From: a virus | Lineage: Duplodnaviria; Caudoviricetes | Length of the DNA: 64,000 nt | Reading direction: 5' to 3' (one strand) | IMG/VR virus record: IMGVR_UViG_3300049573_000219 | Coordinates: 32,001-96,000 of that record | Translations under genes and position numbers: made by a program | Part shown: positions 1 to 64,000 of the stretch, in pieces | Layout of the letters: the number at the start of each line of letters is the position of its first letter | How positions within the stretch are numbered: the stretch's first letter is position 1 | Notes under the pieces: model-generated | What the model was told of the DNA's origin: nothing | What the model saw: the letters and a program-made list of their open reading frames with translations, nothing else | The model's database searches: none

Positions 1-4
1 GAAG

Positions 5-364
5 GTGGACGAAGAGCGCGCCCGCCAGCTCAAGAAGTGGGGCGACCAGATCCATCCCGACATCGACCCTCGCGACATCGCGTTCGTGACACACCGCCAC
101 TACGAGCACAAGACGCAGATCATGAAGGGGGTCAACGACGAACGCGAGACCCCCAGTCGAACGGTCAGCCGGTGCAGCCGATGCCCGGCCGAGGGCGACC
201 ACAAGCACACGGCCTGGGACTTCATCCTGCTGGAGGAGGTCTACGAGGCGCTGACCGAGGCCGCCTCCGGGGACCTGGACAAGCTGGAGACCGAGCTGAT
301 CCAGACGGCGGCCGTCGTGGCGGCCTGGATCTACGACATCCGGCGCCGGAAGGGGCTCGTCTGA
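5..364 (+). CDS. MazG-like nucleotide pyrophosphohydrolase (may be 5'-truncated by the window)
   Basis: ILLEEVYEA...ETELIQTAAVVAAW matches the MazG-like EExxE...ELxQ pattern. Confidence 0.65.
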   Translation: MDEERARQLKKWGDQIHPDIDPRDIAFVTHRHYEHKTQIMKGVNDERETPSRTVSRCSRCPAEGDHKHTAWDFILLEEVYEALTEAASGDLDKLETELIQTAAVVAAWIYDIRRRKGLV

Positions 365-939
365 TGGAGGCTGTATTCGGCGAGAGCCCCTTCCTGGGCG
401 CACTGAGGGATGCCGGTGTCCAGCAGTACCACGACGCTGACGGCCCGGACGGAGAGATCGTCCTGCATGCGGGCGATGTCGAGAAGTGCCCCGAGCGGCA
501 GTGCCGGTGGCCCAGGCTCCGGGAGATGGTGACGGTGACCTCCGGTGGCCGTCAGATCACAGGAACCCTGGCGGCCCGGGAGGGCTCGGACGGCAGGGGG
601 CTGGTCGTGCATACCGCAGACGGCATGGTGCACCACGCACCGCTGGTGACGGCGCAGCGGCCCGAGTGGGGCGTCTACTGCCCGCACGGGGTGAAGCTGA
701 TCGAGGCGGAACCGGCCGAGCACACCTGCCACCTTCCGCCGCCTCCGTGCGACATGCCAGGTGAGCCCGGCCACCTCTGCGCCGACCACCGATGGTGCAA
801 GGCGTGCTACCCGGACGGCCGGAAGGTGTCGCCGTGGCCCTGCACGGAAGAAGGCTGCACGGAGGCCGACTTCGACCGGGAGCAGCAGGAGCAGATCGAC
901 GCGTACTACGAGGAGATGAGTCGGTCGTACTACGGCTGA
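364..939 (+). CDS. Hypothetical protein, Cys/His-rich C-terminus
   Basis: ATG overlaps upstream TGA; MEAVFGESP...; several CxxC/H motifs. Confidence 0.7.
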   Translation: MEAVFGESPFLGALRDAGVQQYHDADGPDGEIVLHAGDVEKCPERQCRWPRLREMVTVTSGGRQITGTLAAREGSDGRGLVVHTADGMVHHAPLVTAQRPEWGVYCPHGVKLIEAEPAEHTCHLPPPPCDMPGEPGHLCADHRWCKACYPDGRKVSPWPCTEEGCTEADFDREQQEQIDAYYEEMSRSYYG

Positions 940-949
940 AGCGGAAAGG

Positions 950-1666
950 GTGAAGACGGTGGAGAGGCCCAAGAAGTCGAACGTCAGGCACGGCATGGCC
1001 TCCTGTGGCCGGTACGGCTGCGAGAGGGACGAGTGCAAGGAGGCGTACTACCGCTCTCAGAAGCTGAGCCGGATCGGCCAGGAACGCGGCGAGAGTGCAC
1101 GGATTCCCGCCGACGAGGCGCGGGCTCACGGGAAGATGCTGACCGAAGCGGGCATGTTCGTGACCGACATCGCCCGGCTGGCCGGGGTGTCCCGTTCGAT
1201 CGTCGGCCAGGTGATCTCCGGCCGGGTGAGCCGGGTCCACCGGGACACGGCAGCGGCGATCCTCGGGGTGCCAGCGCCCCGGAAGGGATTCGTCGGCTGC
1301 GACGGAATCGTGTCTGCCCTGGCGGCGCAACGCAGGATCCGGGCCCTGAGCAGGCGCGGATTCTCCCTGAAGGCCATGGCGCGGGAGACGGGAGCCAGCG
1401 TCTTCACCGTGGACAGCATCCGCAACGGCAACAGGACGCGCATCCGGGCCTCGATGGACCAGGCGATCCACGCCGCATACAACCGGCTCTGGAACGCCGA
1501 TCCGCTGGACTTCGGAGTGACGCCGGGTGGCGTCACCCAGGCCAGGAACTGGGCTGCCGAACAGGAGTGGGCCCCTCCGGCGGCATGGGACGACGACACG
1601 ATCGGGGACCCCAGGGCGAAGCCCAAGGGGATGCTGCCCAGGGGCGGCGAGGAGATCGGCGCGTAG
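950..1666 (+). CDS. HTH DNA-binding protein with two HTH-like segments and an N-terminal Cys motif
   Basis: MFVTDIARLAGVSRSIVGQV and GFSLKAMARETG; WAPPAAWDDDTI tail typical of actinophage HTH proteins. Confidence 0.75.
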   Translation: MKTVERPKKSNVRHGMASCGRYGCERDECKEAYYRSQKLSRIGQERGESARIPADEARAHGKMLTEAGMFVTDIARLAGVSRSIVGQVISGRVSRVHRDTAAAILGVPAPRKGFVGCDGIVSALAAQRRIRALSRRGFSLKAMARETGASVFTVDSIRNGNRTRIRASMDQAIHAAYNRLWNADPLDFGVTPGGVTQARNWAAEQEWAPPAAWDDDTIGDPRAKPKGMLPRGGEEIGA

Positions 1667-1684
1667 CGCCAGGAAGGGAGAAGC

Positions 1685-2515
1685 GTGATGGCCACGCCGG
1701 AGAGCATGACCACGACCGAGCTGAACGAGCGATTGCACCAGCACTTCATCAGCGAGAAGGACCAGCTCGACCCGGCGGGGGCCGGTGCCGTGTACTTGAC
1801 CGAGGTCACCGCACCCGGGCACTCGGGACGCCGGGCCGACGCCGTGCATGTCGGGCTGTGGTCCTCGCGCGGTGCCGGAACGATCGAGGTATGCGAGCTG
1901 AAGATCAGCCGGGGTGACTGGCTCAAGGAACTCCGGGAGCCGAAGAAGGCGGAGGCGTGGTGGCCCTACTGTCACCGCTTCTGGCTGGTCGTGCCGCACG
2001 AGGGCATCGTGAAGGACGGGGAGCTTCCCGACGGATGGGGGCTGATGATGCCCAGCTCTCGGGGACGCCGGTTCATGGTGCTTGTCAAGGCGAAGGACCG
2101 GGCGCCGGAGGACTTCAAGCTCACCATCCCCCTGCTCGTCACCCTGCTGAAGAACACCGAGACGACCCGGACGAACGCGCTCCAGAAACTGGAGCGGGAG
2201 CTTCGGCAGAAGTTCTACGAGCAGGAGCAGCAGACCCGGCGCCAGCGTGGCGTCTTCAGCGACAAGGACCGCAGGCGTCTGGAGCTTCTGGACCGGCTGG
2301 AAAAGGCGCTGGGGATGGAGCTGGCCGATTACCCCTGGAGGGACCAGTTGGAGCCCGAGGGGGCCGCTGAGGTTCTTCTCGGCCTCGCCAAGGGGAGGGC
2401 CGCGCTGGACAAGGCGCGCGACCAGGCGGGATCCGTCGTCAGGGAACTGGACCAGGCGGCGAAGGTGGCACAGGCGGAAGCCGACAGGCTTCGCAAGGAG
2501 ATGGGAATCCGATGA
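1685..2515 (+). CDS. MmcB-like PD-(D/E)XK nuclease-family protein with C-terminal coiled coil
   Basis: RRADAV...EVCELKISRGDWLKEL...K...W..YCHRFWLV. Confidence 0.72.
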   Translation: MMATPESMTTTELNERLHQHFISEKDQLDPAGAGAVYLTEVTAPGHSGRRADAVHVGLWSSRGAGTIEVCELKISRGDWLKELREPKKAEAWWPYCHRFWLVVPHEGIVKDGELPDGWGLMMPSSRGRRFMVLVKAKDRAPEDFKLTIPLLVTLLKNTETTRTNALQKLERELRQKFYEQEQQTRRQRGVFSDKDRRRLELLDRLEKALGMELADYPWRDQLEPEGAAEVLLGLAKGRAALDKARDQAGSVVRELDQAAKVAQAEADRLRKEMGIR

Positions 2516-2811
2516 GGCGCATGTTCAGGTACGAGGTTCCGGTGGACGACCGGGAGCACCGGCACGTGGTGCACGGCGAGGTCAGGAAGGTGGCCACTCA
2601 GGCATGGACGCCCGGCCGGATGCCGGTTGTCGAGTTCTGGGCCGAGGGCGTCGACCCCGCCCCGGACGGAACGCTGCTCCAGCGGACCTTCCAGGTGTTC
2701 GGAACCGGTCACCCTCTGCCGGAGAACGCGCAGTGGCGGGGCACGACCGACCGGGACCAGGCCGGGCTCGTCTGGCACCTGTACGAGCTGACGGGAGAGG
2801 GCGATGGGTGA
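2512..2811 (+). CDS. Conserved phage hypothetical protein
   Basis: ATGA overlap; FQVFGTGHPLP...LVWHLYE signature. Confidence 0.75.
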   Translation: MRRMFRYEVPVDDREHRHVVHGEVRKVATQAWTPGRMPVVEFWAEGVDPAPDGTLLQRTFQVFGTGHPLPENAQWRGTTDRDQAGLVWHLYELTGEGDG

Positions 2812-3592
2812 TCCGTGCCGCACCACCCGGCACTGCGCCGATCACGGCTGGTGTCATCGATGCGATCCCGCACTCGCCGCGCTGATGAGCGAGATCAACC
2901 ACGTGATCCAGACGACGGTGGCGGACAGCGGGGCGTGGGGTCACCTCTACGCGGAGATCGCCGGGATTCTGCACACCGGGGACCCGGCGCGGACGGCCGC
3001 CGAGCTGGCCGAGACGCGCAAGACGGTCCAGGCCCTGAACCGCCGCGCGCAGGCCGCCGAATCCCTGGCCGAGAGGTACGGCAAGGCGGTCAGGGACTGG
3101 AGGGTCGACGAGGACGGCACCTACGTGCCCTACGAGAGCCTGAAGAAGATCGGCAAGCTGGCCGGAGTCGACATCCTTCCCCATGTCCGGTACATGCAGC
3201 GCTTCGAGAACGCCCAGCAGGCTGAGGAGTTCCTGGAGCGCGTCTACGGCCTGCTGGAGTACTGGAACACCCTCTCGGCACCCTTCGGGCCACCGCAGTC
3301 GTGGTGGTGGGAGGAGCGCAGGGCTGAGCTGTCGGACGTTCTCGCCGGGCGGGGGTCGCCCGGTGTCCAGGACAGCCTGCGCGCCCAGGTGCGAGCGGCA
3401 CTCGATGCGGCAGGTCTCAGCCAGGCGGAGGCGGCGCGCAGGCTCGGCGTCAGCACCAAGCACATGAGCCAGATGCTCACCGGGCGGGCCGTGCTCACCC
3501 TGATGTGGGCGGAGAAGATTCTGGCCCTCTGCGGCCAGCGGCTGGAGATCAGGGCGGTCTCCGGCATTCCGAAGGAGGAGGAAAAGGCGTGA
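2804..3592 (+). CDS. Protein with C-terminal XRE-type HTH
   Basis: GLSQAEAARRLGVSTKHMSQMLTG. Confidence 0.75.
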   Translation: MGDPCRTTRHCADHGWCHRCDPALAALMSEINHVIQTTVADSGAWGHLYAEIAGILHTGDPARTAAELAETRKTVQALNRRAQAAESLAERYGKAVRDWRVDEDGTYVPYESLKKIGKLAGVDILPHVRYMQRFENAQQAEEFLERVYGLLEYWNTLSAPFGPPQSWWWEERRAELSDVLAGRGSPGVQDSLRAQVRAALDAAGLSQAEAARRLGVSTKHMSQMLTGRAVLTLMWAEKILALCGQRLEIRAVSGIPKEEEKA

Positions 3593-3852
3593 ACGAAGCG
3601 GACTACCGGATCGAGAAGGGCAACATCTACGAGTCGGCCGACCCGCGCGACGGGGGACGGCAGATTCGGATCGCCTCGTACTACACGGGCTACGCGCAGG
3701 CCAACATCGTCAGTCACCCGAGCGGGAAGCGGCACCGGTCGATCAACGTGAAGTACCTGCACGAGAACCGTGACACGCAGAACGGCCAGCCGCGCAAGAA
3801 CGGCTACTTCTTCGTCGGCAAGCACGAGGAGAACGCCGACGCCACCGCCTGA
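3589..3852 (+). CDS. Hypothetical protein
   Basis: GTGA overlap; GGAGG SD upstream. Confidence 0.7.
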   Translation: MNEADYRIEKGNIYESADPRDGGRQIRIASYYTGYAQANIVSHPSGKRHRSINVKYLHENRDTQNGQPRKNGYFFVGKHEENADATA

Positions 3853-3998
3853 CACAGGCGCCGAAAGGAGCTGCACCTGATCCGCCACGCGAGCGGAAGG
3901 TGCAGCTCCTTCGTTGTTGAGCCGTCGGTGTATTCGATTTCGATCGTGTCCTCGCCCGGCTCGGGCTCGGCCCAGGACGGGGGCCGGAACTTCGTCAC
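3804..3998 (-). CDS. Possible small hypothetical protein
   Basis: Follows the 4011 gene closely; its tail overlaps the convergent gene. Confidence 0.35.
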   Translation of the reverse strand: MTKFRPPSWAEPEPGEDTIEIEYTDGSTTKELHLPLAWRIRCSSFRRLCQAVASAFSSCLPTKK

Positions 3999-4010
3999 CC
4001 GCTCACCTTG

Positions 4011-4451
4011 TCAGGTGCGTGACCACTCAACCTGCTGCGTGGCGGCCCGGTTCCGTTCCGCCTGATCGGCCTCGCGCACGCTGACGTGATTGCGCAGGAG
4101 GCTGTCGGTGACAGCAGCGTCCAGGCCCAGCTCTCCGGCGTGAGCGCGCACCTGCTCGGCGCAGAGGTTGTACCCCTGCACTTCGCGTTGGGCAGCCTCG
4201 TCGGAAATGCGGTTGATGCCGTCGTGCAGCTCGCGGGTGACCTTCTCTCCCTGCACGATCTTCCGGATGAGGCCGTTCTGGATCTTGCAGATCCGTTCCA
4301 GCAGATCCTCCGGGACGCCAGCGGGGAAGTGATCGTCCAGCGCCAGACGGACCTGCCTCTCCGCCTCCAGGCGCATCCGCTGGTCCATCTCGCGCAGGCG
4401 CCTGCGCTCTTCCCGGGAACGCAGGAACTCCTGGTTCATGCCGTCACTCAC
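4011..4451 (-). CDS. Hypothetical helical protein
   Basis: GC3-rich ORF coupled to the upstream gene. Confidence 0.7.
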   Translation of the reverse strand: MSDGMNQEFLRSREERRRLREMDQRMRLEAERQVRLALDDHFPAGVPEDLLERICKIQNGLIRKIVQGEKVTRELHDGINRISDEAAQREVQGYNLCAEQVRAHAGELGLDAAVTDSLLRNHVSVREADQAERNRAATQQVEWSRT

Positions 4452-5199
4452 TGCCGCTCGCCTCCAGCTCCTCCTGCTTCACGGCGGCGCGCTCGATCTG
4501 GAACTTCATCTCGGGGACGGCCTTCCTCTTCTTCTCCAGTACGGAGGCGAGGGAGGGGTGGCGCGGCTCATCGCGCAGCCAGCGTTCGTACAGGTCTATC
4601 CGGCGCTCCAGGACGTCCAGCCGGGCCTTGGCCTGCTGGACGAGCGTCCCCGTCAGCGAGCCGTTCTCCAGCATCATCTGCCTTTCCCGCAGCTTCGCCG
4701 CCTCCGGCAGGACGTAGGGCGGCGTGTTCGGGGTCGCCGACAGACCCGTCTCCACGCGCCGTTCCTTCAGTACCCACGGCGGCGTACCGCCGGGCTTGCG
4801 CACGGTCGACTTGCGCGGCTGGCTGTCGGTGCGCCGGGGGGCCGGGAGGGAGCGGGGAGCGAAGGAGGCGCGCGGGGCGGACGGGCGCCGGTCGTCGAAC
4901 TTCTTCGGGGTGCGGGGCTGGAATCCTCCGACGCGGACCGACATGGGACGCTCGTTGCCCATGCCGAAGACGGAGACCACCTTCATGTTCCCGAGGTGCT
5001 GCACGATCTCGCGTGCCTCGGCCAGCCCCAGCGGGTTGCCGTCGCGGTCGGCGAGGCTTGCGACGTCGAGTGACGTGACCGGGCGGTTGGCTGCGGTACT
5101 CCAGGACAGCAGTGCCAGAACGGCCATCTCTTCGTAGTCGAGCTGAGCGAGAACCCTGGCCGACGGGGCAATCCCCGTCCAGTGCTGCTTCTCGTTCAC
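4444..5199 (-). CDS. Hypothetical protein (possible N-terminal winged helix, C-terminal coiled coil)
   Basis: GGAAGGGAG SD before GTG at 5199. Confidence 0.7.
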   Translation of the reverse strand: MNEKQHWTGIAPSARVLAQLDYEEMAVLALLSWSTAANRPVTSLDVASLADRDGNPLGLAEAREIVQHLGNMKVVSVFGMGNERPMSVRVGGFQPRTPKKFDDRRPSAPRASFAPRSLPAPRRTDSQPRKSTVRKPGGTPPWVLKERRVETGLSATPNTPPYVLPEAAKLRERQMMLENGSLTGTLVQQAKARLDVLERRIDLYERWLRDEPRHPSLASVLEKKRKAVPEMKFQIERAAVKQEELEASGSE

Positions 5200-5244
5200 G
5201 TTCTCTCCCTTCCTTGTCCCCGTAGCCCGGGGATCATGATAGGC

Positions 5245-5274
5245 ATGATATCGGCTCTGACCTGCACGTGTCAC
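5245..5274 (-). promoter_or_regulatory. Putative leftward sigma70-type promoter GTGACA-N18-TATCAT with GCTCTGACCTGC in the spacer
   Basis: Consensus match upstream of the gene starting at 5199. Confidence 0.45.
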
Positions 5275-5344
5275 TCTCGGTTCATTCCTTGCCGAGCAGG
5301 GGAAAACAAGAGAACTCACTGTGATTCAAGTCGCCAAGATGAGC

Positions 5345-5385
5345 TTGCGCCAAACATGTTGCTCTGGATAGACTGGCCTAGGCAG
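5345..5385 (+). promoter_or_regulatory. Putative promoter TTGCGC-N18-TAGACT followed by operator-like TGGCCTAGGCA
   Basis: HrdB-like consensus; repeated motif. Confidence 0.6.
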
Positions 5386-5427
5386 CAAGGGAAAAAGCAG
5401 CCAGAGAAGCCGAGGAAAGGGAAGAGC

Positions 5428-5586
5428 GTGACGCTCGAATTCCAGAACGGAAGCGGTGGCTCCGGGGGTTCCGGTTCCAGCGGGGACAGCGGGAGCAACG
5501 GCATCCCGGCGGGCAACCGTGGGCAGGGCGACAGCAACAAGGGCAAGTCCATCAAGGAGTGGCGTGCCGGGCGGGGGGCGGTCTGA
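5428..5586 (+). CDS. Small Gly/Ser-rich protein (52 aa)
   Basis: GGAAAGGGAAG SD; stop 2 nt before the TerD ATG. Confidence 0.5.
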   Translation: MTLEFQNGSGGSGGSGSSGDSGSNGIPAGNRGQGDSNKGKSIKEWRAGRGAV

Positions 5587-5588
5587 CC

Positions 5589-6272
5589 ATGGCGGACATG
5601 ACCAAGCCGACCCTGTCGGACGAACAGCTCGCACCGGCCGGTCTGCCGATGATGCAGGAGGGCGACGTCGCCCAGGTCAGCGGCACCATCAGCATCGGCG
5701 TCTCCTGGGACGCCTCGACCCGTGGCAAGAGCGGCTTCCTCGGGAAGCTCTCCCGCAAGGTCGGCGCCGACCTGGACCTCGCTGCGGTCCTCTTCCAGGA
5801 CCAGGAGCCGGTGGTTCTCTGCGTCGGCTTCACGCCGGAGCTGATGAACCCGCTGCACGACCAGCCGGGTGACCACTCCATCGAGCACACCGGGGACAAC
5901 GAGACCGGTGAGGGCTCGGGCGACGACGAGGCGATCACCATCCACCTGGACAAGATCCCGGCGGAGTTCCACCGGATCGTCGTCGAGGTGGCGGCCTTCA
6001 AGGACAAGAACAAGAAGCTCGGCGACGCCGGGTTCCAGGGCGCCAACAACGTGCTGTTCACCGTCTACGACGGCGCGGGCGCGGGCGCGGAGAAGCAGTT
6101 CTGCATCCGCCCCTCCCTGCTCGGCACCGAGAACTGCGTCATCGTCACCACGCTCGACCGCGTCGGCAACACCACGACGTGGGAGATGCGCAAGCGCAAG
6201 ATCCGCGTCAACGTCAAGCACGGCGACCTGACGGACCTGATCCGCAAGGCCGCCGCCGTCAACAACGCCTGA
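5589..6272 (+). CDS. TerD/TerZ-family stress-response protein
   Basis: GVSWD...DLDLAA...HTGDNETGEGSGDDEAITIHLDKIP. Confidence 0.88.
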   Translation: MADMTKPTLSDEQLAPAGLPMMQEGDVAQVSGTISIGVSWDASTRGKSGFLGKLSRKVGADLDLAAVLFQDQEPVVLCVGFTPELMNPLHDQPGDHSIEHTGDNETGEGSGDDEAITIHLDKIPAEFHRIVVEVAAFKDKNKKLGDAGFQGANNVLFTVYDGAGAGAEKQFCIRPSLLGTENCVIVTTLDRVGNTTTWEMRKRKIRVNVKHGDLTDLIRKAAAVNNA

Positions 6273-6288
6273 CCTACACCGCGCAGGA

Positions 6289-6331
6289 CCCGGCGGCCCG
6301 TCTCCTCGGAGGCGGGCCGTCCGGCGTTTTC
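6289..6331 (+). terminator. Intrinsic terminator
   Basis: GC stem-loop followed by TTTT. Confidence 0.7.
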
Positions 6332-6379
6332 GGGGATACGCTTCCGTGGTGACGGAAAACCCGTGAATGGGGTGGAGCA

Positions 6380-7225
6380 GTGGCCAACGGATACGACGCA
6401 CACAGCCTGAAGGCGAGCGGACTCACCGAGGCGGCGAGTTCGGACATGCCGATGTCGCAGATGATGCCGGTCGCCGTGCGGGACAAGAGGTTCACCCGGC
6501 GCGGGATCGGCTACCGGACCCAGCAGGAAGCCGGACCGGCATCCGGCCAGCGCAAGAGGGATGCGTCGATGGAGGAGCAGGGCATGATGATGCCGCCTCC
6601 GATCATGTACCCGGACGGATACGCCAGCGGCACAGCGACGCGCAGGCGTGGCATGGAGGAGCGCAGCCGCGCCTGGGAGACGGCCCAGGAGGCGACCAGT
6701 CCGCAGATCCGGCCGCGCGCCACCCTGGAGCGGTCCGGCCTCCTCGAAGCGCTCCCCCCGTGGCTCCAGAAGAAGGGTGAGGGTGACGAGGAAGAGCAGA
6801 AGGAGGCGGCGGCCGAGTTCGTGCGCGAGAACATGGGCTGCTTCCCCGGTGAGGACGATGCTCGCGTGGCCCTCGCCGTGCTCAGCCAGTTCGTGGACGG
6901 TGACACTCTCGACGACCTCCAGCAGGCGATCACCGACCAGTTCGGCGACCCGATGGAGCAGCCGGAGCCCGAGATGGACTGGGACGACGACGAGTACGGC
7001 TACATGGGGGAGAGCGCCGACCTGAAGGAGGCACCCCTGGACGCCCAGCGGAGGAACAAGCTGCCCGACTCCGCCTTCGCGCTGCCCGGCAGGAGGTACC
7101 CCATCGACACCCCCGAGCGGGCCCGTTCCGCGCTCGCCCGGGTGGAGCAGTTCGGGTCGGACGAGGAGAAGCGCAAGGTGCGCGCCGCCGTGATGAAGAA
7201 GTACCCGAACATGAAGGTGGAGTAG
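6380..7225 (+). CDS. Phage protein with C-terminal DUF6582-like domain
   Basis: RNKLPDSAFALPGRRYPIDTPERARSALARV. Confidence 0.65.
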   Translation: MANGYDAHSLKASGLTEAASSDMPMSQMMPVAVRDKRFTRRGIGYRTQQEAGPASGQRKRDASMEEQGMMMPPPIMYPDGYASGTATRRRGMEERSRAWETAQEATSPQIRPRATLERSGLLEALPPWLQKKGEGDEEEQKEAAAEFVRENMGCFPGEDDARVALAVLSQFVDGDTLDDLQQAITDQFGDPMEQPEPEMDWDDDEYGYMGESADLKEAPLDAQRRNKLPDSAFALPGRRYPIDTPERARSALARVEQFGSDEEKRKVRAAVMKKYPNMKVE

Positions 7226-7282
7226 GGGCCCTGGACGGGTGGCGACGTTGCGCTGGAGAGCCAGGGCGAGGTGCCTGCCCGG

Positions 7283-7810
7283 TCAGGGATTCTGATCGAC
7301 CGTGTGGTAGAGCATGCCGGTCGGCAGGGCCATCACGGAGCAGTTCACCCAGCGGCACACATCCTGGGCTGCGGGGCCGTACTGCACATACATCGCCTTG
7401 ACCGTCGCCCGGTCCTCCAGCGTGTACGCCTCGCCCTCCTGGCGGGACCTCTCGACGTCGGCTCGCCACTCCTCGTGGGAGCAGGTCCACTCCTCGCGCT
7501 CCCCCAGGAAGATGCCGAATCCCTCGACCATGGAGTTCTTCTCGTCCTGGGTTTCGCAGCGGGGGCGCCGGGCGGTGCCCAGTTCGGCGACGAGATCGCC
7601 CATTCGGGGGTTGTCCATGCGGTCGTACGCGGCCCGACCCTGCTCCGTATGGGCGCCCCGCAGGGTGGCCTGCCAGAGCTGGTACGCGATGGTCAGGATG
7701 ACCGCACGGCGCCGTACGGCCGGGCCTTCGAGGCTCAGCAGGTCGTCTCTCGTGCGGTCGACCCCGCGAACATTCTCATGCGGCTGCGGCCAGCTCGATT
7801 CGGTGAGCAT
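7283..7810 (-). CDS. Hypothetical protein
   Basis: GAGGAAGGGA SD; coding-like ORF. Confidence 0.7.
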   Translation of the reverse strand: MLTESSWPQPHENVRGVDRTRDDLLSLEGPAVRRRAVILTIAYQLWQATLRGAHTEQGRAAYDRMDNPRMGDLVAELGTARRPRCETQDEKNSMVEGFGIFLGEREEWTCSHEEWRADVERSRQEGEAYTLEDRATVKAMYVQYGPAAQDVCRWVNCSVMALPTGMLYHTVDQNP

Positions 7811-8091
7811 TCCCGGATCCCTTCCTCTCGCTTTCCAGAGAGGAATCCTACCGGGAAAAGCCCATCAGAGCTTCCACATCAGGGCCGTGCGGTGCCGCTC
7901 GCTGACGAAGTCGGACCGAGGGGTCATGTCGTGAGCGGGCCACCAGTTGCGGACCGGCTCACGCGTAGGACGCCCGGTCAGAGAGCCCTGGACGCCGCGA
8001 AGGCTGCTGTCGCAGCCGCTCGAACTCGCCTGGGAAGCCATCTCGGATCCTCTCCTTGCAGTCGCCTCTGCGGCCATTGTGCATGGAGAGG

Positions 8092-8346
8092 TCAGGGGGT
8101 GGACATGCGTTCCCCGAGTTCCCCGATCCACTGGATGATCAGGTAGAAGTCGTAGAGCATCAAGGCGCCCTCGATGCAGACGTAGGCGGCCAGGGCGACG
8201 GTGCAGGCGGCGAGCGCGCACAGGGCGGCGCGCAGAGGGGACGGCATGGGCACGAGAGGGTCCTGAACGGGAGTGCCGGTGTGGGGGACTGCCGTCATCA
8301 TCTCAGGCGTGTCGAACTCCTGTCGCACCACGTCGAGCTGTTGCAC
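8092..8346 (-). CDS. Small membrane protein
   Basis: GGAAGG SD; hydrophobic segment AALCALAACTVALAAYVCIEGALMLY. Confidence 0.55.
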   Translation of the reverse strand: MQQLDVVRQEFDTPEMMTAVPHTGTPVQDPLVPMPSPLRAALCALAACTVALAAYVCIEGALMLYDFYLIIQWIGELGERMSTP

Positions 8347-8420
8347 GCTGAACCTTCCGCTATCGCTCTGAGCAGGGGATAAGAGTAGAATAGCGGTAGG
8401 AAAAAGGAGAAGCGAAGGGG

Positions 8421-8720
8421 ATGGAAAACGTGGACGCAGGGACGACTTTCCGATTGAACCCTGACGCGGTCGGCCAGGCGCTGACGCTGGCCAACCTCGA
8501 CTGGACGGACCTCAAGCGCGGGTCGCACCCGGATGACGGTGCGGACTGCCTCTACCTGGAGGCGGACGTGCGCGAGTACAGCGCTTTCCTCGTGACGCTG
8601 GCCGTCCAGTACCGGCACGTGGACGGTCTGCTGCCGCTGGCGGACCGGGTGCAGCTCCAGCACGCGGAGAGCGGGGACACCCGGTTCTGGTTCCCCGGCC
8701 TTCAGGTGCGCGGAGTCTGA
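8421..8720 (+). CDS. Hypothetical protein
   Basis: Purine-rich SD; TAGAAT -10-like hexamer upstream. Confidence 0.7.
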   Translation: MENVDAGTTFRLNPDAVGQALTLANLDWTDLKRGSHPDDGADCLYLEADVREYSAFLVTLAVQYRHVDGLLPLADRVQLQHAESGDTRFWFPGLQVRGV

Positions 8721-8732
8721 GGGGAAACGACG

Positions 8733-8764
8733 GAAGGGGGCACCCCGGGCGGGGTGCCCCCTTC
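8733..8764. terminator. Bidirectional terminator between convergent genes
   Basis: Perfect 14-bp inverted repeat GAAGGGGGCACCCC/GGGGTGCCCCCTTC. Confidence 0.75.
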
Positions 8765-8767
8765 ATG

Positions 8768-9283
8768 TCAGGGTTCGACTTCGGTCCTGGTCACCTTGCC
8801 GCCGAGCAGGCTCTCCGGCTTGCCGGTGTCGAGATCGACGCGGCGCATCACCCAGCCGTACTCGTCCTCGAACCAGTCCCACGGGGCGCCCGGCCCGGGT
8901 TCCTCGGACAGTGCCACGGCGCAGGCGGCGAAGGCGCTCTCGACCGACGTGTGGACCGTGGCGGGCCTTCCGTCGTACTCGGCGACGAACACCTCGGCGC
9001 CCTCGCTGTCGGCCGCCAGGAGTCGCTTCAGCAGCTTGTCGGCGGTGTTCCTGCGGGCGGGCGGAACCAGCTTCAGGAGCGCCCGGTGCAGACTCACGGG
9101 TGACATCTCTTCTTCTCTCTTTCCGGTGGTCTTCTTCTGCATCCAGCGGGCCAGGTCGAAGAACGTGAGGATGACCCGGCCGACGATCAGCGCAACGAGG
9201 AGTGCGACTGACAGGACGAAGAAGATCACCCCGATCCTCAGCCAGAATTCATGCCATCCCAGCTCGGAAGGATCGAGGTTCAC
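8768..9283 (-). CDS. Membrane-anchored hypothetical protein
   Basis: N-terminal TM helix; GTGA coupling. Confidence 0.65.
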   Translation of the reverse strand: MNLDPSELGWHEFWLRIGVIFFVLSVALLVALIVGRVILTFFDLARWMQKKTTGKREEEMSPVSLHRALLKLVPPARRNTADKLLKRLLAADSEGAEVFVAEYDGRPATVHTSVESAFAACAVALSEEPGPGAPWDWFEDEYGWVMRRVDLDTGKPESLLGGKVTRTEVEP

Positions 9284-9444
9284 TTCTCCGCCTCTACGGC
9301 CAGTACCGTCACGTCCCAGCCGGTCCCCTGCGCCACTCGCTCGCCTATCTCGTTGATGAACTCGACATCCTTCGAGTCGAGTTCACCTATCAGCTCGATC
9401 GTTCGCTCGTTCAGGTTGTCCCTGATCACGACACGCGTTTCCAC
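9280..9444 (-). CDS. Small hypothetical protein
   Basis: GGAAGGAG SD; METRVVIRD... Confidence 0.6.
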   Translation of the reverse strand: METRVVIRDNLNERTIELIGELDSKDVEFINEIGERVAQGTGWDVTVLAVEAEK

Positions 9445-9482
9445 TTCTCTCCTTCCCTGCCGGGGCCCCCGGCCCCGGCGTT

Positions 9483-9953
9483 TCAGCCCTTCTTCCTCTT
9501 GCGGCTGCCCGGCGCGCTGACCACCTCTTCCCACCCCTCGGGCACGTTGGGGTGGACACCGATCAGGAGAACCCAGCCGCCGACCTCGACGCCGTCCTCC
9601 TTCGTCACGGATTCCACGGTGCCGACGGACCCCTCGTCGGGTCCGATCACCTCGCCGTCCTTGGCGAAGCCGATCACCTCCACCGAGCCGTCGGCACCGG
9701 CCTTCTGGCGGATCCGCAGCACCACGTCGTGGGCGTACTCCCAGATGGCGAAGAACTCACTGGGAGACCAGTCGCCACGGCCTCCGGAGTTCACCCGGAA
9801 CGCCGCGTTCTTCACCGACTCCATCTTGTTCCTCGGAAACGCGGCGTCGGCCACGAGCATCGTGGGTGACGCGGCGAGCGCTGCTTCCTTGGACGTGTAG
9901 GCCGACGGACCCTTCGGCGGCTTCCTCAGATACACACCGTGAACGCGTGCCAT
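9483..9953 (-). CDS. Hypothetical protein
   Basis: SD and GC3 bias. Confidence 0.7.
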   Translation of the reverse strand: MARVHGVYLRKPPKGPSAYTSKEAALAASPTMLVADAAFPRNKMESVKNAAFRVNSGGRGDWSPSEFFAIWEYAHDVVLRIRQKAGADGSVEVIGFAKDGEVIGPDEGSVGTVESVTKEDGVEVGGWVLLIGVHPNVPEGWEEVVSAPGSRKRKKG

Positions 9954-10022
9954 TTGCTCAACTCCCTCGCAGGTGGAAACGATGCAGGATGTTACCCGCG
10001 TCGACCTGTACCTGCACCCAGC

Positions 10023-10310
10023 CTATGCCGCGATCAGATCGCCCGAGAATTCGGGAACGAAGAGCGGCTGGCGAAGGGAGAGGATTTCCCTGAAAGTGCC
10101 GAAAGGATTTGCGGGAACCGTCATGTCCCCGGTCGGGTACATGAACCCCTCGGCCGCGTCCCACGCCTCGTCGTACGAGGCGAAGAGGACGCCCCCGCAG
10201 TCGAGGATGATCTGCCGTCGGGCCGGTGCCACGAACAGCGGCTCCAGCCCCCGGAAGAACTTGGGGAACCGCTCGATCGTCCAGAGGTTGTGCCTGACCA
10301 GGGTGTACAT
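10023..10310 (-). CDS. Hypothetical protein
   Basis: GGAG SD; MYTLVRHN... Confidence 0.6.
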   Translation of the reverse strand: MYTLVRHNLWTIERFPKFFRGLEPLFVAPARRQIILDCGGVLFASYDEAWDAAEGFMYPTGDMTVPANPFGTFREILSLRQPLFVPEFSGDLIAA

Positions 10311-10323
10311 GACGGACTCCGTT

Positions 10324-10524
10324 TCAGATGGTGATCTTCTCGATGCTACGGACCGGACCGTCGTCGTCCGGCACGAAGTCGTACTCGATGTGACTCCAGA
10401 GCTTCCTCCGGAGGTCGTCCAGCGCCTCTTCCTTGGTGTCACCCTCACCCGAGAGCCCCGTGCGGGGCTCCTTGACCGTGCAGCCATACCGTCCGTAGTC
10501 GAAGACCTCGACCGTGAACTCCAC
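10324..10524 (-). CDS. HicB-like small protein
   Basis: TGLSGEGDTKEEALDDLR resembles the HicB N-terminal fold. Confidence 0.55.
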   Translation of the reverse strand: MEFTVEVFDYGRYGCTVKEPRTGLSGEGDTKEEALDDLRRKLWSHIEYDFVPDDDGPVRSIEKITI

Positions 10525-10562
10525 GGTATTCTCCTCTCCTTGGGAGTTACGGTACCACGACG

Positions 10563-10585
10563 AAGGGCCCCCGGAAGGGGGCCCT
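10563..10585 (-). terminator. Stem-loop (terminator, or hairpin overlapping a promoter)
   Basis: AGGGCCCCC-GGAA-GGGGGCCCT. Confidence 0.55.
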
Positions 10586-10616
10586 CGCGTACTTCATCCG
10601 CTGGATCGGGCAGGCA

Positions 10617-11027
10617 CTACTCGACCTGCTCCAGGAACTCGATGTCGGACTTCAGGCTCCTGGCCTGACGGCGGAACTTCGCCAGGTCCCGCTCGGCCTT
10701 CTCCAGGTCCCGCTTGCGGTCGGCGACGCGCTCCTCGCCCTCCTCGATCGCGTTCATCACGCGCGCCAGCTCGGCGCGGCGGACGTCCGCCTCGGAGCGG
10801 GTGCCCGCGTTCTCCTCGATCCACCGCACGAACTCGTCGAGTTCGGTGGCGACGAAGAACTTCAGCTTGCCGGACTTCTTCACCACCTTCGGGATGCGGT
10901 CGGCGTAGTTGGAGAACTTCGACGACAGGGACTGGGCGGTGATGCCGGTCCGCTTCTCGAAGTCGGATCGGGTCTCCAGCTCGTTCTCGCGGCCCTGGAA
11001 CTCGGTGCGCAGCCAGGTGTCGGCCAT
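10617..11027 (-). CDS. Excisionase/AlpA-like HTH protein with coiled coil
   Basis: TRSDFEKRTGITAQSLS...IPKVVKKSGKLKFF..ELDEFV; heptad tail. Confidence 0.6.
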   Translation of the reverse strand: MADTWLRTEFQGRENELETRSDFEKRTGITAQSLSSKFSNYADRIPKVVKKSGKLKFFVATELDEFVRWIEENAGTRSEADVRRAELARVMNAIEEGEERVADRKRDLEKAERDLAKFRRQARSLKSDIEFLEQVE

Positions 11028-11029
11028 GA

Positions 11030-12145
11030 TCAGGAAACCCTCTCGGCGTGGAACTGACGGACTCGGTCGGCTCCCCAGACCACGGGAAGCTCGGCGGTTT
11101 CGGCGGCGGCCTGGAGCTTTTCCAGCTCGATGACCTTGGCGCCCGGCTCGCCGCGCTGGAACGCCTTGTACTCCAGCCAGACCTCCATCGCCCGGCGGAC
11201 GTGGCTGACCTGGTCGCGCCGGTCCTTGTCGGTCGGCTTCTTGGCGCCCTTCTTGTTCAGGTACTGGCGACGCAGCAGGTGACGCGGGTCGTCGCCACGC
11301 CTGCCGATCTGCGGGAAGCCCTCCCGGTAGCCCGGCTTCAGCCCCTCCAGGAACTCGGCGACGTCGAACGAGTTCGCCCCGGCGGCGAGCGCCATCATGA
11401 CGGAGGCGGCGAGCGCGCTCTGCGGGATCCGGCTGGCAGCGGCCTGAAGGACGTGCTTCATCCAGCTTCCGGAGTCCTCCTGGATCTCCTGGAAGAAGGG
11501 CCAGCCGTGGACCAGCTCGTACACCTCCTGGTTGGACGCGTCGGCGATGGTCCACTCGGTGCGCTCGACGCCCCGGATGACCGGCAGGATGAGCTTGGCG
11601 GCGGCTGCGGACTGGTCCGGGTACGGGATGTCGCCGAGGAGCTGACCGGCGTTGCGGCCACGGCCCGTGTCGAGGACCGCGAAGGTGTCCCACTGGCCGT
11701 TGGTGACGACCGGAACCTCGATCGGCACACCCGACAGCGCGCACGCGGCGAACCGGTGCTGGCCGTCCAGCAGGAAGCCGTCACCCGTGAAGACGACCGG
11801 CGTGGAGATCCGGGGGTTCCAGTCGCCGTCGGCGACGATGGAGACGAGGCCCCGGGTCTTCTTCGTGCCGTTGAGCGTGGTGATGAGGAACCGGCGGTTG
11901 GCCGTGACCTCGGGGTGGCGCAGCTCGCGCGGCATCCTCTCGATACGGATCACCCGGTAGCGCAGCACGTCGCGTGCCATCTCCGGCGTGATCTTCATCG
12001 ACGGGTGCGGGAAGGAGCGGTCCGGGTGCTCCTTCAGGTACTCCTCGGGCGTCTCCGGGATCGGGAAACGCGCCTTGCGGGGGTCCGAGACGAAGTCGAA
12101 TCCCAGCATCCTCTCGATGGTCGAAAGGGTCTCTTCTCGTGCCAC
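11030..12145 (-). CDS. ParB/Srx-like (DGQHR) domain protein
   Basis: ITPEMARDVL...NRR...PVVFTGDGFLLDGQHRFAA...DTGRGR. Confidence 0.78.
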   Translation of the reverse strand: MAREETLSTIERMLGFDFVSDPRKARFPIPETPEEYLKEHPDRSFPHPSMKITPEMARDVLRYRVIRIERMPRELRHPEVTANRRFLITTLNGTKKTRGLVSIVADGDWNPRISTPVVFTGDGFLLDGQHRFAACALSGVPIEVPVVTNGQWDTFAVLDTGRGRNAGQLLGDIPYPDQSAAAAKLILPVIRGVERTEWTIADASNQEVYELVHGWPFFQEIQEDSGSWMKHVLQAAASRIPQSALAASVMMALAAGANSFDVAEFLEGLKPGYREGFPQIGRRGDDPRHLLRRQYLNKKGAKKPTDKDRRDQVSHVRRAMEVWLEYKAFQRGEPGAKVIELEKLQAAAETAELPVVWGADRVRQFHAERVS

Positions 12146-12192
12146 TTTCCTATCCCCTTTCCGGGTGAATGGCTCTATGAAACACGACAGAC

Positions 12193-12230
12193 GTGGCGGC
12201 CGTCAAGACGAGTGTCGAGACGGCCGCCAC
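12193..12230. terminator. Stem-loop in intergenic region
   Basis: GTGGCGGCCGTC...GACGGCCGCCAC. Confidence 0.5.
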
Positions 12231-12285
12231 AGTGATGACGACGATCACCCCGTACGAGGCGAACGGGTAGGCGCCCGGGAAGGTG

Positions 12286-12693
12286 TCAGTCTCCGCCGAG
12301 CGCCCGGAAGATTCCGCCGATCACGCGGCTGACACCGTCAACGATCGCCTCGCCGACGTCCTCGGCCACCTCGCCGACGCTGCGTGAGCCGGAGCCCCGG
12401 CCACCCCTGGCCGTAACAGGGGTGGAAGAGGATCCGGAGAAGAGCGCGCCGTGCTTGGTCCGGCAGTGGCCGATCACCTTCTGCCTGGCCGTGAACTCCC
12501 CCATGTGCAGCGGGTCTCCACAGAGGTTGCAGCACCACATCAGGGAGTTCTGGTCGTACTTGATCAGGTTCGCCGGGTTGTTGTTCTCCGGCTTGTGGTC
12601 CTTCTCGTGCGCCGCGATGGCGAAGTCGAAGAGCTTGTCCCCCAGGTCGAAGGGCTTCCCGCAGACCGGGCAGTGGTAGGTGTCGGCGCTCAT
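12286..12693 (-). CDS. Protein with two C2H2-like zinc fingers
   Basis: CPVC...HEKDH and CNLC...HCRTKH. Confidence 0.65.
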   Translation of the reverse strand: MSADTYHCPVCGKPFDLGDKLFDFAIAAHEKDHKPENNNPANLIKYDQNSLMWCCNLCGDPLHMGEFTARQKVIGHCRTKHGALFSGSSSTPVTARGGRGSGSRSVGEVAEDVGEAIVDGVSRVIGGIFRALGGD

Positions 12694-13181
12694 CGCCCGG
12701 CCTCCTGCTCCAGCCCGGACTGGATGTGCCCCATGGCGGCGCAGAGCGCGGCGCAGGCCGTGAACTCCAGCGCCCCCTCCTCGCCGAGGCTGGTCAGCAT
12801 CGCCAGCGGGATCGTCCAGGCCCCCTCGTCCTCCTTCATGGCCCGACCGGCGGCCGGAAGCACCTTCAGCAGGGACATCGTGTCCACGGAGACCGACGAC
12901 AGGTGGGGGACGATGTCCTCGCTGTAGCGCTGCGAGAACAGCATGCACAGGGTGCCCGTGGTGGCGTACCAGCCGTGCTCGCCCGCCATCCGGCGCAGCT
13001 CGGACATGATGGCGTCGACCGGGTCCTCGCCGTTCCCTTCGGCCTCGATCAGCCGGTTCAGGAGGGCCGGTTCCGCCTCCTGGATGGCGTGGATCTGCTG
13101 GTCGTTGATGGCGGGAAGCTTCTCCTGGGGGAGCCTCTTCCCTTCGGCCAGCAGCTCCAGTACGTCGATGACGGAAAGCAT
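12690..13181 (-). CDS. Hypothetical protein
   Basis: SD and coupling. Confidence 0.7.
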   Translation of the reverse strand: MLSVIDVLELLAEGKRLPQEKLPAINDQQIHAIQEAEPALLNRLIEAEGNGEDPVDAIMSELRRMAGEHGWYATTGTLCMLFSQRYSEDIVPHLSSVSVDTMSLLKVLPAAGRAMKEDEGAWTIPLAMLTSLGEEGALEFTACAALCAAMGHIQSGLEQEAGR

Positions 13182-13206
13182 CAGATACCGCTCCTCTTCA
13201 TGTTCG

Positions 13207-13446
13207 TCACGTCAGTTCCTCTCCGATCCTGTTGATCTCCCGGGCCAGCCGGATCGTCTCCGTCCCACCGGCCCGGTTCAGGAAGTCGATGTCGAACCGG
13301 CCCATCCGGGCCCACCGCTCGATCATCTCCTTCGTCAGACGTGCCTGCTCCAGGGTGGAGCAGAACGCCGTCGGATACTCACCGAGGAGTCCGGCCGCCC
13401 GGTTCAGGTCGGCCAGACTCTGCTCGGTCGCGCGCTCGTAGCTCAC
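13207..13446 (-). CDS. Hypothetical protein
   Basis: GTGA coupling. Confidence 0.65.
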   Translation of the reverse strand: MSYERATEQSLADLNRAAGLLGEYPTAFCSTLEQARLTKEMIERWARMGRFDIDFLNRAGGTETIRLAREINRIGEELT

Positions 13447-13925
13447 CCTCCGGCCTGAAACTGCTCGTCCCAGCCCGGGACGACGTTGACCTCAAGGCCC
13501 TCGTCCTCCCAGACGGCGATCACCGCAGGGTTGTCGTCGTGCGCCTTGACGACCCGGTAGGACTGGCGCAGCTCGTGCAGGATCTCCCGCTTGATCACGG
13601 CATCCTTGCGGAAATCGCCGTCCCGCCTGGTCCGCAGCACGTCGAACGGGATGTCCCAGGCGTTCAGCCACCTGCGGGTGAGCATCCGGTACCGGGCCAG
13701 CCGTGCGGTCAGGACGATCACCGTCCGGCCCTTCGCTCTGGCCTCGTTCGCCAGGTCGACCACCTCCGGGTTCGGGGGGCAGAACTGCGAGGCCATGTGG
13801 AAGGAGTGGAAGTCCCGGTTCGGGTGCGTGACGTAGTGCCTGATCCCCCGGACGTCGCAGAGGGTCCCGTCCACGTCGAACAGCTCGGCTTCGGGAAGTT
13901 CGATCCCATTCATGTCGATTCGCAC
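13443..13925 (-). CDS. HAD-family phosphatase (PNKP 3'-phosphatase-like)
   Basis: FDVDGTL, TAR, RRDGDFRKDAVIKREI, DDNP motifs. Confidence 0.85.
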   Translation of the reverse strand: MRIDMNGIELPEAELFDVDGTLCDVRGIRHYVTHPNRDFHSFHMASQFCPPNPEVVDLANEARAKGRTVIVLTARLARYRMLTRRWLNAWDIPFDVLRTRRDGDFRKDAVIKREILHELRQSYRVVKAHDDNPAVIAVWEDEGLEVNVVPGWDEQFQAGG

Positions 13926-14411
13926 CTACTGGAAGCACTCGGGGCAAGGGGTCGAACCCCTGCCGTGGTTGGTCAGGTTGGCCACCCCGCACTGGGCGAC
14001 GTAGACGTTCAGGTCCCACGAGCCCCCGTGGTACTGGACCCTCTGGGCCCGGTGGAACACGCGGCCCTGGGCGGGGTCCTGGAGGTTGACCACGCCGCAC
14101 ACCTGACGGTGCCCGACCGGCTCGTACAGCTCCGCGCGGGCGTCGAAGCAGACCTTGCACACGTAGACCAGCAGCGCCCTTCCCGCCCACCGCTCTCCCG
14201 CGTCGGCCAGCGCCCGCAGCTCGCGGGAGATGTCCGTGCGCACCCGCTCGTGATCCACGGGGTAGGTCTGGGCGACGCGCCCGTAGTTCGACAGCACCAC
14301 CTCGGCCACCTTCAGCCGGTCCTCGAACGGCATGCCCGGGAGCAGCTTCTCCCCCAGCCGTTCCGCTTCGCGGACGCGCGTGGGATCCGTGATGTTGCGC
14401 ATGTCGGCCAC
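13926..14411 (-). CDS. Hypothetical protein with CxxC motifs
   Basis: Operon position; GC3 bias. Confidence 0.7.
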   Translation of the reverse strand: MADMRNITDPTRVREAERLGEKLLPGMPFEDRLKVAEVVLSNYGRVAQTYPVDHERVRTDISRELRALADAGERWAGRALLVYVCKVCFDARAELYEPVGHRQVCGVVNLQDPAQGRVFHRAQRVQYHGGSWDLNVYVAQCGVANLTNHGRGSTPCPECFQ

Positions 14412-14414
14412 GGC

Positions 14415-14891
14415 TCAGAACCCCTTGGATTCCCAGCGCACGCCGTACAGGCCGAGGCGGGGGTCGTCGGTCTGGGACACGAGACGGACGGTGTAGTGCC
14501 AGCCGCACGCCGTGCACGTCTCATCCCAGCCGCCGGTCCTCTGGGCCAGATCCGAGCTGACGTCGGCGTAGTTGAGGTGCCGGACGTTCAGAGTGCAGCA
14601 GGGAGAGGTGGTGATGACCTTCTCCGTGCTGCCCTTCTGGTAGACGGCGGGCCGGATCACGGCGACTCCCTTGCGGGAGGACCGGTAGTTCTCGTACGGC
14701 TCGCCGATCAGGTAGGTACGGGGCGAATCGGTACGAACCCACACGCCCTCGCCGTTCTTCTCGTACTCGTTGATCGAGATCCAGGCGCCCATCCCCAGGT
14801 GGGTGCCGTGGTCTTCGTCGAACCCCTCGATCGTGCGGAGCTGACCCTGGTAGACGACCTTGTCGCCACGCTTCGGCTCCATGAATTCCAT
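14415..14891 (-). CDS. Hypothetical protein
   Basis: SD GAGGAAGAGG. Confidence 0.7.
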   Translation of the reverse strand: MEFMEPKRGDKVVYQGQLRTIEGFDEDHGTHLGMGAWISINEYEKNGEGVWVRTDSPRTYLIGEPYENYRSSRKGVAVIRPAVYQKGSTEKVITTSPCCTLNVRHLNYADVSSDLAQRTGGWDETCTACGWHYTVRLVSQTDDPRLGLYGVRWESKGF

Positions 14892-14951
14892 GCCTCTTCC
14901 TCATCCCTTCCGAAGTGATTCGCCTGGCTTCCAGGCGCCTTCCAGGCCGCT

Positions 14952-15146
14952 TCAGTCCTGGTCGATCGCCGGGAAGCCGGTCCTGCGCGTCCTCACCCGC
15001 TGGCGCCAGGAGGCCGCCGCCAGCTTGAGCCTGACCGGCTTGCCGTCGAGGTCCCAGTAACGCATCGCGAAGGCGTCGGGCGCCGGGACATCGTTCTGCG
15101 TGGCCCACTCGTACACGCCGTCCGCCGTGGGCTGCTGCTTCGGCAC
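14952..15146 (-). CDS. Small hypothetical protein
   Basis: GGGGAAGGG SD before GTG. Confidence 0.5.
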   Translation of the reverse strand: MPKQQPTADGVYEWATQNDVPAPDAFAMRYWDLDGKPVRLKLAAASWRQRVRTRRTGFPAIDQD

Positions 15147-15232
15147 ACCCTTCCCCTTTCTTCCGCTGACGGCCATCGTCAGGCAGCACTCCATGCTGCG
15201 ACCCCGCTGGCTGCGGGGTTTCGGCCTCGGTG

Positions 15233-15514
15233 TCAGTCGACCGGCTGGCGGCCTCTCCAGGTCCCGAACGGCTCCGCCAGCGGGCCGTCCTTGACGTAGT
15301 CCGGGTCCATCCAGTTCGCCGCCTGGATCGCGCCGCAGGCGCCGCACTCGCCACCGTCGGCGGAGTGCTCGTGGTAGCCGTTGAACTCGTCCCGGATCCG
15401 CGCCGCCCAGGTGCGGCGCATGGCCAGCTCATCCTCGGCGATCCGCTGGATCTCCTCCAGGATGCGCCGCCCGGCCAGCTCCTCGGCCGTGACGTGACGC
15501 TGCGGTCCCTTCAT
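15233..15514 (-). CDS. Hypothetical protein
   Basis: ATGA coupling; MKGPQRH... Confidence 0.65.
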   Translation of the reverse strand: MKGPQRHVTAEELAGRRILEEIQRIAEDELAMRRTWAARIRDEFNGYHEHSADGGECGACGAIQAANWMDPDYVKDGPLAEPFGTWRGRQPVD

Positions 15515-15792
15515 CCCTCTTCTCCTTCCGTCGGCAGGTCCGGCGGACGGGGCGACAGCCTCGTGGCCATCAGCCAGCCCCGCACCCGGCGCTCCTGGTG
15601 CAGCTTCTCCGCGAGGATGCTGACGATCTCCTCCCGGAAGTACCGGCTCCAGTACTCCTGGAAGTCCGGTTCCGTGTCGTACGCGGTCAGCATGACCTCG
15701 CTGCTGGCGGTCGCCAGCGGAACCCCGAACAGCTCGACGACGATGACCGGCCGCCCGTTCCATTCGGTCTTCCCGATGCGTACCGCGTCCAT
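15511..15792 (-). CDS. Hypothetical protein (paralog of 15792-16094)
   Basis: Coupled ORF; shared VELFGVP/LEILGIP core. Confidence 0.7.
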   Translation of the reverse strand: MDAVRIGKTEWNGRPVIVVELFGVPLATASSEVMLTAYDTEPDFQEYWSRYFREEIVSILAEKLHQERRVRGWLMATRLSPRPPDLPTEGEEG

Positions 15793-16094
15793 CAGTCCCT
15801 CCCGAAGGGGCCGAGGCGGTACACCTCACGGCCGATCGGGGACTCGGTGCGCCACTTCACGAAGTCGTGGTCGTAGCCCTCCGTCAGCACCTTGGCCAGC
15901 ATCCGGGCCAGCCGCGTTTCGAAGGTCTCCTGCCAGTCCTCGGTGTCCTGGTGGCCCGCCTCGAACTCGTGGGCATCGGCGTACAGAACCGGGATCCCCA
16001 GGATCTCCAGCACGTAGACCTCGTTGCCCTTCTGGTCCACGGCCAGGCCGACCCGGAACAGTCCCTGAACCTCGTTCACGTCGATCTTCGCCAT
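15792..16094 (-). CDS. Hypothetical protein
   Basis: GACGGAAG motif plus SD; MAKIDVNE... Confidence 0.7.
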   Translation of the reverse strand: MAKIDVNEVQGLFRVGLAVDQKGNEVYVLEILGIPVLYADAHEFEAGHQDTEDWQETFETRLARMLAKVLTEGYDHDFVKWRTESPIGREVYRLGPFGRD

Positions 16095-16114
16095 GCCTCT
16101 CCCTCTCTCTTCCG

Positions 16115-16444
16115 TCAGTGCCGGTAGCGCGGCGCCGTCTTCTCCAGGTGGACCGCCCACGACCCGGGGCTCTCGCCCTCGCCGTCGTTCAGGTAGGCGT
16201 GTCGGCGGGCCGCGAATTCGGACCGGGCCTCGTGCGTTTCGCCCAGCCACTTCTTCACGTCGAGCGGGGCGCCCCAGGTCGTCACGCCCATCAGGCAGTC
16301 GCAGATCATCCCGCTGCCCTGCCGGGACAGGCAGTTCGTCCCGTGCTCGGCAGGCGGGATCTCCTTGAAGCCCATCTCCTGGAGGATCTGGATCTTCGTC
16401 TCCGGGGAGAGAGTGCTGTAGTCGATCTGGATTCCGTGCTGCAT
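16115..16444 (-). CDS. Hypothetical protein
   Basis: SD; coding bias. Confidence 0.65.
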   Translation of the reverse strand: MQHGIQIDYSTLSPETKIQILQEMGFKEIPPAEHGTNCLSRQGSGMICDCLMGVTTWGAPLDVKKWLGETHEARSEFAARRHAYLNDGEGESPGSWAVHLEKTAPRYRH

Positions 16445-16463
16445 GGCCTCTTCTCGCTTTCCG

Positions 16464-16895
16464 TCAGTCCGTGGCGCGGTGCTCGAAGTGCGGGTGCCAG
16501 ATGCCGCCGTAGACGGCGACCTGAAGCACCTCGTCGATCGTGAACGGGTCGAACCCGTCGAGGTTGTCGCTGTACACCCAGGAGGCGCACGCGCGATCGG
16601 TCGCCGGACTCACCGGGTGGAACGGCTTGCTCTGGTCGGCCTTCTCCTCGGTGATCAGCTCGGCCGCCGTGTAGAGCACGGAGTACGTGATCACCTTGCG
16701 CAGGAGGCGTTCCGTGTCGAGCGGGTTGGTCACCGTGATGCGGTAGGCCCAGGTCTCGGGCGCCTCCCCGGCCGTCCAGTCCCCGTGGCGCTGGAACAGC
16801 GACCCCTGCCCGGGGATCTGGGACTGCCAGTGCTCGTACAGCTCCTGGACTCCGGATCCGAAGAACAGGGTCTCCACCTCGGACTTGAGGCTCAC
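16464..16895 (-). CDS. Hypothetical protein
   Basis: GTGA coupling; MSLKSEVE... Confidence 0.7.
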   Translation of the reverse strand: MSLKSEVETLFFGSGVQELYEHWQSQIPGQGSLFQRHGDWTAGEAPETWAYRITVTNPLDTERLLRKVITYSVLYTAAELITEEKADQSKPFHPVSPATDRACASWVYSDNLDGFDPFTIDEVLQVAVYGGIWHPHFEHRATD

Positions 16896-17401
16896 TTGAC
16901 CACCTCCAGCCAGCCCTGCGCCTGCGCGTACTCCAGGCTGCACACCTGGTCGCCGTGCCGGACCTCGACACCGTCGTGCGCCTTGATCCGGAAGGAGCAG
17001 TGGAGCGGAACCGTCAGGTGCACGCCGGGCTCCAGCGGTTCGCGCTTCACGCCGTCGACCGTCACCGTCGCACCGTCCCCGGTGGCGCAGTGGGTGATGC
17101 TGCCGCCCGAGACGATGCCGCCACGGCTGGCCGACACGACCGAGCCGCCGCCGGATACCGAACTCCCCTCCCGCAGGCCGAGCATGTCCTTCAGCATGCT
17201 GAGGAATCCCGGCCGTCCCACCTCGACGCCGAGGGCAACGATCCCGACCGGACCCGCCCAGGCTGCCTGCCCACGGTCGGCGAGCACGTCCACGGAGCGG
17301 TACTCCGTGTCCGGGTCGACGTGAATGAACACCCGGTTCTCCGGGGCCTGGACGATGACCCGTCCCGCGCCCGCCAGGTGGTGCCTGTGCATCAGTCGCA
17401 T
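16892..17401 (-). CDS. Hypothetical protein with Gly/Ser/Val-rich beta segment
   Basis: GACGGAAGAGGAG SD. Confidence 0.7.
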   Translation of the reverse strand: MRLMHRHHLAGAGRVIVQAPENRVFIHVDPDTEYRSVDVLADRGQAAWAGPVGIVALGVEVGRPGFLSMLKDMLGLREGSSVSGGGSVVSASRGGIVSGGSITHCATGDGATVTVDGVKREPLEPGVHLTVPLHCSFRIKAHDGVEVRHGDQVCSLEYAQAQGWLEVVK

Positions 17402-17423
17402 GTCCTTCTCCTCTTCCGTCTCT

Positions 17424-17804
17424 CTACCTGTCGTTCCCGAGCGCGTGACGGCATCCTGTCGTGAAGTGCTCCCTGGCGGCCCGGACCTCCTGCTCGGATC
17501 CGCCGCCCATGCTCAGCTCGATCACCGCGTCACGGAACGCGCGCATCCGGGACAGCAGCTCTTCGTTGCAGTGCTCGGCGGCGGCCTCGAAGGCTTTCTC
17601 CAGCTCCTGCGCGCGGTCCACGTCGGAGCTGTGACTGGCTCCGATCCGGCCCGGCCGCTGAGCGTCGGCCGCCTTCATGATGACCTCGATGAAGAGGTCG
17701 GCCGCCTTCTTGCTCTGGCGGGGTTCGTCCTGCCCGAACAAGAGTGGTTCCTGCGGCTTCTCGGGCTCCTGATCCTGCTGTTTGCGCTTGCCGAAGATCT
17801 TCAT
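17424..17804 (-). CDS. Hypothetical protein
   Basis: ATGA coupling; MKIFGKRK... Confidence 0.65.
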   Translation of the reverse strand: MKIFGKRKQQDQEPEKPQEPLLFGQDEPRQSKKAADLFIEVIMKAADAQRPGRIGASHSSDVDRAQELEKAFEAAAEHCNEELLSRMRAFRDAVIELSMGGGSEQEVRAAREHFTTGCRHALGNDR

Positions 17805-18301
17805 GCGTTTCCTTCGTCTCCCAGGAAAGTCAGCAGGATGGGCGGCCTGACGAAGCAGGCGTGGATCTGGTGAAGGTGGAGGATCCCGGCCGGGGTGAGG
17901 TCTCCCCACTGCGCCTGCCAGAACTCGCCGGTCTTCGTGCTGCGTATCGTGCGAGCGGTCGTCCCCATCTGCGTGGCCTGGACGATCTGCATCGACAGGT
18001 CGCTCGACGGAAACTGGGCCCGGAGTGTCGCCGCCTTGGCGCGCTCACCGCGCTCCTCGAACAGGCTCGCCGCTTCCTCCAGGAGGGCGACGTCGTCGGC
18101 GCGGATCGCGTCGGCCGTCCAGAGCGGCGGAACGGACGTCAGGAGCTTCCCCTGCGGCCTGAGCAGCGTGATGGCGGCGCCGACTGCGCAGCGGTCCGGC
18201 CTGTCGGTCCGTGGCAGGACGGCCAGCACGTACATGCCGGGTCCCTCGACCTCCTCCCAGAGGTCCCCCGCCTCGGGGAATACGACCAAGTCGTTTGCCA
18301 T
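17801..18301 (-). CDS. Hypothetical protein
   Basis: ACGGAAGGAG SD. Confidence 0.7.
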   Translation of the reverse strand: MANDLVVFPEAGDLWEEVEGPGMYVLAVLPRTDRPDRCAVGAAITLLRPQGKLLTSVPPLWTADAIRADDVALLEEAASLFEERGERAKAATLRAQFPSSDLSMQIVQATQMGTTARTIRSTKTGEFWQAQWGDLTPAGILHLHQIHACFVRPPILLTFLGDEGNA

Positions 18302-18322
18302 TTCATCTCCTTCCGTGCGCGG

Positions 18323-18348
18323 AGTCTATCATCGATCGGCCTAGGTCA
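18323..18348 (-). promoter_or_regulatory. -10 TAGACT with upstream operator-like TGACCTAGGCCG
   Basis: Repeated motif at 18337-18348. Confidence 0.55.
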
Positions 18349-18401
18349 TGCCGGAAACACGTCGAGGGGCGACCCCTGATCAGGGCCGCCCCTCGGGTCG
18401 G

Positions 18402-18686
18402 TCAGTCGAGTACCCGCTTGCCGTTGACGACCTCGTACTCGTACCAGTAGAAGATCTCACCGTCGCTGCACGGAACCATCTCGTGCCGCACATGACCGCG
18501 CAGCACCGTCCAGCTCTCCCCGTCGATATCGAGGCAGTAGCCACGGGGCAGGAGGGGCATCGCGGGCTTCTCCCGGTACCTCGCGCCGGTCTCCGGGCGT
18601 ACCGCAACGCTGGAGAACGCCGCCGGAGGGCCGTTGTACAGGCCGTCAACAGGGCCGATCGGGAGAACGGTGATCCTGTCCAGCAT
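18402..18686 (-). CDS. Hypothetical protein
   Basis: TGATG coupling; MLDRITVLP... Confidence 0.65.
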   Translation of the reverse strand: MLDRITVLPIGPVDGLYNGPPAAFSSVAVRPETGARYREKPAMPLLPRGYCLDIDGESWTVLRGHVRHEMVPCSDGEIFYWYEYEVVNGKRVLD

Positions 18687-19117
18687 CAGGAACCCGACCC
18701 GAACTTGAAGAGCCAGATCCCCTCGTGGTTGTTGACCACGATCATCCCCTCCTCCTTCTTGTCGGAGAGGAAGGTGCGGGTCAGCTCCTCCTTCATCTGC
18801 TCCAGGAGCATCGAAGAGAAGCGCTTCTCGTCGGTGGCGTCCCAGTACTCCTCGAACTCCACCGACACCAGCTCGTCCTCGTCGTCGTAGCGGCGCACCT
18901 GGGCCTCCAGGGCGCGCTCGACGGCTGCGGAGTCGAGCGTGCCGGTCAGCTCCTCCAGGTCGACGCCGCGCCGGGAGGCGTCCTTCCACAGGGCCTCGGC
19001 TGCGGCCGTGATGTCGAAGGAGCTGGTCGACTGAAGTGCGGGCTTGCGGGAGTAGTCGGTGTTGGCGGCCACCTCGGCGAACCGGTCGGCGAATCCGCTC
19101 AGACCTCGCTGCTGCAT
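18686..19117 (-). CDS. Acidic hypothetical protein
   Basis: SD; coding bias. Confidence 0.7.
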   Translation of the reverse strand: MQQRGLSGFADRFAEVAANTDYSRKPALQSTSSFDITAAAEALWKDASRRGVDLEELTGTLDSAAVERALEAQVRRYDDEDELVSVEFEEYWDATDEKRFSSMLLEQMKEELTRTFLSDKKEEGMIVVNNHEGIWLFKFGSGS

Positions 19118-19135
19118 GCTTCTTCTCCTGTTCCG

Positions 19136-19441
19136 TCAGTCCACTGCGATCCAGCCGGGCCCGATGCTCCCGGTCTGGAGTTCCGTCACATGCTTCCACA
19201 CCGGCTCGGTCCGGTGCCTGGGATCCAGGCCCGTCTTCCGGCCGGACGTGAGGATGGTGAAGTGCCGGGCATCCATCGCCAACAGGGGCTTGCCCAGCAC
19301 GCTGACGCGGGACGCCAGGTCTTCCTTCAGCTCGGCGTCGGCCCGGACCCACAGGCCGCCGTCCTCGTCCACGCCGACATACCTGCCGTGCAGCCACTGC
19401 GGGGGAGCCGGGTCGGCGTCGAACAGATCCTGTGGTTTCAT
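19136..19441 (-). CDS. Hypothetical protein
   Basis: GGAGAG SD. Confidence 0.65.
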   Translation of the reverse strand: MKPQDLFDADPAPPQWLHGRYVGVDEDGGLWVRADAELKEDLASRVSVLGKPLLAMDARHFTILTSGRKTGLDPRHRTEPVWKHVTELQTGSIGPGWIAVD

Positions 19442-19461
19442 CTCTCTCCAGACATGAGAAG

Positions 19462-19485
19462 AGGGGCGCCCGAGCGGGCGCCCCT
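19462..19485 (-). terminator. Stem-loop terminator
   Basis: AGGGGCGCCCG/CGGGCGCCCCT followed by CTTCT on the minus strand. Confidence 0.6.
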
Positions 19486-19492
19486 TACGGGC

Positions 19493-19579
19493 TCAGCGGC
19501 CCTGCTCCTCGGCCTCGCGCGCTTCCTTGAGCGCCTTGCCGGGCTCGCGCACCGGCAGACCGTTCTGCGTCTCCGCCAT
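19493..19579 (-). CDS. 28-aa micro-protein MAETQNGLPVREPGKALKEAREAEEQGR
   Basis: Strong GGAGAGGAGGGG SD; own -10 and terminator. Confidence 0.5.
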   Translation of the reverse strand: MAETQNGLPVREPGKALKEAREAEEQGR

Positions 19580-19594
19580 GTTCCCCTCCTCTCC

Positions 19595-19611
19595 TGACCT
19601 AGGCCAGTCTA
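19595..19611 (-). promoter_or_regulatory. -10 TAGACT overlapping operator TGGCCTAGGTCA
   Basis: Same arrangement as 5369-5385. Confidence 0.6.
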
Positions 19612-19944
19612 GCGTGTTGCGTGCGTGATCAGAAGTCGTCGTGACGGCCGGAGCGTGTGCCAGATCTCCCTTTCCGGAGGGATCTGGTCTCCGAGGTTCC
19701 GCGCGCACCGGTAGAACAGGACGGAGAACTTGCCCAGGTTCGGAGACAGGTCCGGCTTGAGCGGCGCGTCGATCCGCAGGGAGGGTGCGGCAGCCAGAAG
19801 CGTGCTCGCGAACATCCCCTCCTCGGTCAGCGTGTCCGCCTCGTAGAAGATCCCGCTCGTCGAGGCGACGCGCTCGTGGCCACCCGTGGGGTTCACGATC
19901 TGGACCGTCAGCACGTAGAAGAACGAGGCGGCCCTGCCGTTCAC
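19609..19944 (-). CDS. Hypothetical protein
   Basis: GTGA coupling. Confidence 0.6.
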   Translation of the reverse strand: MNGRAASFFYVLTVQIVNPTGGHERVASTSGIFYEADTLTEEGMFASTLLAAAPSLRIDAPLKPDLSPNLGKFSVLFYRCARNLGDQIPPEREIWHTLRPSRRLLITHATR

Positions 19945-20207
19945 AGCATCTCCTCGATCAGCAGCAGAGCCTCCGCCTTGCCGATCTGACCGGCCAGAAC
20001 CAGGAGGGCCTGCGCCCCCTGCTCCTCGGTGAGCCCGAGGATCATCCCCTCCGGGTGGTCCCCGTCGACCGGGACCAGCACGTCGGTGCCGTCCACCATC
20101 GCCAGGGACTCCAGCAGGACGGGCCGGTGGCCGTACCAGTCGTCGTCCTCCAGGTCGGCGTCCGCGTTCCGCACGACGGCCTCGTGGTTGATCTCGCTGT
20201 GGTGCAT
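19941..20207 (-). CDS. Acidic hypothetical protein
   Basis: ACGGAGAAGAG SD. Confidence 0.65.
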   Translation of the reverse strand: MHHSEINHEAVVRNADADLEDDDWYGHRPVLLESLAMVDGTDVLVPVDGDHPEGMILGLTEEQGAQALLVLAGQIGKAEALLLIEEML

Positions 20208-20273
20208 CTCTTCTCCGTTTCCGTGAGATTCCACGGCGAAGGCCCGGCTGCGGCCGGGCCCCACCGAAGCCCC

Positions 20274-20807
20274 TCAGACGGTGCAGTCGGTGTCCTTGGC
20301 GGCCAGGTACTGTGCCACCCTGACCAGATCCTCCGGCGCGCAGACATGACCCTCGGCCGCCTCGCCGAGCGCGCTCAGCTTGGGGTCCTCATCCCCGTAC
20401 GTGAGGTTCGTGTCGCAGCGCTCGCAGACCATGCTCACCTGGCTGGCGTAGAGCTGGAAGGCGGTCATTCCGGCCGGTCCGTTCAGCCGCATCGCCCACC
20501 AGCGACAGATCCGCAGCAACCAGTCCGGCGTCTGCGAATCCTCCTCCAGCGGGTTCACGAACGTGGCGTCGTAGTGCCGCTTCGTCGGGTTCCCGCTGGA
20601 GGCATGCACCTTCGGGCCGCGCACGAGCGCCAGGCCGACCGACCACTCCTGACCTTCCGGAAACGCCTGGATCAGCACGTGAACCGGGCGCACCGTCGGC
20701 GAGCCGGGAAGGTTCGGGTTGTGCGTGTCGGGTGCCCCCTCGACGTCGAGGGTCAGCTTCAGGATCGACAGCTCGTCCTCGTTGACCGTGACCTTCACGT
20801 CGTTCAC
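20274..20807 (-). CDS. Hypothetical protein with C-terminal CxxC/H motif
   Basis: Coupled ORF. Confidence 0.7.
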   Translation of the reverse strand: MNDVKVTVNEDELSILKLTLDVEGAPDTHNPNLPGSPTVRPVHVLIQAFPEGQEWSVGLALVRGPKVHASSGNPTKRHYDATFVNPLEEDSQTPDWLLRICRWWAMRLNGPAGMTAFQLYASQVSMVCERCDTNLTYGDEDPKLSALGEAAEGHVCAPEDLVRVAQYLAAKDTDCTV

Positions 20808-21025
20808 TTCTTCGCCCCTTCCTCGGCCGCCTTCAGTACGGCCAACAGGTCTCTGCGGTCGACGGCGTACAGCCGGTACGGCCAGCCGGGGGAGCGGTAC
20901 TTCTCCGAACTCCCGATCTCGCTGGCCACATTCACGTCGTTCGGATGCTGCTCCAGCCAGAGGCGGATCCGGCCGACGGCCGCGCCGACATCCTCGCCGG
21001 GACGCATCTCAGGGTTGTCACTCAT
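20804..21025 (-). CDS. Hypothetical protein
   Basis: ATGA coupling; MSDNPEMR... Confidence 0.6.
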   Translation of the reverse strand: MSDNPEMRPGEDVGAAVGRIRLWLEQHPNDVNVASEIGSSEKYRSPGWPYRLYAVDRRDLLAVLKAAEEGAKK

Positions 21026-21327
21026 GCCGCCGCCAGGAACTTCAGTTCCGGCCGGACGCACGCCTGGCGGACCAGCATGGCCAGCGGCTGCGTACCGGCG
21101 GTGACCAGACCCACCAGGCTGGAGGCGTACCGGTGCTCGAAGCCGCGCGCCAGCAGCTTGCTGAACACGTCGGCCCGCACCACCCGGTCGGCGCCCGGCA
21201 GGCGGCGCAGGAGTGCGTACAGGTGAAGGAACTCCTCCCGGTCCATCGCCGAGTTCTCCGGGGTGCTGCCGGTGATCAGCTCGATCCGGAGAAGTTCCAT
21301 CTGGGGCGTGCCGCTGTCGATCCTCAC
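21022..21327 (-). CDS. Hypothetical protein
   Basis: GTGA coupling. Confidence 0.6.
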   Translation of the reverse strand: MRIDSGTPQMELLRIELITGSTPENSAMDREEFLHLYALLRRLPGADRVVRADVFSKLLARGFEHRYASSLVGLVTAGTQPLAMLVRQACVRPELKFLAAA

Positions 21328-21950
21328 TCCTGACCCTCCTTGCCGTTGTCGATGACCAGAACCTCCGGGTCCCAGCCACCGTCGGCCCGGTCGATGTAGC
21401 AGGCGACCGAGGTGACGGACTGCCCGCGCGTCACCGCACGGGCGGGAGCCAGGACGGAGCCGACGTAGAACCCCTTCTTGGCGTTGTTGCGGATCCGAAC
21501 CTTCTCGCTCTGAGCCTGCGACTCGTTGAAGGTGTCACCGGTACGGCGCCCCTCATCGTCCAGGAGTGACCAGAAGGACCCGTACTGGCCGTAGACCTCA
21601 CGCGCCGGGACCAGCTTGCCCTCCAGGTCGAAGAGGGCCGGGAACTCCCACATGCCGCCGTTCTCGGCGATGTCGGCCTGGAGCCTGTACTTCTGGGCGT
21701 TGATCCCACTCGCCCACTGCGAGAGGGCACCGTCGGTGTCGCACCGGTCGAACGAGTCGGCCGCCTCCCGGTCCCTTCCGCGCGCCAGCTCGCGCAGTTC
21801 CTCGGCCTTCCTCCGGGCCGCCTCCACGTCGTACTGGAATCCGACCTGAGCGGCGAACGGGAGGTTCAGCCCCAGCTCCTCGGCCAGCTCCTTCGCCAGG
21901 GCCGTCTCCTCGTCGCGGGTCATCGCCACGTTCTTCTCCTCTTCCGTCAT
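21324..21950 (-). CDS. Conserved phage hypothetical protein
   Basis: DSFDRCDTDGALSQWA motif; true start may lie about 20-27 nt downstream. Confidence 0.75.
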   Translation of the reverse strand: MTEEEKNVAMTRDEETALAKELAEELGLNLPFAAQVGFQYDVEAARRKAEELRELARGRDREAADSFDRCDTDGALSQWASGINAQKYRLQADIAENGGMWEFPALFDLEGKLVPAREVYGQYGSFWSLLDDEGRRTGDTFNESQAQSEKVRIRNNAKKGFYVGSVLAPARAVTRGQSVTSVACYIDRADGGWDPEVLVIDNGKEGQE

Positions 21951-22141
21951 TCGATGATGAAGGTCCCGACGCTGACGGACTCGACGCCGAACTGCTCGGC
22001 GGTCTCCGCCAGGATCTTCGGGTCCCTGAAGTTCTCCCGCTCGACCTCGGCCCGGTCGGCGGGCGTCTCGCTCTCGGGGTACAGGTCCGGGTCGACCGGG
22101 AACTTCAGGACGACCGTGACCCGCATGAACTCCTGCGGCAT
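21947..22141 (-). CDS. Small hypothetical protein
   Basis: Coupled ORF. Confidence 0.6.
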   Translation of the reverse strand: MPQEFMRVTVVLKFPVDPDLYPESETPADRAEVERENFRDPKILAETAEQFGVESVSVGTFIIE

Positions 22142-22142
22142 G

Positions 22143-22598
22143 TCATCCTTCCGGCTCGTCGAGTCCGTAGACGTAGACCACGGAGAAGTTGTCAGCCAGC
22201 CAGAACTGCACCCGCCGGGCGACCAGGGCCTTCGGCAGGCCGCCGAGCCCGCACCCCAGGGCGGGGACGGCCACCGAGATCAGGCCCGTCGTGTCCAGGT
22301 ACTCCTTCAGGGCGGCCAGCCCCAGGTCCACGTCCTCGATCCGAGAGTTGTCCCGCCAGTGCCGCTTGGTGGCGATGCTCAGGATCCGGCGCCCGTCCGG
22401 CAGGACCGCGTCGTGCACCCGGCCGGGCCGCATCTTGCCCTCCCGGCAGAAGGTCACGTACTCCTCCACCTGGGCAGGCCACCGGTCCCGGAACTGCCGG
22501 GCCAGACCGGCGCCCGGGACGCCGATGCAGTTGACCGGGTTGACCAGACCCTGCGCCTGCGATTCCAGGAGGTTCCCGCTGGTCCAGATCAGCGGCAT
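22143..22598 (-). CDS. Macrodomain ADP-ribosylhydrolase (DarG/Poa1p-like)
   Basis: GNLL...NPVNCIGVPGAGLARQF...ATKRHWR...PALGCGLGGL. Confidence 0.88.
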   Translation of the reverse strand: MPLIWTSGNLLESQAQGLVNPVNCIGVPGAGLARQFRDRWPAQVEEYVTFCREGKMRPGRVHDAVLPDGRRILSIATKRHWRDNSRIEDVDLGLAALKEYLDTTGLISVAVPALGCGLGGLPKALVARRVQFWLADNFSVVYVYGLDEPEG

Positions 22599-22607
22599 GT
22601 CAGCCCT

Positions 22608-22919
22608 TCACCACGCCCGGTAGGGGAAGATCAGGATGTAGATCCCGCCCTCCATGCGGCCGGAGACGACCAGGTTGTTGAGCATGGTGTAGGCATCCGG
22701 CTGCTCTCCGTCGCCGTCTCTCCACGCCCCGATCTGCATGATGTCGGCGATGCTGGGTGCGCAGGTACGGAAGTCGAAGACGATCTTGCGTCCGGCTTCC
22801 GGGTTGCCGGTCCCCTTCAGCAGGTCGTACTCCTTGCCGAACGCCTCCGAGATGAAGTCCTGCATGTCCTTCTCCAGGACCAGGCGTGCCGGGCATTCCT
22901 CGAACTTTGGTGCTCGCAT
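22608..22919 (-). CDS. Hypothetical protein (paralog of 39753-40052)
   Basis: SD; directly downstream of a promoter. Confidence 0.7.
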   Translation of the reverse strand: MRAPKFEECPARLVLEKDMQDFISEAFGKEYDLLKGTGNPEAGRKIVFDFRTCAPSIADIMQIGAWRDGDGEQPDAYTMLNNLVVSGRMEGGIYILIFPYRAW

Positions 22920-22939
22920 TGTCTCTTCCCCTTCCGAAA

Positions 22940-22992
22940 TGGCCTAGGTCACACGATACGCAGAAGGGGCCCCGGCCGCAACCGGAGCCCCT
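22940..22992 (-). promoter_or_regulatory. Promoter TTGCGG-N17-TATCGT, -35 in a hairpin loop, followed by operator TGACCTAGGCCA
   Basis: Read directly from sequence. Confidence 0.65.
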
Positions 22993-23007
22993 GCCGCATG
23001 AGCCGCC

Positions 23008-23331
23008 CTACTCCGGGGCGTCGACCGGCGTTGCCGGGTGCAGCGCGATGCCGGGGACCGAGAGCTTGAGCGCTTCGGTCACCCGGTCGGCGGTGGCCTC
23101 GTCCCGGGTCATGAAGAAGACCGCCTTGCCACCCTTGGCGAGTGAGACGTGAACGATGAAGCCGCCCTCCGGCCCCATCCACTTCTCCTCGTTCTTCAGG
23201 ACGCCGCCCTGGACCTTGGCGTAGCCGCGCTCGGTCAGCGACTGCATGATCTGGTAGTGGTAGTTCTCCTGCGTCGAGAAGACCTTGCTGTCGTTCTCGC
23301 CGAAGGTGTTGACGTAGACGTGTCCGGCCAC
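23008..23331 (-). CDS. Hypothetical protein
   Basis: GGGAG SD. Confidence 0.7.
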   Translation of the reverse strand: MAGHVYVNTFGENDSKVFSTQENYHYQIMQSLTERGYAKVQGGVLKNEEKWMGPEGGFIVHVSLAKGGKAVFFMTRDEATADRVTEALKLSVPGIALHPATPVDAPE

Positions 23332-23423
23332 TGTTTTCTCCCATTCCGCACTCTCTGACGACCATCGTCAGGCAGGGCTCCCATTCGCCCCACGACCCCC
23401 TCTCAGGGGTTTCGGTCCCGGGG

Positions 23424-23657
23424 TCAGATCTTCAGGCCGCGCCGGGCGGCGGCGAGCACCACCCGGATGGCGTGCTCCTCGCCGGACCGGACCGCACTCT
23501 CCAGTCGCAGGTGAGTGAGTTCGTCGGACAGCTCGGGGCTCGCCGACAGGGATCCCATCATGAGGTTGGCGAACCACATCCGGGACTCCTCTCCCAGGTC
23601 CGGAAGGACCACGCCCAGCCCCCTGGCGATCCCCTCTGCGGTAGGGATTCCGCTCAC
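23424..23657 (-). CDS. Hypothetical protein
   Basis: GTGA coupling. Confidence 0.55.
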   Translation of the reverse strand: MSGIPTAEGIARGLGVVLPDLGEESRMWFANLMMGSLSASPELSDELTHLRLESAVRSGEEHAIRVVLAAARRGLKI

Positions 23658-24145
23658 TGCGCGCCCTCCCGCTCCCGGTGCCAGGCGGCACGTTCCGCGT
23701 TCAGCCTCTCCTCGGCCTCGGCCAGTACGGCGGCCAGCCGGTAGATGTCGGCCAGCCCCTCACTCCCGAGGGAGCTGAGGCTGATCAGGTTGCGCACGCC
23801 CATGTAGGCGGACGTGACGGAGAAGCAGCCGGGACTGCGCGTGCACGGCTTGTGCGTTCCACGGTCGAGCTGACCGAGATCCCGCCGAAGCTCCTCGGCG
23901 TGCCGGAGCTTGCGCCGCGCCCGCCCCTCCGGCAGCACGTACGTCCGGAGGGCTTCGGCCTGCGGGTGCTTCGGGTCGACGACCCACCCCTCCCGCTCGA
24001 TGTAGGCGCGCATGCCCTCGATGTAGGCGGTCGCGATCTTCCGCATCGCAGGGTAGGCGCGGTTCCACAGGTCGGCCAGGTGCTCGGCGTCGGCGTAGCT
24101 GAAGTGTCCTGTGTCGTGAACGAGTTCGACGTTGAGCACGTTCAC
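23654..24145 (-). CDS. Hypothetical protein
   Basis: GTGA coupling; MNVLNVELV... Confidence 0.7.
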   Translation of the reverse strand: MNVLNVELVHDTGHFSYADAEHLADLWNRAYPAMRKIATAYIEGMRAYIEREGWVVDPKHPQAEALRTYVLPEGRARRKLRHAEELRRDLGQLDRGTHKPCTRSPGCFSVTSAYMGVRNLISLSSLGSEGLADIYRLAAVLAEAEERLNAERAAWHREREGAQ

Positions 24146-24447
24146 CCCTCCAGCTCGCTGAAGCTCTCGTTCTCCCGGATGCGCTCGATGGACTCCGCCG
24201 GGCTCATCCCGGAGGTGACCATCTCGTAGAAGCTCATCTTGCTCTCGGGGTTCTTGACCCCGAGCAGCACGAGGATCTTCCACAGGGCGGTCGTGATGTG
24301 GTGGTACGGGGTACCCTTCGCGCTGTTCTCGATGACCAGGTCGTACTCGTCGATCACGTTCCAGCGGTAGAGCAGGTCGACCAGCTCACCGGCCGCAGCC
24401 AGCAGGTGGATCTCCCGCATGTCCAGCTTCTCGTTCGTGTTCGCCAT
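24142..24447 (-). CDS. Hypothetical protein
   Basis: GACGGAAGGGG SD. Confidence 0.7.
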   Translation of the reverse strand: MANTNEKLDMREIHLLAAAGELVDLLYRWNVIDEYDLVIENSAKGTPYHHITTALWKILVLLGVKNPESKMSFYEMVTSGMSPAESIERIRENESFSELEG

Positions 24448-24543
24448 GGCTACTTCCCCTTCCGTCCGGCCGCCTTGCGGCGGTCCCTCTCACTCTTCTT
24501 CATTGCCGCGATGGCCACCAGGGCGGCAAGCGCCCGGATCACC

Positions 24544-24870
24544 TCAGTCACGCGCCGCACCCCTTTTGCCCTGCTCGATGATCTGCTGCATCAGCTCCAG
24601 CCCCGTCCTCTCGCCCGCCGTTCCCGGCGTCATGGCGCGGCCCCACCTGGCGGCCTCGTAGAACGCCTCCAGCGCCCGCCATTCGACGGTCACCGTGATC
24701 AGACACGAGCCGCCGCACTCCGGCCAGGTGCAGTGCTTCCCGTGAGGACCCGGCGCCCGCTTCGGGTACAGGGGCGGCTCGTCCCGCTCGGGCGGAGGGG
24801 GGCAGGTGCAGGGTTCGCTTCCGACGCCCGTGCAGCAGGTGCCGCCGCACCCCCGGCAGGTGTAGCTCAT
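24544..24870 (-). CDS. Cys-rich hypothetical protein
   Basis: MSYTCRGCGGTCCTG...; ATGA coupling. Confidence 0.6.
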   Translation of the reverse strand: MSYTCRGCGGTCCTGVGSEPCTCPPPPERDEPPLYPKRAPGPHGKHCTWPECGGSCLITVTVEWRALEAFYEAARWGRAMTPGTAGERTGLELMQQIIEQGKRGAARD

Positions 24871-25289
24871 CGACGGCTCTCCCTGATGTCCATCCCGGCC
24901 CGACAGTGCGGGTATCCGGGGCACGGCTTCATGATCGGTCGTACCGGGTTCCACCCAGGAGATTCCGGCTGGCCGTGGTGTGGACAGACCATCTTCGACG
25001 GGAAGTAGCCGTCGAATTTCTCGTGGTCAGGGTCCAGCATGTTCAGCAGCCCCTCGACCAGCATGATGACGTCCCTGGGGTAGCCGCCACTCCTCTCGGA
25101 GGCCAGAGTGAAGGCGCGGCGCATGTCCTCGGCCGCCTCACGCATCCCAGCCTCGGCGACCCGCTGCTGGTACGACAGGATCACGTCCTCCGGGAACACG
25201 GCACGCAGGAAGTCGGCCACCTGATCGGGCTTCGCCCTCCAGCCCGGCGTCCTGATCGTGATCTCGTCCCAGCTCTCGACGTCACTCAC
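24867..25289 (-). CDS. Hypothetical protein
   Basis: Coupled ORF. Confidence 0.65.
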   Translation of the reverse strand: MSDVESWDEITIRTPGWRAKPDQVADFLRAVFPEDVILSYQQRVAEAGMREAAEDMRRAFTLASERSGGYPRDVIMLVEGLLNMLDPDHEKFDGYFPSKMVCPHHGQPESPGWNPVRPIMKPCPGYPHCRAGMDIRESRR

Positions 25290-25512
25290 CCTCGTTCCCC
25301 TCCTTCGGCTTCAGCTCCCACCGACGGTGGGACCAGCACCAGACCATGGCCGGGAGTGGCGGAACGCCCTCCGGGAGCCACGTCTGTTCGACCTCCGGCG
25401 TCTCGTGCCGGTCCAGACCCGTGTAGTCCAGCTCCTCCAGGACGCAGTCCTCGCCGGGCTCCGGTGTCTCCCGTTCGACCTGCGCGACCAGGTCGGCGCC
25501 GCTCGTCTTCAC
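25282..25512 (-). CDS. Hypothetical protein
   Basis: GTGA coupling; MKTSGADL... Confidence 0.55.
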   Translation of the reverse strand: MKTSGADLVAQVERETPEPGEDCVLEELDYTGLDRHETPEVEQTWLPEGVPPLPAMVWCWSHRRWELKPKEGNEGE

Positions 25513-25841
25513 AGCGCCGCCTTCGCGACCCGGATCATGCGGTCGAACTCCTCGGGGGTGATGAGTCCGGCCGTCGTCCACAGTGCCGGGTGACCGGCCA
25601 TCGCCTCGGTGATGACCTGCCGGGTGACCGGCACGGACTCGCCGGTCAGATAATCCCGGAGGTCGATCCCGCCGATGTAGGTGTCGTACAGGTCGGTCCG
25701 GCGCACGAACTCGTCGATCGTGTCCTTGTCGATCCTGCGGATCCCGGTCGCACCGGTCAGGTAGACCACGGCCCGCTGCTCCGGGGTCATGTCGGTGAGC
25801 GGGATCGTCCCGCCCTTGTTCGTTTCGAAGTACGCCTGCAT
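25509..25841 (-). CDS. Hypothetical protein (paralog of 33118-33486)
   Basis: Strong SD. Confidence 0.7.
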   Translation of the reverse strand: MQAYFETNKGGTIPLTDMTPEQRAVVYLTGATGIRRIDKDTIDEFVRRTDLYDTYIGGIDLRDYLTGESVPVTRQVITEAMAGHPALWTTAGLITPEEFDRMIRVAKAAL

Positions 25842-25947
25842 CTCTCTCTTCTCCCTTCCTCTGCCCGACGGCAGTACGGCAGGTGCACGGACCGGAGTCC
25901 GTGCACCACCGAGCTGAAGCCGGATCAGCTACCGCAGACCGCTGCGG

Positions 25948-26538
25948 TCACTTGCCCTGCGCCTTCCAGTAGGCGTTCTCGGCGGCGTGGATCTGGTCAC
26001 CGAACGCCTTGCCGACGGCCCACGCCTCGTCGCGGCGGCCGTTGAAGAAGTGGTCGGCCACCTGGGAGGCGATGTGCACCGTGGCGACCGTGAGCGAGGA
26101 CCAGTTGAAGCCCCAGAAGGCGCCGCCCTGGTGCGGCAGCAGCTTCTCGTTCGTGGTGTAGCCGAGCGAGCAGAACGTGGTGGCGAACTGCTCGCACTGG
26201 TCGCGGTCGTCCACCTGGTAGAAGGGGCGGGTCGTGATCTTCTTGCCCCAGAGCGAGCCGTTGTCGATGTGCAGGGTCTGGCGCTTGCTGGTGCGGTCCT
26301 CCAGCGGGACCGGGAAGTCGGTCCCCTCCGGGTAGAACGTGACCAGTCCGCTCAGCTCGGGCTCGATGGACATGGCCATGATCCAGCCACCCTTACGGGC
26401 GCGGGGCTTCTTGCTCTCCGGCATCTCCGCGTACGGCCACGCCGAGGTCTTCCGGACGCCCTTCAGCGGGGTGATGATGCGTGCACCCATCGTGATCTTC
26501 TCCTTGTTCCAGGTCTCGTGCGTTGCGGTAGTCGTCAC
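25948..26538 (-). CDS. Hypothetical protein
   Basis: GC3 bias; alternative start at 26490. Confidence 0.7.
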   Translation of the reverse strand: MTTTATHETWNKEKITMGARIITPLKGVRKTSAWPYAEMPESKKPRARKGGWIMAMSIEPELSGLVTFYPEGTDFPVPLEDRTSKRQTLHIDNGSLWGKKITTRPFYQVDDRDQCEQFATTFCSLGYTTNEKLLPHQGGAFWGFNWSSLTVATVHIASQVADHFFNGRRDEAWAVGKAFGDQIHAAENAYWKAQGK

Positions 26539-26589
26539 CCCACCGGGCCGCCATCCGGCCCGGCAGGTTCCCGCCCTGACTCCCGGCGC

Positions 26590-26829
26590 TCAGCCAGGAC
26601 TTGAGCCAGGACGCCTCGAACTCTTCGGCGAGCCGTAGAGCCCGCCCCTGATCCATCTCTCGGCGATGGGACCCTCGTCCCCGTACCGGAAGGCGTCCTC
26701 CCGGAACTTCGACGACAGGGCCTTCTGCTCCTCCAGGCCCAGGTCGCTCCAGCTCGGTCTGCGCCCAGCTCGGGCGACGGAATCCCGCCATAGCGCTTCG
26801 AACTCCTCGGATTTACCGGCACTGTTCAC
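26590..26829 (-). CDS. Hypothetical protein
   Basis: GAGGA SD. Confidence 0.5.
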   Translation of the reverse strand: MNSAGKSEEFEALWRDSVARAGRRPSWSDLGLEEQKALSSKFREDAFRYGDEGPIAERWIRGGLYGSPKSSRRPGSSPG

Positions 26830-26852
26830 CGGGTCATCCTCTCGCGGAGTTC

Positions 26853-27164
26853 TCAGCCGGGGCGCCGCTCCAGCAGAACCGAGACGAACATGTCGGCCGT
26901 CACGTTGGGGACCAGCTCGCCGTCGTCGGCCAGCACCTCCCAGCCACCCCGGGTGCCGACCTCGGTGATCCGGCCCCGGTAGAAGGTGCCGTGCTCCTCC
27001 CGGACGGCGACCCTCACGATCCGGTCCGAGTAGTCGTTGGCGGCCGACCAGACCGCCGAGACGACCTCCTGGTTGACGGGGGAGCGGAACTCCTCGAACT
27101 GCTCCAGGGTGGCAGCGGCCTGCTTCAACTCGGTGGCCAGTCGGCCGATGTGGGTCTGGGCCAT
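26853..27164 (-). CDS. Hypothetical protein
   Basis: TGATG coupling; MAQTHIG... Confidence 0.65.
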   Translation of the reverse strand: MAQTHIGRLATELKQAAATLEQFEEFRSPVNQEVVSAVWSAANDYSDRIVRVAVREEHGTFYRGRITEVGTRGGWEVLADDGELVPNVTADMFVSVLLERRPG

Positions 27165-27523
27165 CAGTCCTTCTCCTCTTCCGCCTTGTGCCGGACCAGC
27201 AGGCAGTTCCACTGGTCCGGCCCGTCCTCGTCGTTCCGGCTCACGTCGTACCGGATCTTCAGGTTGCGCTCGTAGTCCGTGAGCACCTTCTGGGTGTACT
27301 TCAGCAGCCCGTCGGCGTTCGTGCCGAAACCGAACCGGCTCATCGTGTGGTAGCCGGGCTCGAACTCGACGACCACCCAGTCCGTCGGCCGCAGTCCCTC
27401 ACCGAGGGCCCGGCGGACCGTGAATCCGGCGGTGACGCCGGTCGGTCCCCGGCCGACACGCTCGGACCGGTTGAACCGCTCTCCCAGGAACCGGCTCACG
27501 GCCGATGCGGACGGGGCGCTCAC
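27164..27523 (-). CDS. Hypothetical protein
   Basis: GTGA coupling; MSAPSAS... Confidence 0.65.
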   Translation of the reverse strand: MSAPSASAVSRFLGERFNRSERVGRGPTGVTAGFTVRRALGEGLRPTDWVVVEFEPGYHTMSRFGFGTNADGLLKYTQKVLTDYERNLKIRYDVSRNDEDGPDQWNCLLVRHKAEEEKD

Positions 27524-27897
27524 AGCTCGTACCCCCGCATCGCCGGGAAGGCGTCCAGGACGACCTCGTAGATCCACTTCTCGCAGGCCCCGCGCCGTGC
27601 GGTCCCCATCTCGTTGCCCCACATGCCCAGCACCTCCTCCCCGTAGTGCAGCAGCTCCTCCCGGTAGACCTTCAGGATCTCCGCCTGGGTCATCGACTCC
27701 GGCAGCTCCTTGGGCCGGTCGCCCGCCAGCTCGTCGTCCTCGGTGATCTCGTACCGGAGGAACTTGCTCCCGATTCCGTTCATCAGGTCGTGCGGCTCGG
27801 GCTCCAGGGTGATGGACGTCTTCACCCAGGCCGCCGGTCGGACCCTGCCGTCCCCGCTCCTGCTGGTCCCGACGTGGACCGTGATGTCTCGCGCCAC
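27520..27897 (-). CDS. Hypothetical protein
   Basis: GAGGAG SD. Confidence 0.7.
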   Translation of the reverse strand: MARDITVHVGTSRSGDGRVRPAAWVKTSITLEPEPHDLMNGIGSKFLRYEITEDDELAGDRPKELPESMTQAEILKVYREELLHYGEEVLGMWGNEMGTARRGACEKWIYEVVLDAFPAMRGYEL

Positions 27898-27909
27898 CGT
27901 CTTCTCCTC

Positions 27910-28389
27910 TCAGACCGCTTCGCGCATCCGGAACTTGTTGTCCCGGGTGTACGGTTCGCCGGGCTCCAGAATCCACAGGGCCTGGATGAACACCCGGCCG
28001 CCGTTGTAGAGGTCCAGCCGGAGCCCGTACCGGATTCCCCGCTTCTCGCCGTCGCTGTACCGGCTGATCTCCCGGATGTGCTTCCCGGCTTCCGAGCGGC
28101 CGATCCAGTTCGCCACGGATGCCTCGACATCCCGGCAGACCAGCCGGTCCTCCTCGATCTCCACGGCCTCCGGGTAGGGGGCCGGGGGCCCGTCGCCGGT
28201 CGCTCCGCCCTCCTCCTGGAGCGCCACCTGGAAGGCCATGCGGGCGCCATGGGCGGACGTGACGACGAAGCCGTACTCCAGGCCGGAGCCGGGCCCTGCG
28301 GGCTCCCCCTTGTCGTTGAGGACGGGCCCCACCGTCACCCCGGGGATCTCCAACCCCCGGAGAAGATCCGGGAATTCACTGGCCTTCAC
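27910..28389 (-). CDS. Hypothetical protein
   Basis: First gene after a promoter. Confidence 0.7.
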   Translation of the reverse strand: MKASEFPDLLRGLEIPGVTVGPVLNDKGEPAGPGSGLEYGFVVTSAHGARMAFQVALQEEGGATGDGPPAPYPEAVEIEEDRLVCRDVEASVANWIGRSEAGKHIREISRYSDGEKRGIRYGLRLDLYNGGRVFIQALWILEPGEPYTRDNKFRMREAV

Positions 28390-28405
28390 GCCTTCATCCT
28401 TTCCT

Positions 28406-28456
28406 TGACCTAGGCCATCGTACAGCGAAGGGGCCCGCCGTCAAGCGAGCCCCTTC
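28406..28456 (-). promoter_or_regulatory. Promoter TTGACG-N16-TACGAT, -35 in a hairpin loop, followed by operator TGGCCTAGGTCA
   Basis: Read directly from sequence. Confidence 0.65.
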
Positions 28457-28459
28457 GGT

Positions 28460-28849
28460 TCAGACCAGGCGCGGCCGGTTCAGTGCGCGCTCCCCCGTGT
28501 CGGAGAGAATCAGGCTCTCCTCGCCGTCCACCCACGGGATGCGCTCCAGGCCGCCGGTCTCCCGGATCAGCCACTCCTCGTCCGGCCGTTCCAGCAGAGC
28601 CGGAACCGGGTCGGCTGCCTTGCGCAGCCAGACCCGGAAGTAGCCGGTCTCGTCCCACACCGGCCACGCCTTCACCGGGCGCTCCGTGTGGCGCACCTTC
28701 CCGTCCCTCACCCAGAAGGCGAGAGATGTCCCGCTCTGCACCCGCTGCTTGAGGATGTTCCCGGCGACCTCCCGGGACGGGAACACCTCCATGTCCAGAT
28801 CGGCGACCGGGCGCCGGGCGGACGGGACGTACAGTGCGTAGACGGCCAA
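28460..28849 (-). CDS. Hypothetical protein
   Basis: AGGAGG SD before TTG. Confidence 0.65.
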   Translation of the reverse strand: MAVYALYVPSARRPVADLDMEVFPSREVAGNILKQRVQSGTSLAFWVRDGKVRHTERPVKAWPVWDETGYFRVWLRKAADPVPALLERPDEEWLIRETGGLERIPWVDGEESLILSDTGERALNRPRLV

Positions 28850-28900
28850 CTGTCAGACCTCCTGAGTTCTGTTGTCGAAGTTGATGCTGCTGTTCACGGG

Positions 28901-29215
28901 TCAGCACTCTCCCGGGTGGTTCAGGTGACGGCCGCAGCGGGCGCCGTCCCGGGTGAGGTCGCCGCACGTCCTGCTCGGGTCCGGCCTGGGTGAGGAGTGC
29001 CACGCGGTGAGCACCAGGCCGTTGTTCAGGATGATCGACCGGCTTTCCCACTTGCGGGAGTCGCCGATCCCCTTCCAGATCTCCAACGCCTTGTCCCGCG
29101 CGTCGTCCGTTGCCATCCCGTCCATGATCAGGGCGGCCGTCAGGGCGGCGATGACCTCGCCGCCCGTGTACACCGTGACCTGCTCGGCGTGCCCGATTCG
29201 GTAGTCCCAGCTCAC
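28901..29215 (-). CDS. Hypothetical protein (shares a repeat domain with 29212-29691)
   Basis: GTGA coupling. Confidence 0.65.
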   Translation of the reverse strand: MSWDYRIGHAEQVTVYTGGEVIAALTAALIMDGMATDDARDKALEIWKGIGDSRKWESRSIILNNGLVLTAWHSSPRPDPSRTCGDLTRDGARCGRHLNHPGEC

Positions 29216-29691
29216 TTCTCGTCCTCCCACCAGACGCGGAGGTCGCTGCCGTCCTTCAGCTCCGTGACGACCCGGTCCGGGTAACTCCCGCCCTCCGACA
29301 GGCAGTGCGCCACACCCTCAGCCAGCGCAGCCGCCCGCTCCAGGCCGATCCCCTCGCTGCCGACCAGGATCCCCATCAGGAAGGAGACCAGCGCCGCCTC
29401 GGCGGTCGAACGGAAGGCGGGACCGAGGTCCCCGGCCTTCACGTAGTAGACCCGGCCCGGAACGTTCCGGCCACGCTCCCGCCAGACCATCAGCTCGCCG
29501 ACCTTGGCCAGTTTCACGCCCTGCGTCTCGTTGTCGGGGATCATGTCGGCCCCGCGCATCACCTCGTCGGCCTTCTCCCGCGCCGGACCGTCGAACCCGG
29601 CGGCGAGCAGCGCACCGACGACGATCGACCTGACTTCTTCCCGGCTCCCGGCCAGCACCTGGCCGTAGTTCACCGTGACTCCGTACCTCAT
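29212..29691 (-). CDS. Hypothetical protein with two internal repeats
   Basis: ACGGAGGAG SD; MRYGVTVN... Confidence 0.7.
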   Translation of the reverse strand: MRYGVTVNYGQVLAGSREEVRSIVVGALLAAGFDGPAREKADEVMRGADMIPDNETQGVKLAKVGELMVWRERGRNVPGRVYYVKAGDLGPAFRSTAEAALVSFLMGILVGSEGIGLERAAALAEGVAHCLSEGGSYPDRVVTELKDGSDLRVWWEDEK

Positions 29692-29765
29692 GGTTCTTCT
29701 CCTCCGTTCCGATGGTCCACCGAGGGGCACGGACCGCAGCCCGTGCTCCCCGGAAGCCGACCGGC

Positions 29766-30095
29766 TCAGATCTTGCAGGTGAAGACGACCCCGGAGTTCA
29801 GGACCGTCGGGCGCAGGGCCTCGACCTCCATCTCCGGGCCGTCCTTCCCGTCCACGATGTTCAGGGTGCAGCGGATCATCTCCGTGCCCCCGGCGGGCAG
29901 GATGTACAGGTCGGTCACGACCGACTCCCGCAGCGTGACCCCGTCCTCCCGGATCAGCCGGGCCCACTCCTTCACCGTCTCCAGCGAGGCGATGCCGTGG
30001 TATCCGCCCTTCTGGGCGAAGTGGAAGACCGGCTCCAGCGGGTTCGGGTTCTGGAAGTGCAGCCCGTTCCCGCAGGTGTTCATCGGGATCATCAC
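29766..30095 (-). CDS. Hypothetical protein
   Basis: Operon position. Confidence 0.6.
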   Translation of the reverse strand: MMIPMNTCGNGLHFQNPNPLEPVFHFAQKGGYHGIASLETVKEWARLIREDGVTLRESVVTDLYILPAGGTEMIRCTLNIVDGKDGPEMEVEALRPTVLNSGVVFTCKI

Positions 30096-30103
30096 ACCGG
30101 CCA

Positions 30104-30388
30104 CTACTTGCTCCTTCCCGGGTGGGACTCGCGCGTCTCCGGCTTGCCCCAGTTGTCCAGCAGCCACGTGAACAGGTCCCGCAGCTCCGTCATCTGCTCC
30201 CGGCTCAGCGGGAGGTCCAGCGAGCCGCCCTCCAGCTCGCGCGGGGGCGGCTGCATGCGCGGGTCGGTGAAGTTGAGGGTGTCCAGCCCCTCCGACCGCC
30301 ACAGGTCGAAGTAGTAGGCCCGGTACTTGTCCCACCCGATGTACGTCCAGACCGGGTCGAGCGCCCCGGGCTCCGGCCTCCCGCTCAC
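30104..30388 (-). CDS. Hypothetical protein
   Basis: GTGA coupling. Confidence 0.6.
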   Translation of the reverse strand: MSGRPEPGALDPVWTYIGWDKYRAYYFDLWRSEGLDTLNFTDPRMQPPPRELEGGSLDLPLSREQMTELRDLFTWLLDNWGKPETRESHPGRSK

Positions 30389-30714
30389 TCGTCCACCCCA
30401 CCGATCCGGTGCACGACCCGGTTGCGGACCAGGATCTCCGCGCCGCCGCCGGTCCCGGGCAGCCTGCGCACCGAGCACTTCTGCGGGTAGGGGAGGGCGG
30501 GCGTCTTGATCAGCAGCTCGTCCCACGCCTCCTCGATCGTCAGGTCCCCCTGCTCGATGTCGTACAGGGTGGAGCCGACGTAGTCCGGGTGCGCGAGGGC
30601 CGTCGCCTCCTCCTTCACGATGACGAAGACGACCGGCACCTCCTCCGGGCTGGCCCAGATGACCGAGTGGGACCGGATCTCGCCGTCCCGCTCCAGGATG
30701 CGGATTCCCGCCAT
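30385..30714 (-). CDS. Hypothetical protein
   Basis: AAGGAG SD; MAGIRIL... Confidence 0.65.
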   Translation of the reverse strand: MAGIRILERDGEIRSHSVIWASPEEVPVVFVIVKEEATALAHPDYVGSTLYDIEQGDLTIEEAWDELLIKTPALPYPQKCSVRRLPGTGGGAEILVRNRVVHRIGGVDE

Positions 30715-30716
30715 GC

Positions 30717-31037
30717 TCAGCTCCTTCCCGGCCGGATGGCCAGCTTGTCGTGCTCGGCGAACGCGGCCTCGGCCTCGCTCAGGAACATGTCCCGTCGGCT
30801 CTCGATGCGCAGCCACCGGCCGTCCAGCGACGTGGCCCGCATCAGGTGGAAGCTGTAGGCGCCGGGGTCGCCGTTGCGCTCGGGGGTCGTGTCGTACGTG
30901 ATCACGCAGCAGTAGTAGCCCGGCGCCTTCGCCTGGACCAGGTCCGGCTGCCACCCCAGGAAGCTGCCCTTGATCACCGGCAGCTTCTCGACCCGGGTCG
31001 GCGTCTCCTTGACCCGCAGCTTCGTCTCGTTGTCCAT
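30717..31037 (-). CDS. Hypothetical protein
   Basis: Operon position. Confidence 0.65.
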   Translation of the reverse strand: MDNETKLRVKETPTRVEKLPVIKGSFLGWQPDLVQAKAPGYYCCVITYDTTPERNGDPGAYSFHLMRATSLDGRWLRIESRRDMFLSEAEAAFAEHDKLAIRPGRS

Positions 31038-31040
31038 GCC

Positions 31041-31385
31041 CTACTTCCCGTCCCATCCGAAGGTGATCGCCGACCAGTCCGGACCGGCGAAGTGGAAGCT
31101 GCCGGTCTTCAGCTCGTCGTTCTCCCAGGCCGCCTGGATCCACTCCTTGACGGCCAGCTTCAGGTTCTCCCGGCACTTCTGCGGCTGCTCGTCGCAGTCG
31201 TGCTCGGGGTCCAGCACGCAGTGGCCCTCTTCGAACCCCTCCATGCCGCTCGGCGTGCGGCCGGTGCGGTCCATCTCGGACTCGACCGCCTCCCAGATGC
31301 CCTCCCATGAGGTCGCGTTGACCTCGAAGGAGTCCTCCAGGTTGTTGCCCTGTCCGTAGATCTCCGTCTTGACCAGGTGCCCCAT
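31041..31385 (-). CDS. Acidic hypothetical protein
   Basis: Operon position. Confidence 0.65.
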   Translation of the reverse strand: MGHLVKTEIYGQGNNLEDSFEVNATSWEGIWEAVESEMDRTGRTPSGMEGFEEGHCVLDPEHDCDEQPQKCRENLKLAVKEWIQAAWENDELKTGSFHFAGPDWSAITFGWDGK

Positions 31386-31388
31386 GTC

Positions 31389-31607
31389 TCAGCGCCCCTT
31401 CCGCAGGGTCGTCATGTGGATCTGGACCAGGTTGCCGAAGCTCCGGTGGTTCGGAACCCAGAGCCACGCCACCGAGTCGACCCGGTACCGGGCGCCGTTG
31501 GCGGAGAACACCTCGTCACCCTCCCGGGGGACCCGGCTCGGTTCGATGTACGTCTTGACCGGCTCGCCGTCGAAGAAGACGTCGGCCAGCATCTCGCTCG
31601 GCTTCAC
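31389..31607 (-). CDS. Small hypothetical protein (paralog of 31604-31813)
   Basis: GGAGG SD; GTGA coupling. Confidence 0.6.
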   Translation of the reverse strand: MKPSEMLADVFFDGEPVKTYIEPSRVPREGDEVFSANGARYRVDSVAWLWVPNHRSFGNLVQIHMTTLRKGR

Positions 31608-31813
31608 TCCGCCTCCTCCAGGTACAGGAACACCGTGTCGCTCAGCGTGATCCCGTCCGTGTCCTGGCCGATGTGGTCCACCTTCCAGGTTCCGAACCGG
31701 GGCCCCGGCGTGTTGATCGTCGAACCGATCTGCGGGACCCGACTGGCGGAGATCCGCAGTTCCGCACGAGGCAGCTTCCCCTGTGCCGGAAAGCACAGCA
31801 CGAGCGTGAGCAT
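31604..31813 (-). CDS. Small hypothetical protein
   Basis: Strong SD. Confidence 0.6.
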   Translation of the reverse strand: MLTLVLCFPAQGKLPRAELRISASRVPQIGSTINTPGPRFGTWKVDHIGQDTDGITLSDTVFLYLEEAE

Positions 31814-31888
31814 CCTCTTCTCCCTTCCTTTTCCACCGGGCTGATCCGGACTCCACGGGGCCCCCGGCGGAGGCCCCGCAGGGCTCGT

Positions 31889-32302
31889 TCAGAACGGTGC
31901 CGACATGGACTGCACGGAGAACGCGCTGTCCCGTTCCGTCTCGACGTTCACGCCGAAGCCGCGCAGCGCACGGACCGAGTCGAGCGCCAGATCCTTCGCC
32001 TGCGCGTCGGTCACGTCCTCCCGGTCGATCCGGCCCTGCGGGAGGTCACCCCAGTCGACGCCGCGCAGGAAGCGCTCGGCGCTGACCAGGTCGGTGAGGT
32101 CCCGGTCGACCGGGACGACCCGCAGGATCACGAACTGCCAGTCACCGCCGTCGAAGGCCCGGATGTCCTCCTCGCTGTACCCCTCCAGCAGCAGCGGGCT
32201 GGCCGCCCCGTCCCGCTTCAGCTCCACCTTGAAGTCCACGTTCCGCACGCCCCACCGGGCGCCCGGAACCGTCCACCAGTCCAGCAGGTCCGTCGTCATC
32301 AC
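31889..32302 (-). CDS. Hypothetical protein
   Basis: GACGGAAGGG SD. Confidence 0.7.
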   Translation of the reverse strand: MMTTDLLDWWTVPGARWGVRNVDFKVELKRDGAASPLLLEGYSEEDIRAFDGGDWQFVILRVVPVDRDLTDLVSAERFLRGVDWGDLPQGRIDREDVTDAQAKDLALDSVRALRGFGVNVETERDSAFSVQSMSAPF

Positions 32303-32381
32303 GCTTTTCCCTTCCGTCCGGCCGGTTCTGACACCGACTCCCCGGCTGCCGGACCAGTGGCCCGGCCGCCGGAAGGCTGGA

Positions 32382-32846
32382 TCAGCTCCCGAAGATGAAC
32401 GTCCCCGGCTCCCCGGCGGGAACCGGCATCACCACGAAGTGCAGGCCGGTCGTCGGGGTCATGTCGTCGTCGGCGTACGAGCCCCAGTCGAAGCGCTCGA
32501 CGCCGCCCGCCCGGTCGAGCGCGTCGTACAGGCGCCCCAGCTCACCGTTGCGGCCGGACTTCAGGTCGTCCTCGGCGTACTCCTTCAGCGCCTCGCCGAC
32601 GGTGGCCCCGGAGCCCAGGTAGCTCTCCTCCAGGAAGTCCATGATCTGGTCGGCCGGGATGTCCTCGAACTCGTCCGGCTTGCTCTCGATCAGGGTCGCA
32701 GCGGCGAGCACCACCCACTTGCCGTAGCGCTGAATCGCCTCGACGACGTGCCCGGCGGCCTGTCCCGAGCTGTACCGCTTCGCCTCGTGGTCCGTCACCA
32801 CGCCTGCGGCGATGTCCTTGAAGTTCTCCATCGGTGTCCCTCTCAC
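32382..32846 (-). CDS. ArdA-like antirestriction (acidic DNA-mimic) protein
   Basis: FLEESYLG...EYAED...FDWGSYADD resembles the ArdA C-terminal domains; very acidic. Confidence 0.5.
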   Translation of the reverse strand: MRGTPMENFKDIAAGVVTDHEAKRYSSGQAAGHVVEAIQRYGKWVVLAAATLIESKPDEFEDIPADQIMDFLEESYLGSGATVGEALKEYAEDDLKSGRNGELGRLYDALDRAGGVERFDWGSYADDDMTPTTGLHFVVMPVPAGEPGTFIFGS

Positions 32847-33118
32847 TCTCCGTTGAGCCCGGCGATGCGGGCCTGTTCCTGCATGTCCCGGAAGACCTCG
32901 TCGGCCTCCAGGCTGTTGTGCCGCAGCTTCATCTCCTCGACGGAGTCCCGCAGCACGGCCGCCTTCACGGCCCCGGGGACCGGAAGGTCCAGCTCCCGGG
33001 CGTGCAGCCGCAGGATTTCGGCGGCCGTCGCTTCGACGTCGGCCAGCTTCCCGCCGTTCTGCATGTATGCGAGGACGTTGACCGCGTAGCCGATCGCGCT
33101 CTCCCGGCCGTCCGCCAT
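32843..33118 (-). CDS. Hypothetical protein
   Basis: TGATG coupling; MADGRES... Confidence 0.65.
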   Translation of the reverse strand: MADGRESAIGYAVNVLAYMQNGGKLADVEATAAEILRLHARELDLPVPGAVKAAVLRDSVEEMKLRHNSLEADEVFRDMQEQARIAGLNGE

Positions 33119-33486
33119 CAGACCTTCGCCCCCTCGGCCCGCCGGTCGACCGAGGCCCAGTAGGCGGCGATCTCCGTCTTCATGCTCCGGTCGAAGTCCA
33201 CCTTGCTGCGCTTGCTCCAGTTCGACCGGGCGCCGGGCATCAGCTCCAGCCAGTCCTCCCGGTGGAAGATCCGGGGCGTGCCGTCGCCGTTGCGCCACAC
33301 GGTGCTCACGTACGCCTGCATGAGGTCGGCCCGGCGCACCCATTCGTCGAGCGTGTCCCGGTTGAGGTTCGGGATGCCGATCCCCATCTCGCTCAGCACC
33401 TCGAACGCGCACTGCACGGGACTCAGCTTCTCGATGCCGGTCTTCGGGGTGCCGTCCGGGTTCAGGAAGGTGTAGCGAACGGTCAT
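33118..33486 (-). CDS. Hypothetical protein
   Basis: GGAG SD. Confidence 0.7.
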   Translation of the reverse strand: MTVRYTFLNPDGTPKTGIEKLSPVQCAFEVLSEMGIGIPNLNRDTLDEWVRRADLMQAYVSTVWRNGDGTPRIFHREDWLELMPGARSNWSKRSKVDFDRSMKTEIAAYWASVDRRAEGAKV

Positions 33487-33578
33487 GCGGTCTTCTCCAA
33501 TCCGTTGCTGACGGAATCGTCAGGGCGGTCCCGTGCCGCCAACCGGGAGCCCTTCCCAGGGGCCCGGTTTCATCCGTG

Positions 33579-33887
33579 TCAGACGGTCCAGTCCAGGCCC
33601 TCGAAGAGGGCGGTGATGGCGTCCTGGGCGTGCTCGGGGACGTGCGTGTCACCGAACACCGGGTAGTCCACGACCGGGATCACGGCGAGGATCCGAGAGG
33701 CGTCGTCCCGGGCCGTGACGAAGGCCCGGCGGCGGCCGTTCAGCTCCTCGTGCGCCGCCTTGACCGCCCGCTCCAGGGCGTGCGGGCCGGAGTACGGCGC
33801 CGACGTCCCGTAGGTGGACTCGGGGAGCGGGTCGACGACCGTGGAGTGGACGATGTAGTGCGTGGTCTTCGGGGTCAGCTCAGACAT
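33579..33887 (-). CDS. Hypothetical protein
   Basis: Coupled ORF. Confidence 0.65.
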   Translation of the reverse strand: MSELTPKTTHYIVHSTVVDPLPESTYGTSAPYSGPHALERAVKAAHEELNGRRRAFVTARDDASRILAVIPVVDYPVFGDTHVPEHAQDAITALFEGLDWTV

Positions 33888-34248
33888 CCGTGTCCTCGGC
33901 TTCCTGGTGGTCGTGCGGGTAGTCCGTCGGAAGCGGGGCGTCGTTGGCGATCAGCTTCGGCGGGTGGACGTAGGACAGGCGGGCGCTGTCGTCGTAGTAC
34001 GACTCGACCCGCATCGCCCGGTCGTACTCGTCCGGACGCTCCGGGTGGTTGGGCTTGTCCAGCTCCAGGTCGGCGTCCGTGACGCCCATCGCGCGCCGGA
34101 GGTCGGCGTTGTAGGCGTTGCGGTACTCGACCGCCCGGCCGTGCCCGATCTCGTCGTTCGGGAACCGGTAGACCGTGTGCTCCATGTCGTAGGCACCGGC
34201 CACGACCTCGACGAACTCGGCGGTACGGCGGTACTCGTCCATCTCCAT
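33880..34248 (-). CDS. Acidic hypothetical protein
   Basis: GGAGGAG SD; MEMDEYRR... Confidence 0.7.
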   Translation of the reverse strand: MEMDEYRRTAEFVEVVAGAYDMEHTVYRFPNDEIGHGRAVEYRNAYNADLRRAMGVTDADLELDKPNHPERPDEYDRAMRVESYYDDSARLSYVHPPKLIANDAPLPTDYPHDHQEAEDTDV

Positions 34249-34290
34249 GACGTCTCTCCTCCCGAGCCCCAATCCCCTTGGGGCCCTCGA

Positions 34291-34319
34291 ATCTTACTGA
34301 CCTAGGCCAGCTTCGTCTA
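34291..34319 (-). promoter_or_regulatory. Promoter TAGACG-N17-TAAGAT with operator TGGCCTAGGTCA in the spacer
   Basis: Read directly from sequence. Confidence 0.6.
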
Positions 34320-34661
34320 CTTGCGTTCGGCGAACCTGGGGTTGGTTCCCAGCGGCGGGAGCGGCACGTGTGTCTCGCGTTCGACCTCACCGCTGACGAA
34401 CTCCCACGAATCCAGGAAGTTCGTCACCCATCCCTCGGTGCGCCCGGATTCCACCGCCATGCGGCGCACGGTCTCTCCGTCGGGAACGCCCCCCGGGAAC
34501 TCGTCCAGGACGGCGTCAAGCGTCCTGTCGAGCAGATCCAGTACGACATGAATCTCGTGGATCGTCATCCCGAAAAGCGGGGCCAGCCGCTGTTCGATGA
34601 TCTCCTGCCGGGTCCCGGCGACCGACTCGCCGGGACGGCAGGTGCAGCTCAGCTCAGCCAT
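34317..34661 (-). CDS. Hypothetical protein
   Basis: Coupled ORF. Confidence 0.6.
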   Translation of the reverse strand: MAELSCTCRPGESVAGTRQEIIEQRLAPLFGMTIHEIHVVLDLLDRTLDAVLDEFPGGVPDGETVRRMAVESGRTEGWVTNFLDSWEFVSGEVERETHVPLPPLGTNPRFAERK

Positions 34662-35172
34662 CCCGGCGCACCACCGTGCAGCCGCAAGGGGCGGCCGTGG
34701 GGTTCGGGCAGATCTGCCGGTCCCGCTCGGCGAGGCTCCAGAAACCGGCCGCCGACGTCCATCCCATCTCGTACACGCCGTACTTGCCGTCCACCCGGTA
34801 GCGGTTGTTCGGGTGGAAGTGACCGGCCGTGGCGTGCACGTAGATGTCCGAGTCGCCGTCCTTCCCCAGCAGGGCGTCCCGGATCAGATCCGGCTCGGCC
34901 TCGCTCAGCCACTCCAGCCGACCGGCGGGCGTCTTGCGTCCCTCGGTCAGCTCCTCGTACAGCTTCTGCACCCGGTCCTCGTTGCCGTGGACGTCGATCC
35001 AGGCCCGGATGCCCCGCTCCCGGTCCTCGGGGAAGACGAACGAGCTGATCATCTCCAGCAGTTCGTCGTCGCCGTACGCGAAGTCGTCCCCCTCGGCGAT
35101 CTCCCGGAGGAAGTCGGCCAGCTCGGGCTCTCCCCAGATCCAGTGGATGATCTTCATCGTGGTCGCGTGCAT
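34654..35172 (-). CDS. Acidic hypothetical protein
   Basis: GGAGAGGGAG SD. Confidence 0.7.
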   Translation of the reverse strand: MHATTMKIIHWIWGEPELADFLREIAEGDDFAYGDDELLEMISSFVFPEDRERGIRAWIDVHGNEDRVQKLYEELTEGRKTPAGRLEWLSEAEPDLIRDALLGKDGDSDIYVHATAGHFHPNNRYRVDGKYGVYEMGWTSAAGFWSLAERDRQICPNPTAAPCGCTVVRRDG

Positions 35173-35186
35173 CTTCTCCCTCTCCT

Positions 35187-36158
35187 TCAGCCGTTCCTGC
35201 GGCTCTTCTCGACTTCCTTGATGGCCTTGTCCCGAAGCGGCTTGATCGCCGCTTCGATCTGCTCGGCCGTCGGCTCGTCCCCGATCGCCAGGCCGTTCTC
35301 CTTCCAGGCCACAGCCCTGCCCAGGTGCTGGATGTTCCGCTCGTGGGAGCCGTCGCTGTCACCCCAGCAGTACGCGTACCAGCACTCCCGCTTCAGCTCG
35401 GACTTGGCCGTGCGCAGGGTCTTCACGACCGAGCCCCGCTGCCTCCCGTCCTTGCCCATCTCGTCCCGCAGGGGCGTCCCGTCGGGTTGCGTGATCGCGT
35501 TCAGCGCGGCCTTGGCCTTCTTCTCGGCCCGGCGCTTGGCCTCCGCCTCCCTGGCCTGTGCCCGCTCGATCTCCTCGGAGGTCAGCATCACCGACCGGGG
35601 GACCGTCACGTTCTCGCCCTTGTCCCGCCGGGCGACCGGTGCGTCCGGGTAGCAGATGGTGCAGGCCCGTTCCCCGGCAGCCTCGACGATCTCGGCCATG
35701 TCCTTGCCGGAGTAGTCGATCATCCAGGAGAACCGGGTCGGGAACTCTCCCCGGTTGCATGACGAGCAGTGCATCGAGCTGTGCACGTGCCCGTCGGTGA
35801 CCAGGTAGGCCCGGGACCATCCGCCCCGGCGACCGAACTCGTTCTCCAGCTTGGCCAGCACGGTGTTGTCCAGCTCGGCGACGGCGCCCTTCGCCCGGTT
35901 CACCGAGTCGAGCGCCTTGCGCCCCCGCTCGGTCCCGGCCGCCTTCTCCTGTACCTCGGCGTGGCCCATGCGCCACGTCTGCGTGCTGATCCGGCGGTCG
36001 CCGACGGCGTAGTGCACGTCGTTCCAGGCGGCGTACACGTTCATCAGCAGCTCGTACCGCCGGTCCCAGGCGGCGGCGAACAGCTCGTCCACCTGCGGCG
36101 GGGTCATGCCCCGGAGCTGCTGCGGGGTGGCCAACTCGGCGTCCTTGATCGTCTTCAT
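35187..36158 (-). CDS. Conserved actinophage protein with Zn-binding motif
   Basis: WSRAYLV..GHVHSSMHCSSC...ACTICYPDAPV. Confidence 0.8.
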   Translation of the reverse strand: MKTIKDAELATPQQLRGMTPPQVDELFAAAWDRRYELLMNVYAAWNDVHYAVGDRRISTQTWRMGHAEVQEKAAGTERGRKALDSVNRAKGAVAELDNTVLAKLENEFGRRGGWSRAYLVTDGHVHSSMHCSSCNRGEFPTRFSWMIDYSGKDMAEIVEAAGERACTICYPDAPVARRDKGENVTVPRSVMLTSEEIERAQAREAEAKRRAEKKAKAALNAITQPDGTPLRDEMGKDGRQRGSVVKTLRTAKSELKRECWYAYCWGDSDGSHERNIQHLGRAVAWKENGLAIGDEPTAEQIEAAIKPLRDKAIKEVEKSRRNG

Positions 36159-36233
36159 GCTTCCTTCTCCTTCCGTCCGATGTGCACTGGACGCCGGGAA
36201 CCCACAGACTCCCGGCGTCCCGAACGCACCGGC

Positions 36234-36674
36234 TCAGAACCTCTTGCCGTCCCAGTTGATGAACTTCTCCGGGTTGTAGGACCGGATCCAGGCGAGGGCC
36301 GCTGCCTCGGCCACGGCCACGCGCTGCTCGTCTGTCCCGGGCCCGATGTACGAGTCCAGCGACTCGTACTTGATCTCCGACCAGGTCGGATCCCACTCGT
36401 CGGCGTCCCCGGCGGCGTCGTCGTCGATCTCGAACCACACCTGCGACTCGATCCCGAGGTTGTCCAGGTTCGGGCCGTAGCCCATGTGGACCTCGATCGA
36501 TCCGACCTTCGCTTCGATCGGCCGCTCGGGGGCGTGGGCGTAGGCGTACACCGTGACCCGGGCGCCGGGACAGTCCGGGTTCACGAACCGGACGCTGGCC
36601 ACCTTCCCGATCTGCGTGTCTCCGCCCACGTCGCCGTCGTCGGACCAGACTTCACCGTGCTGCGTCCATGCCAT
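36234..36674 (-). CDS. Acidic hypothetical protein
   Basis: ACGGAGAAGGAG SD; MAWTQHG... Confidence 0.7.
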   Translation of the reverse strand: MAWTQHGEVWSDDGDVGGDTQIGKVASVRFVNPDCPGARVTVYAYAHAPERPIEAKVGSIEVHMGYGPNLDNLGIESQVWFEIDDDAAGDADEWDPTWSEIKYESLDSYIGPGTDEQRVAVAEAAALAWIRSYNPEKFINWDGKRF

Positions 36675-36700
36675 GTTCTTCTCCTTCTCCGTGGTTCGGG

Positions 36701-36907
36701 TCAGTCCTTGGGGTCGCGCGGGTGCGGGACCTTCGGGATCGCCGGGCCGTTGTCGTCCTCGCCACCGGCCGTCACGCCGGGCTGCGTCAGGCGGGACGAC
36801 GCCGGGCACGGGTTCGGGCACTGCGACGTGCACGAGTGATTCCACTCGGCGCGGATCGTGACCGGGCCGGTGATCTCCGGCTTCGGCTCCTTCGTCAGGG
36901 TGAGCAC
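36701..36907 (-). CDS. Small Pro/Cys-rich protein
   Basis: AGGAGGGGAG SD. Confidence 0.5.
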   Translation of the reverse strand: MLTLTKEPKPEITGPVTIRAEWNHSCTSQCPNPCPASSRLTQPGVTAGGEDDNGPAIPKVPHPRDPKD

Positions 36908-36944
36908 GTCGACTCCCCTCCTTCCTGGCGAGATCTCCCGCCGG

Positions 36945-37325
36945 TCAGTACTTGCGGACCTTGGACCAGCCGTCCTCGGTCTCCAGGAACGTGCCCTGGG
37001 GCTTCTGGGTGTGCTCGATGGGGGTCCCGTCCGGGAACTCGTACTCCCCGCCCTCGTACAGCTTCCGGGTGATCGTCAGACTGGCCACTTCGACCGGCTG
37101 GCCGGAGTCCATCGTGTGCAGCGTGATCTCTGTGACCAGGGGGTAGTTCTCCTGGCCTCCCGGGATCATGAAGCCGTTCGCCGACCACACGGCCGCCTCC
37201 CGAAGGGCCAGGTTCGCCGACGTCTCGAACGGTGAAACCCACACCCCTTCGTGCCGGTACCCGAAGTCACGGGACCCCTCCTTGTGGCGCCACGTCATCC
37301 GCCACAGGTCCCGAAGCTGATTCAC
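36945..37325 (-). CDS. Hypothetical protein
   Basis: GGAAGGAG SD. Confidence 0.7.
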   Translation of the reverse strand: MNQLRDLWRMTWRHKEGSRDFGYRHEGVWVSPFETSANLALREAAVWSANGFMIPGGQENYPLVTEITLHTMDSGQPVEVASLTITRKLYEGGEYEFPDGTPIEHTQKPQGTFLETEDGWSKVRKY

Positions 37326-37387
37326 GCTCTCTCCTTCCGAAGGGGGCGGCCGGTCTCCCGGCCGCCCCGAGCGGCGCCGTCGGCCCG

Positions 37388-37513
37388 CTACTTCTTGTCG
37401 GCGTCCATCTGCTGCGCGTTCTCCGGGGTGACCGCGATGGCCTCCGGGGGCGGGGTGTCGGCCGGGATCGGCACGTTGATCATGTCCGGGGGCTCGGGGG
37501 TCTGCTGCGTCAT
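37388..37513 (-). CDS. 41-aa Pro-rich micro-protein MTQQTPEPPDMINVPIP...
   Basis: GACGGAGAAGGA SD; high GC3. Confidence 0.55.
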   Translation of the reverse strand: MTQQTPEPPDMINVPIPADTPPPEAIAVTPENAQQMDADKK

Positions 37514-37583
37514 GTCCTTCTCCGTCTTCCGGGGTCAGTTCCCTGTGCTCACGTGGTGCTCTGCGTGCGTTCGTCCGTACAGG

Positions 37584-37649
37584 TCAGAGGCCGTACTTCC
37601 GCCTGATCCTCTCGGCCTCCTGGGCGATGTCCTTCCAGTCCTGCATCAC
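37584..37649 (-). CDS. Possible 21-aa micro-protein (M)MQDWKDIAQEAERIRRKYGL
   Basis: GGAGGTGATC near-perfect anti-SD match. Confidence 0.4.
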   Translation of the reverse strand: MMQDWKDIAQEAERIRRKYGL

Positions 37650-37732
37650 GATCACCTCCCTTCCACTCACACCGCTCACGAGCGGCGCTCTCGGGCCCCC
37701 GGCCGCAGCCGGTTGCCCTGGGGCGCCTCCCG

Positions 37733-38080
37733 TCAGGCCGGAGCGGAACCGCTGCGGATCAGGCTGGACACGAAGTCCAGCAGCTCGGCCGCGTCGGTCG
37801 GCAGCTCGCCGCCGGGGGCCAGCTTCTTCAGCAGCTCGACCGTCAGGTGCTCGGCCTGGTCCCGGCGCAGGGCGGTCACCGGGGCCGTGGTCCCGTAGTA
37901 GCCGGGGTACGGGAACGCGAAGTCCCCGCTCCGGCACAGGCCGCCGATGATGATGTCGAAGTTGTGCCCCTGCATGCTCTGCTCATTGCGCCGCCGGACG
38001 TGCTGCTCCGCCGCGTTCAGGTACTCCTCCGGTGTGGCCACCCAGGCACGGCCCTCGTTCAGGCCCTCGCTCGTCAGCAT
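37733..38080 (-). CDS. Hypothetical protein
   Basis: GACGGAGAGGGAG SD. Confidence 0.7.
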   Translation of the reverse strand: MLTSEGLNEGRAWVATPEEYLNAAEQHVRRRNEQSMQGHNFDIIIGGLCRSGDFAFPYPGYYGTTAPVTALRRDQAEHLTVELLKKLAPGGELPTDAAELLDFVSSLIRSGSAPA

Positions 38081-38159
38081 CTTCTCCCTCTCCGTCCGCT
38101 CGTTCGAGCGGCACTCCCGGGTGCCCGGCCGGAGCCGGGCACCCTAGGGTGCCTCCCGT

Positions 38160-38480
38160 TCAGAGGTTCGCGCCGCACAGGTGGCACGCCTTGCCGTCGG
38201 CGTGCGCACCCTGGCCGTGGCCGATCCCGAACCGGCTCACCGTCTTCTTCAGGCGCTCCTCCTTCACGCCATGCAGCGGGTTGTTCCCGACGCTGTAGAG
38301 CGCGTACGCCACCTTGGCCGGGCCGCCGTCCTCGATCACGGCGTCGTAACCGCGCACGTAGCCGCTCAGGAACGGCAGGCGCAGGGCCGACGGGGATCCG
38401 GGGTCGACGTCGATCGTGACGTGGTCGCCGTACTGGAACTTCAGCGGCGTGCCGTCGGGCAGGGTCCAGGCGTCGCTCAC
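38160..38480 (-). CDS. Hypothetical protein (SH3-like beta fold possible)
   Basis: KFQYGDHVTI; GTGA coupling. Confidence 0.65.
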   Translation of the reverse strand: MSDAWTLPDGTPLKFQYGDHVTIDVDPGSPSALRLPFLSGYVRGYDAVIEDGGPAKVAYALYSVGNNPLHGVKEERLKKTVSRFGIGHGQGAHADGKACHLCGANL

Positions 38481-39067
38481 TTGCCAGCCTCCTTGGCGTA
38501 CGGGGCGAACGCCTCGCGGGCCGCCTCCTCGGCGTACTCCCGGCCGATGTGACCCCAGCAGGAGTCGACGTGCTCCCACTCGCGCGTCTCGTCGTCCAGG
38601 TCGGGGTCCTCCCGGTCCTCCGCGTCCCTCGGGATGCGGGTGACGTCCTTCTCGATGATGAAGCCGTAGACCTCGCCCTCGGCCCACTTGCGGTACTGGT
38701 CGATCTCCAGCTCGATGACCCGCTTCGGCTCCCACGGCGTCTCGGCCGCCTTGTCGGGCATCAGGTACCACAAGGACCAGGCGCCGTCGTGGGGGCGGTC
38801 CTCGATGACCGTGGCGCCGTGGAAGAGCCTGGCCCACCGGGTGAAGACGGGGACCGCGTCCACGTACCGGTCCTCGATCCGCTCCCACCCGTCGGCCAGC
38901 GGGCCGCCGTTCTCGTCAACGTCGATGTACCGCTGACCCTTCGGGGTGATCACGTTCGTCAGGTTGCAGTCCTGATCGGTCCGGGGGTTCGCGCTCTCGC
39001 TCTCCTGCTGGATCTCCAGCCGCACCCGGTACCGGCCCGCCGTCTCCAGGATGTCCATGTCCGTCAT
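38477..39067 (-). CDS. Conserved phage hypothetical protein
   Basis: EIDQYRKWAEGEVYGF...DSCWGHIG. Confidence 0.75.
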   Translation of the reverse strand: MTDMDILETAGRYRVRLEIQQESESANPRTDQDCNLTNVITPKGQRYIDVDENGGPLADGWERIEDRYVDAVPVFTRWARLFHGATVIEDRPHDGAWSLWYLMPDKAAETPWEPKRVIELEIDQYRKWAEGEVYGFIIEKDVTRIPRDAEDREDPDLDDETREWEHVDSCWGHIGREYAEEAAREAFAPYAKEAGK

Positions 39068-39161
39068 CTCTTCCCTCTCCTCATCCGTCGTCCGTGTTGC
39101 ACCGCCCGGCAACACTCCCGGGCCCCCGGCCTTCCGGCCGGGAACCCTAGGGCGTCTCCGC

Positions 39162-39731
39162 TCAGTTGAAAGGGGTCAGCTCCAGCCGACCGTTCTCCAC
39201 GACCATCGGCCGCAGTGCCTCCCGGTCCTCCTCGGGGTCGTGACCCCTCTCCTCGCACTCGCAGCCGCCGTCGTCGGTGCCGTGCTGGATGAAGTCGCCG
39301 CAGCCGTAGCACCAGATGCAGGTCGACGGCTCGTCCAGCTCCCGCACCGTGATGCGCACCGGCTCCCCGTCGGCGTCGGCCAGGAACCGGTCCCGCTTGA
39401 ACACGTCACCCCGGGGGATGCCGAGACCGAGGTTCAGGATGCGCTCCCGGCACTCGTCGAATCCGCAGAACTCGTACAGCGTGTGCGTGGAGCCGTTGCT
39501 GTAGATCTCGATCTGCTGCGGGCCGTCCGCGTCCGTCACCTGCCGGGTCAGCTCGACCGACTCCCGGTCGACCGGGATCGCGTCGTGCGGGTACCGCCAC
39601 GACGCGCCCTCGGGGTGCAGGTGCACGACCGCACCTCCCAGGTCGTGCTCGACGATCCCGGTCTTCCCGCCGTCGTACTCCACCCGGTCGCCCCGGTCGA
39701 ACATCTGGATCCCGCGCGCCATCTCAGCCAC
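39162..39731 (-). CDS. Hypothetical protein with Cys motifs
   Basis: GACGGAGAGGGAG SD. Confidence 0.7.
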   Translation of the reverse strand: MAEMARGIQMFDRGDRVEYDGGKTGIVEHDLGGAVVHLHPEGASWRYPHDAIPVDRESVELTRQVTDADGPQQIEIYSNGSTHTLYEFCGFDECRERILNLGLGIPRGDVFKRDRFLADADGEPVRITVRELDEPSTCIWCYGCGDFIQHGTDDGGCECEERGHDPEEDREALRPMVVENGRLELTPFN

Positions 39732-39752
39732 GTCGCTTCTCCCTCTCCGTCG

Positions 39753-40052
39753 CTACCAGCAGATCTCGATCAGGTACTTGCCCGCCGGGACGTTGCCCTC
39801 CCGGATCATCTTGGCCAGCACGACCTCGGGCCTCGGGCTGAAGCCCTCCATCCCGGAGTCCAGCCACTTCTTCAGCTTCCCGGCGTCCCAGTCGTCCAGC
39901 TCGTCACCCGTGGCCTCCGTGGTGTACGAGCTGTCGTTCTCCCCCTCGACCGCCAGGCAGGCGGAGTACGGAAGGCCGCCGTAGAACTCCGAGACGGCCT
40001 CGTTGAACTCCCGCTCGCCGACCTCGTGAATGATCTTCGTGTTGATCTGCAT
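39753..40052 (-). CDS. Hypothetical protein
   Basis: Operon position. Confidence 0.7.
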   Translation of the reverse strand: MQINTKIIHEVGEREFNEAVSEFYGGLPYSACLAVEGENDSSYTTEATGDELDDWDAGKLKKWLDSGMEGFSPRPEVVLAKMIREGNVPAGKYLIEICW

Positions 40053-40064
40053 GACGCCCCGCCC

Positions 40065-40415
40065 TCAGTAGCTGTAGCCCTCGATGGTGGCCCTCTCGTA
40101 CGCCCCGCCGTCGCTGCGGGTCCACGCCGACAGCTCCGCCGCCACGTACTCCGAGGGGTCGTCGTACTCCTTGGGGAACCCGTCGCCGTCCAGGTCGCCG
40201 TCCGTGCCGATCACGGCCACGCCACCGGTCTCCCCGGCGCCGTTGCTGAACTCCCGGCCCGCCGTCGCCGCCTCCTTGATCTGCTCGGCGTACCGGTCCC
40301 AGAAGTCGCGCCGGATCACCTCGATGTAAGGGGTGTCCACCGTCCACACGCCCGCCCACGAGTCCGTCAGGGCGACGCCGATCTCGTTCTCACCGTCGGT
40401 GATGTAGCTCCCCAT
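40065..40415 (-). CDS. Acidic hypothetical protein
   Basis: ACGGAGAAGAG SD; MGSYITDG... Confidence 0.7.
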   Translation of the reverse strand: MGSYITDGENEIGVALTDSWAGVWTVDTPYIEVIRRDFWDRYAEQIKEAATAGREFSNGAGETGGVAVIGTDGDLDGDGFPKEYDDPSEYVAAELSAWTRSDGGAYERATIEGYSY

Positions 40416-40502
40416 GCTCTTCTCCGTTTCCGTCTCAACGTTCACCGTCCGACACGGCACGTCAGCGGCCGATCCCGGAGGACCGGCCGCTCCCGAACCC
40501 GT

Positions 40503-40519
40503 CGGCCTAGGCCAGGTTA
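40503..40519 (-). promoter_or_regulatory. -10 TAACCT overlapping operator TGGCCTAGGCCG
   Basis: Repeated motif. Confidence 0.5.
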
Positions 40520-40550
40520 GCGGCGCCGGGCATCCGGCGCCAGTCGTGCG

Positions 40551-40835
40551 TCAGCCGCGCCCGGACTCGTACCATCCGAGCACGTTCCGGCTCCCGTCGT
40601 CCTGCTGCGTCTGACTCCAGACGATCGACACGGCGCCGATCTCCCGGCCGCTCGAACCGTCGGAGAGCTGCGCCCGCAGCGGGCCGCCGCGCACGGTCAT
40701 CCCGGCGCTCACGCACGGGGCCAGCTCCGAGGCGATGCGGAGCTGCGTGATGGGCTCCGCCCGGACCTCCCAGTCCTCGTTCAGCTTGTCGTACGACATC
40801 GCCGGGTACCTGTTGCTTCCGTCCGCCATGCTCAT
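40551..40835 (-). CDS. Hypothetical protein
   Basis: GACGGAAGGG SD; ATGA coupling. Confidence 0.65.
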   Translation of the reverse strand: MSMADGSNRYPAMSYDKLNEDWEVRAEPITQLRIASELAPCVSAGMTVRGGPLRAQLSDGSSGREIGAVSIVWSQTQQDDGSRNVLGWYESGRG

Positions 40836-41455
40836 CCCTTCCGTCCGAACGTGAGGGTGAGGGAGTTGTCGACTCCCTTGCCGTAGCGCTTCGGCGAAAC
40901 CCGCAGAAAGCGCAGCTTGTTGCCGTCCACCAGGAACTCGTGGGCGTACTGCGGGCCGATCTCCGGCTCCCCGGTGACCGGCCAGTCGCACCGCTTGGTG
41001 ACCCGCCCCTTCCGGTCGGTCATCGAGATCCCGGTGTCGTCCTTCCGGGTGATGACCAGGTCGTCACGGAACTCGTTCGCCCCGTGGCCGAACCAGTTGA
41101 CCGACTGCCCCGTCTCGACGGTCGCGGCCAGCTCCCGCACCGTGGCCATGTCGCTCGGCAGGACCGTCCCGTGGCTGCGGCCGAACAGGCGGAAGTCACG
41201 GTTCGTGCACCCGGCGAGGAAGTTGGGACGGAAGAACTCCGCTCCCGTGAATCGCCCCTCTTCCGGCGTGACGTCCCAGTTCGGGCCCGGCGTGCAGTCC
41301 TCCCATGGCGCCAGGAACGACGTCCCGTCGGCCCGCTCGATCTCGTACGTACCGGCCCACTGGTGACCGTCCAGGTAGCGCACCCGGGCTACCCCGTAGA
41401 CCGTCTCCGCGTCCGTGTCGACGACGACCCGCAGGCCCGTCAGGTTGAGGTTCAC
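40832..41455 (-). CDS. Hypothetical protein
   Basis: GTGA coupling; MNLNLTGL... Confidence 0.7.
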   Translation of the reverse strand: MNLNLTGLRVVVDTDAETVYGVARVRYLDGHQWAGTYEIERADGTSFLAPWEDCTPGPNWDVTPEEGRFTGAEFFRPNFLAGCTNRDFRLFGRSHGTVLPSDMATVRELAATVETGQSVNWFGHGANEFRDDLVITRKDDTGISMTDRKGRVTKRCDWPVTGEPEIGPQYAHEFLVDGNKLRFLRVSPKRYGKGVDNSLTLTFGRKG

Positions 41456-42015
41456 GCGCGGTCCCCCTTCAGGATGTCCCGCTCGGCGACGTGGGCGTAC
41501 GTGATGGCCGGGGGCTTGGCGTTGAAGTGCCGGAACAGGTGGTCGTTCGACCGGGCGATGTACGCGTTCAGCGCCCGCTGCTCGTCGAAGGTGTACGTCC
41601 CGTTGCTCACCTCGCCGTACGGGTCGACGGTGTAGACCACGTACTCCCGCTTGTGGTCGGTCCACGCCAGGACCGTGCCGATCCGGCGCTCCCCGCCGCC
41701 CGCACCGTTCGCGTACTGCACGGCCAGCACGATGGAGCCGACGCCGACGATGTCGCCGCACTTGACCGTGCGGTAGCCGTTCTGCGAGTCGAGCACGTCG
41801 ATCAGGTTGTCCCGCTCCTCCGGGGACAGCACCACGTACTCCGTCTGCGTCCACGACGGGTGGTCCCCGTCGGTCACGGTCGCCTTGCCGATGCGCAGCA
41901 CGGCGTTCCCGGCGTTCGACTGCTCGACCGATCCGATCACGCTCGGGTTCGGCGCGTACTCCGACGGGCCGATACCCAGCCCCAGGATTCCCCTCAGCTT
42001 CTTGATCACGTTCAT
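41452..42015 (-). CDS. Hypothetical protein
   Basis: GGAAGGG SD; MNVIKKL... Confidence 0.7.
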   Translation of the reverse strand: MNVIKKLRGILGLGIGPSEYAPNPSVIGSVEQSNAGNAVLRIGKATVTDGDHPSWTQTEYVVLSPEERDNLIDVLDSQNGYRTVKCGDIVGVGSIVLAVQYANGAGGGERRIGTVLAWTDHKREYVVYTVDPYGEVSNGTYTFDEQRALNAYIARSNDHLFRHFNAKPPAITYAHVAERDILKGDRA

Positions 42016-42099
42016 CTTCCCTTCCATCTTCCGTACGTCCCACCGTGGGACACAGGCGCGCACGAGCCCCCTCCCGTGCGCCCCTGAATCACGCGGTGA

Positions 42100-42345
42100 T
42101 CACAGGCAGTCCGGGATCTCGATCCCGTTCTCCTCCAGCAGCGCCCGCAGCCCGGCGACCTCCATCCGGTGGTTGCGCTCGACCCGGGCGGCGTTGTCCC
42201 GGGCGTAGATCTGGTGAACCATCTCCGCGATCTCCGGGTCGTAGTCCGGGTCGCTGGTGTCGGGGGTGTAGGCGATCTCTCGCTCCCGGCCGCCGTTCTC
42301 CTCCCGGTACTTCCAGTCCATCGCGTCGTCGTAGTCCATCCGCAT
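42100..42345 (-). CDS. Acidic small protein
   Basis: GAGGTGA SD. Confidence 0.65.
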   Translation of the reverse strand: MRMDYDDAMDWKYREENGGREREIAYTPDTSDPDYDPEIAEMVHQIYARDNAARVERNHRMEVAGLRALLEENGIEIPDCL

Positions 42346-42354
42346 GACGTCACC

Positions 42355-42882
42355 TCACCACTTGAACTTGTCGAACCAGATCAGGGTCCCGCCCTCGCGG
42401 ACCTCACCGCAGACCTCGCCCTCACCCGTGGCGTGGTCGACGTACCACTTCTCGAAGTCCTCGGGTTTGTCGAACCCCTCCCAGTCGGAGAGCGCCGGGT
42501 TCTCGTCGTCCGGGCCGATGTAGTCGGTCTCCGCGTAGTCCCGGGCCAGCTCCTCGAAGTCGGCGAACGACTCGCCCCGGTAGGACGCGATCACCTTGCG
42601 CAGATCGGCCGGGGTCAGCGCCTCCCGGTCCTCCGCGTCCAGCACGGCCAGCGCGCCGTCGATGATCTGCTCCGTGACGACCTCGCCCTTGTCCTCCCGG
42701 TCGTCGTCCGGCTCCACCGGAGCGCCGTACAGCTCGTCACAGAGCCACGCCCCGAGCGCCCCCAGCTCCCCGGCGTTCCACTCCCGGGTGTCGGTGGGGC
42801 AGAAACCGGCGACCTCCGCCACCTCCAGCGCCTCACGCCACAGCTCCAGCGGGTATGCGCTGGTCTCCACGATCTCGATCAT
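42355..42882 (-). CDS. Highly acidic protein, ArdA-like DNA-mimic candidate
   Basis: SYRGESFADFEELARDYAETDY resembles the ArdA YxGxxxSxEDFAxE motif. Confidence 0.5.
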   Translation of the reverse strand: MIEIVETSAYPLELWREALEVAEVAGFCPTDTREWNAGELGALGAWLCDELYGAPVEPDDDREDKGEVVTEQIIDGALAVLDAEDREALTPADLRKVIASYRGESFADFEELARDYAETDYIGPDDENPALSDWEGFDKPEDFEKWYVDHATGEGEVCGEVREGGTLIWFDKFKW

Positions 42883-42961
42883 GTTTTCCGTTCTCCCTTC
42901 CGTCCGTGGTCCACGGTGGGGCACCCGGTCTCCCGGATGCCCGCCCGAAGCACGCGGATGG

Positions 42962-43480
42962 TCAGCCCTTGCACGACCCGTCGCAGTAGGTCGTCTCACC
43001 CATGCCGACGCCGGGGTTCATCAGGTCGGCGTCCTCCCCGTTGTGCCCCTCGCACGGGTTGTGATCGGCGCACCGCTTGACCAGGACGATGTTCCCGGCC
43101 GCGTCCGTGTCGACCTCGCACCCGTTGCCCTCGGCGGAGCACTCCACCCAGTCCCGCATGACGATGTACTCGCCCATCTCGACGTTGAGCACCCAGCCCT
43201 CGGGGAGCTGTTCACCCAGGTACTCGATCGCCTTGTCGGTGATGCCGCCCTGGCCGGTCATCGCCTCCAGCTTGTTCAGCTCGTCGTCCGAGGCGCCCGC
43301 GTCCGACTCTCCCGAGTTGCGGTACCACTCGACGACCGCCGTGTCCTCGGCGTCCAGCTCCATGCCGTGGTGCGTGGCGATGTCGACGATGCGGTACGAG
43401 TTCGTCCATCCGGCCGCCCCGTCCAGCCAGCATCCGGCCTCGACCTGGTTGCCGTTCTCCAGCGTGATGATCTCCGTCAT
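42962..43480 (-). CDS. Acidic hypothetical protein with Cys-rich tail
   Basis: GACGGAAGAGGAG SD. Confidence 0.7.
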   Translation of the reverse strand: MTEIITLENGNQVEAGCWLDGAAGWTNSYRIVDIATHHGMELDAEDTAVVEWYRNSGESDAGASDDELNKLEAMTGQGGITDKAIEYLGEQLPEGWVLNVEMGEYIVMRDWVECSAEGNGCEVDTDAAGNIVLVKRCADHNPCEGHNGEDADLMNPGVGMGETTYCDGSCKG

Positions 43481-43518
43481 GCCCTTCTCCTCTTCCGTCA
43501 TGATTCTGCGGATCGGTC

Positions 43519-43911
43519 TTACGCGTCGCCCTCGGCGGCGTTGATCAGCTCCTGCGCCCGCTCGGCGCCGCGCAGCTCCCATCGGCCGTAGTCCTCCCGC
43601 TCGGCCGCCGTGGCGCCGTATCGGGAGTACGCCACCTGAACGGCCAGAAGGAACTCGCCGTCGTCCCCGTTGGGCTCGATGCCCATCAGGGACAGGTACC
43701 GCATGGCGGCCGACGTGTAGAACGCGCACGCCTGCCGGGCTCCCTGCGGTCCGTACCACGTGAGCTGATCCCGCGCGTCGGCGTACGACGTCCCGTGCTC
43801 CGGGTGCGAGCCGACCGGCCCCAGCTTGAACATGCCGTCGGTGATCCGCTCGACCCGGGCCGTCACCTCCCGCACGAACGCCCCCGTGAACTTGATTCGC
43901 TCCGATTCCAC
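43519..43911 (-). CDS. Hypothetical protein
   Basis: GACGGAAGGGAG SD. Confidence 0.7.
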   Translation of the reverse strand: MESERIKFTGAFVREVTARVERITDGMFKLGPVGSHPEHGTSYADARDQLTWYGPQGARQACAFYTSAAMRYLSLMGIEPNGDDGEFLLAVQVAYSRYGATAAEREDYGRWELRGAERAQELINAAEGDA

Positions 43912-44020
43912 CCTTGATCTCCCTTCCGTCTGGTTCATGACCATTCGTCCGATCAGGAACACACTGGAAGATTCGGAACGCGCCCGGAAGCGCCTTCCGA
44001 ATCCTCCCGAATGCCTCAGA

Positions 44021-44149
44021 TCAGGCGCCGAACGTGCGTCGGTAGGCTTCCCGGGCCTCCCGTGCCGACCGGCGCACCGCCTTCCACTGATGCCGCAGGG
44101 TCACGGCACCGCCCACCACCACGAGACCGGCGACGACGTAGCCGATCAC
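44021..44149 (-). CDS. 42-aa membrane micro-protein MIGYVVAGLVVVGGAVTL...
   Basis: GTGA coupling; TM helix plus basic tail. Confidence 0.5.
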   Translation of the reverse strand: MIGYVVAGLVVVGGAVTLRHQWKAVRRSAREAREAYRRTFGA

Positions 44150-44418
44150 GCGTCGAACACCAGGAAGACGTCCCGGTCGGGCGTCCCCCGGTCCCACACC
44201 GGCCGCCGCCCCGTGCCCTGTGCCAGCAGCAGCAGACCGGCAACGTGCTCCGTCGCCTCCCGGCCCTCGACCGGGTTCCCGTTGCGCTTGATCGGCAGCG
44301 GGAGCGCCAGGGTGGCGCCCGTGCGCGTGTCCCGGGCCGTCAGGCCCCGCGACTTACTCCCCGCCGGACCGACCTCCGTGCCCCGGACGATGATCTCTCG
44401 CGGCTTCTCCTGCGTCAT
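44146..44418 (-). CDS. Hypothetical protein
   Basis: GGAGAGGA SD. Confidence 0.65.
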   Translation of the reverse strand: MTQEKPREIIVRGTEVGPAGSKSRGLTARDTRTGATLALPLPIKRNGNPVEGREATEHVAGLLLLAQGTGRRPVWDRGTPDRDVFLVFDA

Positions 44419-44450
44419 GCTGCGTTCCTCTCCCTCGTTGCCGGGCCCGT

Positions 44451-44669
44451 TCAGGCCCGGAAGTTGTAGCCCATCAGGCGCTCGTGGATCATCCGCACGG
44501 CGGGCCGGTCGGCCAGCTCCCGCGCGACCTCCGCGTGCGCCTCCATGTCGTCGTCCGGGAGCACGTGACGGGGGCGGCTGAACTCTCCCGCCCCGCCCTC
44601 CGTGATCACGGCCTTGACCTTCTCCGGCTCCGTGGCGGTCGGCGCCACCCGGTACGTCCAGATGATCAC
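44451..44669 (-). CDS. Hypothetical protein
   Basis: AGGAGG SD; GTGA coupling. Confidence 0.65.
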   Translation of the reverse strand: MIIWTYRVAPTATEPEKVKAVITEGGAGEFSRPRHVLPDDDMEAHAEVARELADRPAVRMIHERLMGYNFRA

Positions 44670-45154
44670 GCCGTGACCTCCTTGTGGATCAGCGCCCACC
44701 CGTACGCCTGAGACTCGGGGTCGTAGTCGGCGTGTTCGCAGCGCTCCCGCTCCGTCCACTCCTGGCACGGCATCCCGTCCTCCCCGGCGCCGCACGTGGG
44801 CGGGTGCATCTCGACCGAGACGATCGCCCACAGTCCCGGCGTCTCGCGGATGTGGTCCTCCAGGTCCCGCCCGAAGTGCTGCCGTCCCGGGTCGAACGCG
44901 AACAGCGATCCCGCCCCGGCCCACCCGGTGAGCACTCGCCACCCGTTCTCGACCCCGGCGATGGCCGCCCGCTCGTGGTCCTCCAGCACGTCCGGCATCT
45001 CCCAGTCGCCCGACCAGTCGATGTCGATGGACTCCGGCGCGTAGTCCTCCAGCCGCGCGGGCGGGTACGCGGCCGTCTCGAACGTCCCGTCAGGCTTGAC
45101 AAGGATCGGCAACGCGCTCGGCCCGTGCAGCGCCTCATCCAGCGTCTCGGCCAC
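44666..45154 (-). CDS. Acidic hypothetical protein
   Basis: GACGGAAGGGAG SD. Confidence 0.7.
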   Translation of the reverse strand: MAETLDEALHGPSALPILVKPDGTFETAAYPPARLEDYAPESIDIDWSGDWEMPDVLEDHERAAIAGVENGWRVLTGWAGAGSLFAFDPGRQHFGRDLEDHIRETPGLWAIVSVEMHPPTCGAGEDGMPCQEWTERERCEHADYDPESQAYGWALIHKEVTA

Positions 45155-45241
45155 GGTTCATTTCTCCCTTCCGTCCGGACCGTCCGGCACCACGGACCCG
45201 CACGGAATCGCTCCCGTGCAGGCCCGAAGCACTGCGCTCCG

Positions 45242-45481
45242 TCACCGTTCCCGCAGGTCGTCGCCGTGCGTGTAGCTGAACCTGGTCCCGGCGACGTGTA
45301 TGGAGTATCCGTCGCCGTTCGACACGTCCTCTCCCAGCTCATCGAGCCGGTCCAGAATCCGCTCCAGCTCCCCGTACGCCTCCCGGATCTGCACCCGCGC
45401 CGGGTCGGCCGCCAGTTCGTCACGCTCCCGCTGGAGTCGGGCGATCTGTGCGTCTATCGCCTTCAGCTTGTCGCCGCTCAC
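45242..45481 (-). CDS. Small coiled-coil protein
   Basis: GGAGGGG SD. Confidence 0.65.
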   Translation of the reverse strand: MSGDKLKAIDAQIARLQRERDELAADPARVQIREAYGELERILDRLDELGEDVSNGDGYSIHVAGTRFSYTHGDDLRER

Positions 45482-45494
45482 GTGCGCCCCTCCC

Positions 45495-45953
45495 TCACAT
45501 CCACACCGGCACGATCCGGTGCCCCTGGTTGGCGGCCAGGAATGCCATCCGTTCGGCCCGGCTGCTCATCCCCTCCGCGTCCGTCGGCCGGTTCAGGGTC
45601 ATGCGCAGCCGGGACAGGGTGGTCCCCTCCAGGACCGGCGCGTCCCATGTCCACAGGGTGACCAGCCGTACCGTCTCGCTCGCTTCCGCCTCCCGGCTCT
45701 GCGAGACCTCGCAGAGCGATCCCGGGATCATGTAGTGCTTGCCGATGCACACGCGCGGCTCGTCCTCGACCGCCTTGTGCAGCAGCTCTTGCATGTGCCC
45801 GAGGTGATTCGACAGGCCGATGTATCCCTGCCAGTCGGGATCCGTCCCGTCGCCCGTCTCGGGAGACAGGAACAGGTCGGCCGCGCCCGCGCGTCCCGCC
45901 GTCCACAGCCACCGCTTACCGGCCGGGAGCCGGTACAGGTATGTGTGCTTCAC
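45495..45953 (-). CDS. Hypothetical protein
   Basis: GTGA coupling; MKHTYLY... Confidence 0.65.
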   Translation of the reverse strand: MKHTYLYRLPAGKRWLWTAGRAGAADLFLSPETGDGTDPDWQGYIGLSNHLGHMQELLHKAVEDEPRVCIGKHYMIPGSLCEVSQSREAEASETVRLVTLWTWDAPVLEGTTLSRLRMTLNRPTDAEGMSSRAERMAFLAANQGHRIVPVWM

Positions 45954-46195
45954 GCCTGCCTCACCTCGTGCTGCGTGTCGCCGTCCAGTACGACGACCTC
46001 GCCCTTGACCAGCACGTACGGCGTCGAGCCGTTCCCGTAGGCCATCGCGTACACCCGGCGCCACACCCCCAGGTACTCGACCATGTGCGCCGTCGGGATC
46101 TTCCCGCCGTACCCCGTCACGGTCTGCCCGCTCACCGGCACATCCGTGACCTTGACTCCCGTCACGCTGGCCGGTTCCGTGTACTGCACCGTCAT
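45950..46195 (-). CDS. Conserved phage hypothetical protein
   Basis: TGYGGKIPTAHMV...WRRVY motif. Confidence 0.7.
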   Translation of the reverse strand: MTVQYTEPASVTGVKVTDVPVSGQTVTGYGGKIPTAHMVEYLGVWRRVYAMAYGNGSTPYVLVKGEVVVLDGDTQHEVRQA

Positions 46196-46497
46196 GCCGT
46201 CACCTCTCCCATGCCCGGCTCCCGCACCGCTTCCGTCACGCGCGCCAGGAACGCGGCGCTCACCGCCGGGAAGTCGTCCGACGCCATCGCGGCGCGGATC
46301 CTCCCGTCGGTCGTCACGACCCACACGCCGTAGCGCGTGCGGCCGTTGCCTCCCGTGCGCAGGGTCAGCAGCGTCCCCGCGACCCCGTAGCCACCGTGAA
46401 AGACCTTGAACACGTGATGCACGTCAGCCCGCGCATCCGCGATCTCGTCCCCCGGCTGCATGTGCACGCGCACCGGTTCCGTCGTCGTCGCCCTCAC
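46192..46497 (-). CDS. Hypothetical protein
   Basis: GACGGAAGGGAG SD. Confidence 0.65.
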   Translation of the reverse strand: MRATTTEPVRVHMQPGDEIADARADVHHVFKVFHGGYGVAGTLLTLRTGGNGRTRYGVWVVTTDGRIRAAMASDDFPAVSAAFLARVTEAVREPGMGEVTA

Positions 46498-46588
46498 GTT
46501 TCCCTCTCCCTTCCGTCGAGCCGTCACCACACGGACGGATGCGGGACCGTGGCCCCGCGCCCGCCCGAACAGCGGCGCCCCGTGAGCG

Positions 46589-47212
46589 TCAGACCGTCGG
46601 CCGGTTGGCCGTGATCAGGTCGAACAGCGGGTGCGGCTCCCACTTCCGGTTGCCGTCGGCGTCCGTGCCCGGGTACGTCGGCCGCTCACCCTTGCACTCC
46701 CGCAGCGTGCGGCGCAGGGTCGCAATGTCGACGTCCGTGTACGCCCGGATCAGAGCCAGGTCGATCTCCGTCTCCAGCATGATCCGGCGCGCGGCCTCCC
46801 GGTTCCCGTTCCGCCGGGCGCTCTCCGCGTGCTCGTCGTTCGTGACCGTGGACAGGGCCAGGGAGTACTCCCAGTACCGCACGGAGTCGTCCACGAGCAT
46901 CGTGTCCATGTCGCCCCCGCGCTTCACCGCGCGCAGGATGCGGGACCGCTCCGTGATCAGGGCCAGGAACTTCCCCCGGTCCATGCCGTCCTCCCACAGG
47001 TCCGACCACGTCGGCCGGATCCCGCGCACGTCAGCGCCGTTCGCGTAGCTGTGCGCCATGTGCGCCATGTGACGCCACATGGTCACCGCGTCCTGCGACT
47101 CCTGCCCCAGGTAGCCGGGCTGTCCCGGACCGGGGCGCCCGTCGTGCTTCCGGCGCGTGTTGATCAGCAGGTCGGCCAGCAGACCATGGAATTCCTCAAC
47201 CGTGCGACCCAT
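46589..47212 (-). CDS. Hypothetical protein
   Basis: GGAAGGGAG SD; MGRTVEEF... Confidence 0.7.
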   Translation of the reverse strand: MGRTVEEFHGLLADLLINTRRKHDGRPGPGQPGYLGQESQDAVTMWRHMAHMAHSYANGADVRGIRPTWSDLWEDGMDRGKFLALITERSRILRAVKRGGDMDTMLVDDSVRYWEYSLALSTVTNDEHAESARRNGNREAARRIMLETEIDLALIRAYTDVDIATLRRTLRECKGERPTYPGTDADGNRKWEPHPLFDLITANRPTV

Positions 47213-47276
47213 CGCGTTCTCCCTTCCGGCCGGGCCCGTCATGGGCCCGGCATCCGTCCGTCACTTCCGTGCGTTG

Positions 47277-47558
47277 CTACGCGGCGAGACCCATCCGGTA
47301 CGGGTCCGGCGACCACTCCCGCGTCTGCCCGTCGTGGTGCTCGTACGTCACCGTGACGTCGTGAAGGACCAGCTTCCCGCCCTCCGTCGCGTACGTGGTG
47401 TGGATCTCCAGTTGGGTACCGGAGTTCAGGTTGTTGCGCAGCCTCCCCATGATCAGGTCGGCCACCTGCTCATCCGTGGCGAACCGCAAGGGCACATACT
47501 CACCCGTGATGCACTCCGTGCACCCGCAGTCCCACGGGTCAACGGCGATCAGCTTCAC
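47277..47558 (-). CDS. Hypothetical protein with CGCxEC motif
   Basis: GTGA coupling. Confidence 0.65.
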   Translation of the reverse strand: MKLIAVDPWDCGCTECITGEYVPLRFATDEQVADLIMGRLRNNLNSGTQLEIHTTYATEGGKLVLHDVTVTYEHHDGQTREWSPDPYRMGLAA

Positions 47559-47824
47559 CTACGCCACCGGATCCCTTCCCCGAAGTGGGAGTCACAGGTC
47601 TGCGGGGTGTGGTGCCCCTCTCCCGGACATCCCCGGAACCGGCGCCCGTGCAGCCTCTCCCACAGGGAGTAGGCGCCGTTCGTCACGTTCCTCTTGATCA
47701 GGTCGACGAACGCGTACGACAGCCCGAGGGAGGCCCGGGAGTACAGTTCCTGCCCGTCCGCGTCCCGCAGTACCGCGCGCCCGTCCTCCGTGAGGGAAAC
47801 CGTCATGATGACATGCTCATCCAT
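47555..47824 (-). CDS. Hypothetical protein
   Basis: MDEHVIMT...; operon position. Confidence 0.55.
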   Translation of the reverse strand: MDEHVIMTVSLTEDGRAVLRDADGQELYSRASLGLSYAFVDLIKRNVTNGAYSLWERLHGRRFRGCPGEGHHTPQTCDSHFGEGIRWRR

Positions 47825-47826
47825 GA

Positions 47827-48264
47827 TCAGATCCCGTTGCTCCGGCGGGGCGCTCCCGTGTTCACGAGACCGATCATTTTCCGGCACGCCCGGCACGTCA
47901 CGCCCGTGAGCGCCGTCCCCGACGACCAGACCGACAGGGAGTTCCCCAGGTTCCGGGACGCCGGGCACAGACCGGCCGGAGGCTGGCCAGGCACGTGGTT
48001 GAGCAGCGCGTGCCCCTGCGTGTCCCTCCCGGGCACCTTGCCGTACTCCTGCGTGCGGAACGTGGCCACGCCGACGACCAGCGTCCCGTCCGCCCCGGGG
48101 AAGTGCCGGTTCCCGTCCGTGTCGTACAGGAACTGTTCCTGCGGCACCCGCCCGTCACGGCTCCCCGGCGTCCAGCCGTCCAGGTCGGCGATCACGAAAC
48201 CGCCCGCCGTCTGGAGCAGCGAACCGCGCCTGATGTCGTCGATCCTCTGTCGCGTCGTGTCCAT
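47827..48264 (-). CDS. Hypothetical protein with C-terminal H/C Zn motif
   Basis: GACGGAAGGGAG SD; VTCRAC. Confidence 0.65.
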   Translation of the reverse strand: MDTTRQRIDDIRRGSLLQTAGGFVIADLDGWTPGSRDGRVPQEQFLYDTDGNRHFPGADGTLVVGVATFRTQEYGKVPGRDTQGHALLNHVPGQPPAGLCPASRNLGNSLSVWSSGTALTGVTCRACRKMIGLVNTGAPRRSNGI

Positions 48265-48339
48265 GCTTCCCGTTCTCCCTTCCGTCGGTAATGCACTGGA
48301 CCGCCCGGCCCCCTTCCGGGCAGTCCCGAACGTCACCGC

Positions 48340-48675
48340 TCAGACAGGCCGCTCGACACACAGCAGGTCGACCCGGTGAAGGTAGGTCTCCTCCGTGGTG
48401 CCGTCGTCGTTCTTGAACGTGACCGTGATCGTCCCGGGGTCCGCGTCGCCGCCCGTGCGCACCACGGAAACGATCTCCCGCATCTTGTCGCGGCTCCCGT
48501 ACGCGCGCCACGTGTCCGTGGGCGGGTGCATGTAACCGGCCCGCGTCCGCTCGATCCGGGGCCGGATGTTCTCGGCGTCCATCCCGCGCAGTCCGATGAT
48601 CTTCTCGAAGTCCCGCGCGTGCTCACTCGCCCGTGCGAGCGCTTCCCCGGGCTTCAGGTAGTCGTACGTCGCCAT
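48340..48675 (-). CDS. Hypothetical protein
   Basis: GACGGAAAGAGGG SD; MATYDYL... Confidence 0.7.
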   Translation of the reverse strand: MATYDYLKPGEALARASEHARDFEKIIGLRGMDAENIRPRIERTRAGYMHPPTDTWRAYGSRDKMREIVSVVRTGGDADPGTITVTFKNDDGTTEETYLHRVDLLCVERPV

Positions 48676-48761
48676 GTTCTTCCCTCTTTCCGTCGTCCGG
48701 TCGTGCACTGGAATGCCGGGCCCCCTCCCGGCACTCCCGAACGCGGCCGTGCGCCCGTGTG

Positions 48762-49160
48762 TCAGTCCTGCGGCGTCTCGCGGTACGTGCTGAACGACGC
48801 GACCGCCGTGCGGATCTTGTTCATGCCGGTCACGGTCGTCTGCGACTCGGCGTCGAAACCGAGCGTCCCGCGCGCCGGGATCGTCCACGTGCCGTCAGCG
48901 TTGCGCCAGGCGATCGGCGTCTCGTAGCTGAACACCACGTAGGTGGACCGGGCCGCTTCCGCGTGCCACTCCCGCGCGAGTCGGCCGACCTCCGACGGAC
49001 GGGATCCCGCCGACCCCGGGCGCCCGCTCAGGTGGCCGGACGTCTCGAACGGCTTGCCGTCCTTCAGGACCGCCGCGTACGCCTCCCACCGCGCGTCACG
49101 GAGCACCTTGCCGTCGCGCCACGTCGTGACCTTCGCGTTCAGCTTGACCGTCTCACCCAT
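48762..49160 (-). CDS. Conserved phage hypothetical protein
   Basis: YVVFSYETPIAW...SQTT motif. Confidence 0.7.
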   Translation of the reverse strand: MGETVKLNAKVTTWRDGKVLRDARWEAYAAVLKDGKPFETSGHLSGRPGSAGSRPSEVGRLAREWHAEAARSTYVVFSYETPIAWRNADGTWTIPARGTLGFDAESQTTVTGMNKIRTAVASFSTYRETPQD

Positions 49161-49187
49161 GATCTTCTCCCTCTCCGTATTCCCGTT

Positions 49188-49212
49188 CGGCCTAGGCCGC
49201 TGCCCGATCATA
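49188..49212 (-). promoter_or_regulatory. -10 TATGAT with downstream operator CGGCCTAGGCCG
   Basis: Repeated motif. Confidence 0.5.
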
Positions 49213-49273
49213 GACCGGCTGGAACGCCCGGAGGACCCGGGCGCTCCCGTCCGCCTACATCGTGACCCGTTCG

Positions 49274-49630
49274 TTACTTCCCGCAGGTCTCGCAGCGCGC
49301 GGGCGGCGTGTCCTTCTTGACCCACACCGCCGGGCCCGTCTCCCGCAGCGCCTCCCGCGCGCCGTTCAGGTCCGTGTCGTACCGGATCATGTCGCGCGTG
49401 TTCGAGATGTCGATCACGTTCGGGTCGTCCGTCTCCCGGATCTGCCAGACGTCCAGGCCGCCCGGCCGCGACTCCACCGCAAGCGCCTTACCGGGGCCCA
49501 TCATCAGCATGACGCCGTACCCGTCCGGCCGCATGACGTGAACCGAGTCCTGGCGCTCACCCTTGAACGGTCCCGTCACGACCGCGCCGAACTCCAGCGA
49601 GAGGTGACCCGCGATCTGCATGAGATCCAC
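49274..49630 (-). CDS. Hypothetical protein
   Basis: GACGGAAGGGAG SD. Confidence 0.7.
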   Translation of the reverse strand: MDLMQIAGHLSLEFGAVVTGPFKGERQDSVHVMRPDGYGVMLMMGPGKALAVESRPGGLDVWQIRETDDPNVIDISNTRDMIRYDTDLNGAREALRETGPAVWVKKDTPPARCETCGK

Positions 49631-49717
49631 TTCCGTACTCCCTTCCGTCCGTTCCCGTGAATCGGGAACCCACGGGGAACGTCCCGCCGCAGCGGAACGC
49701 CCCCGAAGATCACCGGT

Positions 49718-50083
49718 TCAGTCGCCGATCGAGTAGTAGTTCTCCCGGGTGCACGTGGCGCACGTCGTGCGGTCCCCCCACGCTTCCTGTCGCGTGGTGA
49801 CGATCCCGCGCCCGTCCGCGTCCGGGTGCTCCCCGACCTCCGTACGCGTCTCGTACGGCCAGCACGCGGCGCAACGGCGGATCGGTTCGGGCCGGTCGAC
49901 CGGGAACCCCTCGTGCGTCTCGGGGTCCTTCCCGTAGTAGCGGCGGCACGGCTCCCCCTCGTGGGCGAACACGTACTGCGGGAAGCCGTACCGCTTTTCC
50001 GTGCCGACCAGCCGGACCGGCTGACCACACCCCCGCTCCGAACAGCGGAGCTGCCAGACGATCGTCAGGTTGTTGGTGCTCAT
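49718..50083 (-). CDS. Zn-ribbon protein
   Basis: Three CxxC-type motifs. Confidence 0.65.
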   Translation of the reverse strand: MSTNNLTIVWQLRCSERGCGQPVRLVGTEKRYGFPQYVFAHEGEPCRRYYGKDPETHEGFPVDRPEPIRRCAACWPYETRTEVGEHPDADGRGIVTTRQEAWGDRTTCATCTRENYYSIGD

Positions 50084-50117
50084 TCCGTTTCTCCCTCTCC
50101 TCGTTCCCGTCAGCCGG

Positions 50118-50435
50118 TCACCCCTTGCGCTGCTCCATGCGCGGCTTGCGGCCGGTCTCCGTGACCAGCTCCCACCCGCACGCCTGCTGTTCCGCGAGGA
50201 TCGTCCGGCCCCGGGCCGTCAGCCGCAGGTCTTCGAACTCCCGGCCCGCCAGTACGCCCACGTCGATCAGCTTCAGGACCGTATCGGCGCGCGGGTTGGA
50301 CTTCGTCCCGTGGCCCCGCTCCATGGACGCGATGACCGACGGGCTGAACCCGCCGCCCAGCGAGTAACTGACGCGTGCGTGCGGACTGTCGACCAGGAAC
50401 ATCACGAGCCGTCCGGCCGCAGAAAGTTTCGCCAT
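50118..50435 (-). CDS. Possible winged-helix protein
   Basis: TVLKLIDVGVL...LRLTARGR. Confidence 0.6.
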   Translation of the reverse strand: MAKLSAAGRLVMFLVDSPHARVSYSLGGGFSPSVIASMERGHGTKSNPRADTVLKLIDVGVLAGREFEDLRLTARGRTILAEQQACGWELVTETGRKPRMEQRKG

Positions 50436-50527
50436 GATCGTTTCTCCCTCTCCTCGTGTCCATCCGCGATAGACAGGCTGGAGCGCCCCGGCCCCCTTCC
50501 GGGGCGCTCCCGTCCGCCGGTCCCGGA

Positions 50528-50938
50528 CTACTTCTTGATCTTGACCCCCATGGCCTTGCAGTCCATCACGCCGACCGTCCCGGCCACCGACAGAACGAGC
50601 CGGTAGTTCCGGAAGTGGTCATACGCCACGTCGTTCAGCGCGTCGATGATCCCGGCGCGGGTGTGACCCGTGGCCGTGGCGTCCAGGCACAGCGCGCGAC
50701 GCTCCCGCGCGGGGATGACCTTGCCGGTGTCGACGTAGCGGAACCACAGGTTCACGCCGTCCAGCACGGTCCCGCGCGTCAGGCACAGCCGGTCGTACGC
50801 GGGCATCCCCCGGTATCCGGTCTCGCAGACCGACCGGACCGCCGGACGCTTCCCGCCCGCCGGGGCCGCGTCCGCCGGAGCGGAGAACGCGAACAGCGCG
50901 ACGAAACCGGCCAGGATGGTGACGATGGGCTTACGCAT
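50528..50938 (-). CDS. Secreted protein
   Basis: Sec signal MRKPIVTILAGFVALFAFSAPADA. Confidence 0.7.
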   Translation of the reverse strand: MRKPIVTILAGFVALFAFSAPADAAPAGGKRPAVRSVCETGYRGMPAYDRLCLTRGTVLDGVNLWFRYVDTGKVIPARERRALCLDATATGHTRAGIIDALNDVAYDHFRNYRLVLSVAGTVGVMDCKAMGVKIKK

Positions 50939-51063
50939 GTGATCTTCCCTCTTTCCGAACCAAACGGACCCGGTCCGACGTGACCGGGTCCCGCAGTGCC
51001 GGGCGGCACTCCCGGCGCCCCGGACCCCGTGGGGCCCGGTTCGCCTAGGGCGTCTCCCCGACG

Positions 51064-51447
51064 TCAGAGCGTGTTGATCATGTCCCGGTACCGCGCCACG
51101 TCCTCCGCCGTGAGCCGGTGACCGGCGAACTCCGATTCCAGCAGGCCGCGCGCCGTGTCATGGAACGACTGACGCGAGAGGGAGGCCAGACGCGGGCGCG
51201 GGCGCCCGTCGTGGTCGCGCGTGGTCACGTGGCCGGGCTTCAGGGTCGTGAACCTGTAGACCCTCCCGTCGGTCATCTCCGCGACGCCCCGGGCGATGCA
51301 GTTCGGGTCACCCGGCATCATGTCGAACGTGATCTCCCGCGCGACCGTGTGGCCGCTGACGTCCTCCCCGCGCCCGTACTCGTACCCGTTCGGCCCGTAC
51401 GGCGCCGCCGTGTCCCACCACACCCCGCGCGTCATGGATTCCTGCAT
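51064..51447 (-). CDS. Hypothetical protein
   Basis: GGAAGGGAG SD. Confidence 0.7.
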   Translation of the reverse strand: MQESMTRGVWWDTAAPYGPNGYEYGRGEDVSGHTVAREITFDMMPGDPNCIARGVAEMTDGRVYRFTTLKPGHVTTRDHDGRPRPRLASLSRQSFHDTARGLLESEFAGHRLTAEDVARYRDMINTL

Positions 51448-51476
51448 GTCCCGTCTCCCTTCCCGTTCTTCCTGTC

Positions 51477-51498
51477 TGGCCTAGGTCACCGGATGTTA
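51477..51498 (-). promoter_or_regulatory. -10 TAACAT with downstream operator TGACCTAGGCCA
   Basis: Repeated motif. Confidence 0.5.
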
Positions 51499-51894
51499 GC
51501 GCATCCGGGCAACGCGCTGGAACGTCCCCGACTCCACCGCCAGGCGCAGCCACGCCAGGCGCACGGACTCCATGTCACCGCGCGGGCCGGTCGCGTACTC
51601 GTCCCCGTCCGCCGTGATGACCACGCCCCGGAAGCTGGGCACGGTCTCCGCCGCGTCCCGGAATCCGTCCCGCTCGATGGCCACCGCGACCGCGCGCACG
51701 ACCGCCGGACCGGCGATCTTGACCGACTCCGGCAGGCGCACGCGCATCCCGGCCACCAGGATCAGCGGACCGTTCACCTTGCGCGCGGGCATGTCGCCGA
51801 TGAACTGAACCGCTCCCGTGCCGGAGTTCATGCCCGCACCCGGGTTGATCTCCACTCCCGCAGCGTCCGACGGCTTGACCAGCGTCACGCTCAT
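51496..51894 (-). CDS. Hypothetical protein
   Basis: GGAAGGGAAGGA SD; MSVTLVK... Confidence 0.7.
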   Translation of the reverse strand: MSVTLVKPSDAAGVEINPGAGMNSGTGAVQFIGDMPARKVNGPLILVAGMRVRLPESVKIAGPAVVRAVAVAIERDGFRDAAETVPSFRGVVITADGDEYATGPRGDMESVRLAWLRLAVESGTFQRVARMR

Positions 51895-51993
51895 GATCGT
51901 TTCCTTCCCTTCCGATGTCTCGCCCCTCACTCCCGGACGATTCGGCCGGGACCCCGGGTCACCCCGGAGCCCGACCGGACCGCACGGCCGTGA

Positions 51994-52647
51994 TCAGTTG
52001 CGCGCGGGGTCGACCGCGCTCCCGTCCTCGAAGAAGTGGACGCCGTACGGGTTCGCGTTCACCTCCCGCAGCACCGCGTCACACTGCGCCGGACCCTCCC
52101 CGCACTCCGTGTACGCCTGCCACGACAGCCACGCCCCCTCGATGATCAGTTCCCGCGCCGCGTCCCGGTCCGGCTCACCGACACCCGCCGGGGCGCCCGT
52201 CACCGTGAGCGGCGCCGCCGGGATCTCCCGCGCGTCCCCGTGCCCGTTGATCAGGAATCCCAGGATCAGCAGCACCGCCGCCACCGCCGCGCCCGTGAGG
52301 ACGCACACCACGCGTTCCGCGACCGTGGGCCGTCCGCTCCCGTCGGTCGGCATCGTGGCCCACGGCTGACGCTCCGCCGCCGGAAGCGGGTATTCCTCCG
52401 GGACGTCCGCACCGCGCCGCAGCTTCGGGTCATTCGCGGTCCCCGCCGCGTCCCGCTCCAGCTCCCGCACGATGCCCGCGAATTCCCGGGCCGCCGGACC
52501 CTCCGAACGGGCCGCCCGGTACCGGGCCGCCGCCGCGCCGAACGCCTCCCAGAAGTGCGCCGTCATGTCCTGCCGGAGCGATTCGAACGGCAGCGTCAGC
52601 CGCTCCCGCGCGTCCTCGATGTCCTGCGAAACCGTGATCGTGCTCAT
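51994..52647 (-). CDS. Membrane protein (single central TM)
   Basis: VVCVLTGAAVAAVLLILGFLI. Confidence 0.7.
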   Translation of the reverse strand: MSTITVSQDIEDARERLTLPFESLRQDMTAHFWEAFGAAAARYRAARSEGPAAREFAGIVRELERDAAGTANDPKLRRGADVPEEYPLPAAERQPWATMPTDGSGRPTVAERVVCVLTGAAVAAVLLILGFLINGHGDAREIPAAPLTVTGAPAGVGEPDRDAARELIIEGAWLSWQAYTECGEGPAQCDAVLREVNANPYGVHFFEDGSAVDPARN

Positions 52648-52713
52648 GTCCCGTGTTCCCCTTTCCGATGGGCCCCGGGGATCTCCCGGGGCCCGTGATC
52701 CTGCCGAGTGTGG

Positions 52714-54714
52714 TTACTTGCCAGCCTTGCGCGCGACCCCGTCCAGAGCCTTACGCGCCGTCTCCCGGGTGATCTCCCCCGCCTTCCACCCCGCCGGGCG
52801 CCGCTCACCCTTCGGGGCGAACTCCGGGCGCGGCTCGTGCGAGACGACACCCGCGCACGTCCCCTCGGCGAACGATCCGACCGAAGCGGCCTTACGTCCC
52901 GCCTTGCGCTCCGCCGTGGACGCGATCTCACCCCGCGCGATGGCAGCCGCGCGCTCCGCGTCCCGCTTCGCCTTGCGCTCCCGCAGGATGGTTCCGACGA
53001 TCGTCGAGTGACGACGACGCCACCCGCGCGACTTGCCCTTGTGCGCGATCTCCGGGAGTTCCCCGCACGCCACGCACTCACGGCCGGTCACCTCCGGGTC
53101 AATCCCGGGCCGCACGGTCGCGGGAAGCTGTCCCGTTCCCGCCTTGCCGATCCACCCCTTCGGCTGCACGGGCGCCATGTTCTGAGAACCGGTGTTCGCC
53201 GCGCCGTCCACCGAACCGTGCCCGCGCGACAGTGCCAGCCGCGCCGACACCTTCCCGCGCGTCACGGTCGCGCCGACGTCCGCACCCTCACCCCGGGGCG
53301 TGACGTCCCGGACGTCACCGCCCCCGACGTGCTTGACCGACTCACCCGCGCGGACGTGCTCCGGGATCACGTAGACCGTGCCCTTTTTCCGCTTGACCGC
53401 CTTCAACTCGACCGGCCGCGCGCACCCCGGGCATTCGACCGTCCCGGGAGTCTTGCGCCCGCTCAGCACCTTGCGCGACCGCGTGCAACGGGACTCCGTC
53501 GCGCGCCGCTTGTCCGCCGTCGCGGTGTCCCCCGGGGTGCTCCCGTGCTCCACCGTTTCGATCATGCGCGAGACCAGCCGCTTACCGGCGGGAAGCTGCG
53601 GAGTAGCCACGCCCCCGACGTTGTGCGTGCCGATTTTGTCCGGGCATTCTCCCGCATTTTCCTGCATTTCCACGCCGTTGTGCCGACGCATCACGCCGTC
53701 CCGCGATACCGCGATCACCCGGGCGCACGTCCCGCACGGGGCGGACGTCTTGCCGTTGTAGTCGTCCGCCACGCTCACCGTGTGGTCATCGCGGAGAACG
53801 CGCGTCCCGGGCGCCGGAGCACTCCCGACACCCGCGCAAGCGATCTTGGAAACCTTCGGGCCGGATTCCTTGCGCTCCCGTTCCGGCAGGAGCGGGATGT
53901 ACGCGGAGCACCCGGGGCACTTCCCGTGCGTCCGCTCCATGTTCAGTTTGGACACCGGGCCCGTGTACTCACACGGGATCACCGCCGGGACCGGACCGCC
54001 CGCCGCCCCCGTCATGTCCCGCGCGGGACGCTCCCCGGTCCCGGGCGCCGGGAGCGTGGCAACCTCCGCCGGAACCTCCCCACCGTCCGCGTAGTAAGCG
54101 GCGACGCGCGCCCGCATCTCACCGAACGTGCGCCCGGTCGACGCGCAAACCTCCCCGTCCCACGATTGGGGAGTGTTCGCAGCCTTGACAGCAGCGTCCC
54201 GCGCGTCACGGGCCGCACGGCGCGCGTCAATCTCCGCGATCCCGTCCGTTCCGGGCGAGTCGACCGCCGCAATGCGACCGGTCACCGGGTCGTTTTCGAT
54301 CTTGACCGGTTCGACCGGAACCGGGGCGGAGTCCTCCCGCGCGTCGCTCCCGTCCGCCGTGACGTTCACGACGTCGTCAAGCGTGATCAGGGTGAACTCA
54401 CCCATGATGGACGCGAGACCGGGCCCGTTTTCGTCGGCCCACTTGTCCTGTCGCGCGGCCTCAAGATCGTTCTTACCGCCGTCCGACTCAAGCCACTTGA
54501 CGCACCGGGCGCACCGCTTGTCACCCGTGAACTTTTCGGCGAGTCGCGCACTGTCCAGCGGCTTACCGTCGCACGCTTTTTCGACCGACTCGCAAGCGAG
54601 CGGGTCACTGTGCATCCCGGACGGGATGAGCACGACGTGACCGACTCCCCGCGCTCCCAAACCGTAGAACCGCGCGTCACCGTCAATGTTCAGCGCAACG
54701 AACGTGTTTCCCAT
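52714..54714 (-). CDS. 666-aa multi-Zn-ribbon protein
   Basis: GGAAGGGG SD; CARC, CPGC, CGTC, CPGC, CVAC motifs with downstream His residues. Confidence 0.75.
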   Translation of the reverse strand: MGNTFVALNIDGDARFYGLGARGVGHVVLIPSGMHSDPLACESVEKACDGKPLDSARLAEKFTGDKRCARCVKWLESDGGKNDLEAARQDKWADENGPGLASIMGEFTLITLDDVVNVTADGSDAREDSAPVPVEPVKIENDPVTGRIAAVDSPGTDGIAEIDARRAARDARDAAVKAANTPQSWDGEVCASTGRTFGEMRARVAAYYADGGEVPAEVATLPAPGTGERPARDMTGAAGGPVPAVIPCEYTGPVSKLNMERTHGKCPGCSAYIPLLPERERKESGPKVSKIACAGVGSAPAPGTRVLRDDHTVSVADDYNGKTSAPCGTCARVIAVSRDGVMRRHNGVEMQENAGECPDKIGTHNVGGVATPQLPAGKRLVSRMIETVEHGSTPGDTATADKRRATESRCTRSRKVLSGRKTPGTVECPGCARPVELKAVKRKKGTVYVIPEHVRAGESVKHVGGGDVRDVTPRGEGADVGATVTRGKVSARLALSRGHGSVDGAANTGSQNMAPVQPKGWIGKAGTGQLPATVRPGIDPEVTGRECVACGELPEIAHKGKSRGWRRRHSTIVGTILRERKAKRDAERAAAIARGEIASTAERKAGRKAASVGSFAEGTCAGVVSHEPRPEFAPKGERRPAGWKAGEITRETARKALDGVARKAGK

Positions 54715-54765
54715 GATTTCCCCTTCCCGCGTCGCATCCCCGAATGGTGCGACGTCAGACAGAGT

Positions 54766-54948
54766 TCACGCCTTACGCGACGTGAACAGAACTCCCGCAT
54801 TACCGGACGTCACGGATTCCAGCCATTCGACCGTTTCCGCGTAGCTACCGCGTCCCGGCATCCATGCCGTTTCACGGTCCCGCCGGTATTCAACGCTCCC
54901 GGATTCCGTGACTGTCACGGTTCCGCCGTTGTCAAGCCTGATAACCAT
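54766..54948 (-). CDS. Small hypothetical protein (first ORF of the leftward arm)
   Basis: GGAAAGGG SD; MVIRLDNGG... Confidence 0.6.
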   Translation of the reverse strand: MVIRLDNGGTVTVTESGSVEYRRDRETAWMPGRGSYAETVEWLESVTSGNAGVLFTSRKA

Positions 54949-54959
54949 TGCTGGCACCC

Positions 54960-56050
54960 TTTCCGAACCTCCGTGCGGAGGGCGAAACGGACAGAATTCA
55001 CCCGTCATAGGTTGCACGGCCCTTTACCGTTGCCTAAGCGGACGCGAATTATGTTGTCCGTTCGTGCTCACCGCACGGTAAGCACATTGGGAGCGGACCG
55101 CGTATCGTCGCGTGCGCGCCGTTTCCGGTGCGTCCCGCGCGTCACGTCGTTGTGTCCGCTCCCCGCCGGGGGACGAATGCACGAACATCCGTCCCCCTTG
55201 TCTTGCAACACATGTGCGGAGCGCTACGCGACTACCGCACGTCACGGGCAAGGGTTCCGACACCCCCGGTATCCCGCCATTCGGTCGCACGTCACCCGAC
55301 GGTTTCCCGTCCGTCGAGAGTGCGTGATCATTCCGCGCCCGTTTCCGCGCGGTGCGTTGTTCCGATAGGTCACACCGTCAAACCGGCCAATCGGGGAGTG
55401 TCCCGGATTGGTTCTGACGCTCCGGCCCCGCATTGAATCGGGACCCACACGCGTCTTACGTGATTCGGCCGGGGGTTATCGCGCTTGCACTGTCCGGACC
55501 GGCTGACTACCTGACATCCCGTCGGTAGTGCTTCGCAACCTCAGTTTTCGCGGTATTCCCGTTCCCCCGTGCGCTTAGGTTGCGCCTGTAAGGGGACCGA
55601 CTAGTGACCGGTAATCGCTGGTGGGTCAAGACAGACAGCACAAGGGTTTGAATCGCTCGCCCCGTTGTGGCCTATCGGGTGCCGTTTTTTCCGGGTGCCG
55701 TCCCAAACATCAGAACGACCGGCTACCGCTTGCGCCCGCGCTCCCTTCCCAGGGTTGCCGCGCTAGGCTCCGAAAATCTCAAAGAACCGCATCGCGGGAG
55801 TGTGACCGTTACGGCTGGCCACCGTTCCCGTTCCGCCGCATCGCGCCCGTTCGTGCTGGCCGCTGTCCCGCCCGACGTCGCCGGTTGCCCGTGCGTCAGT
55901 GCTTCGGATGCGCGCTCCCCGGTCACCCCCCGCGCTAAGCGGAGGAACACCCGGGGGCGTGTGTCCGGGGATGGAACCCGGACGCTTGCACTCGCCCCGC
56001 GCCGCGTCCCGCCGGAGCGGGCGCCGCGTCGTGGCGACACCCAGATCAGA
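54960..56050. ncRNA. Candidate large structured non-coding RNA (strand unresolved; G-U pattern favours +)
   Basis: No credible ORF; many nested long-range helices found by eye. Confidence 0.5.
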
Positions 56051-56115
56051 CCAGATTCATGGCTGCCATTGCAAGTGTGTGGTTGCTGACACGGCATCAG
56101 GTGATCAAGGAACAT

Positions 56116-56840
56116 GCAGGTCAGAGCGCTACCGGAGTTCACGACGGTGTGAGTGTGACGCAGCTCACAATGTGCTCTGACCTGCGGAAACGACGAGTTC
56201 AAGATTTTTCTCAAAAAAGTCTCTGTCACCTCTTGTACCTGCGACGATGCGACAGACGAATCTGTTTGTGCAGGTCAGAGGCATGGAGAACGTACCGGAC
56301 TACACGACACGAAACGGACATGTAACTCATATGGATCAGAAATTTACAGTGAGCAAACGCCAGAGCAAATCGGTAGGTGTAGCAAGCATCGATGGTCAAA
56401 CTAGGACAGACCAGTACCAAATTTCATGATCGGGGAAGGTTCCGAGTACGAGAAAGGCAGGGGAATGTGTGGGCATAGCTCCCACATGTCCGGTTCATAC
56501 ACGTACGCGCACGTCAGCGCTGCGACCTGCGACGTATATACAGAGAGTGAGAAGCAAGTAGATGTCAACCACTCTTAGTTACTTATGTGAGCGGGAGCGC
56601 TCCGCTTTGTCGCACTCGAAACCGGTACAACGGTTTGTTGAAATCGCAGGTCAGAGCGGGTGTCCCAGATGTCGGAATTTGCAGCGACAGGGTGTCTGAC
56701 CTGCGGAAACGTGATGTTCGGCGCAGCGTGCGCGCGTCTCCCGGACGTCCTCACAGTGCACGGTGTGTGTAGCTATGTCCGATTGTGGGGTGAATGGTTG
56801 GGTGTGGGAGGAATGTGAAGGCAGGGGGTGTGACCTGCAC
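56116..56840. repeat. Dispersed and inverted (GC)TCTGACCTGC repeats
   Basis: 56116-56127, 56174-56185, 56270-56280, 56646-56657, 56695-56704, partial at 56831. Confidence 0.75.
56154..56169. promoter_or_regulatory. CRP/GlxR-type box TGTGA-N6-TCACA
   Basis: TGTGAcgcagcTCACA is a perfect consensus match. Confidence 0.45.
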
Positions 56841-57640
56841 GAATGAGCACACGTGAGCGCATGTGAGCAACGGGGAGCGGGAGCACGTGAGCACGCACGG
56901 GAGCGCACGGAACGGGGGAGCGGTGCGGGAGTGCGGGAACGTGCGTGTTCGCCCCGTAGGGACGCGCGCACGCTGTCTGTCGCGCACGGTTCGGGAGTCT
57001 CGCCACTCACCCGGTACGGGAGCACGTGAGCACGTGAGGGAACGGGAGTGCGCGCGGTGCGGGTTGCTCGGGTGCGGGAGTGGTGCGCGCCATGGGTGAG
57101 CACGTGAACGGGTGCGGTGCGGGAGCGGGAAGCAAGGGGAATGCAACGCACTCGAATGCAAGGGAATTCCGCGCACTCGGTTTCCGATATTCGCATTACT
57201 TGTTTCGCCTATTCACACCACACATACACACACGAGAAAACACAAGGAATGCAAGCAAGTGCGGAGGAAAGCAAGCGAGGAAAGCACGGGGAATAGGTCT
57301 CGATTCTGTGCCAGTCATTCGCGTTTCTCGTGTGTGCCATTCGCAGCAATCGCAGGAATGCACGGAACATGAATGCAAGGGGAATGCAGCGGAAGAAAGC
57401 ACGGGGAATCGAGCGGGAAAGTCAGCAGGTATTCAGCAGCAATCAAAGGAATACCCACTAGCTCTATATCTCACGTCAATGCACACACACATACACACAC
57501 AATGCAAAGGGATATGCACTGGAATGCAAGCGGGTGCGAGTGCGAGCGATGCCAGAGAAAATCAGCGGAGAAATTCGGAGGAAATTCGACAGGAATTCTG
57601 TCACGGCAGAAAACCAATTGCGGAATTGAATTTGAATTTG
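56820..57640 (+). repeat. Low-complexity, strand-biased repeat tract (GAGCACGT/CGGGAG, then 9x AATGCA, then GAATT)
   Basis: Read directly; purine-rich + strand; no coding bias. Confidence 0.75.
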
Positions 57641-57683
57641 GGTCCCGGGTTTAGGTCGTCTATCCGTTAGAACCTTTTGGCCT

Positions 57684-57854
57684 TCAGCCGTTTCGTCCGT
57701 TTCCCTTGAGCCAGCTCCGGTGTGTTCCGATCACACACTCCATCGAGCAGAACGGCTCTCCGGTCACCGTCCAGTACACGGGTCCCTCGCCGGTCGCGTC
57801 ATCCTCTTCGGGGATCGCGTCGCCGCACCTGGGGCATTCAGTAGTAGTACTCAT
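57684..57854 (-). CDS. 56-aa Zn-finger protein (CPRC...FCSMEC)
   Basis: Manual translation MSTTTECPRCGDAIPEE...; TRASH/FCS-like motif; below the ORF-track length cutoff. Confidence 0.6.
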   Translation of the reverse strand: MSTTTECPRCGDAIPEEDDATGEGPVYWTVTGEPFCSMECVIGTHRSWLKGNGRNG

Positions 57855-57956
57855 CGCACATCCCCAGTTTTCTCAGGAGCCAGTGCAGCGGTGATCTCAG
57901 CCGCAGGCAGTTCGGGCACACGAGCGCATTCCCCAGAAACCTCTTCACGCGCTCTT

Positions 57957-58283
57957 TCACCTGCACTCGTTCAGCGCGTAGGGGATCATCGCCGCCGCCT
58001 CCTGCTGCGAGAACCCGGCATCCTCGATCGCGTTCAGCATCCCCTTGTAGTCCTTCACGTCCCCGGTGGAGTAGCCGCCCACCTCACCCTCCCCCGGGAG
58101 CGGCCCGGAAGCCGCCGTGCACACAGCCTCCTGCTCCTCACCGGTCATGCTGCTCCAGCGCTTCTCCACCGAGGGGAGGTCCGCCGTCGCGGTCACCGCG
58201 CCCCTCTCGGGTTCCCCGGTGTCCGATCCGCAGCCTGCGAGGGCCAGCAGGAGTGCCGGTACGGCCAGAACGGACCTCTTCAT
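57957..58283 (-). CDS. Lipoprotein
   Basis: MKRSVLAVPALLLALAG-C lipobox; GAGGAG SD. Confidence 0.8.
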   Translation of the reverse strand: MKRSVLAVPALLLALAGCGSDTGEPERGAVTATADLPSVEKRWSSMTGEEQEAVCTAASGPLPGEGEVGGYSTGDVKDYKGMLNAIEDAGFSQQEAAAMIPYALNECR

Positions 58284-58455
58284 GGGGTGCTCCTCGCTCG
58301 GGAAAACCATCCGGGATACCTGGAATCGTAAATCCTGACCCTGGAAAAATCTCGCCGCCCCATCCCTATGGGGCCGAACACCAGTTCGACACCTGCCCCG
58401 GGAACACCGCTCCGACGGTGCTGTCCGCTGCCCCGAACCGGGGAGCCCGGAGAGC

Positions 58456-58770
58456 CTAGGAGCCTTCGCAGCGCTCGGGTGTCTCCAGCGGGGAGGGCCC
58501 GGTGCCCAGGAAGCCGATGCCTGCGCCGCAGGTGTAGACGACGTCGATGTCCGAGCCCTCGCGGCCCGGCAGGGCCAGCCGGGTGTTCACCGCCTCGGCG
58601 GCCGTCAGGCGCAGCTCCTGGTCGTGCGAGTCGAGGAAGCCGCCCCAGACGTAGAGGCCCCTGCTGGCCGAGGAGTCGATGAACGCCGTCACGCCGACGG
58701 TCAGGCTGTCGAGGGTGAGCACCGCAGGTCCCACGTAGAAGTCCATCGCCACGTCTCGATCATGCACCAC
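58456..58770 (-). CDS. DUF4873-like hypothetical protein
   Basis: YVGPAVL...WGGFL...FLGTGPSP; start may be 58746. Confidence 0.6.
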   Translation of the reverse strand: MVHDRDVAMDFYVGPAVLTLDSLTVGVTAFIDSSASRGLYVWGGFLDSHDQELRLTAAEAVNTRLALPGREGSDIDVVYTCGAGIGFLGTGPSPLETPERCEGS

Positions 58771-58771
58771 A

Positions 58772-58813
58772 CCTTGCGCCTTCCCTCGCGGACTCAGGAG
58801 GAAAGGCGCAAGG
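58772..58813 (-). terminator. Stem-loop
   Basis: CCTTGCGCCTT...AAGGCGCAAGG. Confidence 0.5.
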
Positions 58814-58844
58814 CTTTCACAGTGCCGCTTCGGACCAGAGGCAC

Positions 58845-59159
58845 TTATTCGGTTGTTCCGGTCTTCTTGCCGCCCGGGTCCGGGATCATGCGGATCTGCC
58901 CCGGCGCCCGGCCGAGACCGGCGATCCTCACGACGGGGGACTCCAGGTTCGTGCGGCGCGGGGAGAACGCGTGCGGGTTCTCCGTGTCGAAGGTCAGGAA
59001 GCGCTCGTTGTGGTGCGCATCCATGACCAGCTCGGCGCCCGCAGTCGACCGCATCGTCAGAAAGCCGCCCCAGAAGCCGGACTCCTCCAGCAGGTGCGCC
59101 TTCGCGTTCAGCAAGGCGTCGCCAGCGACGACCAGCACCTCACCCTCGTAGATCCTCAC
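58845..59159 (-). CDS. DUF4873-like hypothetical protein (paralog of 58456-58770)
   Basis: YEGEVLV...WGGFL...IAGLGRAP. Confidence 0.6.
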   Translation of the reverse strand: MRIYEGEVLVVAGDALLNAKAHLLEESGFWGGFLTMRSTAGAELVMDAHHNERFLTFDTENPHAFSPRRTNLESPVVRIAGLGRAPGQIRMIPDPGGKKTGTTE

Positions 59160-59293
59160 AGGTCCCCCAGGGTTTCCCTGCGGTAGCGCGCCCGCTCGTG
59201 AGCGCGGATGGCCTTCTCGCTGAGCAGCGAGGAAACGACGCCGGATGCCGCGCCGATCGCGCAGGCCAGCAGCAGGAGCAGCCAGGGACTCAC
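59156..59293 (-). CDS. Small membrane protein
   Basis: MSPWLLLLLACAIGAASG; GTGA coupling. Confidence 0.55.
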   Translation of the reverse strand: MSPWLLLLLACAIGAASGVVSSLLSEKAIRAHERARYRRETLGDL

Positions 59294-60072
59294 ACCTTCC
59301 TCCAGCCCGGGATCCACTCGCCCGCGTCGTTGACCTCGTAGTCGCCGAACAGCAGCGGGCACTCCTGGCGCATGATCCGGCCGATCTGGTCGAAGACGAT
59401 CCTGATCTCCTCCTCGGCCCCGGCCGCCGTGCGGGTCTCGATGGTGTGCCGCAGGGTGCGGATGTTCGCGCTCCAGACCATGCCGGTGGCCACACCCTCC
59501 GGTGCGAACCGGCGCATGAAGGAGGTCTTCGCCTTCTTCTCGGCGAACGGAACGCCGGGCTCGTCGAGACCGAAACGTCCGGCCATCCAGTTCTGGAACT
59601 GCTCCATTTCGGCCAGCAGGCCCATCGCGCGGTGCATCAGCTCGTCGTCCTCATGCGCCCACTCGGGGAACCAGAACGGGATGTCGTCCAGACGCACGAA
59701 GCGCAGGGACTCCTGGGAGATGGCCGTGCCGACGCGGTGCCGCACCTGCTCGTGCGTGAAGACCCTCGACACGTGATGCAGGGCGAAGGTGAACTGCGCA
59801 TGCTCCAGGACCGAGCCGTGCCGGGAGGCCAGCAGGTTCTCCATGTACTTCGCCTGGTCGGTCCGGATCCTCGTCACGTTCGGGTTCAGCCCGGGTTCCC
59901 AGCTCCGGTAACAGAACCGCCCCGCGAACTCGACCAGGTTCTGCGGATCGTCGTCCTCGTCGATCCGCTCCAGCCAGCTCTCGCCGCCGACGTCCTTCAG
60001 GTACTGCTCGATCGCCTCGTAGTCCAGGGCCGGTGCGCTCACCAGGAACACCTTGGGCTCCACGTCCTGCAC
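59290..60072 (-). CDS. thyX: FAD-dependent thymidylate synthase
   Basis: HGSVLEH, SRVFTHEQVRHRVGTAISQESLRFV, NIRTLRH, EEEIR. Confidence 0.95.
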   Translation of the reverse strand: MQDVEPKVFLVSAPALDYEAIEQYLKDVGGESWLERIDEDDDPQNLVEFAGRFCYRSWEPGLNPNVTRIRTDQAKYMENLLASRHGSVLEHAQFTFALHHVSRVFTHEQVRHRVGTAISQESLRFVRLDDIPFWFPEWAHEDDELMHRAMGLLAEMEQFQNWMAGRFGLDEPGVPFAEKKAKTSFMRRFAPEGVATGMVWSANIRTLRHTIETRTAAGAEEEIRIVFDQIGRIMRQECPLLFGDYEVNDAGEWIPGWRKV

Positions 60073-60162
60073 GTCTTCTCCTCCTGCCGTCCCGCCCGGT
60101 TCTGTCCGGGCGGTGGAACGCGTACACTTCCATCCTCTCATCCGGCAGGAAACCGTACGTTC

Positions 60163-60885
60163 TCAGTGAGAGGTTTTCACGCCCCACACCATGACGTTCG
60201 TCAGTGCCGGAGTCGCCGCGACGGGGTCGCTGCGCCAGTCCTCCAGGTCGGCCTGCTCGATCTGCGGCCACGGGGCGCCCGCACGCAGGGCCGCTTCCAG
60301 CAGGTCATGGAAGGGCCTGACGGAGGGAAGCTCGTGGCGGACCCCCACATGGAGCAGCCCATGGCGCACCAGACGGCCCGGGAGGGCCACGGAGAGGGCG
60401 ACGTCCAGACGGTCGCAGACGGCCTCCGAGACGGCCTGGTAGGGGCCGCGCGGGAGGTTGCGGGCCGGGTAGTCGTCGGGTGCTTCCAGCAGGAGCACGC
60501 CGCCGGGCCGCAGCCAGCGCACTAGGTTGGGCACCACGCTCCCGGCGAAACCGGTCCAGCGGGCGTGCACCAGGCCGAAACGTCCGGGGGGGAAGACCAG
60601 GGGGTCCTCCGGACCGGCCACGCGTACCTCGACGCCCTCCTCGCGCACCCCGTTGAAGGGATCGCCGAAAGGGTCGCGGTCGGCCAGGATGGTCCTTCCG
60701 TACATACTCAGGGTCCGGGCCGCGCCGGGCGCCCCGAAGGTGAGGTAAGGGGACTCGGGGGCGAAGTAGTCCATCAGGTGGTCGATGACGGGCGCGGTCG
60801 CCTCGTCGAGCGCTGCGGAGAGCGCGGCGGAGTCGAAAGTCTTCACATCCTGCGGGTGCCCGGTCTGCGCTGCGTCGCCCATCAC
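60163..60885 (-). CDS. Class I SAM methyltransferase-fold protein (motif I degenerate)
   Basis: FGLVHAR...LVRWLRPGGVLLLE. Confidence 0.6.
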   Translation of the reverse strand: MMGDAAQTGHPQDVKTFDSAALSAALDEATAPVIDHLMDYFAPESPYLTFGAPGAARTLSMYGRTILADRDPFGDPFNGVREEGVEVRVAGPEDPLVFPPGRFGLVHARWTGFAGSVVPNLVRWLRPGGVLLLEAPDDYPARNLPRGPYQAVSEAVCDRLDVALSVALPGRLVRHGLLHVGVRHELPSVRPFHDLLEAALRAGAPWPQIEQADLEDWRSDPVAATPALTNVMVWGVKTSH

Positions 60886-60935
60886 GGAAAGCCTCTTCTC
60901 TGGAGACGGATCTCGACCGGCCTTAGACTGCCGAC

Positions 60936-61835
60936 ATGATCTGCACTTTCATTCCCCCGCACATGTCGAAGAAAGTAGCCGAGACCGACAAGTCTTTCAG
61001 GTCCGGCATCAAGGTCGACACCACGCTGCGGGCGGCGCGCGAGAGCGCCGTCCCTCCGGCCGGTCCGATCCGCGTCTACACCGCCGCCAACAGGACCGCC
61101 ATTCCGGGCTCACTCGTCCAGCACGGAGACGACGAGGCAGCCGAACGCATCCGTGGCTACTCCTACCTGATGCAGCAGCTCTTCGGCACCGACGAGTTCC
61201 CCGACGGAGTCGTGCACTACGGCCGTGGCTACGCCAACGCCTTCTTCAACGGCTCCTACCTGGTCTTCGGCGAAGGCGACGGGGAGATCTTCGGGGACTT
61301 CACGAGCGCCCTGGACATCACCGCCCACGAACTGGGGCACGCCTTCGTGTCGCTGGGCCCGAAGCTGATCTACTCAGGCGAGCACGGGGCGCTCAACGAG
61401 CACCTGGCCGACGTCTTCGGCGTGACCGTCCAGCAGTGGGCCAAGGACGACCCGAAGGACTGGCGGATCGGCGAGGAGATCCTGCTCGACGGAGCCTCTG
61501 CGGTCCGGCACATGCTGAACCCGGGCACCGCCTACGACAACGACGTGCTCGGGCGCGACCCGCAGCCCGGCCACATGGACCAGTACAAGAAGATCCGGGC
61601 CGACAACGGCGGCGTGCACATCAACTCCGGCATTCCGAACCGGGCCTTCGCACTGCTCTGCGAGATCACCGGGGAACCGAGCTGGGGGCGCCCGCTGGCC
61701 ATGTGGCGGCGCTCGATGGAAGACCTCGGTCCGCGATCGACCTTCCGCGAACTGGCGCAGGCGACCTGGCGGCACTCGGGCGGCCTGAACCCCGCCGTCA
61801 AGGAGGCGTGGGCCGGGGTCGGCATCTCGATCTGA
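60936..61835 (+). CDS. M4 (thermolysin-family) metalloprotease, protealysin-like
   Basis: CTFIPPH propeptide, NAFFNG, HELGH, GALNEHLAD, DNGGVHINSGIPN; no signal peptide. Confidence 0.92.
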   Translation: MICTFIPPHMSKKVAETDKSFRSGIKVDTTLRAARESAVPPAGPIRVYTAANRTAIPGSLVQHGDDEAAERIRGYSYLMQQLFGTDEFPDGVVHYGRGYANAFFNGSYLVFGEGDGEIFGDFTSALDITAHELGHAFVSLGPKLIYSGEHGALNEHLADVFGVTVQQWAKDDPKDWRIGEEILLDGASAVRHMLNPGTAYDNDVLGRDPQPGHMDQYKKIRADNGGVHINSGIPNRAFALLCEITGEPSWGRPLAMWRRSMEDLGPRSTFRELAQATWRHSGGLNPAVKEAWAGVGISI

Positions 61836-61914
61836 CCGGTCCGGTTTCCCGGGGCCGGACCGAACAACTTCCGTTGGCGCGTGGAACGGCGCGGCAACAG
61901 GACGGGGCGTTGCG

Positions 61915-62196
61915 TTGCAGTGGTGGAGCTGGGTGCTGACGGCCGTCGGCGTCTTCGGCCTGTGGCTGGCCGGAAGGAAGAGCCCCTGGGGATGGGCGGT
62001 GGGCCTGGGGGCGCAGATGCTGTGGCTGGCGTACGCCGTCAGCACGGACCAGTACGGCTTCATCGTCTCGGCCGGTGCGTACTTCTGGGTGTACCTCAAG
62101 AACTTCCGCGCGTGGCGGAAGCCGGTTTCTCCTGAATCCGGGGAAGTCCGTGATGGGCTGGATCCATGCCGGAAACCCGAGAGATCATCATCGTGA
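61915..62196 (+). CDS. PnuC-like 3-TM membrane protein
   Basis: Trp-rich helices; GLWLAGRK..WGW...LWLAYA. Confidence 0.6.
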   Translation: MQWWSWVLTAVGVFGLWLAGRKSPWGWAVGLGAQMLWLAYAVSTDQYGFIVSAGAYFWVYLKNFRAWRKPVSPESGEVRDGLDPCRKPERSSS

Positions 62197-62312
62197 TGGA
62201 CCTGGAGAAGGAGGCCGTCAGGCTCTGGTTCGAGAAGATCCTCAGCCAGGCCAGGCACCCTCAGTACCGAGGCGGCATCCGGATCATCGGACCCGTCGAA
62301 GCCGAGGAGTAG
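62166..62312 (+). CDS. Small hypothetical protein (48 aa, MPETREIIIV...)
   Basis: Manual translation; GC3 bias. Confidence 0.5.
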   Translation: MPETREIIIVMDLEKEAVRLWFEKILSQARHPQYRGGIRIIGPVEAEE

Positions 62313-62355
62313 CGCCCCGGGCAGGGCGTTCATCAGACGTTCAGGGGATGAGGGT

Positions 62356-62940
62356 ATGAGCCAGCACGACTCGCTCGCGCAGGTGATGGTGGACTATGCC
62401 GCCCAGGGCATGACGCTCGCGCAGATCGCCGCCCGGACCGGGATGGAGATCGAGGCCGTCCATGAGCGGATGAACGCCTTCCTGGAGAACCAGGCGACGA
62501 GCATGTCCATCGTGCAGATGCGCATGCTTCAGCTCGCCCGCCTGGAGAGGATTCTGGGCGCCCTGTGGGAGCAGGTGATGGCCGGAGACCTGCTCACCCA
62601 GGGGCGCAACGCCAAGAACCTGATCGAGACGGTCCGCGAGATCACCGAACTGATGGACCTGAAGAAGGACCGGCTGCGCGATGAGCAGATCCGGCTGACC
62701 CAGGCGCAGACGCAGCTCGTCACCACGGCGATCGAGGCCATCCAGGTGGGCATGCTGGAGAAGGTGGTCGAGCTGCTGCCCGAGGAGTCGCGCGAGGCCG
62801 TCGAGCAGATGTGGGGCGAGGTCTTCCCTGCCATGGCGGCCGACGCCATCGCCAGGAACAAGGCCGCCATCGTGAAGATGGGGGGCTCCTCCACGGATGG
62901 GCCGGTCGAGCTGGAGCCCGTCATGGAGGAGTTCGACTGA
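62356..62940 (+). CDS. Probable terminase small subunit (N-terminal HTH)
   Basis: GMTLAQIAARTG...QLARLERILGALWEQVMAGD pattern of actinophage TerS-like proteins. Confidence 0.55.
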   Translation: MSQHDSLAQVMVDYAAQGMTLAQIAARTGMEIEAVHERMNAFLENQATSMSIVQMRMLQLARLERILGALWEQVMAGDLLTQGRNAKNLIETVREITELMDLKKDRLRDEQIRLTQAQTQLVTTAIEAIQVGMLEKVVELLPEESREAVEQMWGEVFPAMAADAIARNKAAIVKMGGSSTDGPVELEPVMEEFD

Positions 62941-63308
62941 TGCCCCTCGACCCTTACGTGCGGCACTGGACGCAGGATCCGGAGGGCGGCGGCGTCTTCA
63001 CCGGGCAGCGCGACCTGATTCTCAAGCACGACCAGGACTGCCCGTCACTGAAGGACGCGTGGCTGCCGCGCCGGAAGGGGGTGTCGTGCCCCAGCGATCT
63101 GATGGAGTGCGAGCTGTGCGGGATCACGTTCTTCTGGGAGGGGCTGACCGGTCTCTACGACGACTGCCCGGAGTCGTTCTGGTACTTCTGCCGGTGCTGC
63201 GCGAAGAGGACGACCGCATGCCCCTGCTGCGGCGACTGCGTCAAGGAGCCGAACGGCGCGGGAGGCGGCGACGCGGAAGCGGCTCGCCGGACTCCAGGCG
63301 CCTCTTGA
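62940..63308 (+). CDS. Cys-rich Zn-binding protein
   Basis: TGATG coupling; CELC, CRCC, CPCC..C. Confidence 0.6.
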   Translation: MPLDPYVRHWTQDPEGGGVFTGQRDLILKHDQDCPSLKDAWLPRRKGVSCPSDLMECELCGITFFWEGLTGLYDDCPESFWYFCRCCAKRTTACPCCGDCVKEPNGAGGGDAEAARRTPGAS

Positions 63309-63417
63309 GCGCGAGACCGAAGCCCTGCCACAGTTCCCAGCACTTGCAGAACTGGCCGTGTCCCTGTCGGTAGTGCCGGGATTTCAGGCGCATCTGCTTG
63401 CGGTACCGCTTGTTCAC
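63241..63417 (-). CDS. Possible small basic protein
   Basis: AAGGAGGAG SD before GTG; overlaps the convergent gene. Confidence 0.35.
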   Translation of the reverse strand: MNKRYRKQMRLKSRHYRQGHGQFCKCWELWQGFGLALKRRLESGEPLPRRRLPRRSAP

Positions 63418-63475
63418 GACTCTCCTCCTTCGTTGGGGTCTGCTCGATTTGACGGCCCTCGGGTACCATCTTCCC

Positions 63476-64000
63476 GTGACGACCATCGGTGACATCATCT
63501 ATGAAGAACTGCCCGCTTTCATGGAGCGGACCGGGAAGAAAAAGCTCAGGGTCCTGGAGGTCGGCGTTCTGCGGAATCTGGACCAGGAGCACCTGAAGGG
63601 GGACGGCCACTCCACCCTCGCCTTCGCCCGGCTGCTCAAGCAGCACCCCGGAAGCTCCTACGTCGGTATCGACCTCGACCCGTGGGAGGCCCGCCGGGCG
63701 GTCGACGCGGAAGGACTCGGCGGGATCTGCGAGTTCTACGAGGGCGACTCCGTCGGAACCATGACCGAGCTGAAGATCGACGGCGAGAAGTTCGACGTCA
63801 TCTACCTCGACGCCGACAACGACGGCGCCTCCACCTTCCGTGAGTACCTGCTGGCGCTCGATCTCGTCGAGCGGCCCGGCCTCATCATGGGCGACGACAT
63901 GAACACCGACCACCCCGAAGTGCGCAAGGGTCGGGTCCTCATCCCCTTCCTCAAGGAGGACGGCGCCAGTTTCAAGCTGCGCCAGAGGAACACCCCGTGG
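63476..64000 (+). CDS. Class I SAM-dependent methyltransferase (Methyltransf_24-like), 3'-truncated by the window
   Basis: VLEVG...GHST...GIDLD...EGDS...FDVIYLDA...GLIMGDD. Confidence 0.85.
   Translation, partial: MTTIGDIIYEELPAFMERTGKKKLRVLEVGVLRNLDQEHLKGDGHSTLAFARLLKQHPGSSYVGIDLDPWEARRAVDAEGLGGICEFYEGDSVGTMTELKIDGEKFDVIYLDADNDGASTFREYLLALDLVERPGLIMGDDMNTDHPEVRKGRVLIPFLKEDGASFKLRQRNTPW

What the first reader, a model, noticed from the sequence alone, without database searches (positions are those of the whole stretch)
20232..50520. Family of >=12 intergenic RNA hairpins with a conserved, covarying UUCNG...CN'GUG base
Seen: between a stop codon and the next SD, the - strand repeatedly reads 5'-UUC-N-G-[26-30 nt stem-loop, once 40]-C-N'-GUG-3'. 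Plus-strand coordinates: 20232-68, 29718-55, 36185-224, 40458-97, 42051-88, 42912-49, 43962-44011, 45191-228, 46530-69, 48294-330, 48706-41, 49671-707. Variants lie at 25875-913, 32340-74, about 49217-55 and about 50476-520. The inner stem sequence differs freely but length is conserved. N/N' covaries: G-C in most, A-U at 42051, C-G at 29718, and a fixed G-A mismatch in the 36185/43962/48294/48706 subgroup. Wobbles are G-U on the mRNA strand and there are no U-tracts. Established: T7 early mRNA is cut by RNase III at intergenic hairpins, and lambdoid nut/put elements are RNA antitermination signals. Inference: a dedicated mRNA processing, stabilisation or antitermination code for the 45-kb early arm. 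Alternatively these are cassette-boundary recombination sites that help shuffle small genes.
Basis: partly seen in the sequence, partly recalled or inferred. Interest (0 to 1): 0.75.

Follow-up and report, generated by a model that had tools for sequence, protein, structure and literature searches.

The report
Conserved intercistronic RNA hairpins, Streptomyces phage
Twelve gene-to-gene spacers in the small-gene arm of this 187-kb Streptomyces phage fold, on the mRNA strand, into about 25-step hairpins that share one fixed mismatched "foot"; the family is kept by compensating mutations in seven related phages and is probably a signal for cutting, protecting or binding the long messages, though no experiment has shown this.

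Summary
All 12 listed sites exist as written. All lie on the mRNA-sense strand and in non-coding spacers. A strict motif-plus-hairpin scan finds 11, against 0.8 in shuffles and 0 on the other strand.

A covariance model finds exactly these 12 in the 187-kb genome. It finds 9-14 per genome in six relatives: Frankenweenie, Satis, three IMG/VR phages and a 260-kb phage. It finds none in two unrelated Streptomyces phages and nothing convincing in five host-type genomes.

Across 64 distinct copies, 92% of stem cells pair and covariation is strong. G.U pairs outnumber A.C by 143 to 12, which places the fold on the mRNA strand.

The element is larger than described. An 8-step lower stem, a fixed U.G / U.U / C-G module and a 13-17-step upper stem fill the spacer from stop codon to Shine-Dalgarno.

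There is no U-tract, no room for a promoter and no Rfam match. Synteny breaks are no more frequent here than at other gene junctions.

Best reading, inferred: an RNA signal read by a protein, most likely an RNase III-type processing and stabilising site as in T7.

The scan noted a similar family earlier in a 251-kb Streptomyces phage.

The parts
20224..20276 (-). Family member s20232 (core 20232-20268 plus 8-step lower stem)
   Evidence: R1 41.7 bits; fold -40.1 kcal/mol
29710..29763 (-). Family member s29718; N/N' = C-G
   Evidence: R1 46.7 bits; fold; counterparts in all six relatives
36177..36232 (-). Family member s36185; G.A at N/N'
   Evidence: R1 34.6 bits; G.A kept in the Frankenweenie and Satis counterparts while the stem changes
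40450..40505 (-). Family member s40458, directly 3' of a GGCCTAGGCC site
   Evidence: R1 29.4 bits; motif site at 40504-40513
42043..42096 (-). Family member s42051; N/N' = A-U (G-C in Satis)
   Evidence: R1 46.4 bits; compensatory change in the Satis counterpart
42904..42957 (-). Family member s42912
   Evidence: R1 40.4 bits; fold
43954..44019 (-). Family member s43962, long form (upper arm 20-21 steps); G.A
   Evidence: R1 37.1 bits; length class
45183..45236 (-). Family member s45191
   Evidence: R1 44.1 bits; 93% identical to the Satis copy while both flanks are at background identity
46522..46577 (-). Family member s46530
   Evidence: R1 31.9 bits; fold
48286..48338 (-). Family member s48294; G.A
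   Evidence: R1 45.1 bits
48698..48749 (-). Family member s48706; G.A
   Evidence: R1 39.8 bits
49663..49715 (-). Family member s49671, in a stretch with no counterpart in the relatives
   Evidence: R1 36.8 bits; no HSP and no like element in relatives
25875..25913 (-). Decayed member (CUC...GUA)
   Evidence: Below R1 threshold here; canonical at the matching place in Satis, L002:6282-6331
49217..49255 (-). Sister form with GGAC...GCC foot (G-C and A.C replace U.G and U.U)
   Evidence: same form in relatives, L009:15622-15669 and L002:28764-28811
50476..50520 (-). Sister form with GGAC...GCC foot
   Evidence: R1 22.3 bits, E 0.11 in the own genome

Best explanation
These are cis-acting RNA modules on the polycistronic messages of the leftward small-gene arm. 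Each spacer, from just after the upstream stop codon to just before the next Shine-Dalgarno, folds into one gapless helix of about 25 steps.

The helix has three parts:
- an 8-step lower stem closed by C(-8)-G(+8);
- a fixed non-canonical module: N-N', U.G, a U.U mismatch, C-G, then G-C or G.A;
- a freely varying upper stem of 13-17 steps, usually with a tetraloop.

The structure and the selection on it are shown. The mechanism is inferred. I take the fixed module to be the mark that a double-strand RNA-binding protein reads. The most likely reader is host RNase III (AbsB); an unknown phage protein is the alternative. The long message would then be cut at or next to the mismatch. The upstream piece would end in a protective stem, and the next gene's ribosome site would sit at a defined 5' end, as in the T7 early region.
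For: Strand and structure:
- 92% of cells pair in 64 distinct copies from 7 phage genomes. The covariation score is 0.652 against 0.183 in shuffles, and 15 of 16 pairs show changes on both sides.
- G.U and U.G pairs number 143 against 12 A.C and C.A, so the fold belongs to the mRNA-sense strand.

Fixed module:
- U.G in 62 of 64 distinct copies, C-G in 64 of 64, and the outer pair in 64 of 64 with five pair types. The U.U mismatch was counted on the earlier 54-copy set, where it is in 52 of 54.
- The two exceptions keep a mismatch at the same place.

Lower stem: it pairs at 100, 52, 69, 81, 47, 88, 75 and 94% for steps 1 to 8, against about 35% when the partner is slid.

Distribution:
- 12 copies here and none elsewhere in the 187 kb.
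- 9-14 in each of six relatives, always in one orientation in the same arm.
- None in two unrelated Streptomyces phages.
- Best hit of 30.9 bits in 45 Mb of host-type genomes, and that hit is an ordinary hairpin.

Conservation: elements are on average 90% identical between phages, against 74-75% for the flanks.

Against a terminator or promoter role: no U-tract or promoter at the sites, and 7-8 copies lie in series between two GGCCTAGGYC sites.

Precedent: S. coelicolor RNase III cuts an intergenic hairpin at an internal loop and prefers G-C duplex (PMC10126417).
Against: - No RNA ends, cleavage or binding data exist for any of these phages.
- A 1x1 U.U mismatch is much smaller than the 4/4 loop of the known AbsB site. 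The host rpsO-pnp hairpin shows no UUC/GUG module.
- RNase III is not known to need a fixed sequence, so the invariant module may point to another reader.
- No RNase or RNA-binding protein is annotated in the arm, and ten arm proteins have no Pfam match.
- The host scan scored only 150 candidates per genome.
Confidence: 0.42

Rival explanations
1. Operator or translation-coupling module. The hairpin folds away the whole spacer, which brings the stop codon next to the following ribosome site. The fixed foot would bind a phage or host protein that tunes translation of the downstream gene. This would be a regulon-type post-transcriptional switch, comparable in placement to cluster K SAS/ESAS.
For: - The stop codon ends 0-13 nt before the lower stem, and the Shine-Dalgarno starts a few nt after G(+8).
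- All copies have one orientation and sit upstream of gene starts.
- The element stays with the downstream gene more often (15 comparisons) than with the upstream gene (9) when only one neighbour is replaced.
- ESAS are inverted repeats just upstream of a start-associated motif (PMC3203893).
Against: - The Shine-Dalgarno itself is not sequestered.
- The distance from hairpin to start codon varies from 23 to 45 nt.
- The extended GGAAGGGAG ribosome site is general in the arm and not specific to these genes.
- No candidate binding protein is known.
- The comparisons are not independent.
Confidence: 0.22
2. U-tract-less intrinsic terminators, attenuators or pause sites for host RNA polymerase that grade expression along the arm.
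For: - The hairpins are very stable and G+C-rich (-35 to -46 kcal/mol) and sit directly after stop codons.
- From my own knowledge, not re-read here: Ingham, Hunter and Smith, Nucleic Acids Res 1995, reported phiC31 early-region terminators without poly-U tails.
Against: - There is no U-tract.
- 7-8 copies lie in series with no room for a promoter between the hairpin and the next ribosome site. Efficient termination would therefore silence about 15 genes.
- A terminator needs no invariant U.G/U.U module or an 8-step lower stem.
- Another hairpin class (AAGGGGC...GCCCCUUC) sits beside the promoter-like and GGCCTAGGYC sites.
Confidence: 0.13
3. DNA-level element: short conserved linkers that promote exchange of small genes (PeSL-like), or hairpins in single-stranded DNA used in replication.
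For: - The element is kept at 71-96% identity in 15 comparisons where both neighbouring stretches are at background identity.
- Several homology blocks end at element edges.
- PeSL precedent: PMC2839356 and PMC4122927.
Against: - Breaks are no more frequent here than at other junctions: 2.42 against 2.21 and 2.17 relatives per junction.
- Stem covariation and the 143:12 G.U bias are not needed for recombination.
- The copies differ too much in the stems to be good homology.
- No promoter is part of the element.
- The strict placement from stop codon to Shine-Dalgarno points to gene expression.
Confidence: 0.06

Closest known systems
RNase III processing signals of the coliphage T7 early transcript (R0.3, R0.5, R1, R1.1, R1.3; own knowledge: Dunn and Studier 1983)
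   Same: Intercistronic position on a long early message; about two helical turns; an interruption in mid-helix; several related copies per genome; no terminator tail.
   Different: The interruption here is a 1x1 U.U mismatch beside a U.G pair, with an invariant sequence. The host is an actinomycete and there is no sequence relation. Cleavage is untested.
Extended start-associated sequences (ESAS) of cluster K mycobacteriophages (PMC3203893)
   Same: An actinophage-specific inverted repeat with a variable spacer. One orientation, just upstream of ribosome sites of a subset of genes. Conserved across subclusters beside unrelated genes. Function unknown.
   Different: ESAS arms have a conserved 17-bp consensus and accompany a 13-bp SAS. 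Here the stems vary freely with compensation, and only the foot of five plus five bases and one closing pair are fixed.
PeSL promoter/stem-loop cassettes of T4-type phages (PMC2839356, PMC4122927)
   Same: Repeated intergenic stem-loops among small variable early genes; kept while neighbours are swapped.
   Different: There is no promoter in the element and no excess of exchange endpoints.
S. coelicolor rpsO-pnp intergenic hairpin (Rfam Actino-pnp RF01688), a known AbsB substrate (PMC10126417)
   Same: A long interrupted G+C-rich intergenic hairpin in the host group.
   Different: It has a 4/4 internal loop and no UUC/GUG module. It is a single host locus.

Membership tests
RNase III processing signal (T7 type) | Hairpin of about two helical turns of mostly paired RNA | tested here: met
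   8 + 3 + 13-17 steps, gapless
RNase III processing signal (T7 type) | Lies between cistrons of one transcript | tested here: inconclusive
   Placement from stop codon to ribosome site is shown. That the genes share one transcript is inferred from the lack of promoters.
RNase III processing signal (T7 type) | Cut by RNase III in vivo or in vitro | not testable with these tools
   Needs RNA-end mapping or an enzyme assay
Intrinsic (rho-independent) terminator | U-rich tract directly 3' of the stem | tested here: not met
   None of the sites is flagged, and the 3' flanks carry G/A-rich ribosome sites
Cluster K ESAS | 17-bp inverted repeats with a conserved consensus, next to the SAS GGGATAGGAGCCC | tested here: not met
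   Stems vary freely and there is no SAS sequence. Only the placement is alike.
PeSL cassette | Early promoter fused to the stem-loop; endpoints of indels | tested here: not met
   No promoter-like site and no excess of breaks
REP/REPIN-type repeats | Near-identical palindromic copies with a fixed tag, spread by a RAYT transposase | tested here: not met
   Copies share only the foot. None lies outside one arm. No transposase is annotated in Satis.
lambda nut / HK022 put antiterminator RNA | One or two copies just downstream of a promoter, with a defined loop or two-stem fold | tested here: not met
   12 dispersed copies and no loop consensus. No Rfam match even at E 5.

The most novel reading that the evidence does not exclude
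The U.G / U.U / C-G foot is a private address label of this phage lineage. It would be read by a dedicated phage-encoded RNA-binding or RNA-cutting protein among the many unknown arm genes. That would give the phage regulon-wide, timed control of about a dozen early genes after transcription, independent of host RNase III.
Probability: 0.25. Interest if true: 0.75.

Novelty: new variant of a known kind. Interest (0 to 1): 0.55.

Why it matters
Almost nothing is known about how large actinophages express their long arrays of small unknown genes. A family of 9-14 structured RNA signals per genome, with a defined invariant non-canonical module, gives a concrete handle for that question. The cultured relatives Satis, Kradal and Frankenweenie grow on standard Streptomyces strains, and rnc mutants exist, so the hypothesis is directly testable. 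If the foot is a specific protein site, it could also serve as a compact intercistronic part for Streptomyces operon engineering. The family has no entry in Rfam.

Tried and rejected
- Rfam at gathering and at E up to 5: nothing at the elements.
- tRNA and tmRNA scan: none.
- Phage partner protein: the Satis annotation has no RNA polymerase, sigma factor or RNase III, and ten arm proteins have no Pfam match.
- Cassette-boundary idea: tested by synteny breaks, with no enrichment. The first version of that script chained HSPs wrongly and was redone.
- Host-type motif: a weak negative only, because few candidates were scored.
- A regex hit at genome 19021-19062, outside the window in a plus-strand arm, is not found by the model and looks like chance.
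- The IMG/VR pattern scan gave mostly chance matches, but it led to the 260-kb relative.
- I could not identify the 251-kb Streptomyces phage of the earlier notes, so I cannot say whether its hairpins carry the same foot.
- A literature search for jumbo Streptomyces phages gave nothing useful.
Full report
CONTEXT

The window is bases 32001-96000 of a 187,033-bp virus record with direct terminal repeats, at 67.7% G+C. Its nearest cultured relatives are Streptomyces phages Frankenweenie (cluster BM per PMC10652959) and Satis, Kradal, Quantum and EhyElimayoE.

A codon-position G+C gene caller places about 111 small genes on the minus strand from window 8768 to 60882. The matching arms of Frankenweenie and Satis are annotated in the same orientation, and nearly every gene is 'hypothetical protein'.

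The Satis record has no phage RNA polymerase and no RNase III. Host polymerase therefore presumably transcribes the arm.

OBSERVATION

- A regex for the motif plus at least 10 stem pairs finds 11 on the minus strand of the whole genome. The twelfth site needs a bulge.
- The same scan finds none on the plus strand. In 100 dinucleotide shuffles the mean is 0.78 and the maximum 4.
- All hits lie in spacers, which make up 12% of this part of the arm.
- A covariance model built from the 12 (A1, R1) recovers exactly these 12 in the 187 kb at E below 0.005. The only other hits are weak ones, to one sister copy and to one unrelated site.

ANATOMY

The element is larger than reported.

- The base before UUC always pairs with the base after GUG: 64 of 64 distinct copies, with five pair types.
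- The helix then continues without gaps for 8 steps. Pairing at steps 1 to 8 is 100, 52, 69, 81, 47, 88, 75 and 94%. Slid controls give about 35%.
- A C(-8)-G(+8) pair closes the helix, with C in 55 and G in 52 of 64 copies.
- Above that lies the fixed module. U.G is in 62 of 64 distinct copies and C-G in 64 of 64. The U.U mismatch, counted on the earlier 54-copy set, is in 52 of 54, followed by G-C (24 of 54) or G.A (22 of 54).
- The two exceptions are the GGAC...GCC sister form at 49217 and 50476. They replace U.G by G-C and U.U by A.C, so a mismatch is kept at the same step.
- The upper arm is 13-17 steps in 42 of 48 distinct cores. It is 20-21 steps in the 43962 group.
- The loop is a tetraloop in 32 of 48, with no consensus.
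- Whole elements fold at -35 to -46 kcal/mol.
- The upstream stop codon ends 0-13 nt before the lower stem. The G/A-rich ribosome site begins a few bases after it. The hairpin therefore takes up essentially the whole spacer.

RNA OR DNA, AND WHICH STRAND

In the stems, G.U and U.G pairs number 143 and A.C and C.A only 12. On the opposite strand every G.U would be an A.C mismatch, so the structure is selected on the mRNA-sense strand.

Together with the placement from stop codon to ribosome site, this argues for RNA. Single-stranded DNA of the same strand cannot be formally excluded.

RELATIVES

The model finds these counts, always in one orientation inside the homologous arm:

- 13-14 in Frankenweenie and 11-12 in Satis;
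- 11 in Kradal;
- 11-13 in three IMG/VR phages of 168-192 kb;
- 9-10 in a 259,646-bp IMG/VR phage, whose arm is collinear with this one at 65-85% identity.

On 77 hits (64 distinct), 91.9% of cells pair. The covariation score is 0.652 against 0.183 in shuffles and at most 0.175 when partners are slid. Fifteen of 16 pairs show changes on both sides. The alignment was fitted to the model, which favours the structure. However, the independent MAFFT alignment of the 12 gave the same picture.

Positional counterparts show compensation directly. At 42051, for example, N/N' is A-U here and G-C in Satis.

Elements are on average 90% identical between phages, against 74-75% for 250-nt flanks. About 60% is background for this scoring. 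In 15 comparisons both flanks are at background while the element is kept.

SPECIFICITY

- Two unrelated Streptomyces phages (Gilgamesh and UNTPL) score below 20 bits.
- Five Streptomyces or Kitasatospora genomes (45 Mb) give one 30.9-bit hit, which is an ordinary perfect hairpin. Only 150 first-look candidates per genome were scored, so this negative is rough.
- Rfam has nothing, even at E 5.

WHAT IT IS NOT

Terminator: there is no U-tract. Seven or eight copies lie in series between the GGCCTAGGYC sites at 49189 and 40504, with no room for a promoter between the hairpin and the next ribosome site. A different hairpin class (AAGGGGC...GCCCCUUC) sits beside the promoter-like and GGCCTAGGYC sites.

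Recombination hotspot: 217 of 250 synteny break ends against five relatives fall within 40 nt of some gene junction. However, family junctions (2.42 relatives per junction) do not differ from tight junctions (2.21) or other hairpin junctions (2.17).

Other known kinds: REP-like repeats, nut/put, ESAS and PeSL each fail a defining feature (see membership test).

MECHANISM (INFERRED)

The stems drift freely, yet the non-canonical module stays invariant at a fixed height in a helix of roughly constant length. A trans-acting reader best explains this.

Size, intercistronic position and the mid-helix interruption match RNase III signals of the T7 early transcript (own knowledge). Streptomyces RNase III is known to cut an intergenic hairpin at an internal loop and to prefer G-C duplex (PMC10126417).

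I therefore rank processing and stabilisation first (0.42). The rivals are:

- a translational operator or coupling role (0.22);
- attenuation or pausing (0.13);
- DNA-level roles (0.06).

The remainder is unknown. The host rpsO-pnp hairpin has no UUC/GUG module. The invariant sequence may therefore point instead to a phage-encoded reader among the unknown arm proteins, none of which has a Pfam match.

RELATION TO EARLIER NOTES OF THIS SCAN

The same stretch was noted again in another reading (e1-5753667; its follow-up is withheld). Two follow-ups on a 251-kb Streptomyces phage describe hairpins of about 25 bp with a fixed mismatch box or 'foot', read as T7-like signals (e1-5382481, e1-5382494).

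I could not see their sequences. My finding of the same family in a 260-kb relative makes it plausible, but unproven, that it is one family.

VERDICT

This is a real, strongly supported and apparently undescribed cis-RNA family of a known general kind. Its function is untested.

Noticed in passing
window 18338, 19596, 22941, 28407, 34299, 40504, 49189, 51478: GGCCTAGGYC occurs at 8 intergenic places in the arm (10 strand-matches against 0.2 expected). The sites often lie beside promoter-like hexamers and probably act as operators that divide the arm into operons. Another note of the scan links them to a GntR-type repressor.
   Followed up: partly
window 37680-37732, 38081-38159, 39068-39161, 50939-51063: A second intergenic hairpin family with its own fixed internal loop (GCCCUAGGG ... 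CCCGGGAGUGCC), built on the same plan: lower stem, fixed interruption, free upper stem.
   Followed up: no
window 28417-28444 and 22965-22992: Hairpins of the AAGGGGC...GCCCCUUC type carry a -35-like hexamer in the loop (TTGACG, 16 nt, TACGAT at 28444-28417) and are followed by GGCCTAGGTC. This is a composite of terminator-like stem and promoter, reminiscent of T4 PeSLs.
   Followed up: partly
window 54634-57956: A gene-free stretch of 3.3 kb with lower G+C and many short repeats at the head of the arm. It corresponds to the region next to the genome end in Satis and Frankenweenie.
   Followed up: no
window 11030-54714 (ten genes): None of the ten largest proteins tested in the arm (189-666 aa) has any Pfam match at E 0.01.
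   Followed up: partly
window 23353-23417, minus strand: Sub-threshold Rfam match to Hammerhead_II (24 bits against a gathering score of 37, E 0.87). Probably chance.
   Followed up: no
L175/L176 (IMGVR_UViG_3300049141_000098, 170001-210000): A complete 259,646-bp phage with terminal repeats shares a collinear small-gene arm with this 187-kb phage at 65-85% identity. The lineage therefore spans genomes from 187 to 260 kb.
   Followed up: partly

Follow-up and report, generated by a model that had tools for sequence, protein, structure and literature searches.

A Large Conserved Structured RNA on the Early-Gene Strand beside the Terminal Repeat of Streptomyces Phages

Overview

A conserved structured RNA is encoded within a gene-free block near the genome end of a phage related to the cluster BM Streptomyces phages. 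The DNA analyzed, referred to here as the window, is 64,000 nucleotides in length and comprises bases 32001–96000 of a 187,033-bp IMG/VR virus record that was assembled as a circle. The conserved structure is strongly supported by compensatory changes that exceed those of the null controls. The RNA is on the minus strand and has the same sense as the leftward early genes. It represents a new, well-supported family of large structured phage RNA. That a minus-strand structured RNA is present at this location is considered very probable, and a role for its full length of approximately 1.1 kb as the leader of the right-end early operon is given somewhat better than an even chance. The original prediction, made from the letters of this one sequence, had proposed a new and large structured non-coding RNA. 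The compensatory changes found in relatives and the lack of a matching family in Rfam agree with this.

Genome Setting

The phage is related to Frankenweenie, Satis, Kradal, Quantum, and EhyElimayoE, all of them Streptomyces phages of cluster BM. Phages of cluster BM are siphoviruses with prolate heads, genomes of 184–200 kb, defined ends, and direct terminal repeats (PMC6687918, PMC10652959). The published direct terminal repeats are 1,038 and 1,049 bp in length (PMC10652959, PMC6687918). Base 1 of Frankenweenie and of Satis (TTTcTCaCACTCGAAACC.. and TTTGTGTCGCTCGAAACC.., respectively) aligns to window position 56606, and the last bases of both (..GGGTCCCAGGT) align to position 57650. The terminal repeat of the present phage is therefore placed at 56606–57650. 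The features that surround the RNA are listed below.

56606–57650, no strand: direct terminal repeat of 1,045 bp (inferred), which the circle-like assembly contains only once
56116–56711, no strand: array of GCAGGTCAGAG and TCTGACCTGCGGAAACG sites in both orientations, located between the start of the RNA and the terminal repeat and extending into the repeat
54766–54948, minus strand: first early gene, an ORF of 60 aa with its ATG at 54948, directly downstream of the RNA
52714–54714, minus strand: second early gene, 666 aa, always found after the RNA in relatives

The gene-free block is approximately 2.7 kb long and consists of positions 54949–56605 plus the terminal repeat. The genes that flank it on either side are all on the minus strand. 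The structured stretch lies 0.55–1.65 kb from the terminal repeat and corresponds to the final ~2.5 kb, left blank, on the right-hand end of the linear records of Frankenweenie and Satis. Next to it, within 56116–56711 and outside the fold, is a stretch of lower GC content (47–50%). The array sites at 56116–56711 account for 6 of the 13 matches in the genome and are kept in relatives. They are probably protein-binding DNA sites that are separate from the RNA.

Homologues of the 60-aa gene are annotated as Frankenweenie gp366 and Satis gp337 and are also called in distant relatives; the 60-aa protein matched no Pfam or PHROG family. The 666-aa protein has 87 homologues, none of which (0 of 87) carries a Pfam domain. 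The copy in the window had no Pfam match and a weak PHROG match, and its Atlas model is poor (pLDDT of 0.49). ARAGORN found no tRNA or tmRNA in the window.

Non-Coding Status

The spread of GC content among codon phases is 0.20–0.36 in the flanking genes and only 0.02–0.11 over 54800–57800. The core of the RNA was compared with that of one relative, which is 76% identical. In this comparison, substitutions in the three phases number 34, 36, and 37 in the core versus 183, 139, and 128 in the adjacent 666-aa gene, and insertions or deletions of 1–2 nucleotides are common in the non-coding stretch. The divergence of the core (20%) is no faster than that of the 666-aa gene (22.5%). The flat GC phase, the even substitutions, and the short indels bear out the claim of the original prediction that no ORF in the region has the codon bias of this genome.

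A protein-coding gene was considered and rejected, given the lack of codon periodicity, the frame-breaking indels, and the absence of a conserved ORF. In one metagenomic relative, a 250-aa ORF has been called on the opposite strand over the core, where it overlaps the covariance-model match described below. This call is doubtful and is regarded as false.

Homologues and Distribution

Through an invariant pattern of 20 nucleotides, three IMG/VR contigs were recruited along with ten metagenome loci, of which nine are true and one matched by chance. Another box, ATGGCTGCCATTGC, shows no variation in 11 of 12 relatives and lies 729–818 nucleotides from the 20-nucleotide pattern wherever both occur. 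The middle ~300 nucleotides exist in two sequence versions, termed type A and type B. Type A is present in the window, Satis, and five others, while type B is present in Frankenweenie and five others. The two versions are distributed as a mosaic relative to their flanks.

To these were added the contigs of six distant homologues of the 666-aa protein, with protein identities of 40–55% and lengths of up to 260 kb. All six have at least 2.7 kb upstream that contains no called gene, with the exception of one doubtful call on the opposite strand.

R1, a covariance model built on the 3’ domain, detects a single copy per genome in 19 distinct relatives, with E-values of 1e-29 to 1e-52. Within the window, the model gave no second copy and nothing else credible. 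In every relative, the match shares the strand of the early genes and precedes them by 133–434 nucleotides. The range of these matches includes phages in which the neighboring protein is only 40–55% identical, and it includes contigs of 250–260 kb. In all relatives the RNA is on the same strand as the downstream ORF and contiguous with it, as an operon leader would be.

Domain Layout

The RNA can be divided into a 5’ domain, a core domain whose last part is a universal 3’ domain, and a variable tail. These are listed in the order of the minus strand.

55731–56039, minus strand: 5’ domain, ~310 nucleotides, closed by the pairing of the invariant UGUCGCC (56039–56033) with GGCGCA (55736–55731)
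56031–55998 (11 pairs), 55983–55963, and 55895–55879, minus strand: 5’-domain hairpins of the consensus fold
~55805–55819, minus strand: 5’-domain hairpin of the consensus fold with a conserved 9-nucleotide loop
55788–55766, minus strand: 5’-domain hairpin GGUUCU...GGAGCC of the consensus fold
55207–55736, minus strand: core domain, ~530 nucleotides with 21 helices, from covariation in the type-A alignment
55667–55677 with 55363–55373, minus strand: long-range closing helix of the core, enclosing the long irregular arm, H14, and H15
55624–55664 with 55470–55500, minus strand: long irregular arm of the core with four hairpins, from the consensus fold
55416–55455 and 55387–55411, minus strand: core hairpins H14 and H15, from the consensus fold
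55207–55364, minus strand: universal 3’ domain, H16–H21, from covariation in MAFFT alignments and the R1 model
55268–55249, minus strand: near-invariant hairpin GGGGU-GUCGGA-ACCCC of the 3’ domain
55240–55214, minus strand: GC-rich terminal hairpin of the 3’ domain
54949–55206, minus strand: variable 3’ leader tail, ~260 nucleotides (133–258 nucleotides in relatives), holding conserved hairpins
54981–54968, minus strand: hairpin CCUCC-GCAC-GGAGG of the tail, immediately ahead of the Shine-Dalgarno sequence and the start codon AUG at 54948

In the most distant relatives, conservation of the 5’ domain is lower. The last ~120 nucleotides of the tail are 79% identical even in one phage whose neighboring protein is only 40% identical. 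The H16 loop (GGGUACGGC) may pair with the conserved loop AGCCGUAAU at 55808–55816; this possible loop–loop contact was seen by eye, and the window retains just 4 bp of it.

Conserved Structure

The structure was tested on MAFFT alignments, which were not fitted to any structure. The type-A core (seven sequences) has 131 pairs in 21 helices. Its cells are paired in 94.2% of cases versus 83.7% after shuffling, and double changes occur in 53 of the 131 pairs versus 24 ± 3.2 in shuffled alignments and 7–20 in controls with slid partners. The 5’ domain (12 sequences) has 57 pairs with 95.9% of cells paired versus 90.4% shuffled, and double changes in 14 of 57 pairs versus 6.1 ± 1.5 shuffled and 1–4 in the slid controls. 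The 3’ domain (13 sequences) has 44 pairs with 97.0% of cells paired versus 86.0% shuffled, and double changes in 18 of 44 pairs versus 9.0 ± 1.5 shuffled and 5–10 in the slid controls. For the core, the 5’ domain, and the 3’ domain alike, none of the shuffles (0/500) matched the observed percentage of pairing or the number of pairs with double changes. The slid-partner controls gave two to five times fewer double changes, and 36–50% pairing against the 94–97% observed. The shuffles ignore kinship between the sequences; the slid controls retain it and agree.

Consensus folding energy gave a similar picture. The type-A core has a z of −10.9 on the minus strand and −10.0 on the plus strand relative to 70 column-shuffled alignments, and 48 of its pairs show at least two Watson–Crick types versus 12.3 ± 3.5 shuffled. 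The corresponding z values are −8.8 (minus) and −5.3 (plus) for type B (six sequences) and −3.6 (minus) and −1.4 (plus) for the 5’ domain. By eye, the minus-strand layout of type B resembles that of type A, with a closing helix, a CUUACAG that precedes a hairpin with an AACCUA loop, and two long arms. The minus-strand consensus of the variable tail has 41 pairs, with double changes in 17 of them. In the set of 19 sequences, double changes are found in 25 of the 44 pairs of the 3’ domain in an alignment fitted to model R1, and a hairpin that is invariant in the closer set shows double changes in this same model-fitted alignment.

The comparison of homologues that the original prediction had proposed as a check thus shows double changes beyond both kinds of control in the core, the 5’ domain, and the 3’ domain. 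The proposed folding against shuffled controls gave a mixed outcome. Folded as a single sequence, the 530-nucleotide core is barely better than its controls (z of −1.4 plus and −1.7 minus), which is a weak test in sequence of 65% GC. Among 200-nucleotide windows, z values of −4.5 to −5.7 occur only in the two end regions, at 54900–55200 and 55900–56100. At 54900–55200, the z is −5.5 and equal on both strands.

The nine helices named in the original prediction are all complementary in the window sequence, and they differ in how they appear in the relatives. The 14-bp helix 55361–74/55666–79 is conserved as H3/H4 of the core, with double changes in six of the six pairs of H3. Helix 55212–19/55235–42 is likewise conserved with compensatory changes and forms the outer part of H21. 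The three helices placed inside the 14-bp helix (55442–48/55621–27, 55474–81/55609–16, and 55535–41/55577–83) are absent from the consensus and clash with the covarying H14, H5–H8, and H11. The ~20-bp helix 55902–22/55951–70 is present in the window and is replaced in the consensus by shorter local hairpins.

Strand

Within the covariation-proven helices of the 3’ domain (44 pairs), 44 cells are G–U when read on the minus strand versus 2 on the plus strand, at 12 and 2 pair positions, respectively, the cells being phylogenetically non-independent counts. One U–G pair is invariant in 19 of 19 sequences of the model-fitted alignment. When the same helices are read on the plus strand, standard pairs fall to 89.5%. 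Helices predicted on both strands have 36 wobble cells on the minus strand versus 16 on the plus strand. A looser count, which includes all pairs with two Watson–Crick types, is ambiguous (31 versus 27) because dubious plus-only pairs in the right part dominated it. Helices found only in the plus-strand fold are G–U-rich and have few double changes. The consensus-energy z is better on the minus strand in all three segments (−10.9/−10.0, −8.8/−5.3, and −3.6/−1.4). Taken together, the energies, the wobble asymmetry, and the strand of the matches in relatives show that the RNA is minus-sense.

The original prediction had favored the plus strand, with a transcript that runs opposite to the early genes toward the genome end and whose recurring pyrimidine segments would base-pair in trans with early mRNAs at their Shine-Dalgarno regions. 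Its premise that imperfections are G–U on the plus strand is correct for the nine helices in the window’s own sequence, all of which have G–U on plus only, and fails in the covariation-proven helices, where the count is the reverse. The plus-strand inference arose because the helices had been chosen in a single sequence. For the type-A core, the consensus energy is far below that of shuffles on the plus strand as well (z of −10.0). Against this, the minus strand is favored in every segment, the helices unique to plus are rich in G–U and poor in double changes, and inspection of the window and two relatives by eye revealed no plus-strand promoter that is conserved. The pairing in trans fares no better: on the minus strand, the pyrimidine segments read as Shine-Dalgarno-like and not as anti-Shine-Dalgarno, and neither is enriched. 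CCGTTTCC occurs twice in the region and six times in the window versus 2.9 expected, a number that 7 of 100 shuffles reach, and CTCCCTTCC occurs once in the region. This plus-strand reading is now very improbable. A caveat that accompanied it, of GAAA-type loops on the minus strand, had pointed to the correct strand.

A DNA-level element is a further candidate, in which single-stranded DNA folds or cruciforms would serve at an origin, a packaging site, or an injection-stop site, with the non-coding repeat region of T5 as the model. The location near the terminal repeat, beside the array of protein-binding-type sites and the 47–50% GC stretch, is in line with such an element, as is the equal single-sequence z on both strands at 54900–55200. 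Watson–Crick covariation alone also cannot separate RNA from single-stranded DNA. However, nested helices that span 135–300 nucleotides with multi-branch loops are impossible in duplex DNA, the wobble asymmetry (44 versus 2) is that of one strand, and the favored strand is always that of the downstream genes. The repeat families are at 56116–57650, outside of the folded stretch, with none in 55207–56039. A DNA-level role fits the neighborhood better than it fits the fold and is considered improbable.

Ends of the RNA, Promoter, and Terminator Candidates

A promoter-like box is located just upstream of the 5’ domain and is defined here by sequence only.

56045–56074, minus strand: promoter-like box with TTGCAA (56074–56069), an 18-nucleotide spacer, and TCTGAT (56050–56045)

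On the minus strand, the box reads TTGCAA-TGGCAGCCAT, and the spacer contains the invariant palindrome ATGGCnGCCAT. The TTGCAA-ATGGCnGCCAT box is ~530 bp from the terminal repeat, on the genome-inward side. A second copy in the same genome (G000:13456) lies in a 60-nucleotide gap upstream of a minus-strand gene and has TTGCAA, 18 nucleotides, and TAGGCT; the latter would make a good actinobacterial −10 element. The Satis-like subgroup and a 259-kb relative have TGc-CAATGT at a 17-nucleotide spacing. In the window’s own subgroup, the −10 element is weak or absent, with only T....T hexamers (TCTGAT), which weakens the case for a promoter. TTGCAA is its own reverse complement, and the orientation of the box depends on the −10 candidates alone. 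The transcript is predicted to start at ~56038, where the invariant UGUCGCC begins, at a distance of ~1.6 kb from the genome end.

A scan of 54600–57800 for sigma-70 promoters of consensus types found none. A scan of the same interval for intrinsic terminators, again of consensus types, found none between the RNA and the first early gene. The sole terminator-like site in this interval sits on the plus strand inside H15, and shuffled sequences yield more such sites. A search of the genome for sigma70 region 2 found none, with a positive control, and a search for a T7-type RNA polymerase (PF00940) gave no match, with a control that was silent as well, so that this search is uninformative.

Possible Roles of the RNA

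Co-transcription of the RNA with the early genes as their leader is suggested by the sequence arrangement and is given an even chance or slightly better. Transcription would begin near 56038 and proceed inward through the 5’ domain, the core, and the tail, and the transcript would continue without a recognizable terminator into the start codon at 54948. The RNA could then act in cis, on the host RNA polymerase that transcribes it or on the nascent early transcript. Such action may take the form of processive antitermination of the HK022 put type, or of protection, processing, or stabilization of the transcript, and may enable one polymerase to read the very long leftward early arm. By analogy, cis action of this kind is the most likely mechanism, and it is proposed with low confidence; it was guessed because the arm headed by the RNA is very long. 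Known cis-acting antitermination RNAs are ~10 times smaller than this RNA.

Given its size, the fold is at least as compatible with a stand-alone functional RNA as with a cis leader. In that case, a stable trans-acting RNA of ~0.83 kb (56038 to ~55207, minus strand) would either end at H21 or be cut from the early transcript, and would serve as a scaffold, a ribonucleoprotein, or a decoy early in infection, along the lines of GOLLD, ROOL, and the abundant non-coding RNAs of phage K and ICP1. No known cis regulator is as large or has as many conserved loops and junctions. The core ends in a strong GC hairpin, past which conservation drops, so that H21 is a possible 3’ end, and the spacer between RNA and gene varies from 133 to 434 nucleotides. 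The middle domain is swapped between lineages as a module, in the manner of the peripheral arms of large RNAs, and precedents for such RNAs exist (PMC9241854, PMC7567579, 10.1101/2024.12.08.627333). On the other hand, H21 is not followed by a U-tract terminator. Terminators of actinobacteria may lack a U-tract. Conserved minus-strand pairing persists through the tail up to the ribosome-binding site, the RNA is always directly before the same two genes on the same strand, and the GOLLD and ROOL models are unmatched. A stand-alone RNA is given clearly less than an even chance.

A broader proposal is that the RNA belongs to a new class of large ornate RNA, with a core of ~0.53 kb in a fold of 0.83–1.1 kb, that is confined to prolate-headed Streptomyces phages of 185–260 kb, is the first to be transcribed from the genome end, and is an RNA machine in its own right. 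This is tentative and rather unlikely. If true, the RNA might reprogram the host RNA polymerase for read-through of the early arm of more than 50 kb, or it might form a ribonucleoprotein with the 60-aa and ~600-aa proteins that are always adjacent.

Comparison with Known Systems

Only a few bacterial and phage RNAs of more than ~500 nucleotides have a conserved fold that is proven (rRNAs, group II introns, OLE, GOLLD, ROOL, HEARO, and raiA), and each has led to new biochemistry. For the present candidate, the comparative support is unusually clean and the genomic setting is fixed, with the terminal repeat on one side and the first early genes on the other. Satis, JustBecause, Frankenweenie, and Kradal are in culture on hosts that are tractable in the laboratory, which makes the function directly testable. 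The result also corrects annotation, as every BM-cluster genome is at present left blank over ~2.7 kb at its right end and one relative carries the false ORF over the core.

A search of 52000–60000 against Rfam 15 (E ≤ 1) matched no family, including GOLLD, ROOL, OLE, HEARO, raiA, 6S, tmRNA, RNase P, group I and II introns, and phi29 pRNA. A scan of 54900–56120 at E ≤ 10 gave only four chance-level matches, with 16–17 bits against thresholds of 34–86. The Rfam search suggested by the original prediction thus returned no family, and its statement that the region has no tmRNA, RNase P, or intron signature agrees with the Rfam 15 and ARAGORN results. A catalogue of ~10,000 viral structured-RNA candidates has motifs of 29–151 nucleotides (PMC10690425).

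Like this RNA, phi29 pRNA (RF00044) is a structured phage RNA encoded near a genome end. It is 174 nucleotides in length, has another fold, and was not matched here by Rfam; phi29 also has terminal proteins rather than terminal repeats.

The non-coding repeat or injection-stop region of T5-like phages probably acts as DNA. It resembles the present locus in being a gene-free block of more than 1 kb with repeats and inverted repeats near a long terminal repeat of a large siphovirus. It differs in that the repeat array here (56116–56711) is separate from the fold, and the fold has a one-strand wobble asymmetry and long-range nested pairing.

HK022 put offers an analogy at the start of an early operon, where it is an RNA on the strand of the genes with a long operon downstream; the RNA described here could likewise act on its own polymerase. 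The put RNA is ~70 nucleotides with two stem-loops, compared to 0.8–1.1 kb here, and the two have no known sequence relation.

GOLLD (RF01998) and ROOL (RF03087) share with this RNA a length of hundreds of nucleotides, many helices, conserved loops and junctions, and an association with phages. Neither model is matched in sequence or structure. GOLLD and ROOL are encoded close to tRNA genes, in the prophages of Firmicutes and relatives, whereas this RNA is beside the terminal repeat and upstream of the early genes of lytic Streptomyces phages, with no tRNA gene in the window.

The lnc001 and lnc002 RNAs of phage K (PMC9241854) and the ~800-nucleotide RNA of ICP1 (PMC7567579) are abundant, large non-coding RNAs of lytic phages that were found by RNA-seq. 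They occupy ORF-less gaps of 0.6–1.2 kb in large lytic phages, as does this RNA, and theirs are transcribed, one from its own early promoter. Those RNAs are defined by expression, with no conserved fold in PMC9241854 or PMC7567579, whereas this RNA is defined by covariation. Because phage K and ICP1 differ from this phage in host and base composition, no homology is expected. This RNA differs in host, position, and fold from GOLLD, ROOL, and the abundant ORF-less transcripts of phage K and ICP1, which are its nearest counterparts in kind.

Sequence variation within the RNA

The middle domain of the RNA (window positions 55360-55690) exists in two sequence versions, whose layout is apparently similar, when the window is compared with loci L001, L008, L009, L013, L016, and L018 of its relatives. 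The distribution of the two versions departs from the similarity of the flanks. Because the versions do not track flank similarity, the sequences suggest recombination within the RNA gene.

A candidate long-range contact involves the loop of hairpin H16 in the 3' domain and a conserved loop in the 5' domain:
55340-55346, minus strand, H16 hairpin loop GGGUACGGC
55808-55816, minus strand, conserved 9-nucleotide loop AGCCGUAAU, in a hairpin of the 5' domain

In most relatives the H16 loop has a 6-nucleotide complementarity to AGCCGUAAU, of which the window retains only 4 base pairs. Judged by this complementarity, the two loops could form a kissing contact.

L035, a metagenomic relative, has a called ORF of 250 amino acids (2818-3570) that runs on the opposite strand, spanning the RNA core. 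The match to covariance model R1, which was built from the 3' domain, lies at 3382-3541, where this ORF is called. The ORF is probably a false gene call.

Terminal repeat and adjacent site array

Two features lie beside the RNA and overlap one another:
56116-56711, array of GCAGGTCAGAG / TCTGACCTGCGGAAACG sites in inverted pairs, with approximately 50 nucleotides between
56606-57650, direct terminal repeat, placed by homology with the published ends of the cultured phages Frankenweenie and Satis

The cut sites of the terminal repeat, TTTGTCGCACTCGAAACC... and ...GGGTCCCGGGT, are both conserved, and its interior contains short repeats arranged in tiers (GAGCACGTGAGC, GGAATGCAAGG, and GAATT). 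The left boundary of the repeat is spanned by the site array, which is strongly conserved among relatives and holds 6 of the 13 matches found in the whole genome. The array is probably bound by a protein that serves as terminase, initiates replication, or acts as a regulator.

Second copy of the promoter-like box

One further copy of the box is located outside the window, in the phage's own genome record:
G000:C1:13456-13469 (locus L021, approximately 1480-1520), second TTGCAATGGCAGCCA box

This copy occupies a short gap between genes, upstream of a gene on the minus strand, with TAGGCT following after 18 nucleotides. Together, the box and TAGGCT resemble a promoter of the host type that carries a shared, operator-like palindrome.

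Reach of the family

The RNA and the early genes are both present in L036 (NCBI GCA_042741515.1, contig JBHYKT010000008.1; 252,977 bp), which may be phage DNA carried in a bacterial culture or contaminating one. This 253-kb contig of a phage relative sits in a Streptomyces sp. genome assembly. L033 (JGI 3300049141), a contig of 259,646 bp, has 3.6 kb with no called gene upstream of its early genes. The family reaches phages of 250-260 kb; cultured members of the BM cluster are considerably smaller, at 184-200 kb.
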